From the NCBI GenBank assembly GCA_964016885.1, contig OZ024743.1, forward strand, positions 138,942,001 through 139,006,000: a stretch of DNA of 64,000 bases, read 5' to 3'. The translations under genes were made by a program, and so were the position numbers. The stretch's first letter is position 1; each line of letters starts with the position of its first letter. The notes beneath the pieces were generated by a model. The model did no database searches and was not told where the DNA came from. It saw only the letters and a list, made by a program, of their open reading frames with translations. Positions 1 to 64,000 of the stretch are shown in pieces. The DNA comes from Eledone cirrhosa (taxonomy: Eukaryota).

Positions 1-1654
1 GCTTGGTGTTTGGTGCTTGGTGCTTGGTGTTTGGTGCTTGGTGCCTGGTGCTTGGTGTTTGGTGCTTGGTGCTTGGTGTTTGGTGATTGGTGCTTGGTGT
101 TTGGTGCTTGGTGCTTGGTGCTTGGTGCTTGGTGTTAGGTGTTTGGTGCTTGGTGCTTGGTGTTTGATGTTTGGTGCTTGGTGCCTGGTGTTTGGTGTTT
201 GGTGCTTGGTGCTTGGTGTTAGGTGTTTGGTGCTTGCTGCTTGCTGCTTGGTGTTTGGTGCTTGGTGATTGGTGCTTGGCGTTTTGTGCTTGGTGCTTGG
301 TGTTTGGTGTTTGGTGCTAGGGGCTTGGTGCTTGGTGCTTGGTGTTTGGTGCTTGGTGCTTGCTGTTTGGTGTTTGGTGCTTGGTGCGTGGGACTTAGTG
401 TTTGGTGTTTGGTACTTGGTGTTTGGTGATTGGTGTTTGGGGCTTGGTGTTCGGTGCTTGGTGCTTGGTGCTTGGGGCTTGGTGTTTGGTGTTTGGTGCT
501 TGGTGCTTGGTGTTTGATGTTGGGTCCTTGGTGCTTGGTGTTTGGTCTTTGGTGCTTGGTGTTTGGTGTTTGGTGCTTGGTGCTTGATGTTTGGTGTTTG
601 GTGCTTGGTGCTTGGGGCTTGGTGTTTGGTGCCTGGGGCTTGGTGTTTGGTGTTTGGTGCTTGGTGCTTGGGGCTTGGTGTCTGGTGCTTGGTGCTTGGT
701 GCTTGGTGTTTAGTGTTTGGTGTTTGGTGCTTGGTGTTTGGTGCTTGGTGCTTGGTGCTGGGTGGTTGGTGTTTGGTGCTTGGTGCTTGGTGTTTGGTGC
801 TTGGTGCTTGGTGCTTGTTGTTTGGTGCTTGGTGCTTGGTGCTTGGTCTTTGGTGCTTGGAGTTTGGTGGTTGGTGCTTGGTGCTTGGTGTTTGGTGCCT
901 GGTGCTTGGTGCTTCGTGTTTGGCGTTTGCTGTTTGCTGTTTGCTGTTTGGTGCTTGCTGTTTGGTGTTTGGTGTTTGGTGTTTGGTGTTTGGTGTTTGC
1001 TGTTTGCTGTATGGTGTTTGCTGTTTCGTATTTGGTTTTTGCTGTTTGGTGTTTGGTGTTTGCTGTTTGGTGTTTAGTGTTTGGTGCATGGTCCTTGGTG
1101 TTTGTTGTTTGGTGCTTGGTGCTTGGTGTTTGGTGTTTGGTGTTTGGTGCCTGGTGCTTGGTGTTTGGTGCTTGGTGCTTGGTGCTGGGTGTTTGTTGCT
1201 TGGTGCTTGGTGTTTGGTGCTTGGTGCTTGGTGCTTGGTGCTTGGTGCTTGGTGTTTGGTCCTTGGTGCTTGGTGCTTGGTCTTTGGTGCTTGGGGTTTG
1301 GTGTTTGGTGCTTGGTGCTTGGTGTTTGGTGGTTGGTGGTTGGTGCTTGGTGTTTGGTGTTTGGTGCTTGCTGCTTGGTGCTTGGTGTTTGATGCTTGGT
1401 GCTTGGTGTTTGGTGTTTGGTGCTTGGTGCGTGGGACTTGGTGTTTGGTGCTTGGTGTTTGGTGCTTGGTGTTTGGTGCTTGGTGCTTGGTGCTTGGTGT
1501 TTGGTGTTTGATGTTTGCTGCATGGTGCTTGGTGTTTTGTGTTTGGAGTTTGGTGCTTGGTGTTTGGTGCTTCGATCTTGGTGCTTGGTGTTTGGTGCTT
1601 GGTGCTTGGTGTTTGGTGCTTGGTGCCTGGTGCTTGGTGTTTGGTGCTTGGTGC

Positions 1655-2052
1655 TTGGTGTTTGGTGATTGGTGCTTGGTGTTTGGTGCTTGGTGCTTGG
1701 TGCTTGGTGCTTGGTGTTAGGTGTTTGGTGCTTGATGCTTGGTGTTTGTTGTTTGGTCCTTGGTGCTTGGTGTTTGGTGCTTGGTGCTTGGTGATTGGTG
1801 TTTGGTGTTTGGTGCTTGCTGCTTGCTGCTTGGTGTTTGGTGCTTGGTGATTGGTGCTTGGTGCTTGGTGTTTGGTGATTGGTGCTTGGTGTTTGGTGCT
1901 TGGTGCTTGGTGCTTGGTGCTTGGTGTTAGGTGTTTGGTGCTTGATGCTTGGTGTTTGTTGTTTGGTCCTTGGTGCTTGGTGTTTGGTGCTTGGTGCTTG
2001 GTGATTGGTGTTTGGTGTTTGGTGCTTGCTGCTTGCTGCTTGGTGTTTGGTG
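1655..2052. repeat. 210-bp (30-monomer) tandem duplication
   Basis: Sequence from 1661 (TTTGGTGATT...TTAGGTG...TTGATGC...TTGGTCC) is repeated from 1871. Matching ORF ends at 1720 and 1930 give the same offset of 210. Confidence 0.9.
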
Positions 2053-5000
2053 TTTGGTGCTTGGTGCTTGCTGTTTGTTGTTTGGTGCTTGGTGCGTGGG
2101 ACTTAGTGTTTGATGTTTGGTGCTTGGTGTTTGGTGCTTGGTGTTTGGGGCTTGGTGTTCGGTGCTTGGTGCTTGGTGCTTGGGGCTTGGTGTTTGGTGT
2201 TTGGTGCTAGGTGCTTGGTGTTTGATGTTGGGTCCTTGGTGCTTGGTGTTTGGTGTTTGGTGCTTGGTTTTTGGTGTTTGGTGCTTGGTGCTTGATGTTT
2301 GGTGTTTGGTGCTTGGTGCTTGGGGCTTGGTGTTTGGTGCTTGGTGCTTGGTGTTTGGTGTTTGGTGCTTGGTGCTTGGGGCTTGGTGTTTGGTGCTTGG
2401 TGCTTGGTGCTTGGTGTTTAGTGTTTGGTGTTTGGTGCTTGGTGTTTGGTGCTTGGTGCTTGGTGCTGGGTGGTTGGTGTTTGGTGCTTGGTGCTTGGTG
2501 TTTGGTGCTTGGTGCTTGTTGTTTGGTGCTTGGTGCTTGGTGCTTGGTCTTTGGTGCTTGGAGTTTGGTGGTTGGTGCTTGGTGCTTGGTGTTTGGTGTT
2601 TGGTGTTTGCTGTTTGGTGTTTGCTGTTTGGTGTCTGCTTTTTGGTGTTTGGTGTTTGCTGTATGGTGTTTGCTGTTTCGTATTTGGTTTTTGCTGTTTG
2701 GTGTTTGGTGTTTGCTGTTTGGTGTTTGGTGTTTGGTGTTTGGTGCTTTGTGCTTGGTGCTTGGTGTTTGGCATTTGGTGCTTGGTGCTTGGTGTTTGGT
2801 GCTTGGTGCTTGGTGTTTGGTGTTTGGTGCTTGGTGCCTGGTGCTTGTTGTATGCTGTTTGGTGCTTGGTGCTTGGTGTTTGGTGTTTGCTGCTTGGTGT
2901 CTGGTGTTTGGTGCTTGGTGTTTGGTGTTTGGTGCTTGGTGCTTGGTGCTTGGTATTTGGTGTTTGATGCTTGGTGCTTGGTGATTGTTGTTTTGTGCTG
3001 GGTGCTTGGAGTTTGGTGCTTGGTGCTTGGTGCTTAGTGCTTGGTGTTTGGTGTTTGGTGCTTGGTGTTGGGTGTTTGGTGTTTGATGCTTGGTGTGTGC
3101 TGCTTGGTGCTTGGTGCTTGGTGTTTTGTGTTTGGTGCTTGGTGCTTGGTGCCTGGTGCTTGGTGCTTGGTGCTTGTTGTTTGGTGCTTGGTGCTTGGTG
3201 ATTAGTGTTTGGTGCTTGGTGCTTGGGGTTTGCTGTTTGGTGCTTGGTGCTTGGTGTTTGGTGCTTGGTGCTTGGTGTTTGGTGTTTGGTGCTTGGTGCT
3301 TGGTGTTTGGGTTTTGGTGCTTGGTGCTTGGTGTTTGGTGTTTGGTGCTTGGTGTTTGGTGCTTGGTGTTTGGTGCTGAGTGCTTGGTGTTTGGTGTTTG
3401 ACGCTTGGTGTTTGATGCTTGTTGCTTGGTGCTTGGTGTTTTGTGTTTGGTGTTTGGTGCTTGGTGTATGTACTTGGTGCTTGGTTCTTGGTGTTTGGTG
3501 CTTGGTTCTTGGTGTTTGGTGATTGGTGCTTGGTGCTTGGTGTTTGGTGCTTGGTGCTTGGTGTTTGGTACTTGGTGCTTGGTGTTTGGTTTTTGATGCT
3601 TGGTGTTTGATGCTTGGTGCTTGGTGCTTGGTGTTAAGTGTTTGGGGCTTGGTGCTTGGTGCATGGTGCTTGGTGTTTGGTGCTTGGTGCCTGGTGCTTG
3701 GTGTTTGGTGCTTGGTGCTTGGTGCTTGGTGTTTGGTGCTTGGTATTTGGTGCTTGGTGCTTGGTGTTTGGTGCTTGGTGTTTGGTGCTTGGTGTTCGGT
3801 GCTTGGTGCTTGGTGTTTGGTGCTTGGTGTTAGGTGATTGGTGCTTGGTGCTTGGTGTTTGATGTTTGATCCTTGGTGCTTGATGTTTGGTGCTTGGTGC
3901 TTGGTGTTTGGTGTTTGGTGCTTGCTGCTTGCTGCTTGGTGTTTGGTGCTTGGTGATTGGTGCTTGGTGTTGGGTACTTGGTGCTTGTTGTTTGGTGTTT
4001 GGTGCTAGGTGCTTGGTGCTTGGTGCTTGGGGTTTGGTGCTTGGTGCTTGGTGTTTGGTGTTTGGTGCTTGGTGCTTGGGGCTTGGTGTTTGGTGCTTTG
4101 TGCTTGGTGCTTGTTGTTTGGTGCTTGGTGCTTGGTGCTTCGTGTTTGGTGTTTGGTGTTTGGTGCTTGGTGTTTGGTGCTTGGTGCTTGGTGCTGGGTG
4201 GTTGGTGTTTGGTGCTTGGTGCTTGGTGTTTGGTGCTTGGTGCTTGGTGCTTGTTGTTTGGTGCTTGGTGCTTGGTGCTTGGTCTTTGGTGCTTGGAGTT
4301 TGGTGGTTGGTGCTTGGTGCTTGGTGTTTGGTGTTTGGCATTTGGTGCTTGGTGCTTGGTGTTTGGTGCTTGGTGCTTGGTGTTTGGTGTTTGGTGCTTG
4401 GTGCCTGGTGCTTGTTGTATGCTGTTTGGTGCCTGGTGCTTGGTGTTTGGTGTTTGGTGTTTGGTGCTTGGTGTCTGGTGTTTGGTGTTTGGTGTTTGGT
4501 GCTTGCTGCTTGGTGTTTGGGTTTTGGTGCTTGGTGCTTGGTGTTTGGTGTTTGGTGCTTGGTGTTTGGTGCTTGGTGTTTGGTGCTGAGTGCTTGGTGT
4601 TTTGTGCTTGGTGCGTGGTGCTTGGTGTTTGGTGTTTGGTGCTTGGTGCTTGGTGTTTGGTGTTTGATGCTTGGTGTTTGATGCTTGTTGCTTGGTGCTT
4701 GGTGTTTTGTGTTTGGTGTTTGGTGCTTGGTGTATGTACTTGGTGCTTGGTTCTTGGTGTTTGGTGCTTGGTTCTTGGTGTTTGGTGATTGGTGCTTGGG
4801 GCTTGGTGTTTGGTGCTTGGTGCTTGGTGTTTGGTACTTGGTGCTTGGTGTTTGGTTTTTGATGCTTGGTGTTTGATGCTTGGTGCTTGGTGCTTGGTGT
4901 TAAGTGTTTGGGGCTTGGTGCTTGTTGCATGGTGCTTGGTGTTTGGTGCTTGGTGCCTGGTGCTTGGTGTTTGGTGCTTGGTGCTTGGTGCTTGGTGTTT

Positions 5001-6047
5001 GGTGCTTGGTATTTGGTGCTTGGTGCTTGGTGTTTGGTGCTTGGTGTTTGGTGCTTGGTGTTCGGTGCTTGGTGCTTGGTGTTTGGTGCTTGGTGTTAGG
5101 TGATTGGTGCTTGGTGCTTGGTGTTTTATGTTTGATCCTTGGTGCTTGGTGTTTGGTGCTTGGTGCTTGGTGTTTGGTGTTTGGTGCTTGGTGCCTGGTG
5201 CTTGTTGTATGCTGTTTGGTGCTTGGTGCTTGGTGTTTGGTGTTTGCTGCTTGTTGTCTGGTGTTTGGTGCTTGGTGTTTGGTGTTTGGTGCTTGGTGCT
5301 TGGTGCTTGGTATTTGGTGTTTGGTGCTTGGTGCTTGGTGTTTGTTGTTTGGTGCTGGGTGCTTGGAGTTTGGTTCTTGGTGCTTGGTGCTTAGTGCTTG
5401 GTGTTTGGTGTTTGGTGCTTGGTGTTGGGTGTTTGGTGTTTGATGCTTGGTGTGTGCTGCTTGGTGCTTGGTGCTTGGTGTTTTTTGTTTGGTGCTTGGT
5501 GCTTGGTGCCTGGTGCTTGGTGCTTGGTGCTTGTTGTTTGGTGCTTGGTGCTTGGTGATTAGTGTTTGGTGCTTGGTGCTTGGGGTTTGCTGTTTGGTGC
5601 TTGGTGCTTGGTGTTTGGTGTTTGGTGTTTGGTGCTTGGTGTCTGGTGTTTGGTGTTTGGTGTTTGGTGCTTGGTGCTTGGTGTTTGGGTTTTGGTGCTT
5701 GGTGCTTGGTGTTTGGTGTTTGGTGCTTGGTGTTTGGTGCTTGGTGTTTGGTGCTGAGTGCTTGGTGTTTTGTGCTTGGTGCGTGGTGCTTGGTGTTTGG
5801 TGTTTGGCGCTTGGTGCTTGGTGTCTGGTGTTTGATGCTTGGTGTTTGATGCTTGTTGCTTGGTGCTTGGTGTTTTGTGTTTGGTGTTTCGTGCTTGGTG
5901 TATGTACTTGTTGCTTGGTTCATGGTGTTTGGTGCTTGGTTCTTGGTGTTTGGTGATTGGTGCTTGGTGCTTGGTGTTTGGTGCTTGGTGCTTGGTGTTT
6001 GGTACTTGGTGCTTGGTGTTTGGTTTTTGATGCTTGGTGTTTGATGC

Positions 6048-6180
6048 TTGGTGCTTGGTGCTTGGTGTTTAAGTGTTTGGGGCTTGGTGCTTGGTGTATG
6101 GTGCTTGGTGTTTGGTGCTTGGTGCTTGGTGTTTAAGTGTTTGGGGCTTGGTGCTTGGTGTATGGTGCTTGGTGTTTGGT
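6048..6180. repeat. 64-bp tandem duplication carrying an 8-bp monomer (TTAAGTGT)
   Basis: TTAAGTGT-TTGGGGC-TTGGTGC-TTGGTGT-ATGGTGC occurs at 6069 and 6133. The offset of 64 equals 9x7+1. Confidence 0.9.
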
Positions 6181-8999
6181 GTTTGGTGCTTGGTGCTTGG
6201 TGCTTGGTGTTTGGTGCTTGGTATTTGGTGCTTGGTGCTTGGTGTTTGGTGCTTGGTGTTTGGTGCTTGGTGTTCGGTGCTTGGTGCTTGGTGTTTGGTG
6301 CTTGGTGTTAGGTGATTGGTGCTTGGTGCTTGGTGTTTGATGTTTGATCCTTGGTGCTTGGTGTTTGGTGCTTGGTGCTTGGTGTTTGGTGTTTGGTGCT
6401 TGTTGCTTGCTGCTTGGTGTTTGGTGCTTGGTGATTGGTGCTTGGTGTTGGGTACTTGGTGCTTGTTGTTTGGTGTTTGGTGCTAGGTGCTTGGTGCTTG
6501 GTGCTTGGGGTTTGGTGCTTGGTGCTTGGTGTTTGGTGTTTGGTGCTTGGTGCTTGGGGCTTGGTGTTTGGTGCTTTATGCTTGGTGCTTGGTGTTTGGT
6601 GCTTGGTGCTTGGTGCTTCGTGTTTGGTGTTTGGTGTTTGGTGTTTGGTGTTTGGTGCTTGGTGCTTGGTGCTGGGTGGTTGGTGTTTGGTGCTTGGTGC
6701 TTGGTGTTTGGTGCTTGGTGGTTGGTGCTTGGGGTTTGGTGCTTGGTGCTTGGTGCTTGGTGCTTGGTCTTTGGTGCTTGGTGTTTGGTGTTTGGTGCTT
6801 GGTGCTTGGTGTTTGATGCTTGGTGCTTGGTGATTGGTGTTTGGTGCTTGGTGCTTGGTGCTTGGTGATTAGTGTTTGGTGCTTGGTGCTTGGTGCCTGG
6901 TGCTTGGTGCTTGGTGCTTGTTGTTTGATGCTTGGTGCTTGGTGATTAGTGTTTGGTGCTTGGTGCTTGGGGTTTGGTGTTTGGTGCTTGGGGTTTGGTG
7001 TTTGGTGCTTGGTGCTTGGTGTTTGCTGCTTGGTGCTTGGTGTTTGGTGCTTGGTGCTTTGTGTTTGATGCTTGGTGTTTGGTGCTTGGTGCTTGATGCT
7101 TGGTGCTTGGTGTTAGGTGTTTGGTGCTTGGTCCTTGGTGTTTGATGTTTGGTCCTTGGTGCTTGGTGTTTGGTGTTTGGTGCTTGGTGCTAGGTGTTTT
7201 GTGTGTGGTGCTTGCTGCTTGGTGCTTGGTGTTTTGTGTTAGGAGTTTGGTGCTTGATGTTTGGTGCTTCTGTCTTGGTGCTTGGTGTTTGGTGTTTGGT
7301 GTTTGGTGTATGGTGCTTGGTGCTTGGTGTTTGGTGCTTCGTGCTTGGTGCTTGGTGTTTGGTGCATGGTGCTTGGTGTTTGGGGCTTGGTGCCTGGTGC
7401 TTTGTGTTTGGTGCTAGGTGCTTGGTGCTTGGTGTTAGGCGTTTGGTGCTTGGTGCTTGGTGTTTGATGTTTGGTCCTTGGTGCTTGGTGTTTGGTATTT
7501 GGTGCTTGGTGCTTGGTGTTTGGTGTTTGGTGCTTGCTGCTTGCTGCTTGGTGTTTGGTGCTTGGTGATTGGTGCTTGGTGTTTTGTGCTTGGTGCTTGG
7601 TGTTTGGTGTTTGGTGCTAGGGGCTTGGTGCTTGGTGCTTGGTGTTTGGTGCTTGGTGCTTGGTGTTTGGTGTTTGGTGCTTGGTGCATGGGACTTGGTG
7701 TTTGGTGCTTGGTGTTTGGTGCTTGGTGTTTGGTGCTTGGTGCTTGGTGCTTGGTGGTTGGTGGTTGGTGCTTGGTATTTGGTGATTGGTGCTTGGTGCT
7801 TGGTGTTTGGTGCTTGGTGCTTGGTGTTTGGTACTTGGTGCTTGGTGTTTGGTCTTTGGTGCTTGGTGTTTGGTGCTTGGTGCTTGGTGCTTGGTGCTTG
7901 GTCTTAAGTGTTTGGGGCTTGGTGCTTGGTGCATGGTGCTTGGTGTTTGGTGCTTGGTGCCTGGTGCTTGGTGTTTGTTGCTTGGTGCTTGGTGCTTTGT
8001 GTTTGGTGCTTGGTATTTGGTGCTTGGTGCTTGGTGTTTGGTGCTTGGTGTTTGGTGCTTGGTGTTCGGTGCTTGGTGCTTGGTGTTTGGTATTTGGTGC
8101 TTGGTGCTTGGTGTTTGGTGCTTGGTGCTTGGTGTTTGATGTTTGGTGCTTGGTGCCTGGTGCTTGTTGTATGCTGTTTGGTGCTTGGTGCTTGGTGTTT
8201 GGTGTTTGCTGCTTGGTGTCTGGTGTTTGGTGCTTGGTGTTTGGTGTTTGGTGCTTGGTGCTTGGTGCTTGGTATTTGGTATTTGGTGCTTGGTGCTTGG
8301 TGATTGTTGTTTGGTGCTGGGTGCTTGGAGTTTGGTGCTTGGTGCTTGGTGCTTAGTGCTTGGTGTTTGGTGTTTGGTGCTTGGTGTTGGGTGTTTGGTG
8401 TTTGATGCTTGGTGTGTGCTGCTTGGTGCTTGGTGCTTGGTGTTTTGTGTTTGGTGCTTGGTGCTTGGTGCCTGGTGCTTGGTGCTTGGTGCTTGTTGTT
8501 TGGTGCTTGGTGCTTGGTGATTAGTGTTTGGTGCTTGGTGCTTGGGGTTTGCTGTTTGGTGCTCGGTGCTTGGTGTTTGGTGCTTGGTGCTTGGTGTTTG
8601 GTGTTTGGTGCTTGGTGCTTGGTGTTTGGGTTTTGGTGCTTGGTGCTTGGTGTTTGGTGTTTGGTGCTTGGTGTTTGGTGCTTGGTGTTTGGTGCTGAGT
8701 GCTTGGTGTTTGGTGTTTGACGCTTGGTGTTTGATGCTTGTTGCATGGTGCTTGGTGTTTTGTGTTTGGTGTTTGGTGCTTGGTGTATGTACTTGGTGCT
8801 TGGTTCTTGGTGTTTGGTGCTTGGTTCTTGGCGTTTGGTGATTGGTGCTTGGTGCTTGGTGTTTGGTGCTTGGTGCTTGGTGTTTGGTACTTGGTGCTTG
8901 GTGTTTGGTTTTTGATGATTGGTGTTTGATGCTTGGTGCTTGGTGCTTGGTGTTAAGTGTTTGGGGCTTGGTGCTTGGTGCATGGTGCTTGGTGTTTGG

Positions 9000-11900
9000 T
9001 GCTTGGTGCCTGGTGCTTGGTGTTTGGTGCTTGGTGCTTGGTGCTTGGTGTTTGGTGCTTGGTATTTGGTGCTTGGTGCTTGGTGTTTGGTGCTTGGTGT
9101 TTGGTGCTTGGTGTTCGGTGCTTGGTGCTTGGTGTTAGGTGCTTGGTGTTAGGTGATTGGTGCTTGGTGCTTGGTGTTTGATGTTTGATCCTTGGTGCTT
9201 GGTGTTTGGTGCTTGGTGCTTGGTGTTTGGTGTTTGGTGCTTGCTGCTTGCTGCTTGGTGTTTGGTGCTTGGTGATTGGTGCTTGGTGTTGGGTACTTGG
9301 TGCTTGTTGTTTGGCGTTTGGTGCTAGGTGCTTGGTGCTTGGTGCTTGGGGTTTGGTGCTTGGTGCTTGGTGTTTGGTGTTTGGTGCTTGGTGCTTGGGG
9401 CTTGGTGTTTGGTGCTTTTTGCTTGGTGCTTGTTGTTTGGTGCTTGGTGCTTGGTGCTTCGTGTTTGGTGTTTGGTGTTTGGTGCTTGGTGTTTGGTGCT
9501 TGGTGGTTGGTGCTGGGTGGTTGGTGTTTGGTGCTTGGTGCTTGGTGTTTGGTGCTTGGTGCTTGGTGCTTGTTGTTTGGTGCTTGGTGCTTGGTGCTTG
9601 GTCTTTGGTGCTTGGAGTTTGGTGGTTGGTGCTTGGTGCTTGGTGTTTGGTGTTTGGTGTTTGCTGTTTGGTGTTTGCTGTTTGGTGTCTGCTTTTTGGT
9701 GTTTGGTGTTTGCTGTATGGTGTTTGCTGTTTCGTATTTGGTTTTTGCTGTCTGGTGTTTGGTGTTTGCTGTTTGGTGTTTGGTGTTTGGTGTTTGGTGC
9801 TTTGTGCTTGGTGCTTGGTGTTTGGTGTTTGGTGCTTGGTGCTTGGTGTTTGGTGCTTGGTGCTTGGTGTTTGGTGTTTGGTGCTTGGTGCCTGGTGCTT
9901 GTTGTATGCTGTTTGGTGCCTGGTGCTTGGTGTTTGGTGTTTGGTGTTTGGTGCTTGGTGTCTGGTGTTTGGTGTTTGGTGTTTGGTGCTTGGTGCTTGG
10001 TGTTTGGGTTTTGGTGCTTGGTGCTTGGTGTTTGGTGTTTGGTGCTTGGTGTTTGGTGCTTGGTGTTTGGTGCTGAGTGCTTGGTGTTTTGTGCTTGGTG
10101 CGTGGTGCTTGGTGTTTGGTGTTTGGTGCTTGGTGCTTGGTGTTTGGTGTTTGATGCTTGGTGTTTGATGCTTGTTGCTTGGTGCTTGGTGTTTTGTGTT
10201 TGGTGTTTGGTGCTTGGTGTATGTACTTGGTGCTTGGTTCTTGGTGTTTGGTGCTTGGTTCTTGGTGTTTGGTGATTGGTGCTTGGGGCTTGGTGTTTGG
10301 TGCTTGGTGCTTGGTGTTTGGTACTTGGTGCTTGGTGTTTGGTTTTTGATGCTCGGTGTTTGATGCTTGGTGCTTGGTGCTTGGTGTTAAGTGTTTGGCG
10401 CTTGGTGCTTGTTGCATGGTGCTTGGTGTTTGGTGCTTGGTGCCTGGTGCTTGGTGTTTGGTGCTTGGTGCTTGGTGCTTGGTGTTTGGTGCTTGGTATT
10501 TGGTGCTTGGTGCTTGGTGTTTGGTGCTTGGTGTTTGGTGCTTGGTGTTCGGTGCTTGGTGCTTGGTGTTTGGTGCTTGGTGTTAGGTGATTGGTGCTTG
10601 GTGCTTGGTGTTTTATGTTTGATCCTTGGTGCTTGGTGTTTGGTGCTTGGTGCTTGGTGTTTGGTGCTTGGTATTTGGTGCTTGCTGCTTGCTGCTTGGT
10701 GTTTGGTGCTTGGTGATTGGTGCTTGGTGTTGGGTACTTGGTGCTTGTTGTTTGGTGTTTGGTGCTAGGTGCTTGGTGCTTGGTGCTTGGGGTTTGGTGC
10801 TTGGTGCTTGGTGTTTGGTGTTTGGTGCTTGGTGCTTGGGGCTTGGTGTTTGGTGCTTTGTGCTTGGTGCTTGTTGTTTGGTGCTTGGTGCTTGGTGCTT
10901 CGTGTTTGGTGTTTGGTGTTTGGTGCTTGGTGTTTGGTGCTTGGTGCTTGGTGCTGGGTGGTTGGTGTTTGGTGCTTGGTGCTTGGTGTTTGGTGCTTGG
11001 TGCTTGGTGCTTGTTGTTTGGTGCTTGGTGCTTGGTGCTTGGTCTTTGGTGCTTGGAGTTTGGTGGTTGGTGCTTGGTGCTTGGTGTTTGGTGTTTGCTG
11101 TTTGCTGTTTGGTGTTTGCTGTTTGGTGTCTGCTTTTTGGTGTTTGGTGTTTGCTGTATGGTGTTTGCTGTTTCGTATTTGGTTTTTGCTGTTTGGTGTT
11201 TGGTGTTTGCTGTTTGGTGTTTGGTGTTTGGTGTTTGGTGCTTTGTGCTTGGTGCTTGGTGTTTGGCATTTGGTGCTTGGTGCTTGGTGTTTGGTGCTTG
11301 GTGCTTGGTGTTTGGTGTTTGGTGCTTGGTGCCTGGTGCTTGTTGTATGCTGTTTGGTGCCTGGTGCTTGGTGTTTGGTGTTTGGTGTTTGGTGCTTGGT
11401 GTCTGGTGTTTGGTGTTTGGTGTTTGGTGCTTGCTGCTTGGTGTTTGGGTTTTGGTGCTTGGTGCTTGGTGTTTGGTGTTTGGTGCTTGGTGTTTGGTGC
11501 TTGGTGTTTGGTGCTGAGTGCTTGGTGTTTTGTGCTTGGTGCGTGGTGCTTGGTGTTTGGTGTTTGGTGCTTGGTGCTTGGTGTTTGGTGTTTGATGCTT
11601 GGTGTTTGATGCTTGTTGCTTGGTGCTTGGTGTTTTGTGTTTGGTGTTTGGTGCTTGGTGTATGTACTTGGTGCTTGGTTCTTGGTGTTTGGTGCTTGGT
11701 TCTTGGTGTTTGGTGATTGGTGCTTGGGGCTTGGTGTTTGGTGCTTGGTGCTTGGTGTTTGGTACTTGGTGCTTGGTGTTTGGTTTTTGATGCTTGGTGT
11801 TTGATGCTTGGTGCTTGGTGCTTGGTGTTAAGTGTTTGGGGCTTGGTGCTTGTTGCATGGTGCTTGGTGTTTGGTGCTTGGTGCCTGGTGCTTGGTGTTT

Positions 11901-12060
11901 GGTGCTTGGTGCTTGGTGCTTGGTGTTTGGTGCTTGGTATTTGGTGCTTGGTGCTTGGTGTTTGGTGCTTGGTGTTTGGTGCTTGGTGTTCGGTGCTTGG
12001 TGCTTGGTGTTTGGTGCTTGGTGTTAGGTGATTGGTGCTTGGTGCTTGGTGTTTTATGTT
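9000..12060. repeat. ~1441-bp tandem duplication of module B
   Basis: ATGTAC at 10221 and 11662, TTCGTAT at 9731 and 11172, and matching ORF starts 9276/10717 and 9328/10769 all give offset 1441. The copies differ at several positions. Confidence 0.8.
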
Positions 12061-14586
12061 TGATCCTTGGTGCTTGGTGTTTGGTGCTTGGTGCTTGGTG
12101 TTTGGTGTTTGGTGCTTGGTGCCTGGTGCTTGTTGTATGCTGTTTGGTGCTTGGTGCTTGGTGTTTGGTGTTTGCTGCTTGTTGTCTGGTGTTTGGTGCT
12201 TGGTGTTTGGTGTTTGGTGCTTGGTGCTTGGTGCTTGGTATTTGGTGTTTGGTGCTTGGTGCTTGGTGTTTGTTGTTTGGTGCTGGGTGCTTGGAGTTTG
12301 GTTCTTGGTGCTTGGTGCTTAGTGCTTGGTGTTTGGTGTTTGGTGCTTGGTGTTGGGTGTTTGGTGTTTGATGCTTGGTGTGTGCTGCTTGGTGCTTGGT
12401 GCTTGGTGTTTTTTGTTTGGTGCTTGGTGCTTGGTGCCTGGTGCTTGGTGCTTGGTGCTTGTTGTTTGGTGCTTGGTGCTTGGTGATTAGTGTTTGGTGC
12501 TTGGTGCTTGGGGTTTGCTGTTTGGTGCTTGGTGCTTGGTGTTTGGTGTTTGGTGTTTGGTGCTTGGTGTCTGGTGTTTGGTGTTTGGTGTTTGGTGCTT
12601 GGTGCTTGGTGTTTGGGTTTTGGTGCTTGGTGCTTGGTGTTTGGTGTTTGGTGCTTGGTGTTTGGTTCTTGGTGTTTGGTGCTGAGTGCTTGGTGTTTTG
12701 TGCTTGGTGCGTGGTGCTTGGTGTTTGGTGTTTGGCGCTTGGTGCTTGGTGTCTGGTGTTTGATGCTTGGTGTTTGATGCTTGTTGCTTGGTGCTTGGTG
12801 TTTTGTGTTTGGTGTTTCGTGCTTGGTGTATGTACTTGTTGCTTGGTTCTTGGTGTTTGGTGCTTGGTTCTTCGTGTTTGGTGATTGGTGCTTGGTGCTT
12901 GGTGTTTGGTGCTTGGTGCTTGGTGTTTGGTACTTGGTGCTTGGTGTTTGGTTTTTGATGCTTGGTGTTTGATGCTTGGTGCTTGGTGCTTGGTGTTTAA
13001 GTGTTTGGGGCTTGGTGCTTGGTGCATGGTGCTTGGTGTTTGGTGCTTGGTGCCTGGTGCTTGGTGTTTGGTGCTTGGTGATTGGTGCTTGGTGTTTGGT
13101 GCTTGGTATTTGGTGCTTGGTGCTTGGTGTTTGGTGCTTGGTGTTTGGTGCTTGGTGTTCGGTGCTTGGTGCTTGGTGTTTGGTGCTTGGTGTTAGGTGA
13201 TTGGTGCTTGGTGCTTGGTGTTTGATGTTTGATCCTTGGTGCTTGGTGTTTGGTGCTTGGTGCTTGGTGTTTGGTGTTTGGTGCTTGTTGCTTGCTGCTT
13301 GGTGTTTGGTGCTTGGTGATTGGTGCTTGGTGTTGGGTACTTGGTGCTTGTTGTTTGGTGTTTGGTGCTAGGTGCTTGGTGCTTGGTGCTTGGGGTTTGG
13401 TGCTTGGTGCTTGGTGTTTGGTGTTTGGTGCTTGGTGCTTGGGGCTTGGTGTTTGGTGCTTTGTGCTTGGTGCTTGGTGTTTGGTGCTTGGTGCTTGGTG
13501 CTTCGTGTTTGGTGTTTGGTGTTTGGTGTTTGGTGCTTGGTGTTTGGTGCTTGGTGCTTGGTGCTGGGTGGTTGGTGTTTGGTGCTTGGTGCTTGGTGTT
13601 TGGTGCTTGGTGGTTGGTGCTTGGGGTTTGGTGCTTGGTGCTTGGTGCTTGGTGCTTGGTCTTTGGTGCTTGGTGTTTGGTGTTTGGTGCTTGGTGCTTG
13701 GTGTTTGATGCTTGGTGCTTGGTGATTGGTGTTTGGTGCTTGGTGCTTGGTGCTTGGTGATTAGTGTTTGGTGCTTGGTGCTTGGTGCCTGGTGCTTGGT
13801 GCTTGGTGCGTGTTGTTTGATGCTTGGTGCTTGGTGATTAGTGTTTGGTGCTTGGTGCTTGGGGTTTGGTGTTTGGTGCTTGGGGTTTGGTGTTTGGTGC
13901 TTGGTGCTTGGTGTTTGCTGCTTGGTGCTTGGTGTTTGGTGCTTGGTGCTTTGTGTTTGATGCTTGGTGTTTGGTGCTTGGTGCTTGATGCTTGGTGCTT
14001 GGTGTTAGGTGTTTGGTGCTTGGTCCTTGGTGTTTGATGTTTGGTCCTTGGTGCTTGGTGTTTGGTGTTTGGTGCTTGGTGCTAGGTGTTTTGTGTGTGG
14101 TGCTTGCTGCTTGGTGCTTGGTGTTTTGTGTTCGGAGTTTGGTGATTGATGTTTGGTGCTTCTGTCTTGGTGCTTGGTGTTTGGTGTTTGGTGTTTGGTG
14201 TATGGTGCTTGGTGCTTGGTGTTTGGTGCTTGGTGCTTGGTGCTTGGTGTTTGGTGCATGGTGCTTGGTGTTTGGGGCTTGGTGCCTGGTGCTTTGTGTT
14301 TGGTGCTAGGTGCTTGGTGCTTGGTGTTAGGCGTTTGGTGCTTGGTGCTTGGTGTTTGATGTTTGGTCCTTGGTGCTTGGTGTTTGGTATTTGGTGCTTG
14401 GTGCTTGGTGTTTGGTGTTTGGTGCTTGCTGCTTGCTGCTTGGTGTTTGGTGCTTGGTGATTGGTGCTTGGTGTTTTGTGCTTGGTGCTTGGTGTTTGGT
14501 GTTTGGTGCTAGGGGCTTGGTGCTTGGTGCTTGGTGTTTGGTGCTTGGTGCTTGCTGTTTGGTGTTTGGTGCTTGGTGCGTGGGAC

Positions 14587-17500
14587 TTGGTGTTTGGTGC
14601 TTGGTGTTTGGTGCTTGGTGTTTGGTGCTTGGTGCTTGGTGCTTGGTGTTTGGTGTTTGGTGCTTGGTATTTGGTGATTGGTGCTTGGTGCTTGGTGTTT
14701 GGTGCTTGGTGCTTGGTGTTTGGTACTTGGTGCTTGGTGTTTGGTCTTTGGTGCTTGGTGTTTGGTGCTTGGTGCTTGGTGCTTGGTGCTTGGTCTTAAG
14801 TGTTTGGGGCTTGGTGCTTGGTGCATGGTGCTTGGTGTTTGGTGCTTGGTGCCTGGTGCTTGGTGTTTGTTGCTTGGTGCTTGGTGCTTTGTGTTTGGTG
14901 CTTGGTATTTGGTGCTTGGTGCTTGGTGTTTGGTGCTTGGTGTTTGGTGCTTGGTGTTCGGTGCTTGGTGCTTGGTGTTTGGCATTTGGTGCTTGGTGCT
15001 TGGTGTTTGGTGCTTGGTGCTTGGTGTTTGGTGTTTGGTGCTTGGTGCCTGGTGCTTGTTGTATGCTGTTTGGTGCTTGGTGCTTGGTGTTTGGTGTTTG
15101 CTGCTTGGTGTCTGGTGTTTGGTGCTTGGTGTTTGGTGTTTGGTGCTTTGTGCTTGGTGCTTGGCATTTGGTGTTTGGTGCTTGGTGCTTGGTGATTGTT
15201 GTTTGGTGCTGGGTGCTTGGAGTTTGGTGCTTGGTGCTTGGTGCTTAGTGCTTGGTGTTTGGTGTTTGGTGCTTGGTGTTGGGTGTTTGGTGTTTGATGC
15301 TTGGTGTGTGCTGCTTGGTGCTTGGTGCTTGGTGTTTTGTGTTTGGTGCTTGGTGCTTGGTGCCTGGTGCTTGGTGCTTGGTGCTTGTTGTTTGGTGCTT
15401 GGTGCTTGGTGATTAGTGTTTGGTGCTTGGTGCTTGGGGTTTGCTGTTTGGTGCTTGGTGCTTGGTGTTTGGTGCTTGGTGCTTGGTGTTGGGTGTTTGG
15501 TGCTTGGTGCTTGGTGTTTGGGTTTTGGTGCTTGGTGCTTGGTGTTTGGTGTTTGGTGCTTGGTGTTTGGTGCTGAGTGCTTGGTGTTTGGTGTTTGACG
15601 CTTGGTGTTTGATGCTTGTTGCTTGGTGCTTGGTGTTTTGTGTTTGGTGTTTGGTGATTGGTGTATGTACTTGGTGCTTGGTTCTTGGTGTTTGGTGCTT
15701 GGTTCTTGGTGTTTGGTGATTGGTGCTTGGAGCTTGGTGTTTGGTGCTTGGTGCTTGGTGTTTGGTACTTGGTGCTTGGTGTTTGGTTTTTGATGCTTGG
15801 TGTTTGATGCTTGGTGCTTGGTACTTGGTGTTAAGTGTTTGGGGCTTGGTGCTTGGTGCATGGTGCTTCGTGTTTGTTGCTTGGTGCCTGGTGCTTGGTG
15901 TTTGGTGCTTGGTTCTTGGTGCTTGGTGTTTGGTGCTTGGTATTTGGTGCTTGGTTCTTGGTGTTTGGTGCTTGGTGTTTGGTGCTTGGTGTTCGGTGCT
16001 TGGTGCTTGGTGTTTGGTGCTTGGTGTTAGGTGATTGGTGCTTGGTGCTTGGTGTTTGATGTTTGATCCTTGGTGCTTGGTGTTTGGTGCTTGGTGCTTG
16101 GTGTTTGGTGTTTGGTGCTTGCTGCTTGCTGCTTGGTGTTTGGTGCTTGGTGATTGGTGCTTGGTGTTGGGTACTTGGTGCTTGTTGTTTGGTGTTTGGT
16201 GCTAGGTGCTTGGTGCTTGGTGCTTGGGGTTTGGTGCTTGGTGCTTGGTGTTTGGTGTTTGGTGCTTGGTGCTTGGGGCTTGGTGTTTGGTGCTTTGTGC
16301 TTGGTGCTTGTTGTTTGGTGCTTGGTGCTTGGTGCTTCGTGTTTGGTGTTTGGTGTTTGGTGCTTGGTGTTTGGTGCTTGGTGGTTGGTGCTGGGTGGTT
16401 GGTGTTTGGTGCTTGGTGCTTGGTGTTTGGTGCTTGGTGCTTGGTGCTTGTTGTTTGGTGCTTGGTGCTTGGTGCTTGGTCTTTGGTGCTTGGAGTTTGG
16501 TGGTTGGTGCTTGGTGCTTGGTGTTTGGTGTTTGGTGTTTGCTGTTTGGTGTTTGCTGTTTGGTGTCTGCTTTTTGGTGTTTGGTGTTTGCTGTATGGTG
16601 TTTGCTGTTTCGTATTTGGTTTTTGCTGTTTGGTGTTTGGTGTTTGCTGTTTGGTGTTTGGTGTTTGGTGTTTGGTGCTTTGTGCTTGGTGCTTGGTGTT
16701 TGGTGTTTGGTGCTTGGTGCTTGGTGTTTGGTGCTTGGTGCTTGGTGTTTGGTGTTTGGTGCTTGGTGCCTGGTGCTTGTTGTATGCTGTTTGGTGCCTG
16801 GTGCTTGGTGTTTGGTGTTTGGTGTTTGGTGCTTGGTGTCTGGTGTTTGGTGTTTGGTGTTTGGTGCTTGGTGCTTGGTGTTTGGGTTTTGGTGCTTGGT
16901 GCTTGGTGTTTGGTGTTTGGTGTTTGGTGCTTGGTGTTTGGTGCTTGGTGTTTGGTGCTGAGTGCTTGGTGTTTTGTGCTTGGTGCGTGGTGCTTGGTGT
17001 TTGGTGTTTGGTGCTTGGTGCTTGGTGTTTGGTGTTTGATGCTTGGTGTTTGATGCTTGTTGCTTGGTGCTTGGTGTTTTGTGTTTGGTGTTTGGTGCTT
17101 GGTGTATGTACTTGGTGCTTGGTTCTTGGTGTTTGGTGCTTGGTTCTTGGTGTTTGGTGATTGGTGTTTGGTGCTTGGTGTTTGGTGCTTGGTGTTTGGT
17201 GCTTGGTGCTTGGTGCTTGGTGTTTGGTGTTTGGTGCTTGGTATTTGGTGATTGGTGCTTGGTGCTTGGTGTTTGGTGCTTGGTGCTTGGTGTTTGGTAC
17301 TTGGTGCTTGGTGTTTGGTCTTTGGTGCTTGGTGTTTGGTGCTTGGTGCTTGGTGCTTGGTGCTTGGTCTTAAGTGTTTGGGGCTTGGTGCTTGGTGCAT
17401 GGTGCTTGGTGTTTGGTGCTTGGTGCCTGGTGCTTGGTGTTTGTTGCTTGGTGCTTGGTGCTTTGTGTTTGGTGCTTGGTATTTGGTGCTTGGTGCTTGG

Positions 17501-19734
17501 TGTTTGGTGCTTGGTGTTTGGTGCTTGGTGTTCGGTGCTTGGTGCTTGGTGTTTGGCATTTGGTGCTTGGTGCTTGGTGTTTGGTGCTTGGTGCTTGGTG
17601 TTTGGTGTTTGGTGCTTGGTGCCTGGTGCTTGTTGTATGCTGTTTGGTGCTTGGTGCTTGGTGTTTGGTGTTTGCTGCTTGGTGTCTGGTGTTTGGTGCT
17701 TGGTGTTTGGTGTTTGGTGCTTTGTGCTTGGTGCTTGGCATTTGGTGTTTGGTGCTTGGTGCTTGGTGATTGTTGTTTGGTGCTGGGTGCTTGGAGTTTG
17801 GTGCTTGGTGCTTGGTGCTTAGTGCTTGGTGTTTGGTGTTTGGTGCTTGGTGTTGGGTGTTTGGTGTTTGATGCTTGGTGTGTGCTGCTTGGTGCTTGGT
17901 GCTTGGTGTTTTGTGTTTGGTGCTTGGTGCTTGGTGCCTGGTGCTTGGTGCTTGGTGCTTGTTGTTTGGTGCTTGGTGCTTGGTGATTAGTGTTTGGTGC
18001 TTGGTGCTTGGGGTTTGCTGTTTGGTGCTTGGTGCTTGGTGTTTGGTGCTTGGTGCTTGGTGTTGGGTGTTTGGTGCTTGGTGCTTGGTGTTTGGGTTTT
18101 GGTGCTTGGTGCTTGGTGTTTGGTGTTTGGTGCTTGGTGTTTGGTGCTGAGTGCTTGGTGTTTGGTGTTTGACGCTTGGTGTTTGATGCTTGTTGCTTGG
18201 TGCTTGGTGTTTTGTGTTTGGTGTTTGGTGATTGGTGTATGTACTTGGTGCTTGGTTCTTGGTGTTTGGTGCTTGGTTCTTGGTGTTTGGTGATTGGTGC
18301 TTGGAGCTTGGTGTTTGGTGCTTGGTGCTTGGTGTTTGGTACTTGGTGCTTGGTGTTTGGTTTTTGATGCTTGGTGTTTGATGCTTGGTGCTTGGTACTT
18401 GGTGTTAAGTGTTTGGGGCTTGGTGCTTGGTGCATGGTGCTTCGTGTTTGTTGCTTGGTGCCTGGTGCTTGGTGTTTGGTGCTTGGTTCTTGGTGCTTGG
18501 TGTTTGGTGCTTGGTATTTGGTGCTTGGTTCTTGGTGTTTGGTGCTTGGTGTTTGGTGCTTGGTGTTCGGTGCTTGGTGCTTGGTGTTTGGTGCTTGGTG
18601 TTAGGTGATTGGTGCTTGGTGCTTGGTGTTTGATGTTTGATCCTTGGTGCTTGGTGTTTGGTGCTTGGTGCTTGGTGTTTGGTGTTTGGTGCTTGCTGCT
18701 TGCTGCTTGGTGTTTGGTGCTTGGTGATTGGTGCTTGGTGTTGGGTACTTGGTGCTTGTTGTTTGGTGTTTGGTGCTAGGTGCTTGGTGCTTGGTGCTTG
18801 GGGTTTGGTGCTTGGTGCTTGGTGTTTGGTGTTTGGTGCTTGGTGCTTGGGGCTTGGTGTTTGGTGCTTTGTGCTTGGTGCTTGTTGTTTGGTGCTTGGT
18901 GCTTGGTGCTTCGTGTTTGGTGTTTGGTGTTTGGTGCTTGGTGTTTGGTGCTTGGTGGTTGGTGCTGGGTGGTTGGTGTTTGGTGCTTGGTGCTTGGTGT
19001 TTGGTGCTTGGTGCTTGGTGCTTGTTGTTTGGTGCTTGGTGCTTGGTGCTTGGTCTTTGGTGCTTGGAGTTTGGTGGTTGGTGCTTGGTGCTTGGTGTTT
19101 GGTGTTTGGTGTTTGCTGTTTGGTGTTTGCTGTTTGGTGTCTGCTTTTTGGTGTTTGGTGTTTGCTGTATGGTGTTTGCTGTTTCGTATTTGGTTTTTGC
19201 TGTTTGGTGTTTGGTGTTTGCTGTTTGGTGTTTGGTGTTTGGTGTTTGGTGCTTTGTGCTTGGTGCTTGGTGTTTGGTGTTTGGTGCTTGGTGCTTGGTG
19301 TTTGGTGCTTGGTGCTTGGTGTTTGGTGTTTGGTGCTTGGTGCCTGGTGCTTGTTGTATGCTGTTTGGTGCCTGGTGCTTGGTGTTTGGTGTTTGGTGTT
19401 TGGTGCTTGGTGTCTGGTGTTTGGTGTTTGGTGTTTGGTGCTTGGTGCTTGGTGTTTGGGTTTTGGTGCTTGGTGCTTGGTGTTTGGTGTTTGGTGTTTG
19501 GTGCTTGGTGTTTGGTGCTTGGTGTTTGGTGCTGAGTGCTTGGTGTTTTGTGCTTGGTGCGTGGTGCTTGGTGTTTGGTGTTTGGTGCTTGGTGCTTGGT
19601 GTTTGGTGTTTGATGCTTGGTGTTTGATGCTTGTTGCTTGGTGCTTGGTGTTTTGTGTTTGGTGTTTGGTGCTTGGTGTATGTACTTGGTGCTTGGTTCT
19701 TGGTGTTTGGTGCTTGGTTCTTGGTGTTTGGTGA
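14587..19734. repeat. 2574-bp near-identical tandem duplication (14587-17160 / 17161-19734)
   Basis: Identical translations at constant offset 2574 (14678/17252, 15301/17875, 15720/18294, 16063/18637). Shared private variants include TTGGAGC (~15727/18301), TTGGTGA one unit before ATGTAC, and TTCGTGT-TTGTTGC. Confidence 0.92.
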
Positions 19735-22700
19735 TTGGTGCTTGGGGCTTGGTGTTTGGTGCTTGGTGCTTGGTGTTTGGTACTTGGTGCTTGGTGTTTG
19801 GTTTTTGATGCTTGGTGTTTGATGCTTGGTGCTTGGTGCTTGGTGTTAAGTGTATGGGGCTTGGTGCTTGTTGCATGGTGCTTGGTGTTTGGTGCTTGGT
19901 GCCTGGTGCTTGGTGTTTGGTGCTTGGTGCTTGGTGCTTGGTGTTTGGTGCTTGGTATTTGGTGCTTGGTGCTTGGTGTTTGTTGCTTGGTGTTTGGTGC
20001 TTGCTGTTCGGTGCTTGGTGCTTGGTGTTTGGTGCTTGGTGTTAGGTGATTGGTGCTTGGTGCTTGGTGTTTTATGTTTGATCCTTGGTGCTTGGTGTTT
20101 GGTGCTTGGTGCTTGGTGTTTGGTGTTTGGTGCTTGGTGCCTGGTGCTTGTTGTATGCTGTTTGGTGCTTGGTGCTTGGTGTTTGGTGTTTGCTGCTTGT
20201 TGTCTGGTGTTTGGTGCTTGGTGTTTGGTGTTTGGTGCTTGGTGCTTGGTGCTTGGTATTTGGTGTTTGGTGCTTGGTGCTTGGTGTTTGGTGTTTGGTG
20301 CTTGCTGCTTGCTGCTTGGTGTTTGGTGCTTGGTGATTGGTGCTTGGTGTTTTGTGCTTGGTGCTTGGTGTTTGGTGTTTGGTGCTAGGGGCTTGGTGCT
20401 TGGTGCTTGGTGTTTGGTGCTTGGTGCTTGCTGTTTGGTGTTTGGTGCTTGGTGCGTGGGACTTGGTGTTTGGTGCTTGGTGTTTGGTGCTTGGTGTTTG
20501 GTGCTTGGTGCTTGGTGCTTGGTGTTTGGTGTTTGGTGCTTGGTATTTGGTGATTGGTGCTTGGTGCTTGGTGTTTGGTGCTTGGTGCTTGGTGTTTGGT
20601 ACTTGGTGCTTGGTGTTTGGTCTTTGGTGCTTGGTGTTTGGTGCTTGGTGCTTGGTGCTTGGTGCTTGGTCTTAAGTGTTTGGGGCTTGGTGCTTGGTGC
20701 ATGGTGCTTGGTGTTTGGTGCTTGGTGCCTGGTGCTTGGTGTTTGTTGCTTGGTGCTTGGTGCTTTGTGTTTGGTGCTTGGTATTTGGTGCTTGGTGCTT
20801 GGTGTTTGGTGCTTGGTGTTTGGTGCTTGGTGTTCGGTGCTTGGTGCTTGGTGTTTGGCATTTGGTGCTTGGTGCTTGGTGTTTGGTGCTTGGTGCTTGG
20901 TGTTTGGTGTTTGGTGCTTGGTGCCTGGTGCTTGTTGTATGCTGTTTGGTGCTTGGTGCTTGGTGTTTGGTGTTTGCTGCTTGGTGTCTGGTGTTTGGTG
21001 CTTGGTGTTTGGTGTTTGGTGCTTGGTGCTTGGTGCTTGGCATTTGGTGTTTGGTGCTTGGTGCTTGGTGATTGTTGTTTGGTGCTGGGTGCTTGGAGTT
21101 TGGTGCTTGGTGCTTGGTGCTTAGTGCTTGGTGTTTGGTGTTTGGTGCTTGGTGTTGGGTGTTTGGTGTTTGATGCTTGGTGTGTGCTGCTTGGTGCTTG
21201 GTGCTTGGTGTTTTGTGTTTGGTGCTTGGTGCTTGGTGCCTGGTGCTTGGTGCTTGGTGCTTGTTGTTTGGTGCTTGGTGCTTGGTGATTAGTGTTTGGT
21301 GCTTGGTGCTTGGGGTTTGCTGTTTGGTGCTTGGTGCTTGGTGTTTGGTGCTTGGTGCTTGGTGTTGGGTGTTTGGTGCTTGGTGCTTGGTGTTTGGGTT
21401 TTGGTGCTTGGTGCTTGGTGTTTGGTGTTTGGTGCTTGGTGTTTGGTGCTGAGTGCTTGGTGTTTGGTGTTTGACGCTTGGTGTTTGATGCTTGTTGCTT
21501 GGTGCTTGGTGTTTTGTGTTTGGTGTTTGGTGCTTGGTGTATGTACTTGGTGCTTGGTTCTTGGTGTTTGGTGCTTGGTTCTTGGTGTTTGGTGATTGGT
21601 GCTTGGTGCTTGGTGTTTGGTGCTTGGTGCTTGGTGTTTGGTACTTGGTGCTTGGTGTTTGGTTTTTGATGCTTGGTGTTTGATGCTTGGTGCTTGGTGC
21701 TTGGTGTTAAGTGTTTGGGGCTTGGTGCTTGGTGCATGGTGCTTGGTGTTTGTTGCTTGGTGCCTGGTGCTTGGTGTTTGGTGCTTGGTTCTTGGTGCTT
21801 GGTGTTTGGTGCTTGGTATTTGGTGCTTGGTGCTTGGTGTTTGGTGCTTGGTGTTTGGTGCTTGGTGTTCGGTGCTTGGTGCTTGGTGTTTGGTGCTTGG
21901 TGTTAGGTGATTGGTGCTTGGTGCTTGGTGTTTGATGTTTGATCCTTGGTGCTTGGTGTTTGGTGCTTGGTGCTTGGTGTTTGGTGTTTGGTGCTTGCTG
22001 CTTGCTGCTTGGTGTTTGGTGCTTGGTGATTGGTGCTTGGTGTTGGGTACTTGGTGCTTGTTGTTTGGTGTTTGGTGCTAGGTGCTTGGTGCTTGGTGCT
22101 TGGGGTTTGGTGCTTGGTGCTTGGTGTTTGGTGTTTGGTGCTTGGTGCTTGGGGCTTGGTGTTTGTTGCTTTGTGCTTGGTGCTTGTTGTTTGGTGCTTG
22201 GTGCTTGGTGCTTCGTGTTTGGTGTTTGGTGTTTGGTGCTTGGTGTTTGGTGCTTGGTGGTTGGTGCTGGGTGGTTGGTGTTTGGTGCTTGGTGCTTGGT
22301 GTTTGGTGCTTGGTGCTTGGTGCTTGTTGTTTGGTGCTTGGTGCTTGGTGCTTGGTCTTTGGTGCTTGGAGTTTGGTGGTTGGTGCTTGGTGCTTGGTGT
22401 TTGGTGTTTGGTGTTTGCTGTTTGGTGTTTGCTGTTTGGTGTCTGCTTTTTGGTGTTTGGTGTTTGCTGTATGGTGTTTGCTGTTTCGTATTTGGTTTTT
22501 GCTGTTTGGTGTTTGGTGTTTGCTGTTTGGTGTTTGGTGTTTGGTGTTTGGTGCTTTGTGCTTGGTGCTTGGTGTTTGGTGTTTGGTGCTTGGTGCTTGG
22601 TGTTTGGTGCTTGGTGCTTGGTGTTTGGTGTTTGGTGCTTGGTGCCTGGTGCTTGTTGTATGCTGTTTGGTGCCTGGTGCTTGGTGTTTGGTGTTTGGTG

Positions 22701-23590
22701 TTTGGTGCTTGGTGTCTGGTGTTTGGTGTTTGGTGTTTGGTGCTTGGTGCTTGGTGTTTGGGTTTTGGTGCTTGGTGCTTGGTGTTTGGTGTTTGGTGTT
22801 TGGTGCTTGGTGTTTGGTGCTTGGTGTTTGGTGCTGAGTGCTTGGTGTTTTGTGCTTGGTGCGTGGTGCTTGGTGTTTGGTGTTTGGTGCTTGGTGCTTG
22901 GTGTTTGGTGTTTGATGCTTGGTGTTTGATGCTTGTTGCTTGGTGCTTGGTGTTTTGTGTTTGGTGTTTGGTGCTTGGTGTATGTACTTGGTGCTTGGTT
23001 CTTGGTGTTTGGTGCTTGGTTCTTGGTGTTTGGTGATTGGTGCTTGGGGCTTGGTGTTTGGTGCTTGGTGCTTGGTGTTTGGTACTTGGTGCTTGGTGTT
23101 TGGTTTTTGATGCTTGGTGTTTGATGCTTGGTGCTTGGTGCTTGGTGTTAAGTGTTTGGGGCTTGGTGCTTGTTGCATGGTGCTTGGTGTTTGGTGCTTG
23201 GTGCCTGGTGCTTGGTGTTTGGTGCTTGGTGCTTGGTGCTTGGTGTTTGGTGCTTGGTATTTGGTGCTTGGTGCTTGGTGTTTGGTGCTTGGTGTTTGGT
23301 GCTTGCTGTTCGGTGCTTGGTGCTTGGTGTTTGGTGCTTGGTGTTAGGTGATTGGTGCTTGGTGCTTGGTGTTTTATGTTTGATCCTTGGTGCTTGGTGT
23401 TTGGTGCTTGGTGCTTGGTGTTTGGTGTTTGGTGCTTGGTGCCTGGTGCTTGTTGTATGCTGTTTGGTGCTTGGTGCTTGGTGTTTGGTGTTTGCTGCTT
23501 GTTGTCTGGTGTTTGGTGCTTGGTGTTTGGTGTTTGGTGCTTGGTGCTTGGTGCTTGGTATTTGGTGTTTGGTGCTTGGTGCTTGGTGTT
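17161..23590. repeat. Further related copy at offset 3302 (~17161-20290 / ~20463-23590)
   Basis: ORF pairs 17252/20554, 17875/21177, 18637/21939, 19617/22919 and 20050/23352 all differ by 3302, with a few substitutions. Confidence 0.85.
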
Positions 23591-26500
23591 TGTTGTTTGG
23601 TGCTGGGTGCTTGGAGTTTGGTTCTTGGTGCTTGGTGCTTAGTGCTTGGTGTTTGGTGTTTGGTGCTTGGTGTTGGGTGTTTGGTGTTTGATGCTTGGTG
23701 TGTGCTGCTTGGTGCTTGGTGCTTGGTGTTTTTTGTTTGGTGCTTGGTGCTTGGTGCCTGGTGCTTGGTGCTTGGTGCTTGTTGTTTGGTGCTTGGTGCT
23801 TGGTGATTAGTGTTTGGTGCTTGGTGCTTGGGGTTTGCTGTTTGGTGCTTGGTGCTTGGTGTTTGGTGTTTGGTGTTTGGTGCTTGGTGTCTGGTGTTTG
23901 GTGTTTGGTGTTTGGTGCTTGGTGCTTGGTGTTTGGGTTTTGGTGCTTGGTGCTTGGTGTTTGGTGTTTGGTGCTTGGTGTTTGGTGCTTGGTGTTTGGT
24001 GCTGAGTGCTTGGTGTTTTGTGCTTGGTGCGTGGTGCTTGGTGTTTGGTGTTTGGCGCTTGGTGCTTGGTGTTTAGTGTTTGATGCTTGGTGTTTGATGC
24101 TTGTTGCTTGGTGCTTGGTGTTTTGTGTTTGGTGTTTCGTGCTTGGTGTATGTACTTGTTGCTTGGTTCTTGGTGTTTGGTGCTTGGTTCTTGGTGTTTG
24201 GTGCTTGGTGCCTGGTGCTTGTTGTATGCTGTTTGGTGCTTGGTGCTTGGTGTTTGGTGTTTGCTGCTTGGTGTCTGGTGTTTGGTGCTTGGTGTTTGGT
24301 GTTTGGTGCTTGGTGCTTGGTGCTTGGTATTTGGTGTTTGGTGCTTGGTGCTTGGTGATTGTTGTTTGGTGCTGGATGCTTGGAGTTTGGTGCTTGGTGC
24401 TTGGTGCTTAGTGCTTGGTGTTTGGTGTTTGGTGCTTGGTGTTGGGTGTTTGGTGTTTGATGCTTGGTGTGTGCTGCTTGGTGCTTGGTGCTTGGTGTTT
24501 TGTGTTTGGTGCTTGGTGCTTGGTGCCTGGTGCTTGGTGCTTGGTGCTTGTTGTTTGGTGCTTGGTGCTTGGTGATTAGTGTTTGGTGCTTGGTGCTTGG
24601 GGTTTGCTGTTTGGTGCTTGGTGCTTGGTGTTTGGTGCTTGGTGCTTGGTGTTTGGTGTTTGGTGCTTGGTGCTTGGTGTTTGGGTTTTGGTGCTTGGTG
24701 CTTGGTGTTTGGTGTTTGGTGCTTGGTGTTTGGTGCTTGGTGTTTGGTGCTGAGTGCTTGGTGTTTGGTGTTTGACTATTGGTGTTTGATGCTTGTTGCT
24801 TGGTGCTTGGTGTTTTGTGTTTGGTGTTTGGTGCTTGGTGTATGTACTTGGTGCTTGGTTCTTGGTGTTTGGTGCTTGGTTCTTGGTGTTTGGTGATTGG
24901 TGCTTGGTGCTTGGTGTTTGGTGCTTGGTGCTTGGTGTTTGGTACTTGGTGCTTGGTGTTTGGTTTTTGATGCTTGGTGTTTGATGCTTGGTGCTTGGTG
25001 CTTGGTGTTAAGTGTTTGGGGCTTGGTGCTTGGTGCATGGTGCTTGGTGTTTGGTGCTTGGTGCCTGGTGCTTGGTGTTTGGTGCTTGGTGCTTGGTGCT
25101 TGGTGTTTGGTGCTTGGTATTTGGTGCTTGGTGCTTGGTGTTTGGTGCTTGGTGTTTGGTGCTTGGTGTTCGGTGCTTGGTGCTTGGTGTTTGGTGCTTG
25201 GTGTTAGGTGATTGGTGCTTGGTGCTTGGTGTTTGATGTTTGATCCTTGGTGCTTGGTGTTTGGTGCTTGGTGCTTGGTGTTTGGTGTTTGGTGCTTGCT
25301 GCTTGCTGCTTGGTGTTTGGTGCTTGGTGATTGGTGCTTGGTGTTGGGTACTTGGTGCTTGTTGTTTGGTGTTTGGTGCTAGGTGCTTGGTGCTTGGTGC
25401 TTGGGGTTTGGTGCTTGGTGCTTGGTGTTTGGTGTTTGGTGCTTGGTGCTTGGGGCTTGGTGTTTGGTGCTTTGTGCTTGGTGCTTGTTGTTTGTTGCTT
25501 GGTGCTTGGTGCTTCGTGTTTGGTGTTTGGTGTTTGGTGCTTGGTGTTTGGTGCTTGGTGGTTGGTGCTGGGTGGTTGGTGTTTGGTGCTTGGTGCTTGG
25601 TGTTTGGTGCTTTGTGCTTGGTGCTTGTTGTTTGGTGCTTGGTGCTTGGTGCTTGGTCTTTGGTGCTTGGAGTTTGGTGGTTGGTGCTTGGTGCTTGGTG
25701 TTTGGTGTTTGGTGTTTGCTGTATGGTGTTTGCTGTTTCGTATTTGGTTTTTGCTGTTTGGTGTTTGGTGTTTGCTGTTTGGTGTTTGGTGTTTGGTGTT
25801 TGGTGCTTTGTGCTTGGTGCTTGGTGTTTGGTGTTTGGTGCTTGGTGCTTGGTGTTTGGTGCTTGGTGCTTGGTGTTTGGTGTTCGGTGCTTGGTGCCTG
25901 GTGCTTGTTGTATGCTGTTTGGTGCCTGGTGCTTGGTGTTTGGTGTTTGGTGTTTGGTGCTTGGTGTCTGGTGTTTGGTGTTTGGTGTTTGGTGCTTGGT
26001 GCTTGCTGTTTGGGTTTTGGTGCTTGGTGCTTGGTGTTTGGTGTTTGGTGCTTGGTGTTTGGTGTTTGGTGCTTGGTGTTTGGTGCTTGGTGTTTGGTGC
26101 TGAGTGCTTGGTGTTTTGTGCTTGGTGCGTGGTGCTTGGTGTTTGGTGTTTGGTGCTTGGTGCTTGGTGTTTGGTGTTTGATGCTTGGTGTTTGATGCTT
26201 GTTGCTTGGTGCTTGGTGTTTTGTGTTTGGTGTTTGGTGCTTGGTGTATGTACTTGGTGCTTGGTTCTTGGTGTTTGGTGCTTGGTTCTTGGTGTTTGGT
26301 GATTGGTGCTTGGGGCTTGGTGTTTGGTGCTTGGTGCTTGGTGTTTGGTACTTGGTGCTTGGTGTTTGGTTTTTGATGCTTGGTGTTTGATGCTTGGTGC
26401 TTGGTGCTTGGTGTTAAGTGTTTGGGGCTTGGTGCTTGTTGCATGGTGCTTGGTGTTTGGTGCTTGGTGCCTGGTGCTTGGTGTTTGGTGCTTGGTGCTT

Positions 26501-29500
26501 GGTGCTTGGTGTTTGGTGCTTGGTATTTGGTGCTTGGTGCTTGGTGTTTGGTGCTTGGTGTTTGGTGCTTGGTGTTCGGTGCTTGGTGCTTGGTGTTTGG
26601 TGCTTGGTGTTAGGTGATTGGTGCTTGGTGCTTGGTGTTTTATGTTTGATCCTTGGTGCTTGGTGTTTGGTGCTTGGTGCTTGGTGTTTGGTGTTTGGTG
26701 CTTGGTGCCTGGTGCTTGTTGTATGCTGTTTGGTGCTTGGTGCTTGGTGTTTGATGTTTGCTGCTTGTTGTCTGGTGTTTGGTGCTTGGTGTTTGGTGTT
26801 TGGTGCTTGGTGCTTGGTGCTTGGTATTTGGTGTTTGGTGCTTGGTGCTTGGTGTTTGTTGTTTGGTGCTGGGTGCTTGGAGTTTGGTTCTTGGTGCTTG
26901 GTGCTTAGTGCTTGGTGTTTGGTGTTTGGTGCTTGGTGTTGGGTGTTTGGTGTTTGATGCTTGGTGTGTGCTGCTTGGTGCTTGGTGCTTGGTGTTTTTT
27001 GTTTGGTGCTTGGTGCTTGGTGCCTGGTGCTTGGTGCTTGGTGCTTGTTGTTTGGTGCTTGGTGCTTGGTGATTAGTGTTTGGTGCTTGGTGCTTGGGGT
27101 TTGCTGTTTGGTGCTTGGTGCTTGGTGTTTGGTGTTTGGTGTTTGGTGCTTGGTGTCTGGTGTTTGGTGTTTGGTGTTTGGTGCTTGGTGCTTGGTGTTT
27201 GGGTTTTGGTGCTTGGTGCTTGGTGTTTGGTGTTTGGTGCTTGGTGTTTGGTGCTTGGTGTTTGGTGCTGAGTGCTTGGTGTTTTGTGCTTGGTGCGTGG
27301 TGCTTGGTGTTTGGTGTTTGGCGCTTGGTGCTTGGTGTTTGGTGTTTGATGCTTGGTGTTTGATGCTTGTTGCTTGGTGCTTGGTGTTTTGTGTTTGGTG
27401 TTTCGTGCTTGGTGTATGTACTTGTTGCTTGGTTCTTGGTGTTTGGTGCTTGGTTCTTGGTGTTTGGTGATTGGTGCTTGGTGCTTGGTGTTTGGTGCTT
27501 GGTGCTTGGTGTTTGGTACTTGGTGCTTGGTGTTTGGTTTTTGATGCTTGGTGTTTGATGCTTGGTGCTTGGTGCTTGGTGTTTAAGTGTTTGGGGCTTG
27601 GTGCTTGGTGCATGGTGCTTGGTGTTTGGTGCTTGGTGCCTGGTGCTTGGTGTTTGGTGCTTGGTGCTTGGTGCTTGGTGTTTGGTGCTTGGTATTTGGT
27701 GCTTGGTGCTTGGTGTTTGGTGCTTGGTGTTTGGTGCTTGGTGTTCGGTGCTTGGTGCTTGGTGTTTGGTGCTTGGTGTTAGGTGATTGGTGCTTGGTGC
27801 TTGGTGTTTGATGTTTGATCCTTGGTGCTTGGTGTTTGGTGCTTGGTGCTTGGTGTTTGGTGTTTGGTGCTTGTTGCTTGCTGCTTGGTGTTTGGTGCTT
27901 GGTGATTGGTGCTTGGTGTTGGGTACTTGGTGCTTGTTGTTTGGTGTTTGGTGCTAGGTGCTTGATGCTTGGTGCTTGGTGTTTGGTGTTTGGTGCTTGG
28001 TGCTTGGGGCTTGGTGTTTGGTGCTTTGTGCTTGGTGCTTGGTGTTTGGTGCTTGCTGCTTGGTGCTGGGTGGTTGGTGTTTGGTGCTTGGTGCTTGGTG
28101 TTTGGTGCTTGGTGGTTGGTGCTTGGGGTTTGGTGCTTGGTGCTTGGTGCTTGGTGCTTGGTCTTTGGTGATTGGTGTTTGGTGTTTGGTGCTTGGTGCT
28201 TGGTGTTTGATGCTTGGTGCTTGGTGATTGGTGTTTGGTGCTTGGTGCTTGGTGCTTGGTGTTCGGTGCTTGGTGCTTGGTGTTTGGTGCTTGGTGTTAG
28301 GTGATTGGTGCTTGGTGCTTGGTGTTTTATGTTTGATCCTTGGTGCTTGGTGTTTGGTGCTTGGTGCTTGGTGTTTGGTGTTTGGTGCTTGGTGCCTGGT
28401 GCTTGTTGTATGCTGTTTGGTGCTTGGTGCTTGGTGTTTGATGTTTGCTGCTTGTTGTCTGGTGTTTGGTGCTTGGTGTTTGGTGTTTGGTGCTTGGTGC
28501 TTGGTGCTTGGTATTTGGTGTTTGGTGCTTGGTGCTTGGTGTTTGTTGTTTGGTGCTGGGTGCTTGGAGTTTGGTTCTTGGTGCTTGGTGCTTAGTGCTT
28601 GGTGTTTGGTGTTTGGTGCTTGGTGTTGGGTGTTTGGTGTTTGATGCTTGGTGTGTGCTGCTTGGTGCTTGGTGCTTGGTGTTTTTTGTTTGGTGCTTGG
28701 TGCTTGGTGCCTGGTGCTTGGTGCTTGGTGCTTGTTGTTTGGTGCTTGGTGCTTGGTGATTAGTGTTTGGTGCTTGGTGCTTGGGGTTTGCTGTTTGGTG
28801 CTTGGTGCTTGGTGTTTGGTGTTTGGTGTTTGGTGCTTGGTGTCTGGTGTTTGGTGTTTGGTGTTTGGTGCTTGGTGCTTGGTGTTTGGGTTTTGGTGCT
28901 TGGTGCTTGGTGTTTGGTGTTTGGTGCTTGGTGTTTGGTGCTTGGTGTTTGGTGCTGAGTGCTTGGTGTTTTGTGCTTGGTGCGTGGTGCTTGGTGTTTG
29001 GTGTTTGGCGCTTGGTGCTTGGTGTTTGGTGTTTGATACTTGGTGTTTGATGCTTGTTGCTTGGTGCTTGGTGTTTTGTGTTTGGTGTTTCGTGCTTGGT
29101 GTATGTACTTGTTGCTTGGTTCTTGGTGTTTGGTGCTTGGTTCTTGGTGTTTGGTGATTGGTGCTTGGTGCTTGGTGTTTGGTGCTTGGTGCTTGGTGTT
29201 TGGTACTTGGTGCTTGGTGTTTGGTTTTTGATGCTTGGTATTTGATGCTTGGTGCTTGGTGCTTGGTGTTTAAGTGTTTGGGGCTTGGTGCTTGGTGCAT
29301 GGTGCTTGGTGTTTGGTGCTTGGTGCCTGGTGCTTGGTGTTTGGTCCTTGGTGCTTGGTGCTTGGTGTTTGGTGCTTGGTATATGGTGCTTGGTGCTTGG
29401 TGTTTGGTGCTTGGTGTTTGGTGCTTGGTGTTCGGTGCTTGGTGCTTGGTGTTTGGTGCTTGGTGTTAGGTAATTGGTGCTTGGTGCTTGGTGTTTGATG

Positions 29501-32500
29501 TTTGATCCTTGGTGCTTGGTGTTTGGTGCTTGGTGCTTGGTGTTTGGTGTTTGGTGCTTGTTGCTTGCTGCTTGGTGTTTGGTGCTTGGTGATTGGTGCT
29601 AGGTGTTGGGTACTTGGTGCTTGTTGTTTGGTGTTTGGTGCTAGGTGCTTGATGCTTGGTGCTTGGTGTTTGGTGTTTGGTGCTTGGTGCTTGGGGCTTG
29701 GTGTTTGGTGCTTTGTGCTTGGTGCTTGGTGTTTGGTGCTTGGTGCTTGGTGCTTCGTGTTTGGTGTTTGGTGTTTGGTGCTTGGTGTTTGGTGCTTGCT
29801 GCTTGGTGCTGGGTGGTTGGTGTTTGGTGCTTGGTGCTTGGTGTTTGGTGCTTGGTGGTTGGTGCTTGGGGTTTGGTGCTTGGTGCTTGGTGCTTGGTGC
29901 TTGGTCTTTGGTGATTGGTGTTTGGTGTTTGGTGCTTGGTGCTTGGTGTTTGATGCTTGGTGCTTGGTGATTGGTGTTTGGTGCTTGGTGCTTGGTGCTT
30001 GGTGATTAGTGTTTGGTGCTTGGTGCTTGGTGCCTGGTGCTTGGTGCTTGGTGCTTGTTGTTTGATGCTTGGTGCTTGGTGATTAGTGTTTGGTGCTTGG
30101 TGCTTGGGGTTTGGTGTTTGGTGCTTGGGGTTTGGTGTTTGGTGCTTGGTGCTTGGTGTTTGGTGCTTGGTGCTTGGTGTTTGGTTCTTGGTGCTTTGTG
30201 TTTGATGCTTGGTGTTTGGTGCTTGGTGCTTGATGCTTGGTGCTTGGTGTTAGGTGTTTGGTGCTTGGTGCTTGGTGTTTGATGTTTGGTCCTTGGTGCT
30301 TGGTGTTTGGTGTTTGGTGCTTGGTGCTAGGTGTTTTGTGTGTGGTGCTTGCTGCTTGGTGCTTGGTGTTTTGTGTTAGGAGTTTGGTGCTTGATGTTTG
30401 GTGCTTCGGTCTTGGTGCTTGGTGATTGGTGTTTGGTGTTTGGTGTATGGTGCTTGGTGCTTGGTGTTTGGTGCTTCGTGCTTGGTGCTTGGTGTTTGGT
30501 GCATGGTGCTTGGTGTTTGGGGCTTGGTGCCTGGTGCTTTGTGTTTGCTGCTAGGTGCTTGGTGCTTGGTGTTTGATGTTTGGTCCTTGGTGCTTGGTGT
30601 TTGATGTTTGGTCCTTGGTGCTTGGTGTTTGGTATTTGGTGCTTGGTGCTTGGTGTTTGGTGTTTGGTGCTTGCTGCTTGCTGCTTGGTGTTTGGTGCTT
30701 GGTGATTGGTGCTTGGTGTTTTGTGCTTGGTGCTTGGTGTTTGGTGTTTGGTGCTAGGGGCTTGGTGCTTGGTGCTTGGTGTTTGGTGCTTGGTGCTTGG
30801 TGTTTGGTGTTTGGTGCTTGGTGCGTGGGACTTGGTGTTTGGTGCTTGGTGTTTGGTGCTTGGTGCTTGGTGCTTGGTGTTTGATGTTTGATCCTTGGTG
30901 CTTGGTGTTTGGTGCTTGGTGCTTGGAGTTTGGTGGTTGGTGCTTGGTGCTTGGTGTTTGGTGTTTGGTGTTTGCTGTATGGTGTTTGCTGTTTCGTATT
31001 TGGTTTTTGCTGTTTGGTGTTTGGTGTTTGCTGTTTGGTGTTTGGTGTTTGGTGTTTGGTGCTTTGTGCTTGGTGCTTGGTGTTTGGTGTTTGGTGCTTG
31101 GTGCTTGGTGTTTGGTGCTTGGTGCTTGGTGTTTGGTGTTCGGTGCTTGGTGCCTGGTGCTTGTTGTATGCTGTTTGGTGCCTGGTGCTTGGTGTTTGGT
31201 GTTTGGTGTTTGGTGCTTGGTGTCTGGTGTTTGGTGTTTGGTGTTTGGTGCTTGGTCCTTGGTGTTTGGGTTTTGCTGCTTGGTGCTTGGTGTTTGGTGT
31301 TTGGTGCTTGGTGTTTGGTGCTTGGTGTTTGGTGCTGAGTGCTTGGTGTTTTGTGCTTGGTGCGTGGTGCTTGGTGTTTGGTGTTTGGTGCTTGGTGCTT
31401 GGTGTTTGGTGTTTGATGCTTGGTGTTTGATGCTTGTTGCTTGGTGCTTGGTGTTTTGTGTTTGGTGTTTGGTGCTTGGTGTATGTACTTGGTGCTTGGT
31501 TCTTGGTGTTTGGTGCTTGGTTCTTGGTGTTTGGTGATTGGTGCTTGGGGCTTGGTGTTTGGTGCTTGGTGCTTGGTGTTTGGTACTTGGTGCTTGGTGT
31601 TTGGTTTTTGATGCTTGGTGTTTGATGCTTGGTGCTTGGTGCTTGGTGTTAAGTGTTTGGGGCTTGGTGCTTGTTGCATGGTGCTTGGTGTTTGGTGCTT
31701 GGTGCCTGGTGCTTGGTGTTTGGTGCTTGGTGCTTGGTGCTTGGTGTTTGGTGCTTGGTATTTGGTGCTTGGTGCTTGGTGTTTGGTGCTTGGTGTTTGG
31801 TGCTTGGTGTTCGGTGCTTGGTGCTTGGTGCTTGGTGCTTGGTGTTAGGTGATTGGTGCTTGGTGCTTGGTGTTTTATGTTTGATCCTTGGTGCTTGGTG
31901 TTTGGTGCTTGGTGCTTGGTGTTTGGTGTTTGGTGCTTGGTGCCTGGTGCTTGTTGTATGCTGTTTGGTGCTTGGTGCTTGGTGTTTGGTGTTTGCTGCT
32001 TGTTGTCTGGTGTTTGGTGCTTGGTGTTTGGTGTTTGGTGCTTGGTGCTTGGTGCTTGGTATTTGGTGTTTGGTGCTTGGTGCTTGGTGTTTGTTGTTTG
32101 GTGCTGGGTGCTTGGAGTTTGGTTCTTGGTGCTTGGTGCTTAGTGCTTGGTGTTTGGTGTTTGGTGCTTGGTGTTGGGTGTTTGGTGTTTGATGCTTGGT
32201 GTGTGCTGCTTGGTGCTTGGTGCTTGGTGTTTTTTGTTTGGTGCTTGGTGCTTGGTGCCTGGTGCTTGGTGCTTGGTGCTTGTTGTTTGGTGCTTGGTGC
32301 TTGGTGATTAGTGTTTGGTGCTTGGTGCTTGGGGTTTGCTGTTTGGTGCTTGGTGCTTGGTGTTTGGTGTTTGGTGTTTGGTGCTTGGTGTCTGGTGTTT
32401 GGTGTTTGGTGTTTGGTGCTTGGTGCTTGGTGTTTGGGTTTTGGTGCTTGGTGCTTGGTGTTTGGTGTTTGGTGCTTGGTGTTTGGTGCTTGGTGTTTGG

Positions 32501-35500
32501 TGCTGAGTGCTTGGTGTTTTGTGCTTGGTGCGTGGTGCTTGGTGTTTGGTGTTTGGCGCTTGGTGCTTGGTGTTTGGTGTTTGATGCTTGGTGTTTGATG
32601 CTTGTTGCTTGGTGCTTGGTGTTTTGTGTTTGGTGTTTCGTGCTTGGTGTATGTACTTGTTGCTTGGTTCTTGGTGTTTGGTGCTTGGTTCTTGGTGTTT
32701 GGTGCTTGGTGCCTGGTGCTAGTTGTATGCTGTTTGGTGCTTGGTGCTTGGTGTTTGGTGTTTGCTGCTTGGTGTCTGGTGTTTGGTGGTTGGTGTTTGG
32801 TGTTTGGTGCTTGGTGCTTGGTGCTTGGTATTTGGTGTTTGGTGCTTGGTGCTTGGTGATTGTTGTTTGGTGCTGGGTGCTTGGAGTTTGGTGCTTGGTG
32901 CTTGGTGCTTAGTGCTTGGTGTTTGGTGTTTGGTGCTTGGTGTTGGGTGTTTGGTGTTTGATACTTGGTGTGTGCTGCTTGGTGCTTGGTGCTTGGTGTT
33001 TTGTGTTTGGTGCTTGGTGCTTGGTGTCTGGTGCTTGGTGCTTGGTGCTTGTTGTTTGGTGCTTGGTGCTTGGTGATTAGTGTTTGGTGCTTGGTGCTTG
33101 GTGCTTGGTGTTTGGTGCTTGGTGTTTGGTGTTTGGTGTTTGGTGCTTGGTGCTTGGTGTTTGGGTTTTGGTGCTTGGTGCTTGGTTTTTGGTGTTTGGT
33201 GCTTGGTGTTTGGTGCTTGGTGTTTGGTGCTGAGTGCTTGGTGTTTGGTGTTTGACGCTTGGTGTTTGATGCTTGTTGCTTGGTGCTTGGTGTTTTGTGT
33301 TTGGTGTTTGGTGCTTGGTGTATGTACTTGGTGCTTGGTTCTTGGTGTTTGGTGCTTGGTTCTTGGTGTTTGGTGATTGGTGCTTGGTACTTGGTGTTTG
33401 GTGCTTGGTGCTTGGTGTTTGGTACTTGGTGCTTGGTGTTTGGTTTTTGATGCTTGGTGTTTGATGCTTGGTGCTTGGTGCTTGGTGTTAAGTGTTTGGG
33501 GCTTGGTGCTTGGTGCATGGTGCTTGGTGTTTGGTGCTTGGTGCCTGGTGCTTGGTGTTTGGTGCTTGGTGCTTGGTGCTTGGTGTTTTGTGCTTGGTAT
33601 TTGGTGCTTGGTGCTTGGTGTTTGGTGCTTGGTGTTTGGTGCTTGGTGTTCGGTGCTTGGTGCTTGGTGTTTGGTGCTTGGTGTTAGGTGATTGGTGCTT
33701 GGTGCTTGGTGTTTGATGTTTGATCCTTGGTGCTTGGTGTTTGGTGCTTGGTGCTTGGTGTTTGGTGTTTGGTGCTTGCTGCTTGCTGCTTGGTGTTTGG
33801 TGCTTGGTGATTGGTGCTTGGTGTTGGGTACTTGGTGCTTGTTGTTTGGTGTTTGGTGCTAGGTGCTTGGTGCTTGGTGCTTGGGGTTTGGTGCTTGGTG
33901 CTTGGTGTTTGGTGTTTGGTGCTTGGTGCTTGGGGCTTGGTGTTTGGTGCTTTGTGCTTGGTGCTTGTTGTTTGGTGCTTGGTGCTTGGTGCTTCGTGTT
34001 TGGTGTTTGGTGTTTGGTGCTTGGTGTTTGGTGCTTGGTGGTTGGTGCTGGGTGGTTGGTGTTTGGTGCTTGGTGCTTGGTGTTTGGTGCTTGGTGCTTG
34101 GTGCTTGTTGTTTGGTGCTTGGTGCTTGGTGCTTGGTCTTTGGTGCTTGGAGTTTGGTGGTTGGTGCTTGGTGCTTGGTGTTTGGTGTTTGGTGTTTGCT
34201 GTTTGGTGTTTGCTGTTTGGTGTCTGCTTTTTGGTGTTTGGTGTTTGCTGTATGGTGTTTGCTGTTTCGTATTTGGTTTTTGCTGTTTGGTGTTTGGTGT
34301 TTGCTGTTTGGTGTTTGGTGTTTGGTGTTTGGTGCTTTGTGCTTGGTGCTTGGTGTTTGGTGTTTGGTGCTTGGTGCTTGGTGTTTGGTGCTTGGTGCTT
34401 GGTGTTTGGTGTTTGGTGCTTGGTGCCTGGTGCTTGTTGTATGCTTTTTGGTGCCTGGTGCTTGGTGTTTGGTGTTTGGTGTTTGGTGCTTGGTGTCTGG
34501 TGTTTGGTGTTTGGTGTTTGGTGCTTGGTGCTTGGTGTTTGGGTTTTGGTGCTTGGTGCTTGGTGTTTGGTGTTTGGTGCTTGGTGTTTGGTGCTTGGTG
34601 CTTGGTGCTGAGTGCTTGGTGTTTTGTGCTTGGTGCGTGGTGCTTGGTGTTTGGTGTTTGGTGCTTGGTGCTTGGTGTTTGGTGTTTGATGCTTGGTGTT
34701 TGATGCTTGTTGCTTGGTGCTTGGTGTTTTGTGTTTGGTGTTTGGTGCTTGGTGTATGTACTTGGTGCTTGGTTCTTGGTGTTTGGTGCTTGGTTCTTGG
34801 TGTTTGGTGATTGGTGCTTGGGGCTTGGTGTTTGGTGCTTGGTGCTTGGTGTTTGGTACTTGGTGCTTGGTGTTTGGTTTTTGATGCTTGGTGTTTGATG
34901 CTTGGTGCTTGGTGCTTGGTGTTAAGTGTTTGGGGCTTGGTGCTTGTTGCATGGTGCTTGGTGTTTGGTGCTTGGTGCCTGGTGCTTGGTGTTTGGTGCT
35001 TGGTGCTTGGTGCTTGGTGTTTGGTGCTTGGTATTTGGTGCTTGGTGCTTGGTGTTTGGTGCTTGGTGTTTGGTGCTTGGTGTTCGGTGCTTGGTGCTTG
35101 GTGTTTGGTGCTTGGTGTTAGGTGATTGGTGCTTGGTGCTTGGTGTTTTATGTTTGATCCTTGGTGCTTGGTGTTTGGTGCTTGGTGCTTGGTGTTTGGT
35201 GTTTGGTGCTTGGTGCCTGGTGCTTGTTGTATGCTGTTTGGTGCTTGGTGCTTGGTGTTTGGTGTTTGCTGCTTGTTGTCTGGTGTTTGGTGCTTGGTGT
35301 TTGGTGTTTGGTGCTTGGTGCTTGGTGCTTGGTATTTGGTGTTTGGTGCTTGGTGCTTGGTGTTTGTTGTTTGGTGCTGGGTGCTTGGAGTTTGGTTCTT
35401 GGTGCTTGGTGCTTAGTGCTTGGTGTTTGGTGTTTAGTGCTTGGTGTTGGGTGTTTGGTGTTTGATGCTTGGTGTGTGCTGCTTGGTGCTTGGTGCTTGT

Positions 35501-36420
35501 TGTTTTTTGTTTGGTGCTTGGTGCTTGGTGATTAGTGTTTGGTGCTTGGGGCTTGGGGTTTGCTGTTTGGTGCTTGGTGCTTGGTGTTTGGTGTTTGGTG
35601 TTTGGTGCTTGGTGTCTGGTGTTTGGTGTTTGGTGTTTGGTGCTTGGTGCTTGGTGTTTGGGTTTTGGTGCTTGGTGCTTGGTGTTTGGTGTTTGGTGCT
35701 TGGTGTTTGGTGCTTGGTGTTTGGTGCGGAGTGCTTGGTGTTTTGTGCTTGGTGCGTGGTGCTTGGTGTTTGGTGTTAGGCGCTTGGTGCTTGGTGTTTG
35801 GTGTTTGATGCTTGGTGTTTGATGCTTGTTGCTTGGTGCTTGGTGTTTTGTGTTTGGTGTTTCGTGCTTGGTGTATGTACTTGTTGCTTGGTTCTTGGTG
35901 TTTGGTGCTTGGTTCTAGGTGTTTGGTGATTGGTGCTTGGTGCTTGGTGTTTGGTGCTTGGTGCTTGGTGTTTGGTACTTGGTGCTTGGTGTTTGGTTTT
36001 TGATGCTTGGTGTTTGATGCTTGGTGCTTGGTGCTTGGTGTTTAAGTGTTTGGGGCTTGGTGCTTGGTGCATGGTGCTTGGTGTTTGGTGCTTGGTGCCT
36101 GGTGCTTGGTGTTTGGTGCTTGGTGCTTGGTGCTTGGTGTTTGGTGCTTGGTATTTGGTGCTTGGTGCTTGGTGTTTGGTGCTTGGAGTTTGGTGCTTGG
36201 TGTTCGGTGCTTGGTGCTTGGTGTTTGGTGCTTGGTGTTAGGTGATTGGTGCTTGGTGCTTGGTGTTTGATGTTTGATCCTTGGTGCTTGGTGTTTGGTG
36301 CTTGGTGCTTGGTGTTTGGTGTTTGGTGCTTGTTGCTTGCTGCTTGGTGTTTGGTGCTTGGTGATTGGTGCTTGGTGTTGGGTACTTGGTGCTTGTTGTT
36401 TGGTGTTTGGTGCTAGGTGC
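22400..36420. repeat. ~8.5-kb-offset duplication (~22.4-27.9 kb / ~30.9-36.4 kb)
   Basis: Landmark and ORF offsets are 8501 (22919/31420, 23695/32196, 24464/32965), 8480 (24779/33259, 25240/33720), 8508 and 8459, all differing by multiples of 7. Both copies share the same truncated-C-to-A junction (~24200 and ~32700). Confidence 0.8.
26570..29990. repeat. 1687-bp tandem duplication of module C
   Basis: Offset 1687 for ORFs 26618/28305, 26961/28648 and 27815/29502, and for ATGTAC 27416/29103. Shared private variants are TTGATGT-TTGCTGC (26751/28438) and TAGGTGC-TTGATGC. Confidence 0.88.
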
Positions 36421-39400
36421 TTGGTGCTTGGTGCTTGGGGTTTGGTGCTTGGTGCTTGGTGTTTGGTGTTTGGTGCTTGGTGCTTGGGGCTTGGTGTTTG
36501 GTGCTTTGTGCTTGGTGCTTGGTGTTTGGTGCTTGGTGCTTGGTGCTTCGTGTTTGGTGTTTGGTGTTTGGTGCTTGGTGTTTGGTGCTTGGTGCTTGGT
36601 GCTGGGTGGTTGGTGTTTGGTGCTTGGTGCTTGGTGTTTGGTGCTTGGTGGTTGGTGCTTGGGGTTTGGTGCTTGGTGCTTGGTGCTTGGTGCTTGGTCT
36701 TTGGTGCTTGGTGTTTGGTGTTTGGTGCTTGGTGCTTGGTGTTTGATGCTTGGTGCTTGGTGATTGGTGTTTGGTGCTTGGTGCTTGGTGCTTGGTGATT
36801 AGTGTTTGGTGCTTGGTGCTTGGTGCCTGGTGCTTGGTGCTTGGTGCTTGTTGTTTGATGCTTGGTGCTTGGTGATTAGTGTTTGGTGCTTGGTACTTGG
36901 GGTTTGGTGTTTGGTGCTTGGTCTTTGGTGCTTGGTGTTTGGTGTTTGGTGCTTGGTGCTTGGTGCTTGGTGCTTGATGCTTGGTGCTTGGTGTTAGGTG
37001 TTTGGTGCTTGGTGCTTGGTGTTTGATGTTTGGTCCTTGGTGCTTGGTGTTTGGTGTTTGGTGCTTGGTGCTAGGTGTTTTGTGTGTGGTGCTTGCTGCT
37101 TGGTGCTTGGTGTTTTGTGTTAGGAGTTTGGTGCTTGATGTTTGGTGCTTCGGTCTTGGTGCTTGGTGTTTGGTGTTTGGTGTATGGTGCTTGGTGCTTG
37201 GTGTTTGGTGCTTCGTGCTTGGTGCTTGGTGTTTGGTGCATGGTGCTTGGTGTTTGGGGCTTGGTGCCTGGTGCTTTGTGTTTGCTGCTAGGTGCTTGGT
37301 GCTTGGTGTTTGGTGCTTTGTGCTTGGTGTTTGGTGCTGGGTGTATGGTGTTTGGTGCTTGGTGCTTGGTGCGTGGTGTTTGGTGTTTGGTGCTTGGTAC
37401 TTGGTGTTTGGTGTTTGATGCTTGGTGTTTGATGCTTGTTGCTTGGTGCTTGGTGTTTTGTGTTTGGTGTTTGGTGCTTGGTGTATGTACTTGGTGCTTG
37501 GTGATTGGTGTTTGGTGCTTGGTTCTTGGTTTTTGGTGCTTGGTGCTTGGTGCTTGGTGTTTGGTGCTTGGTGCTTGGTGTTTGGTGCTTGGTGTTTGGT
37601 GTTTGGTGCTTGGTGTTTGGTACTTGGTGCTTGGTGCTTGGTGTTAAGTGTTTGGTGCTTGGTGCTTGGTGTTTGGTGCTTGGTGCTTGGTGCTTGGTGT
37701 TTTGTGTTTGGTGCTAGGTGCTTGGTGCTTGGTCTTTGGTGTTTGGTGCTTGGTGCTTGGTGCTTGGTGTTTGGTGCTTGGTGCTTGGTGCTTGGTTATT
37801 AGTGTTTGGTGCTTGGTGCTTGGGGTTTGGTGTTTGGTGCTTGGTACTTGGTGTTTGGTGTTTGCTGTATGGTGTTTGCTGTTTCGTGTTTGGTGTTTGC
37901 TGTTTGGTGTTTAATGCTTGGTGCTTGGTGCTTGGTGTTTGGTGCTTGGTGCTTGGTGCTTGGTGTTTGGCGTTAGCTCTTTGCTGTTTGGTGTTTGGTG
38001 CTTGTTGTTTGGTGTTTGGTGTTTGGTGTTTGGTGTTTGGTGCTTGCTGTTTGGTGCTTGGTGCTTGGTGTTTGGTGTTTGGTGTTTGGTGCTTGGTGCT
38101 TGGTGGTTGGTGCTTGGTGCTGGGTGTTTGGTGCTAGGTGCTTGGTGTTTGGTGCTTGGTGCTTGGTGCTTGGTGCTTGGTCTTTGGTGCTTGGTGTTTG
38201 GTGTTTGGTGCTTGGTGCTTGGTGTTTGGTGCTTGGGGCTTGGTGTTTGGTGCTTGGTGATTGCTGCTTGGTGTTTGGTGTTTGGTGCTTGGTGCTTGGT
38301 GCTTGGTGATTAGTGTTTGGTGCTTGGTGCTTGGTGCCTTGTGCTTGGTGCTTGGTGCTTGTTGTTTGGTGCTTGGTGCTTGGTGATTAGTGTTTGGTGC
38401 TTGGTGCTTGGTGCCTGGTGCTTGGTACTTGTTGTTTGGTGCTTGGTGCTTGGTGATTAGTGTTTGGTGCTTGGTGCTTGGGGCTTGGTGTTTGGTGCTT
38501 GGTGCTTGCTGTTTGGTGGTTGCTGTTTAGTGCTTGGTGTTTGGTGCTTGGTGCTTGGTGCTGGGTGGTTGGTGTTTGGTGATTGGTGCTTGGTGTTTGG
38601 TGCTTGGTGCTTGGTGCTTATTGTTTGGTGCTTGGTGCTTGGTCTTTGGTGCTTGGTGTTTGGTGTTTGGTGCTTGGTGCTTGGTGCTTGGTTTTTGGTG
38701 CTTGGTGCTTGGTGCTTGGTGTTTGGTGCTTGGTGCTTGGTGCTTGTTGTTTGGTGCTTGGTGCTTGGTCTTTGGTGCTTGGTGTTTGGTGTTTGGTGCT
38801 TGGTGCTTCGTGTTTGGTGCTTAGTGCCTGGTGCTTGGTGTTTGGTGCTTGGTGCTTGGTGTTTGCTGATTGGTGCTTGGTGCTTGGTGCTTGGTGCTTA
38901 GTGCTTGGTGTTTGGTGTTTGGTGCTTGGTGTTTGCTGTTTGGTGTTTGATGCTTGGTTTTTGCTGCTTGGTGCTTGGTGCTTGGTGCTTGGTGTTCTGT
39001 GTTTGGTGCTTGGTGCTTGGTGCCTGGTGCTTGGTGCTTGGTGCTTGTTGTTTGGTGCTTGGTGCTTGGTGATTAGTCTTTGGTGCTTGGTGCTTGGTGT
39101 TTGGTGTTTGGTGTTTCGTGCTTGGTGCTTGGTGTTTGGTGTTTGGTGCTTGGTGTTTGGTGCTTGGTGCTTTGAGCTTGGTGTTTGGTGCTGGGTGTAT
39201 GGTGTTTGGTGCTTGGTGCTTGGTGCTTGGTGTTTGGTGTTTGGTGCTTGGTACTTGGTGTTTGGTGTTTGATGCTTGGTGTTTGATGCTTGTTGCTTGG
39301 TGCTTGGTGTTTTGTGTTTGGTGTTTGGTGCTTGGTGTATGTACTTGGTGCTTGGTGCTTGGTGTTTGGTGCTTGGTGTTTGGTGTTTGGTGCTTGGTGT

Positions 39401-41714
39401 TTGGTACTTGGTGCTTGGTGCTTGGTGTTTGGTGCTTGGTTCTTGGTGTTTGGTGCTTGGTGCTTGGTGCTTGGTGTTTGGTGCTTGGTACTTGGTGTTT
39501 GGTGCTTGGTGTTTGGTGTTTGGTGCTTGGTGTTTGGTACTTGGTGCTTGGTGCTTGGTGTTAAGTGTTTGGTGCTTGGTGCTTGGTGTTTGGTGCTTCG
39601 TGCTTGGTGCTTGGTGTTTGGTGCATGGTGCTTGGTGTTTGGGGCTTGGTGCCTGGTGCTTTCTGTTTGGTGCTAGGTGCTTGGTGCTTGGTCTTTGGTG
39701 TTTGGTGCTTGGTGCTTGGTGCTTGGTGTTTGGTGCTTGGTGCTTGGTGCTTGGTTATTAGTGTTTGGTGCTTGGTGCTTGGGGTTTGGTGTTTGGTGCT
39801 TGGTGCTTGGTGTTTGGTGTTTGCTGTATGGTGTTTGCTGTTTCGTGTTTGGTGTTTGGTGTTTGGTGTTTAATGCTTGGTGCTTGGTGTTTGGTGTTTG
39901 GTGTTTGGTGCTTGGTGCTTGGTGTTTGGTGCTTAGTGCTTGGTGCTGGGTGTTTGGTGCTTGGTGCTTGGTGTTTGGTGCTTGGTGCTTGATGCTTGGT
40001 GCTTGGTGTTTGGTCCTTGGTGCTTGGTGCTTGGTCTTTGGTGCTTGGGGTTTGGTGTTTGGTGCTTGGTGCTTGGTGTTTGGTGTTTGGTGCTTGCTGC
40101 TTGGTGCTTGGTGTTTGGTGCTTGGTGCTTGGTGATTAGTGTTTGGTGCATGGTGCTTGGTGTTTGTTGTTTGGTGCTTGGTGCTTGGTGTTTGGTGCTT
40201 GGTGCTTGCTGTTTGGTGTTTGGTGTTTGGTGCTTGGTGCTTGGTGTTTGGTGTTTGGTGTTTGGTGTTTGGTGTTTGGTGCTTGGTGCTTGGTGTTTGG
40301 TGCTTGGTGTTTGGTGCTTGGTGTATGTACTTGGTGCTTGGTGCTTGGTGTTTGGTGCTTGGTTCTTGGTGTTTGGTGCTTGGTGCTTTGTACTTGGTGT
40401 TTGGTGCTTGGTGCTTGGTCTTTGGTGCTTGGTGTTTGGTGTTTGGTGCTTGGTGCTTGGTGTTTGGTGCTTGGTGCCTGGTGCTTGGTGTTTGGTGCTT
40501 GGTGATTGGTGTTTGGTGATTGGTGCTTGGTGCTTGGTGCTTAGTGCTTGGTGTTTGGTGTTTGGTGCTTGGTGTTTGGTGTTTGATGCTTGGTGCTTGG
40601 TGCTTGGTGCTTGGTGCATGGTGTTCTGTGTTTGGTGCTTGGTGCTTGGTGCTTGTTGTTTGGTGCTTGGTGCTTGGTGATTAGTCTTTGGTGCTTGGTG
40701 CTTGGTATTTGGTGTTTGGTGTTTCGTGCTTGGTGTCTAGTGTTTGGGTTTTGGTGTTTGGTGCTTGGTGCTTAGTGTTTGGTGTTTGGTGCTTGGTGCT
40801 TAGTGTTTGGTGTTTGGTGCTTGGTGTTTGGTGCTTGGTGCTTTGTGCTTAGTGTTTGGTGCTGGGTGTATGGTGTTTGGTGCTTGGTGCTTGGTGCTTG
40901 GTGTTTGTTGTTTGGTGCTTGGTACTTGGTGTTTGGTGTTTGATGCTTGGTGTTTGATGCTTGTTGCTTGGTGCTTGGTGTTTTGTGTTTGGTGCTTGGT
41001 GCTTGGTGTATGTACTTGGTGCTTGGTGCTTGGTGTTTGGTGCTTGGTTCTTGGTGTTTGGTGCTTGGTGCTTGGTGCTTGGTGTTTGGTGCTTGGTGCT
41101 TGGTGTTTGGTGCTTGGTGTTTGGTGTTTGGTGCTTGGTGTTTGGTACTTGGTGCTTGGTGCTTGGTGTTAAGTGTTTGGTGCTTGGTGCTTGCTGTTTG
41201 GTGCTTCGTGCTTGGTTTTTGGTGTTTGGTGCATGGTGCTTGGTGTTTGGGGCTTGGTGCCTGGCGCTTTGTGTTTGGTGCTAGGTGCTTGGTGCTTGGT
41301 CTTTGGTGTTTGGTGCTTAGTACTTGGTGCTTGGTGTTTGGTGCTTGGTGCTTGGTGCTTGGTTATTAGTGTTTGGTGTTTGGTGCTTGGCGCTTGGTGT
41401 TTGGTGCTTGGTGCTTGCTGCTTGGTGCTTGGTGTTTGGTGCTTGGTGCTTGGTGCTTGGTGTTTGGTGCTTGGTGTTCGGTGCTTGGTGCTTGGTGCTT
41501 GGTGCTTGGTGTTAGGTGTTTGGTGCTTGGTGCTTGGTGTTTGATGTTTGGTCCTTGGTGCTTGGTGTTTGGTGCTTGGTGCTTGGTGTTTGGTGTTTGG
41601 TGCTTGCTGCTTGTTGCTTGGTGCTTGTTGTTTGGTGCTTGGTGCTTGGTCTTTGGTGCTTGGTGTTTGGTGTTTGGTGCTTGGTGCTTGGTGCTTGGTT
41701 TTTGGTGCATGGTG

Positions 41715-44700
41715 CTTGGTGCTTGGTGTTTGGTGCTTGGTGCTTGGTGCTTGGTGCTTGCTGTTTGGTGTTTGGTGTTTGGTGCTTGGTGCTTGGTGTT
41801 TGGTGTTTGGTGTTTGGTGTTTGGTGTTTGGTGCTTGGTGCTTGGTGTTTGGTGCTTGGTGTTTGGTGCTTGGTGTATGTACTTGGTGCTTGGTGCTTGG
41901 TGTTTGGTGCTTGGTTCTTGGTGTTTGGTGCTTGGTGCTTTGTACTTGGTGTTTGGTGCTTGGTGCTTGGTCTTTGGTGCTTGGTGTTTGGTGTTTGGTG
42001 CTTGGTGCTTGGTGTTTGGTGCTTGGTGCCTGGTGCTTGGTGGTTGGTGCTTGGTGCTTGGTGTTTGGTGATTGGTGCTTGGTGCTTGGTGCTTAGTGCT
42101 TGGTGTTTGGTGTTTGGTGCTTGGTGTTTGGTGTTTGATGCTTGGTGCTTGGTGCTTGGTGCTTGGTGCATGGTGTTCTGTGTTTGGTGCTTGGTGCTTG
42201 GTGCTTGTTGTTTGGTGCTTGGTGCTTGGTGATTAGTCTTTGGTGCTTGGTGCTTGGTATTTGGTGTTTGGTGTTTCGTGCTTGGTGTCTAGTGTTTGGG
42301 TTTTGGTGTTTGGTGCTTGGTGCTTAGTGTTTGGTGTTTGGTGCTTGGTGCTTGGTGTTTGGTGTTTGGTGCTTGGTGTTTGGTGCTTGGTGCTTTGTGC
42401 TTAGTGTTTGGTGCTGGGTGTATGGTGTTTGGTGCTTGGTGCTTGGTGCTTGGTGTTTGTTGTTTGGTGCTCGGTACTTGGTGTTTGGTGTTTGATGCTT
42501 GGTGTTTGATGCTTGTTGCTTGGTGCTTGGTGCTTGGTGTTTGGTGCTTGGTGTTTGGTGTTTGGTGCTTGGTGTTTGGTACTTGGTGCTTGGTGCTTGG
42601 TGTTAAGTGTTTGGTGCTTGGTGCTTGGTGTTTGGTGCTTCGTGCTTGGTGCTTGGTGTTTGGTGCATGGTGCTTGGTGTTTGGGGCTTGGTGCCTGGTG
42701 CTTTGTGTTTGGTGCTAGGTGCTTGGTGCTTGGTCTTTGGTGTTTGGTGCTTAGTACTTGGTGCCTGGTGTTTGGTGCTTGGTGCTTGGTGCTTGGTTAT
42801 TAGTGTTTGGTGTTTGGTGCTTGGCGCTTGGTGTTGGTGCTTGGTGCTTGCTGCTTGGTGCTTGGTGTTTGGTGCTTGGTGCTTCGTGCTTTGTGTTTGG
42901 TGCTTGGTGTTCGGTGCTTGGTGCTTGGTGCTTGGTGCTTGGTGTTAGGTGTTTGGTGCTTGGTGCTTGGTGTTTGATGTTTGGTCCTTGGTGCTTGGTG
43001 TTTGGTGCTTGGTGCTTGGTGTTTGGTGTTTGGTGCTTGCTGCTTGGTGCTTGGTGCTTGTTGTTTGGTGCTTGGTGCTTGGTCTTTGGTGCTTGGTGTT
43101 TGGTGTTTGGTGCTTGGTGGTTGGTGCTTGGTTTTTGGTGCAAGGTGCTTGGTGCTTGGTGTTTGGTGCTTGGTGCTTGGTGCTTGTTGTTTGGTGCTTG
43201 GTGCTTGGTCTTTGGTGCTTGGTGTTTGGTGTTTGGGGCTTGGTGCTTGGTGTTTGGTGCTTGGTGCCTGGTGCTTGGTGTTTGGTGCTTGGTGCTTGGT
43301 GTTTGGTGATTGGTGCTTGGTGCTTGGTGCTTAGTGCTTGGTGTTTGGTGTTTGGTGCTTGGTGTTTGGTGTTTGATGCTTGGTGCTTGGTGCTTGGTGC
43401 TTGGTGCTTGGTGTTCTGTGTTTGGTGCTTGGTGCTTGGTGCTTGTTGTTTGGTGCTTGGTGCTTGGTGATTAGTCTTTGGTGCTTGGTGCATGGTATTT
43501 GGTGTTTGGTGTTTCGTGATTGGGGTCTAGTGTTTGGGTTTTGGTGTTTGGTGCTTGGTGCTTAGTGTTTGGTGTTTGGTGCTTGGTGCTTGGTGTTTGG
43601 TGTTTGGTGTTTGGTGCTTGGTGCTTGGTGCTTTGTGCTTAGTGTTTGGTGCTGGGTGTATGGTGTTTGGTGCTTGGTGCTTGGTGCTTGGTGTTTGTTG
43701 TTTGGTGCTTGGTACTTGGTGTTTGGTGTTTGATGCTTGGTGTTTGATGCTTGTTGCTTGGTGCTTGGTGTTTTGTGTTTGGTGTTTGGTGCTTGGTGTA
43801 TGTACTTGGTGCTTGGTGTTTGGTGCTTGGTTCTTGGTGTTTGGTGCTTGGTGCTTGGTGCTTGGTGTTTGGTGCTTGGTGCTTGGTGTTTGGTGCTTGG
43901 TGTTTGGTATTTGGTGCTTGGTGTTTGGTACTTGGTGCTTGGTGCTTGGTGTTAAGTGTTTGGTGCTTGGTGTTTGGTGCTTCGTGCTTGGTGCTTGGTG
44001 TTTGGTGCATGGTGCTTGTTGTTTGGGGCTTGGTGCCTGGTGCTTTGTGTTTGGTGCTAGGTGCTTGGTGCTTGGTCTTTGGTGTTTGGTGCTTGGTACT
44101 TGGTGCTTGGTGTTTGGTGCTTGGTGCTTGGTGCTTGGTTATTAGTGTTTGGTGTTTGGTGCTTGGCGCTTGGTGTTTGGTGCTTGGTGCTTGGTGCTTG
44201 GTGTTTGGTGTTTGGTGCTTGCTGCTGGTGCTTGGTGTTTGGTGCTTGGTGCTTGGTGCTTGGTGTTTGGTGCTTGGTGCTTGCTGTTTGGTGTTTGGTC
44301 TTTGGTGCTTGGTGCTTGGTGTTTGGTGTTTGGTGTTTGGTGTTTGGTGTTTGGTGTTTGGTGCTTCGTGTTTGGTGCTTGGTGTTTGGTGCTTGGTGTA
44401 TGTACTTGGTGCTTGGTACTTGGTGTTTGGTGCTTGGTTCTTGGTGTTTGGTGCTTGGTGCTTGGTGCTTGGTGTTTGGTGCTTGGTGCTTGGTGTTTGG
44501 TACTTGGTGCTTGGTGTTTGGTGTTTGGTGTTTGGTGTTTGGTGCTTGGTGCTTGGTGCTTGGTGTTAAGTGTTTGGTGCTTGGTGCTTCGTGTTTGGTG
44601 CTTCGTGCTTGGTGCTTGGTGTTTGGTGCATGGTGCTTGATGTTTGGGGCTTGGTGCCTGGTGCTTGGTGTTTGGTGCTTGGTGCTTGGTGCTTGGTGTT

Positions 44701-47700
44701 TGGTGTTTGGTGCTTGGTGCTTGGTGTTTGGTGCTTGGTGTTTGGTGCTTGGTGTTCGGTGCTTGGTGCTTGGTGCTTGGTACTTGGTGTTAGGTTTTTG
44801 GTGCTTGGGGCTTGGTGTTTGGTGTTTGGTGCTTGGTGCTTGGTGTTTGGTGTTTGGTGCTTGGTGTTTGGTGTTTGGTGCTTTGTGCTTGGTGCTTGGT
44901 GTTTGGTGTTTGGTGCTTGGTACTTGGTGTTTGGTGTTTGATGCTTGGTGTTTGATGCTTGTTGCTTGGTGCTTGGTGTTTTGTGTTTGGTGTTTGGTGC
45001 TTGGTGTATGTACTTGGTGCTTGGTGATTGGTGTTTGGTGCTTGGTTCTTGGTTTTTGGTGCTTGGTGCTTGGTGCTTGGTGTTTGGTGCTTGGTGCTTG
45101 GTGTTTGGTGCTTGGTGTTTGGTGTTTGGTGCTTGGTGTTTGGTACTTGGTGCTTGGTGCTTGGTGTTAAGTGTTTGGTGCTTGGTGCTTGGTGTTTGGT
45201 GCTTGGTGCTTGGTGCTTGGTGTTTGGTGCATGGTGCTTGGTGTTTGGGGCTTGGTGCCTGGTGCTTTGTGTTTGGTGCTAGGTGCTTGGTGCTTGGTCT
45301 TTGGTGTTTGGTGCTTGGTGCTTGGTGCTTGGTGTTTGGTGCTTGGTGCTTGGTGCTTGGTTATTAGTGTTTGGTGCTTGGTGCTTGGGGTTTGGTGTTT
45401 GGTGCTTGGTGCTTGGTGTTTGGTGTTTGCTGTATGGTGTTTGCTGTTTCGTGTTTGGTGTTTGCTGTTTGGTGTTTAATGCTTGGTGCTTGGTGCTTGG
45501 TGTTTGGTGCTTGGTGCTTGGTGCTTGGTGTTTGGCGTTTGCTCTTTGCTGTTTGGTGTTTGGTGCTTGCTGTTTGGTGTTTGGTGTTTGGTGTTTGGTG
45601 TTTGGTGCTTGCTGTTTGGTGCTTGGTGCTTGGTGTTTGGTGTTTGGTGTTTGGTGCTTGGTGCTTGGTGGTTGGTGCTTGGTGCTGGGTGTTTGGTGCT
45701 AGGTGCTTGGTGTTTGGTGCTTGGTGCTTGGTGCTTGGTGCTTGGTCTTTGGTGCTTGGTGTTTGGTGTTTGGTGCTTGGTGCTTGGTGTTTGGTGCTTG
45801 GGGCTTGGTGTTTGGTGCTTGGTGATTGCTGCTTGGTGTTTGGTGTTTGGTGCTTGGTGCTTGGTGCTTGGTGATTAGTGTTTGGTGCTTGGTGCTTGGT
45901 GCCTTGTGCTTGGTGCTTGGTGCTTGTTGTTTGGTGCTTGGTGCTTGGTGATTAGTGTTTGGTGCTTGGTGCTTGGTGCCTGGTGCTTGGTGCTTGTTGT
46001 TTGGTGCTTGGTGCTTGGTGATTAGTGTTTGGTGCTTGGTGCTTGGGGCTTGGTGTTTGGTGCTTGGTGCTTGCTGTTTGGTGGTTGCTGTTTAGTGCTT
46101 GGTGTTTGGTGCTTGGTGCTTGGTGCTGGGTGGTTGGTGTTTGGTGCTTGGTGCTTGGTGTTTGGTGCTTGGTGCTTGGTGCTTGTTGTTTGGTGCTTGG
46201 TGCTTGGTCTTTGGTGCTTGGTGTTTGGTGTTTGGTGCTTGGTGCTTGGTGCTTGGTTTTTGGTGCTTGGTGCTTGGTGCTTGGTGTTTGGTGCTTGGTG
46301 CTTGGTGCTTGTTGTTTGGTGCTTGGTGCTTGGTCTTTGGTGCTTGGTGTTTGGTGTTTGGTGCTTGGTGCTTCGTGTTTGGTGCTTAGTGCCTGGTGCT
46401 TGGTGTTTGGTGCTTGGTGCTTGGTGTTTGGTGCTTAGTGCTTGGTGTTTGGTGTTTGGTGCTTGGTGTTTGTTGTTTGGTGTTTGATGCTTGGTTTTTG
46501 CTGCTTGGTGCTTGGTGCTTGGTGCTTGGTGCTTGGTGTTCTGTGTTTGGTGCTTGGTGCTTGGTGCCTGGTGCTTGGTGCTTGGTGCTTGTTGTTTGGT
46601 GCTTGGTGCTTGGTGATTAGTCTTTGGTGCTTGGAGCTTGGTGTTTGGTGTTTGGTGTTTCGTGCTTGGTGCTTGGTGTTTGGTGTTTGGTGCTTGGTGT
46701 TTGGTGCTTGGTGCTTTGAGCTTGGTGTTTGGTGCTGGGTGTATGGTGTTTGGTGCTTGGTGCTTGGTGCTTGGTGTTTGGTGTTTGGTGCTTGGTACTT
46801 GGTGTTTGGTGTTTGATGCTTGGTGTTTGATGCTTGTTGCTTGGTGCTTGGTGTTTTGTGTTTGGTGTTTGGTGCTTGGTGTATGTACTTGGTGCTTGGT
46901 GCTTGGTGTTTGGTGCTTGGTGTTTGGTGTTTGGTGCTTGGTGTTTGGTACTTGGTGCTTGGTGCTTGGTGTTTGGTGCTTGGTTCTTGGTGTTTGGTGC
47001 TTGGTGCTTGGTGCTTGGTGTTTGGTGCTTGGTACTTGGTGTTTGGTGCTTGGTGTTTGGTGTTTGGTGCTTGGTGTTTGGTACTTGGTGCTTGGTGCTT
47101 GGTGTTAAGTGTTTGGTGCTTGGTGCTTGGTGTTTGGTGCTTCGTGCTTGGTGCTTGGTGTTTGGTGCATGGTGCTTGGTGTTTGGGGCTTGGTGCCTGG
47201 TGCTTTCTGTTTGGTGCTAGGTGCTTGGTGCTTGGTCTTTGGTGTTTGGTGCTTGGTGCTTGGTGCTTGGTGTTTGGTGCTTGTTGCTTGGTGCTTGGTT
47301 ATTAGTGTTTGGTGCTTGGTGCTTGGGGTTTGGTGTTTGGTGCTTGGTGCTTGGTGTTTGGTGTTTGCTGTATGGTGTTTGCTGTTACGTGTTTGGTGTT
47401 TGGTGTTTGTTGTTTAATGCTTGGTGCTTGGTGTTTGGTGTTTGATGTTTGGTGCTTGGTGCTTGGTGTTTGGTGCTTGGTGCTTGGTGCTGGGTGTTTG
47501 GTGCTTGGTGCTTGGTGTTTGGTGCTTGGTGCTTGATGCTTGGTGCTTGGTGTTTGGTCCTTGGTGCTTGGTGCTTGGTCTTTGGTGCTTGGGGTTTGGT
47601 GTTTGGTGCTTGGTGCTTGGTGTTTGGTGCTTGGTGCTTGGTGCTTGGTGTTTGGTGTTTGGTGCTTGCTGCTTGGTGCTTGGTGTTTGGTGCTTGGTGC

Positions 47701-50700
47701 TTGGTGATTAGTGTTTGGTGCATGGTGCTTGGTGTTTGTTGTTTGGTGCTTGGTGCTTGGTGTTTGGTGCTTGGTGCTTGCTGTTTGGTGTTTGGTGTTT
47801 GGTGCTTGGTGCTTGGTGTTTGGTGTTTGGTGTTTGGTGTTTGGTGTTTGGTGCTTGGTGCTTGGTGTTTGGTGCTTGGTGTTTGGTGCTTGGTGTATGT
47901 ACTTGGTGCTTGGTGCTTGGTGTTTGGTGCTTGGTTCTTGGTGTTTGGTGCTTGGTGCTTTGTACTTGGTGTTTGGTGCTTGGTGCTTGGTCTTTGGTGC
48001 TTGGTGTTTGGTGTTTGGTGCTTGGTGCTTGGTGTTTGGTGCTTGGTGCCTGGTGCTTGGTGTTTGGTGCTTGGTGCTTGGTGTTTGGTGATTGGTGCTT
48101 GGTGCTTGGTGCTTAGTGCTTGGTGTTTGGTGTTTGGCGCTTGGTGTTTGGTGTTTGATGCTTGGTGCTTGGTGCTTGGTGCTTGGTGCATGGTGTTCTG
48201 TGTTTGGTGCTTGGTGCTTGGTGCTTGTTGTTTGTTGCTTGGTGCTTGGTGATTAGTCTTTGGTGCTTGGTGCTTGGTATTTGGTGTTTGGTGTTTCGTG
48301 CTTGGTGTCTAGTGTTTGGGTTTTGGTGTTTGGTGCTTGGTGCTTAGTGTTTGGTGTTTGGTGCTTGGTGCTTGGTGTTTGGTGTTTGGTGCTTGGTGTT
48401 TGGTGCTTGGTGCTTGGTGCTTTGTGCTTAGTGTTTGGTGCTGGGTGTATGGTGTTTGATGCTTGGTTTTTGCTGCTTGGTGCTTGGTGCTTGGTGCTTG
48501 GTGTTCTGTGTTTGGTGCTTGGTGCTTGGTGCCTGGTGCTTGGTGCTTGGTGCTTGTTGTTTGGTGCTTGGTGCTTGGTGATTAGTCTTTGGTGCTTGGT
48601 GCTTGGTGTTTGGTGTTTGGTGTTTCGTGCTTGGTGCTTGGTGTTTGGTGTTTGGTGCTTGGTGTTTGGTGCTTGGTGCTTTGAGCTTGGTGTTTGGTGC
48701 TGGGTGTATGGTGTTTGGTGCTTGGTGCTTGGTGCTTGGTGTTTGGTGTTTGGTGCTTGGTACTTGGTGTTTGGTGTTTGATGCTTGGTGTTTGATGCTT
48801 GTTGCTTGGTGCTTGGTGTTTTGTGTTTGGTGTTTGGTGCTTGGTGTATGTACTTGGTGCTTGGTGCTTGGTGTTTGGTGCTTGGTGTTTGGTGTTTGGT
48901 GCTTGGTGTTTGGTACTTGGTGCTTGGTGCTTGGTGTTTGGTGCTTGGTTCTTGGTGTTTGGTGCTTGGTGCTTGGTGCTTGGTGTTTGGTGCTTGGTAC
49001 TTGGTGTTTGGTGCTTGGTGTTTGGTGTTTGGTGCTTGGTGTTTGGTACTTGGTGCTTGGTGCTTGGTGTTAAGTGTTTGGTGCTTGGTGCTTGGTGTTT
49101 GGTGCTTCGTGCTTGGTGCTTGGTGTTTGGTGCATGGTGCTTGGTGTTTGGGGCTTGGTGCCTGGTGCTTTCTGTTTGGTGCTAGGTGCTTGGTGCTTGG
49201 TCTTTGGTGTTTGGTGCTTGGTGCTTGGTGCTTGGTGTTTGGTGCTTGGTGCTTGGTGCTTGGTTATTAGTGTTTGGTGCTTGGTGCTTGGGGTTTGGTG
49301 TTTGGTGCTTGGTGCTTGGTGTTTGGTGTTTGCTGTATGGTGTTTGCTGTTTCGTGTTTGGTGTTTGGTGTTTGGTGTTTAATGCTTGGTGCTTGGTGTT
49401 TGGTGTTTGGTGTTTGGTGCTTGGTGCTTGGTGTTTGGTGCTTAGTGCTTGGTGCTGGGTGTTTGGTGCTTGGTGCTTGGTGTTTGGTGCTTGGTGCTTG
49501 ATGCTTGGTGCTTGGTGTTTGGTCCTTGGTGCTTGGTGCTTGGTCTTTGGTGCTTGGGGTTTGGTGTTTGGTGCTTGGTGCTTGGTGTTTGGTGTTTGGT
49601 GCTTGCTGCTTGGTGCTTGGTGTTTGGTGCTTGGTGCTTGGTGATTAGTGTTTGGTGCATGGTGCTTGGTGTTTGTTGTTTGGTGCTTGGTGCTTGGTGT
49701 TTGGTGCTTGGTGCTTGCTGTTTGGTGTTTGGTGTTTGGTGCTTGGTGCTTGGTGTTTGGTGTTTGGTGTTTGGTGTTTGGTGTTTGGTGCTTGGTGCTT
49801 GGTGTTTGGTGCTTGGTGTTTGGTGCTTGGTGTATGTACTTGGTGCTTGGTGCTTGGTGTTTGGTGCTTGGTTCTTGGTGTTTGGTGCTTGGTGCTTTGT
49901 ACTTGGTGTTTGGTGCTTGGTGCTTGGTCTTTGGTGCTTGGTGTTTGGTGTTTGGTGCTTGGTGCTTGGTGTTTGGTGCTTGGTGCCTGGTGCTTGGTGG
50001 TTGGTGCTTGGTGCTTGGTGTTTGGTGATTGGTGCTTGGTGCTTGGTGCTTAGTGCTTGGTGTTTGGTGTTTGGTGCTTGGTGTTTGGTGTTTGATGCTT
50101 GGTGCTTGGTGCTTGGTGCTTGGTGCATGGTGTTCTGTGTTTGGTGCTTGGTGCTTGGTGCTTGTTGTTTGGTGCTTGGTGCTTGGTGATTAGTCTTTGG
50201 TGCTTGGTGCTTGGTATTTGGTGTTTGGTGTTTCGTGCTTGGTGTCTAGTGTTTGGGTTTTGGTGTTTGGTGCTTGGTGCTTAGTGTTTGGTGTTTGGTG
50301 CTTGGTGCTTGGTGTTTGGTGTTTGGTGCTTGGTGTTTGGTGCTTGGTGCTTTGTGCTTAGTGTTTGGTGCTGGGTGTATGGTGTTTGGTGCTTGGTGCT
50401 TGGTGCTTGGTGTTTGTTGTTTGGTGCTCGGTACTTGGTGTTTGGTGTTTGATGCTTGGTGTTTGATGCTTGTTGCTTGGTGCTTGGTGCTTGGTGTTTG
50501 GTGCTTGGTGTTTGGTGTTTGGTGCTTGGTGTTTGGTACTTGGTGCTTGGTGCTTGGTGTTAAGTGTTTGGTGCTTGGTGCTTGGTGTTTGGTGCTTCGT
50601 GCTTGGTGCTTGGTGTTTGGTGCATGGTGCTTGGTGTTTGGGGCTTGGTGCCTGGTGCTTTGTGTTTGGTGCTAGGTGCTTGGTGCTTGGTCTTTGGTGT

Positions 50701-53700
50701 TTGGTGCTTAGTACTTGGTGCCTGGTGTTTGGTGCTTGGTGCTTGGTGCTTGGTTATTAGTGTTTGGTGTTTGGTGCTTGGCGCTTGGTGTTGGTGCTTG
50801 GTGCTTGCTGCTTGGTGCTTGGTGTTTGGTGCTTGGTGCTTGGTGCTTGGTGTTTGGTGCTTGGTGTTCGGTGCTTGGTGCTTGGTGCTTGGTGCTTGGT
50901 GTTAGGTGTTTGGTGCTTGGTGCTTGGTGTTTGATGTTTGGTCCTTGGTGCTTGGTGTTTGGTGCTTGGTGCTTGGTGTTTGGTGTTTGGTGCTTGCTGC
51001 TTGGTGCTTGGTGCTTGTTGTTTGGTGCTTGGTGCTTGGTCTTTGGTGCTTGGTTTTTGGTGTTTGGTGCTTGGTGCTTGGTGCTTGGTTTTTGGTGCAT
51101 GGTGCTTGGTGCTTGGTGTTTGGTGCTTGGTGCTTGGTGCTTGTTGTTTGGTGCTTGGTGCTTGGTCTTTGGTGCTTGGTGTTTGGTGTTTGGGGCTTGG
51201 TGCTTGGTGTTTGGTGCTTGGTGCCTGGTGCTTGGTGTTTGGTGCTTGGTGCTTGGTGTTTGGTGATTGGTGCTTGGTGCTTGGTGCTTAGTGCTTGGTG
51301 TTTGGTGTTTGGTGCTTGGTGTTTGGTGTTTGATGCTTGGTGCTTGGTGCTTGGTGCTTGGTGCTTGGTGTTCTGTGTTTGGTGCTTGGTGCTTGGTGCT
51401 TGTTGTTTGGTGCTTGGTGCTTGGTGATTAGTCTTTGGTGCTTGGTGCATGGTATTTGGTTTTTGGTGTTTCGTGATTGGGGTCTAGTGTTTGGGTTTTG
51501 GTGTTTGGTGCTTGGTGCTTAGTGTTTGGTGTTTGGTGCTTGGTGCTTGGTGTTTGGTGTTTGGTGTTTGGTGCTTGGTGCTTGGTGCTTTGTGCTTAGT
51601 GTTTGGTGCTGGGTGTATGGTGTTTGGTGCTTGGTGCTTGGTGCTTGGTGTTTGTTGTTTGGTGCTTGGTACTTGGTGTTTGGTGTTTGATGCTTGGTGT
51701 TTGATGCTTGTTGCTTGGTGCTTGGTGTTTTGTGTTTGGTGTTTGGTGCTTGGTGTATGTACTTGGTGCTTGGTGTTTGGTGCTTGGTTCTTGGTGTTTG
51801 GTGCTTGGTGCTTGGTGCTTGGTGTTTGGTGCTTGGTGCTTGGTGTTTGGTGCTTGGTGTTTGGTATTTGGTGCTTGGTGTTTGGTACTTGGTGCTTGGT
51901 GCTTGGTGTTAAGTGTTTGGTGCTTGGTGTTTGGTGCTTCGTGCTTGGTGCTTGGTGTTTGGTGCATGGTGCTTGTTGTTTGGGGCTTGGTGCCTGGTGC
52001 TTTGTGTTTGGTGCTAGGTGCTTGGTGCTTGGTCTTTGGTGTTTGGTGCTTGGTACTTGGTGCTTGGTGTTTGGTGCTTGGTGCTTGGTGCTTGGTTATT
52101 AGTGTTTGGTGTTTGGTGCTTGGCGCTTGGTGTTTGGTGCTTGGTGCTTGGTGCTTGGTGTTTGGTGTTTGGTGCTTGCTGCTGGTGCTTGGTGTTTGGT
52201 GCTTGGTGCTTGGTGCTTGGTGTTTGGTGCTTGGTGCTTGCTGTTTGGTCTTTGGTCTTTGGTGCTTGGTGCTTGGTGTTTGGTGTTTGGTGTTTGGTGT
52301 TTGGTGTTTGGTGCTTGGTGCTTCGTGTTTGGTGCTTGGTGTTTGGTGCTTGGTGTATGTACTTGGTGCTTGGTACTTGGTGTTTGGTGCTTGGTTCTTG
52401 GTGTTTGGTGCTTGGTGCTTGGTGCTTGGTGTTTGGTGCTTGGTGCTTGGTGTTTGGTACTTGGTGCTTGGTGTTTGGTGTTTGGTGTTTGGTGTTTGGT
52501 GCTTGGTGCTTGGTGCTTGGTGTTAAGTGTTTGGTGCTTGGTGCTTCGTGTTTGGTGCTTCGTGCTTGGTGCTTGGTGTTTGGTGCATGGTGCTTGATGT
52601 TTGGGGCTTGGTGCCTGGTGCTTGGTGTTTGGTGCTTGGTGCTTGGTGCTTGGTGTTTGGTGTTTGGTGCTTGGTGCTTGGTGTTTGGTGCTTGGTGTTT
52701 GGTGCTTGGTGTTCGGTGCTTGGTGCTTGGTGCTTGGTACTTGGTGTTAGGTTTTTGGTGCTTGGGGCTTGGTGTTTGGTGTTTGGTGCTTGGTGTTTGG
52801 TGTTTGGTGTTTGGTGCTTGGTGTTTGGTGTTTGGTGCTTTGTGCTTGGTGCTTGGTGTTTGGTGTTTGGTGCTTGGTACTTGGTGTTTGGTGTTTGATG
52901 CTTGGTGTTTGATGCTTGTTGCTTGGTGCTTGGTGTTTTGTGTTTGGTGTTTGGTGCTTGGTGTATGTACTTGGTGCTTGGTGATTGGTGTTTGGTGCTT
53001 GGTTCTTGGTTTTTGGTGCTTGGTGCTTGGTGCTTGGTGTTTGGTGCTTGGTGCTTGGTGTTTGGTGCTTGGTGTTTGGTGTTTGGTGCTTGGTGTTTGG
53101 TACTTGGTGCTTGGTGCTTGGTGTTAAGTGTTTGGTGCTTGGTGCTTGGTGTTTGGTGCTTGGTGCTTGGTGCTTGGTGTTTGGTGCATGGTGCTTGGTG
53201 TTTGGGGCTTGGTGCCTGGTGCTTTGTGTTTGGTGCTAGGTGCTTGGTGCTTGGTCTTTGGTGTTTGGTGCTTGGTGCTTGGTGCTTGGTGTTTGGTGCT
53301 TGGTGCTTGGTGCTTGGTTATTAGTGTTTGGTGCTTGGTGCTTGGGGTTTGGTGTTTGGTGCTTGGTGCTTGGTGTTTGGTGTTTGCTGTATGGTGTTTG
53401 CTGTTTCGTGTTTGGTGTTTGCTGTTTGGTGTTTAATACTTGGTGCTTGGTGCTTGGTGTTTGGTGCTTGGTGCTTGGTGCTTGGTGTTTGGCGTTTGCT
53501 CTTTGCTGTTTGGTGTTTGGTGCTTGCTGTTTGGTGTTTGGTGTTTGGTGTTTGGTGTTTGGTGCTTGCTGTTTGGTGCTTGGTGCTTGGTGTTTGGTGT
53601 TTGGTGTTTGGTGCTTGGTGCTTGGTGGTTGGTGCTTGGTGCTGGGTGTTTGGTGCTAGGTGCTTGGTGTTTGGTGCTTGGTGCTTGGTGCTTGGTGCTT

Positions 53701-56360
53701 GGTCTTTGGTGCTTGGTGTTTGGTGTTTGGTGCTTGGTGCTTGGTGTTTGGTGCTTGGGGCTTGGTGTTTGGTGCTTGGTGATTGCTGCTTGGTGTTTGG
53801 TGTTTGGTGCTTGGTGCTTGGTGCTTGGTGATTAGTGTTTGGTGCTTGGTGCTTGGTGCCTTGTGCTTGGTGCTTGGTGCTTGTTGTTTGGTGCTTGGTG
53901 CTTGGTGATTAGTGTTTGGTGCTTGGTGCTTGGTGCCTGGTGCTTGGTGCTTGTTGTTTGGTGCTTGGTGCTTGGTGATTAGTGTTTGGTGCTTGGTGCT
54001 TGGGGCTTGGTGTTTGGTGCTTGGTGCTTGCTGTTTGGTGGTTGCTGTTTAGTGCTTGGTGTTTGGTGCTTGGTGCTTGGTGCTGGGTGGTTGGTGTTTG
54101 GTGCTTGGTGCTTGGTGTTTGGTGCTTGGTGCTTGGTGCTTGTTGTTTGGTGCTTGGTGCTTGGTCTTTGGTGCTTGGTGTTTGGTGTTTGGTGCTTGGT
54201 GCTTGGTGCTTGGTTTTTGGTGCTTGGTGCTTGGTGCTTGGTGTTTGGTGCTTGGTGCTTGGTGCTTGTTGTTTGGTGCTTGGTGCTTGGTCTTTGGTGC
54301 TTGGTGTTTGGTGTTTGGTGCTTGGTGCTTCGTGTTTGGTGCTTAGTGCCTGGTGCTTGGTGTTTGGTGCTTGGTGCTTGGTGTTTGGTGCTTAGTGCTT
54401 GGTGTTTGGTGTTTGGTGCTTGGTGTTTGTTGTTTGGTGTTTGATGCTTGGTTTTTGCTGCTTGGTGCTTGGTGCTTGGTGCTTGGTGCTTGGTGTTCTG
54501 TGTTTGGTGCTTGGTGCTTGGTGCCTGGTGCTTGGTGCTTGGTGCTTGTTGTTTGGTGCTTGGTGCTTGGTGATTAGTCTTTGGTGCTTGGAGCTTGGTG
54601 TTTGGTGTTTGGTGTTTCGTGCTTGGTGCTTGGTGTTTGGTGTTTGGTGCTTGGTGTTTGGTGCTTGGTGCTTTGAGCTTGGTGTTTGGTGCTGGGTGTA
54701 TGGTGTTTGGTGCTTGGTGCTTGGTGCTTGGTGTTTGGTGTTTGGTGCTTGGTACTTGGTGTTTGGTGTTTGATGCTTGGTGTTTGATGCTTGTTGCTTG
54801 GTGCTTGGTGTTTTGTGTTTGGTGTTTGGTGCTTGGTGTATGTACTTGGTGCTTGGTGCTTGGTGTTTGGTGCTTGGTGTTTGGTGTTTGGTGCTTGGTG
54901 TTTGGTACTTGGTGCTTGGTGCTTGGTGTTTGGTGCTTGGTTCTTGGTGTTTGGTGCTTGGTGCTTGGTGCTTGGTGTTTGGTGCTTGGTACTTGGTGTT
55001 TGGTGCTTGGTGTTTGGTGTTTGGTGCTTGGTGTTTGGTACTTGGTGCTTGGTGCTTGGTGTTAAGTGTTTGGTGCTTGGTGCTTGGTGTTTGGTGCTTC
55101 GTGCTTGGTGCTTGGTGTTTGGTGCATGGTGCTTGGTGTTTGGGGCTTGGTGCCTGGTGCTTTCTGTTTGGTGCTAGGTGCTTGGTGCTTGGTCTTTGGT
55201 GTTTGGTGCTTGGTGCTTGGTGCTTGGTGTTTGGTGCTTGTTGCTTGGTGCTTGGTTATTAGTGTTTGGTGCTTGGTGCTTGGGGTTTGGTGTTTGGTGC
55301 TTGGTGCTTGGTGTTTGGTGTTTGCTGTATGGTGTTTGCTGTTTCGTGTTTGGTGTTTGGTGTTTGTTGTTTAATGCTTGGTGCTTGGTGTTTGGTGTTT
55401 GATGTTTGGTGCTTGGTGCTTGGTGTTTGGTGCTTGGTGCTTGGTGCTGGGTGTTTGGTGCTTGGTGCTTGGTGTTTGGTGCTTGGTGCTTGATGCTTGG
55501 TGCTTGGTGTTTGGTCCTTGGTGCTTGGTGCTTGGTCTTTGGTGCTTGGGGTTTGGTGTTTGGTGCTTGGTGCTTGGTGTTTGGTGCTTGGTGCTTGGTG
55601 CTTGGTGTTTGGTGTTTGGTGCTTGCTGCTTGGTGCTTGGTGTTTGGTGCTTGGTGCTTGGTGATTAGTGTTTGGTGCATGGTGCTTGGTGTTTGTTGTT
55701 TGGTGCTTGGTGCTTGGTGTTTGGTGCTTGGTGCTTGCTGTTTGGTGTTTGGTGTTTGGTGCTTGGTGCTTGGTGTTTGGTGTTTGGTGTTTGGTGTTTG
55801 GTGTTTGGTGCTTGGTGCTTGGTGTTTGGTGCTTGGTGTTTGGTGCTTGGTGTATGTACTTGGTGCTTGGTGCTTGGTGTTTGGTGCTTGGTTCTTGGTG
55901 TTTGGTGCTTGGTGCTTTGTACTTGGTGTTTGGTGCTTGGTGCTTGGTCTTTGGTGCTTGGTGTTTGGTGTTTGGTGCTTGGTGCTTGGTGTTTGGTGCT
56001 TGGTGCCTGGTGCTTGGTGTTTGGTGCTTGGTGCTTGGTGTTTGGTGATTGGTGCTTGGTGCTTGGTGCTTAGTGCTTGGTGTTTGGTGTTTGGCGCTTG
56101 GTGTTTGGTGTTTGATGCTTGGTGCTTGGTGCTTGGTGCTTGGTGCATGGTGTTCTGTGTTTGGTGCTTGGTGCTTGGTGCTTGTTGTTTGTTGCTTGGT
56201 GCTTGGTGATTAGTCTTTGATGCTTGGTGCTTGGTATTTGGTGTTTGGTGTTTCGTGCTTGGTGTCTAGTGTTTGGGTTTTGGTGTTTGGTGCTTGGTGC
56301 TTAGTGTTTGGTGTTTGGTGCTTGGTGCTTGGTGTTTGGTGTTTGGTGCTTGGTGTTTGG
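41715..56360. repeat. 7957-bp-period duplication (~41715-48400 / ~49670-56360)
   Basis: Constant offset 7957 for ORFs 42142/50099, 43737/51694, 44945/52902, 46820/54777 and 47711/55668. Shared private 1-bp deletions at 42835/50792 and 44226/52183. Confidence 0.92.
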
Positions 56361-56429
56361 TGCTTGGTGCTTTGTGCTTAGTGTTTGGTGCTGGGTGTAT
56401 GGTGTTTGGTGCTTGGTGCTTGGTGCTTG

Positions 56430-59400
56430 GTGTTTGTTGTTTGGTGCTTGGTACTTGGTGTTTGGTGTTTGATGCTTGGTGTTTGATGCTTGTTGCTTGG
56501 TGCTTGGTGTTTTGTGTTTGGTGTTTGGTGCTTGGTGTATGTACTTGGTGCTTGGTGCTTGGTGTTTGGTGCTTGGTTCTTGGTGTTTGGTGCTTGGTGC
56601 TTGGTGCTTGGTGTTTGGTGCTTGGTGCTTGGTGTTTGGTGCTTGGTGTTTGGTGTTTGGTGCTTGGTGTTTGGTACTTGGTGCTTGGTGCTTGGTGTTA
56701 AGTGTTTGGTGCTTGGTGCTTGGTGTTTGGTGCTTCGTGCTTGGTGCTTGGTGTTTGGTGCATGGTGCTTGGTGTTTGGGGCTTGGTGCCTGGTGCTTTG
56801 TGTTTGGTGCTAGGTGCTTGGTGCTTGGTCTTTGGTGTTTGGTGCTTAGTACTTGGTGCTTGGTGTTTGGTGCTTGGTGCTTGGTGCTTGGTTATTAGTG
56901 TTTGGTGTTTGGTGCTTGGCGCTTGGTGTTTGGTGCTTGGTGCTTGGTGCTTGGTGTTTGGTGTTTGGTGCTTGCTGCTTGGTGCTTGGTGTTTGGTGCT
57001 TGGTGCTTGGTGCTTGGTGTTTGGTGCTTGGTGCTTGCTGTTTGGTGTTTGGTGTTTGGTGCTTGGTGCTTGGTGTTTGGTGTTTGGTGTTTGGTGTTTG
57101 GTGTTTGGTGCTTGGTGCTTGGTGTTTGGTGCTTGGTGTTTGGTGCTTGGTGTATGTACTTGGTGCTTGGTGCTTGGTGTTTGGTGCTTGGTTCTTGGTG
57201 TTTGGTGCTTGGTGCTTGGTGCTTGGTGTTTGGTGCTTGGTGCTTGGTGTTTGGTACTTGGTGCTTGGTGTTTGGTGTTTGGTGCTTGGTGTTTGGTGCT
57301 TGGTGCTTGGTGCTTGGTGTTAAGTGTTTGGTGCTTGGTGCTTCGTGTTTGGTGCTTCGTGCTTGGTGCTTGGTGTTTGGTGCATGGTGCTTGATGTTTG
57401 GGGCTTGGTGCCTGGTGCTTGGTGTTTGGTGCTTGGTCTTTGGTGGTTGGTGTTTGGTGTTTGGTACTTGGTGCTTGGTGTTTGGTGCTTGGTGTTTGGT
57501 GCTTGGTGTTCGGTGCTTGGTGCTTGGTGCTTGGTACTTGGTGTTAGGTTTTTGGTGCTTGGGGCTTGGTGTTTGGTGTTTGGTGCTTGGTGCTTGGTGT
57601 TTGGTGTTTGGTGCTTGGTGTTTGGTGTTTGGTGCTTTGTGCTTGGTGTTTGGTGCTGGGTGTATGGTGTTTGGTGCTTGGTGCTTGGTGCTTGGTGTTT
57701 GGTGTTTGGTGCTTGGTACTTGGTGTTTGGTGTTTGATGCTTGGTGTTTGATGCTTGTTGCTTGGTGCTTGGTGTTTTGTGTTTGGTGTTTGGTGCTTGG
57801 TGTATGTACTTGGTGCTTGGTGCTTGGTGTTTGGTGCTTGGTTCTTGGTGTTTGGTGCTTGGTGCTTGGTGCTTGGTGTTTGGTGCTTGGTGCTTGGTGT
57901 TTGGTGCTTGGTGTTTGGTGTTTGGTGCTTGGTGTTTGGTACTTGATGCTTGGTGCTTGGTGTTAAGTGTTTGGTGCTTGGTGCTTGGTGTTTGGTGCTT
58001 CGTGCTTGGTGCTTGGTGTTTGGTGCATGGTGCTTGGTGTTTGGGGCTTGGTGCCTGGGGCTTTGTGTTTGGTGCTAGGTGCTTGGTGCTTGGTGTTTGG
58101 TGTTTGGTGCTTGGTGCTTGGTGCTTGGTGTTTGGTGCTTGGTGCTTGGTGCTTGGTTATTAGTGTTTGGTGCTTGGTGCTTGGGCTTTGGTGTTTGGTG
58201 CTTGGTGCTTGGTGTTTGGTGTTTGCTGTATGGTGTTTGCTGTTTCGTGGTTGGTGTTTGCTGTTTGGTGTTTAATGCTTGGTGCTTGGTGCTTGGTGTT
58301 TGGTGCTTGGTGCTTGGTGCTTGGTGTTTGGCGTTTGCTCTTTGCTGTTTGGTGTTTGGTGCTTGCTGTTTGGTGTTTGGTGTTTGGTGTTTGGTGTTTG
58401 GTGCTTGCTGTTTGGTGCTTGGTGCTTGGTGTTTGGTGTTTGGTGTTTGGTGCTTGGTGCTTGGTGTTTGGTGGTTGGTGCTTGGTGCTGGGTGTTTGGT
58501 GCTAGGTGCTTGGTGTTTGGTGCTTGGTGCTTGGTGCTTGGTGCTTGGTCTTTGGTGCTTGGTGTTTGGTGCTTGGTGCTTGGTGCTTGGTGCTTGGTGT
58601 TTGGTGCTTGGGGCTTGGTGTTTGGTGCTTGGTGATTGCTGCTTGGTGTTTGGTGTTTGGTGCTTGGTGCTTGGTGCTTGGTGATTAGTGTTTGGTGCTT
58701 GGTGCTTGGTGCCTTGTGCTTGGTGCTTGGTGCTTGTTGTTTGGTGCTTGGTGCTTGGTGATTAGTGTTTGGTGCTTGGTGCTTGGAGCCTGGTGCTTGG
58801 TGCTTGTTGTTTGGTGCTTGGTGCTTGGTGATTAGTGTTTGGTTCTTGGTGCTTGGGGCTTGGTGTTTGGTGCTTGGTGCTTGTTGCTTGCTGTTTGGTG
58901 GTTGCTGTTTGGTGCTTGGTGTTTGGTGCTTGGTGCTTGGTGCTTGGTTTTTGGTGCTTGGTGCTTGGTGCTTGGTGTTTGGTGCTTGGTGCTTGGTGCT
59001 TGTTGTTTGGTGCTTGGTGCTTGGTCTTTGCTGCTTGGTGTTTGGTGCTTGGTGCTTGGTGCTTGGTGTTTGGTGCTTGGGGCCTGGTGCTTGGTGTTTG
59101 GTGCTTGGTGCTTGGTGTTTGCTGATTGGTGCTTGGTGCTTGGTGCTTGGTGCTTAGAGCTTGGTGTTTGGTGTTTGGTGCTTGGTACTTGGTGTTTGGT
59201 GTTTGATGCTTGGTGTTTGATGCTTGTTGCTTGGTGCTTGGTGTTTTGTGTTTAGTGTTTGGTGCTTGGTGTATGTACTTGGTGCTTGGTGCTTGGTGTT
59301 TGGTGCTTGGTTCTTGGTGTTTGGTGCTTGGTGCTTGGTGCTTGGTGTTTGGTGCTTGGTGCTTGGTGTTTGGTGCTTGGTGTTTGGTGTTTGGTGCTTG

Positions 59401-61890
59401 GTGTTTGGTACTTGGTGCTTGGTGCTTGGTGTTAAGTGTTTGGTGCTTGGTGCTTGGTGTTTGGTGCTTCGTGCTTGGTGCTTGGTGTTTGGTGCATGGT
59501 GCTTGGTGTTTGGGGCTTGGTGCCTGGTGCTTTGTGTTTGGTGCTAGGTGCTTGGTGCTTGGTCTTTGGTGTTTGGTGCTTAGTACTTGGTGCTTGGTGT
59601 TTGGTGCTTGGTGCTTGGTGCTTGGTTATTAGTGTTTGGTGTTTGGTGCTTGGCGCTTGGTGTTTGGTGCTTGGTGCTTGGTGCTTGGTGTTTGGTGTTT
59701 GGTGCTTGCTGCTTGGTGCTTGGTGTTTGGTGCTTGGTGCTTGGTGCTTGGTGTTTGGTGCTTGGTGCTTGCTGTTTGGTGTTTGGTGTTTGGTGCTTGG
59801 TGCTTGGTGTTTGGTGTTTGGTGTTTGGTTTTTGGTGTTTGGTGCTTGGTGCTTGGTGTTTGGTGCTTGGTGTTTGGTGCTTGGTGTATGTACTTGGTGC
59901 TTGGTGCTTGGTGTTTGGTGCTTGGTTCTTGGTGTTTGGTGCTTGGTGCTTGGTGCTTGGTGTTTGGTGCTTGGTTCTTGGTGTTTGGTACTTGGTGCTT
60001 GGTGTTTGGTGTTTGGTGCTTGGTGTTTGGTGCTTGGTGCTTGGTGCTTGGTGTTAAGTGTTTGGTGCTTGGTGCTTCGTGTTTGGTGCTTCGTGCTTGG
60101 TGCTTGGTGTTTGGTGCATGGTGCTTGATGTTTGGGGCTTGGTGCCTGGTGCTTGGTGTTTGGTGCTTGGTCTTTGGTGGTTGGTGTTTGGTGTTTGGTG
60201 CTTGGTGCTTGGTGTTTGGTGCTTGGTGTTTGGTGCTTGGTGTTCGGTGCTTGGTGCTTGGTGCTTGGTACTTGGTGTTAGGTTTTTGGTGCTTGGGGCT
60301 TGGTGTTTGGTGTTTGGTGCTTGGTGCTTGGTGTTTGGTGTTTGGTGCTTGGTGTTTGGTGTTTGGTGCTTTGTGCTTGGTGTTTGGTGCTGGGTGTATG
60401 GTGTTTGGTGCTTGGTGCTTGGTGCTTGGTGTTTGGTGTTTGGTGCTTGGTACTTGGTGTTTGGTGTTTGATGCTTGGTGTTTGATGCTTGTTGCTTGGT
60501 GCTTGGTGTTTTGTGTTTGGTGTTTGGTGCTTGATGTATGTACTTGGTGCTTGGTGCTTGGTGTTTGGTGCTTGGTTCTTGGTGTTTGGTGCTTGGTGCT
60601 TGGTGCTTGGTGTTTGGTGCTTGGTGCTTGGTGTTTGGTGCTTGGTGTTTGGTGTTTGGTGCTTGGTGTTTGGTACTTGGTGCTTGGTGCTTGGTGTTAA
60701 GTGTTTGGTGCTTGGTGCTTGGTGTTTGGTGCTTCGTGCTTGGTGCTTGGTGTTTGGTGCATGGTGCTTGGTGTTTGGGGCTTGGTGCCTGGGGCTTTGT
60801 GTTTGGTGCTAGGTGCTTGGTGCTTGGTCTTTGGTGTTTGGTGCTTGGTGCTTGGTGCTTGGTGTTTGGTGCTTGGTGCTTGGTGCTTGGTTATTAGTGT
60901 TTGGTGCTTGATGCTTGGGGTTTGGTGTTTGGTGCTTGGTGCTTGGTGTTTGGTGTTTGCTGTATGGTGTTTGCTGTTTCGTGGTTGGTGTTTGCTGTTT
61001 GGTGCTTGGTGCTTGGTGCTTGGTGGTTGGTGTTTGGTGCTTGGTGCTTGGTGCTTGGTGTTTGGCGTTTGCTCTTTGCTGTTTGGTGTTTGGTGCTTGC
61101 TGTTTGGTGTTTGGTGTTTGGTGTTTGGTGTTTGGTGCTTGCTGTTTAGTGCTTGGTGCTTGGTGTTTGGTGTTTGGTGTTTGGTGCTTGGTGCTTGGTG
61201 TTTGGTGGTTGGTGCTTGGTGCTGGGTGTTTGGTGCTAGGTGCTTGGTGTTTGGTGCTTGGTGCTTGGTGCTTGGTGCTTGGTCTTTGGTGCTTGGTGTT
61301 TGGTGCTTGGTGCTTGGTGCTTGGTGTTTGGTGCTTGGGGCTTGGTGTTTGGTGCTTGGTGATTGCTGCTTGGTGTTTGGTGTTTGGTGCTTGGTGCTTG
61401 GTGCTTGGTGATTAGTGTTTGGTGCTTGGTGCTTGGTGCCTTGTGCTTGGTGCTTGGTGCTTGTTGTTTGGTGCTTGGTGCTTGGTGATTAGTGTTTGGT
61501 GCTTGGTGCTTGGTGCCTGGTGCTTGGTGCTTGTTGTTTGGTGCTTGGTGCTTGGTGATTAGTGTTTGGTGCTTGGTGCTTGGGGCTTGGTGTTTGGTGC
61601 TTGGTGCTTGGTGCTTGCTGTTTGGTGGTTGCTGTTTGGTGCTTGGTGTTTGGTGCTTGGTGCTTGGTGCTTGGTTTTTGGTGCTTGGTGCTTGGTGCTT
61701 GGTGTTTGGTGCTTGGTGCTTGGTGCTTGTTGTTTGGTGCTTGGTGCTTGGTCTTTGCTGCTTGGTGTTTGGTGTTTGGTGCTTGGTGCTTGGTGTTTGG
61801 TGCTTGGTGCCTGGTGCTTGGTGTTTGGTGCTTGGTGCTTGGTGTTTGCTGATTGGTGCTTGGTGCTTGGTGCTTGGTGCTTAGTGCTTG
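56430..61890. repeat. 2734-bp tandem duplication (~56430-59160 / ~59165-61890)
   Basis: Offset 2734 for ORFs 56476/59210, 56702/59436, 57324/60058 and 57967/60701, and for the GCTCTTTGC landmark at 58337/61071. The offset becomes 2727 near the end, a one-monomer difference. Confidence 0.9.
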
Positions 61891-64000
61891 GTGTTTGGTG
61901 TTTGGTGCTTGGTGTTTGGTGTTTGGTGTTTGATGCTTGGTTTTTGCTGCTTGGTGCTTGGTGCTTGGTGCTTGGTGTTCTGTGTTTGGTGCTTGGTGCT
62001 TGGTGCCTGGTGCTTGGTGCTTGGTGCTTGTTGTTTGGTGCTTGGTGCTTGGTGATTAGTCTTTGGTGCTTGGTGCTTGGTGTTTGGTGTTTGGTGATTG
62101 GTGCTTGGTGTTTGGTGTTTGGTGCTTGGTGTTTGGTGCTTGGTGCTTGGTGCTTGGTGTTTGGTGCTGGGTGTATGGTGTTTGGTGCTTGGTGTCTAGT
62201 GTTTGGGTTTTGGTGTTTGGTGCTTGGTGCTTAGTGTTTGGTGTTTGGTGATTGGTGCTTGGTGTTTGGTGTTTGGTGCTTGGTGTTTGGTGCTTGGTGC
62301 TTTGAGCTTGGTGTTTGGTGCTGGGTGTATGGTGTTTGGTGCTTGGTGCTTGGTGCTTGGTGTTTGGTGTTTGGTGCTTGGTACTTGGTGTTTGGTGTTT
62401 GATGCTTGGTGTTTGATGCTTGTTGCTTGGTGCTTGGTGTTTTGTGTTTGGTGTTTGGTGCTTGGTGTATGTACTTGGTGCTTGGTGCTTGGTGTTTGGT
62501 GCTTGGTTCTTGGTGTTTGGTGCTTGGTGCTTGGTCTTTGGTGCTTGATGTTTGGTGTTTGGTGCTTGGTGTTTGGTACTTGGTGCTTGGTGCTTGGTGT
62601 TTGGTGCTTGGTTCTTGGTTTTTGGTGCTTGGTGCTTGGTGCTTGGTGTTTGGTGCTTGGTACTTGGTGTTTGGTGCTTGGTGTTTGGTGTTTGGTGCTT
62701 GGTGTTTGGTACTTGGTGCTTGGTGCTTGGTGTTAAGTGTTTGGTGCTTGGTGTTTGGTGCTTCGTGCTTGGTGCTTGGTGTTTGGTGCATGGTGCTTGG
62801 TGTTTGGGGCTTGGTGCCTGGTGCTTTCTGTTTGGTGCTAGGTGCTTGGTGCTTGGTCTTTGGTGTTTGGTGCTTGGTGCTTGGTGCTTGGTGTTTGGTG
62901 CTTGGTGCTTGGTGCTTGGTAATTAGTGTTTGGTGCTTGGTGCTTGGGGTTTGGTGTTTGGTGCTTGGTGCTTGGTGTTTGGTGCTTGGTGCTTGGTGCT
63001 TGGTAATTAGTGTTTGGTGCTTGGTGTTTGGTGTTTGCTGTATGGTGTTTGCTGTTTCGTGTTTGGTGTTTGGTGTTTGGTGTTTAATGCTTGGTGCTTG
63101 GTGTTTGGTGTTTGGTGTTTGGTGCTTGGTGCTTGGTGTTTGGTGCTTGGTGCTTGGTGCTGGGTGTTTGGTGCTTGGTGCTTGGTGTTTGGTGCTTGGT
63201 GCTTGATGCTTGGTGCTTGGTGTTTGGTCCTTGGTGCTTGGTGCTTGGTCTTTGGTGCTTGGGGTTTGGTGTTTGGTGCTTGGTGCTTGGTGTTTGGTGC
63301 TTGGTGCTTGGTGCTTGGTGCTTGGTGTTTGGTGCTTGCTGCTTGGTGCTTGGTGTTTGGTGCTTGGTGCTTGGTGATTAGTGTTTGGTGCATGGTGCTT
63401 GGTGTTTGTTGTTTGGTGCTTGGTGCTTGGTGTTTGGTGCTTGGTGCTTGCTGTTTGGTGTTTGGTGTTTGGTGCTTGGTGCTTGGTGTTTGGTGTTTGG
63501 TGTTTGGTGCTTGGTGCTTGGTGTTTGGTACTTGGTGCTTGGTGCTTGGTGTTAAGTGTTTGGTGCTTGGTGCTTGGTGTTTGGTGCTTCGTGCTTGGTG
63601 CTTGGTGTTTGGTGCATGGTGCTTGGTGTTTGGGGCTTGGTGCCTGGGGCTTTGTGTTTGGTGCTAGGTGCTTGGTGCTTGGTGTTTGGTGTTTGGTGCT
63701 TGGTGCTCGGTGCTTGGTGTTTGGTGCTTGATGCTTGGTGCTTGGTTATTAGTGTTTGGTGCTTGGTGCTTGGGGTTTGGTGTTTGGTGCTTGGTGCTTG
63801 GTGTTTGGTGTTTGCTGTATGGTGTTTGCTGTTTCGTGTTTGGTGTTTGCTGTTTGGTGTTTAATGCTTGGTGCTTGGTGCTTGGTGTTTGGTGCTTGGT
63901 GCTTGGTGCTTGGTGTTTGGCGTTTGCTCTTTGCTGTTTGGTGTTTGGTGCTTGCTGTTTGGTGTTTGGTGTTTGGTGTTTGGTGTTTGGTGCTTGCTGT

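What the first reader, a model, noticed from the sequence alone, without database searches (positions are those of the whole stretch)
1..64000. A 7-bp microsatellite organised as nested multi-kilobase higher-order repeats: candidate (peri)centromeric satellite
Seen: a heptamer array of at least 64 kb whose rare variant monomers and C/T order are copied in 1.2-8.5-kb blocks, giving at least four levels of periodicity (7 bp, ~1.3 kb, ~5 kb, recent 1.4-8.5-kb duplications). Established: HOR hierarchies are well known for 150-180-bp centromeric monomers (primate alpha satellite, Arabidopsis CEN178), while simple heptamer satellites (Drosophila virilis AAACTAC family) are usually described as simple arrays. 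Inference: this is a simple repeat that has become a complex satellite, now amplified in kb-scale units, and may be the centromeric or pericentromeric DNA of its host. I do not recognise TTGGTGY as a named satellite family, but I could not search for it.
Basis: partly seen in the sequence, partly recalled or inferred. Interest (0 to 1): 0.75.

Follow-up and report, generated by a model that had tools for sequence, protein, structure and literature searches.

The report
Giant heptamer satellite, megabase-scale duplications
The window is a small part of a 14.6-million-base block of one seven-letter DNA repeat at a single place in a likely octopus-type genome, where the two ends of one flipped segment recur nine to eleven times, so the block likely grew by repeated million-base duplications and is likely ordinary dense repeat DNA rather than the general centromere.

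Summary
Real, and larger than reported. The window is pure TTGGTG(C/T) (9,150 monomers); variant patterns recur in kilobase blocks far beyond shuffles (317 segments vs 0). There is no fixed higher-order unit: spacings run 0.6-2.9 kb and '~5 kb' is a variable module order. The window lies in one 14.6-Mb array on contig C4 (379 Mb) of a likely octopod genome; 116 of 116 rare-probe hits fall there, with only small outliers on C2 and C3. New level: both breakpoints of one ~190-kb inversion recur 9 and 11 times, about 1.3 Mb apart, at ~0.6% divergence, so the array likely grew by about ten megabase-scale duplications, then drifted by whole-monomer indels and kilobase tandem duplications. The centromere idea is untested and disfavoured: single locus, 22 interspersed subfamilies, no homogeneous core, and a 196-bp repeat shared by C1, C2, C4 and C18 is the better candidate. 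It works like human HSat2/3 nested tandem repeats. The scan noted like arrays, and a copied inversion, on other DNA of this genome (unreviewed notes). The motif was not found in print; one atlas supplement was closed.

The parts
1..64000 (+). Uninterrupted TTGGTG(C/T) heptamer array, 9,150 monomers, one orientation (G000:C4:138,942,001-139,006,000). It is 0.4% of an array spanning C4 about 128,822,858-143,422,346 (14.6 Mb). Outside the window: inversion junction A at C4:138,931,079-138,931,106 (11 kb upstream; 10 homologous copies plus one deleted derivative along the array) and junction B at C4:138,740,406-138,740,435 (9 homologous copies)
   Evidence: array 11, 41, 45, 62, 63; junctions 39, 47, 48, 54, 55, 56, 61, 85
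1..3400 (+). End of a subfamily domain that starts at inversion junction A upstream; lacks the 6-bp deletion monomer
3468..37484 (+). Left domain: 23 units headed by the 6-bp deletion monomer, module order A (about 1.44 kb) - B (1.17 kb) - C (0.7-2.9 kb), cycles of variable length
37485..64000 (+). Right domain: 24 units of 0.6-1.9 kb with other marker monomers; same subfamily sampled at C4 131.75 and 141.25 Mb
14587..19734 (+). Perfect tandem duplication, 2 x 2,574 bp, 0 mismatches (youngest event, or an assembly duplicate)
17161..23589 (+). Near-tandem duplication, lag 3,302 bp, 0.29% divergence
9234..12101 (+). Tandem duplication, lag 1,441 bp
41744..56370 (+). Largest duplication in the window, lag 7,957 bp, 6,670 bp collinear, 0.18% divergence

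Best explanation
This is a single-locus, 14.6-Mb satellite block that likely grew by passive, repair- and recombination-driven copying at three scales and likely forms a chromosome-specific heterochromatin block rather than the general centromere. Shown: heptamer array, its size and single location, kilobase duplications, 22 interspersed subfamilies, one pair of inversion breakpoints repeated 9 and 11 times at about 0.6% divergence, mostly whole-monomer indels between the copies. Inferred order: (1) a G/T-rich heptamer expanded and gathered about 5% point variants; (2) kilobase tandem duplications and deletions froze runs of variants into local subfamilies; (3) one segment of about 190 kb flipped, likely by a template switch at 1-2 bp of microhomology; (4) a block of roughly 0.4-1.9 Mb holding that flip was copied about ten times in a short period, at least once as a large inverted copy; (5) the copies have since drifted by in-phase indels and new kilobase duplications, which gives the apparent 'HOR levels'. 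The levels would thus be a record of duplication history, not a working unit.
For: Size and place: edges read directly; 52 of 53 spaced 8-kb samples are pure satellite, no N; 784,444 three-monomer matches imply 14.7 Mb (14.0-15.5) genome-wide; 116 of 116 hits of two rare probes lie in C4 128.9-143.3 Mb. Megabase level: junction A at 10 sites with the same two, mutually unrelated arms, a deleted derivative at 131.693 Mb, junction B at 9 sites; 9 of 9 B lie 157-256 kb from an A-type junction; same-strand A spacing 0.43-1.85 Mb, mean 1.35; subfamily 0 lies within 300 kb before B in 10 of 14 samples against 3.8 expected (1 of 20,000 permutations). A and B must alternate, so only duplications longer than the flipped segment can copy both. 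Copies differ by 6.1-6.8 substitutions per kb on average, range 2.2-11.1, with little nesting; the closest pair is the same at A and at B (130.2-130.4 with the inverted 134.5-134.8 Mb), and a third junction and a rare probe mirror it. 62 of 71 lineage-specific indels are multiples of 7 bp, median 28 bp. Against a general centromere role: see location above; a 196-bp repeat with at least 14,736 copies sits on C1, C2, C4 (212-247 Mb) and C18. Precedent: HSat2/3 arrays of 13-28 Mb with kilobase nested repeats that vary along the array and many inversion breakpoints, while CENP-A is almost confined to alpha satellite (10.1101/2021.07.12.452052, passages).
Against: No chromatin data: heterochromatic and non-centromeric status are inferred. 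It is the only array of this repeat found on C4, very large, almost free of insertions in the samples, young and recently duplicated, and at 34-38% of the contig length, all compatible with a centromere; human CENP-A tends to sit on recently expanded repeats and macro-repeats occur in active arrays. The 196-bp rival forms at least four blocks on C4 and was not seen on C3 by the one rare probe used, whose list was cut at 100 of 240, so it is no clean one-per-chromosome marker. Two A copies (134.432, 142.890) have no detected B, and several strand switches (near 137.0-137.5 and 139.6-140.2 Mb) have no detected junction, so the macro-unit is irregular and the map incomplete. Only about 3% of the array was sampled evenly. 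Microhomology could be fixed for 4 of 7 junction types only (1, 1, 2 and at least 1 bp; chance of at least 1 bp is 18%). One assembly, no raw long reads: stacking of the two haplotypes could inflate the copy number up to twofold.
Confidence: 0.65

Rival explanations
1. The array is the functional, chromosome-specific centromere of giant chromosome C4 in a polytypic genome, and its burst of megabase duplications reflects kinetochore-linked expansion or drive.
For: 14.6 Mb, 52 of 53 samples free of other sequence; recent duplications at all scales; submedian position; octopods have localized centromeric C-bands (PMC6160780, passages); 5-12-bp satellites occur at Drosophila centromeres (PMC8122249, passage); ditypic and polytypic genomes exist; the genome has other single-locus megabase arrays (unreviewed notes).
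Against: Not shared between chromosomes; no homogeneous core or mirror layering, 22 subfamilies interleaved, 15 of 52 samples reversed; a multi-chromosome 196-bp repeat lies on the same contig 69-104 Mb away; no hairpin tendency (z 0.52; the 196-bp repeat shows none either); octopods also have interstitial C-bands.
Confidence: 0.15
2. The array marks a former centromere or a fusion seam of the giant chromosome and swelled after losing its role.
For: Four contigs of 379-443 Mb beside many of 45-135 Mb suggest fusions (inference); the small C2 arrays lie next to an internal telomere-repeat tract and 6.6 Mb from a 196-bp block.
Against: No telomere-repeat tract in the flank samples of the C4 array; the edges abut a tRNA-Arg cluster and ordinary AT-rich DNA; synteny was not tested.
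Confidence: 0.08
3. The megabase repetition is largely an assembly product (both haplotypes stacked, or contigs joined in arbitrary order and orientation).
For: Repeat arrays are hard to assemble; one 2,574-bp duplicate is perfect; 8 of 71 indels are 1 more than a multiple of 7, seven of them single bases; no raw reads were laid.
Against: No N in any array sample; strand switches are base-exact, repeated junctions, not gaps; 9-11 copies each with private substitutions and indels, 0.2-1.1% apart, whereas haplotype stacking gives two copies and should pair them all; only one clearly closer pair was seen.
Confidence: 0.08
4. Long-range similarity arose only from local kilobase indels splitting older blocks, without megabase duplications, as simulated for Arabidopsis centromeres.
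For: Shown in simulation for CEN178 arrays (10.1101/2025.06.02.657473, section 11); kilobase tandem duplications are present here.
Against: Local duplications cannot copy two breakpoints 157-256 kb apart in strict alternation, nor make a mirrored copy of at least 450 kb.
Confidence: 0.03

Closest known systems
Human HSat2/HSat3 nested tandem repeats (10.1101/2021.07.12.452052; passages read)
   Same: Simple short ancestral monomer; arrays of 13-28 Mb; kilobase units that change along the array; many inversion breakpoints (HSat3 on chr9).
   Different: Unrelated sequence and host; here the 7-bp phase is still kept (9,092 of 9,150 monomers are 7 bp); almost all at one locus; most detected strand switches are copies of one inversion. 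HSat2/3 are known to be pericentromeric; that is unknown here.
Heterogeneous higher-order repeats of Arabidopsis CEN178 (10.1101/2025.06.02.657473: abstract, passages, section 11; 10.64898/2026.09.17.752431: abstract, passages, section 6)
   Same: Irregular block duplications without fixed period; indels that keep the monomer phase.
   Different: 178-bp monomer on all chromosomes and centromeric; reported indels are kilobase-sized, whereas most indels detected here are 1-10 heptamers; no megabase duplication needed there.
Alpha-satellite macro-repeats of human chr12, 6 and X (passages)
   Same: Large-scale duplications of hundreds of kb or more inside one array.
   Different: Built on regimented alpha-satellite HORs, two macro-repeats on chr12; here about ten irregular units on a 7-bp monomer.
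Tribolium madens macro-dyad symmetries with conserved inversion sites (PMC13081366; passages)
   Same: Identical inversion junctions repeated through megabase satellite regions.
   Different: Thousands of sites, dyads of kb to 75 kb, on all chromosomes; here 9-11 copies, a flipped segment of about 190 kb, arms of unrelated subfamilies, one locus.
Drosophila short satellites (5-12 bp at D. melanogaster centromeres, PMC8122249 passage; D. virilis heptamers recalled, no call)
   Same: Very short monomer in very large arrays.
   Different: No sequence relation shown; megabase organisation not compared here.

Membership tests
HSat2/3-like nested tandem repeat satellite (architecture class) | Short simple ancestral monomer in a multi-megabase array | tested here: met
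   7-bp monomer, 14.6 Mb
HSat2/3-like nested tandem repeat satellite (architecture class) | Kilobase repeat units that vary along the array | tested here: met
HSat2/3-like nested tandem repeat satellite (architecture class) | Pericentromeric heterochromatin without CENP-A | not testable with these tools
   no chromatin or cytological data
HSat2/HSat3 (sequence family) | Derived from (CATTC)n | tested here: not met
   monomer is TTGGTG(C/T); analogy only
Regimented higher-order repeat (alpha-satellite type) | Fixed n-mer repeated in tandem over long range | tested here: not met
   over the whole window no spacing above 6% (6-monomer words) or 15% (20-monomer words) of the spectrum; local regularity in a few samples only, e.g. 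1.93 kb at 135.6 Mb
Heterogeneous HOR (Arabidopsis type) | Paired blocks of monomers more alike than chance, irregular spacing | tested here: met
   317 segments against 0 in shuffles
Centromeric satellite (atlas criteria) | Long contiguous array | tested here: met
   52 of 53 samples pure
Centromeric satellite (atlas criteria) | Shared by several chromosomes | tested here: not met
   116 of 116 rare-probe hits on C4; only small arrays on C2 and C3
Centromeric satellite (atlas criteria) | High homogenisation | tested here: inconclusive
   macro-copies 0.6% apart, but 22 interleaved subfamilies and no central core
Centromeric satellite (atlas criteria) | Gene-poor, transposon-rich surroundings | not tested
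   a few flank samples only
Centromeric satellite (functional) | CENP-A occupancy and primary constriction | not testable with these tools
   no run labelled as ChIP among the 23 listed; no cytology
Tribolium-type macro-dyad symmetry | Conserved inversion sites | tested here: met
   junctions A and B
Tribolium-type macro-dyad symmetry | Thousands of kilobase-scale dyads on all chromosomes | tested here: not met
   26 junction sites in the C4 array, plus one stray pattern match each on C7 and C12, not followed up

The most novel reading that the evidence does not exclude
A fused giant octopod chromosome uses a private 7-bp satellite as its centromere, and that array grew about tenfold in one recent burst of megabase duplications that can be counted and ordered from a single copied inversion: the first sequence-level cephalopod centromere and a direct record of centromere-drive-like expansion.
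Probability: 0.12. Interest if true: 0.75.

Novelty: new member of a known kind. Interest (0 to 1): 0.4.

Why it matters
As a family it is one more short-monomer satellite with nested duplications, in a genome that holds many. Its value is as a natural record: rare monomers give 7-bp resolution, and one inversion pair tags about ten megabase copies, so indel sizes, substitution load and duplication order can be read in one array. It shows that 'higher-order' patterns arise in a heptamer array with no sign of a fixed unit, so they are no evidence of a centromere. It also gives two concrete probes (this heptamer, and the 196-bp repeat) for locating octopod centromeres, which my search did not find described at sequence level.

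Tried and rejected
Fixed ~1.3-kb and ~5-kb periods: rejected. My own first idea that the breaks between megabase copies are kilobase events: rejected, most are small in-phase indels (the method takes the smallest shift and cannot see events over 3.5 kb, so larger events are undercounted, and the 157-256 kb spread of the flipped segment shows that they exist). Protein coding: the longest open frame, 899 aa, is shorter than in 5 of 5 monomer shuffles (1,255-1,392 aa). Hairpin-forming monomer: no. Telomere: chromosome tips carry TTAGGG (4 of 15 contig starts) and the array is internal. The 28-bp satellite at C4 127.0 Mb as shared centromere repeat: only 341 exact copies. A strict pattern for forward-to-reverse junctions found 0; a looser one found them. 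Origin of the C3 piece from C4: a 37-base probe hit C4 twice, about chance level by a rough estimate, no verdict. Pfam gave 0 of 3 hits for the element around the C3 piece. Rfam on four flanks: 0. Motif in print: 0 papers for two sets of rotations.
Full report
What is in the window. All 64,000 bases are TTGGTG(C/T) in one orientation: 9,150 monomers, 9,092 of them 7 bp, 111 types, 4.8% of bases off consensus. Variant patterns are copied: 317 ungapped segments of at least 40 monomers against none in 3 shuffles, and 87% of monomers in duplicated blocks of 100 or more. The 11 long blocks measured differ by 0-0.83%. There is no fixed unit. A 6-bp deletion monomer heads 47 units of 602-2,884 bp; the spacing spectrum peaks at 2.6, 3.3 and 8.0 kb with no peak above 6% for 6-monomer words, and 4.5-5.6 kb holds 7%.

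Host and extent. The window is G000:C4:138,942,001-139,006,000. The assembly has four contigs of 379-443 Mb; the next eleven measure 45-135 Mb; 4 of 15 contig starts are TTAGGG telomere. A reverse-transcriptase frame 2 Mb from the array has its best species-named matches in Argonauta hians (71% identity over 62% of the query), so the host is likely an octopod; this rests on one retrotransposon. The array runs from about 128,822,858 to 143,422,346. Of 53 spaced 8-kb samples (15, 38) 52 are pure satellite without N; one, at 142.45 Mb, is an AT-rich island of under 100 kb. 784,444 three-monomer matches divided by the sampled density give 14.7 Mb (14.0-15.5) for the whole assembly, and 116 of 116 hits of two rare probes lie in this array. 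Outliers are small: two arrays on C2 near 250.9 and 251.1 Mb, and 1.1 kb on C3.

Large-scale structure. The 52 samples fall into 22 clusters by shared variant words, interleaved, 15 reversed, with no homogeneous centre; 31% of all matches are reversed. The window's subfamily recurs at 130.45, 133.2, 134.5 (inverted), 136.19 and 137.9 Mb at about 99.5% over 1-2 kb stretches. A strand switch lies 11 kb upstream of the window. The same junction (A) occurs at 10 sites with the same two unrelated arms (one arm of the 141.214 copy departs after 50 bases), and a deleted form at 131.693 Mb. The opposite junction (B) occurs at 9 sites, each 157-256 kb from an A-type site; same-strand A sites are 0.43-1.85 Mb apart. 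One subfamily lies just before B in 10 of 14 samples against 3.8 expected. Copies differ by 6.1 (A) and 6.8 (B) substitutions per kb, range 2.2-11.1. The closest pair is the same at both junctions and marks an inverted copy of about 130.02-130.47 Mb at 134.47-134.98 Mb. Between copies there is one indel per 4.4 substitutions; 62 of 71 lineage-specific indels are multiples of 7 bp, median 28 bp, largest 630 bp, 47 deletions and 24 insertions, by a method that favours small shifts. Against a tidy picture: two A sites lack a detected B, six further junction sites of four other types exist, and some switches have no detected junction.

How it likely works. Shown steps are the array, the duplications, the repeated junction pair and the in-phase indels. 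Inferred: variants were frozen into subfamilies by kilobase duplications; one segment of about 190 kb flipped; a block holding it was copied about ten times in a short period; drift continues. A and B must alternate, so local indels alone, which can produce long-range similarity in simulated Arabidopsis arrays (10.1101/2025.06.02.657473, section 11 read), cannot explain this. Where parent sequence was found, junctions share 1, 1, 2 and at least 1 base (4 of 7 types; chance of at least 1 is 18%): weak support for template switching. No age in years is given; no rate for this host is at hand.

Centromere or not. Untested. Against: single locus; patchwork; a 196-bp repeat, taken from an unreviewed note and checked here, has at least 14,736 copies and blocks on C1, C2, C4 (212, 233.5, 234.2, 247.4 Mb) and C18 (lists cut, so the range is a minimum). 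For: size, purity, youth and position; short satellites occur at Drosophila centromeres (PMC8122249, passage); octopods show centromeric and also interstitial C-bands (PMC6160780, passages); molluscs have CENP-A (PMC12210499, passages). The window has 193 CpG, so a methylation dip would be hard to read. I put a centromere role for C4 at about 0.15.

Known kinds and novelty. It works like human HSat2/3 nested tandem repeats, which come from a pentamer, reach 13-28 Mb, change period along the array and hold many inversions (10.1101/2021.07.12.452052, passages); it is not of that sequence family. Macro-repeats are known in alpha satellite, heterogeneous HORs are common across eukaryotes (10.64898/2026.09.17.752431, section 6 read), and conserved inversion sites are known in Tribolium (PMC13081366, passages). 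The motif was not found in print in two searches; a search on cephalopod, centromere and satellite listed 19 papers, none on cephalopod satellites by title; the centromere atlas has no 'octopus' or 'cephalopod' in its main text, but its supplement of 263 families could not be seen and could hold this repeat. D. virilis heptamers are recalled, not checked. Unreviewed notes of this scan describe other megabase short-monomer arrays and a copied inversion cassette on other DNA of this genome. Verdict: real; an apparently undescribed member of a known kind, with a clear megabase duplication record; interest 0.4.

Noticed in passing
L061, L062 (C4 212.23-212.27 Mb); C1 279.7, C2 209.8 and 244.1-244.3, C4 233.5, 234.2 and 247.4, C18 6.8 Mb: A 196/227-bp satellite with at least 14,736 copies on at least four contigs; the better general centromere candidate.
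   Followed up: partly
L039:3520-6777 (C3 about 4.19 Mb): A 1.1-kb piece of the heptamer sits between two outward-pointing, 5'-truncated copies of a likely Penelope-like retroelement (590-bp inverted repeat, 95%); Pfam gave no hit, the Atlas gave HTH_animal clusters at 0.97; the Penelope label rests on recalled motifs. Possible capture of satellite DNA at a retroelement inversion point.
   Followed up: partly
L037, L038, L040, L078-L080 (C2 250.86-251.18 Mb): Two small heptamer arrays (L038 and L040 share 85-91% of variant words, a duplication about 228 kb apart) embedded in a 25/27-bp satellite and next to an internal telomere-repeat tract.
   Followed up: partly
L069:489-2760 (C4 128.82 Mb): Two tRNA-Arg(TCG) genes, and by eye a tRNA-like copy, within 2.4 kb of the array's left edge; a similar 60-base stretch lies 33 kb beyond the right edge.
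   Followed up: no
L119 (C4 142.45 Mb): AT-rich island inside the array: degenerate 11-12-bp repeat in both orientations with a unit of about 6 kb repeated.
   Followed up: no
L002 (C4 126.98-127.01 Mb): 28-bp satellite, 341 exact copies of the unit, 1.8 Mb left of the array.
   Followed up: partly
L022, L023, L025, L026, L035, L036: Many contig ends carry different short-unit satellites (18, 19, 31, 26, 22, 49 bp).
   Followed up: no
L020:101-7700 (C4 145.5 Mb): Two copies of a non-LTR retrotransposon (endonuclease and RT domains) in opposite orientation.
   Followed up: partly
window 1-64000: The C/T order is non-random: runs are depleted (CCCC 0.25x) and TCCT enriched (1.9x), a possible trace of an old 21-28-bp super-unit.
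   Followed up: no
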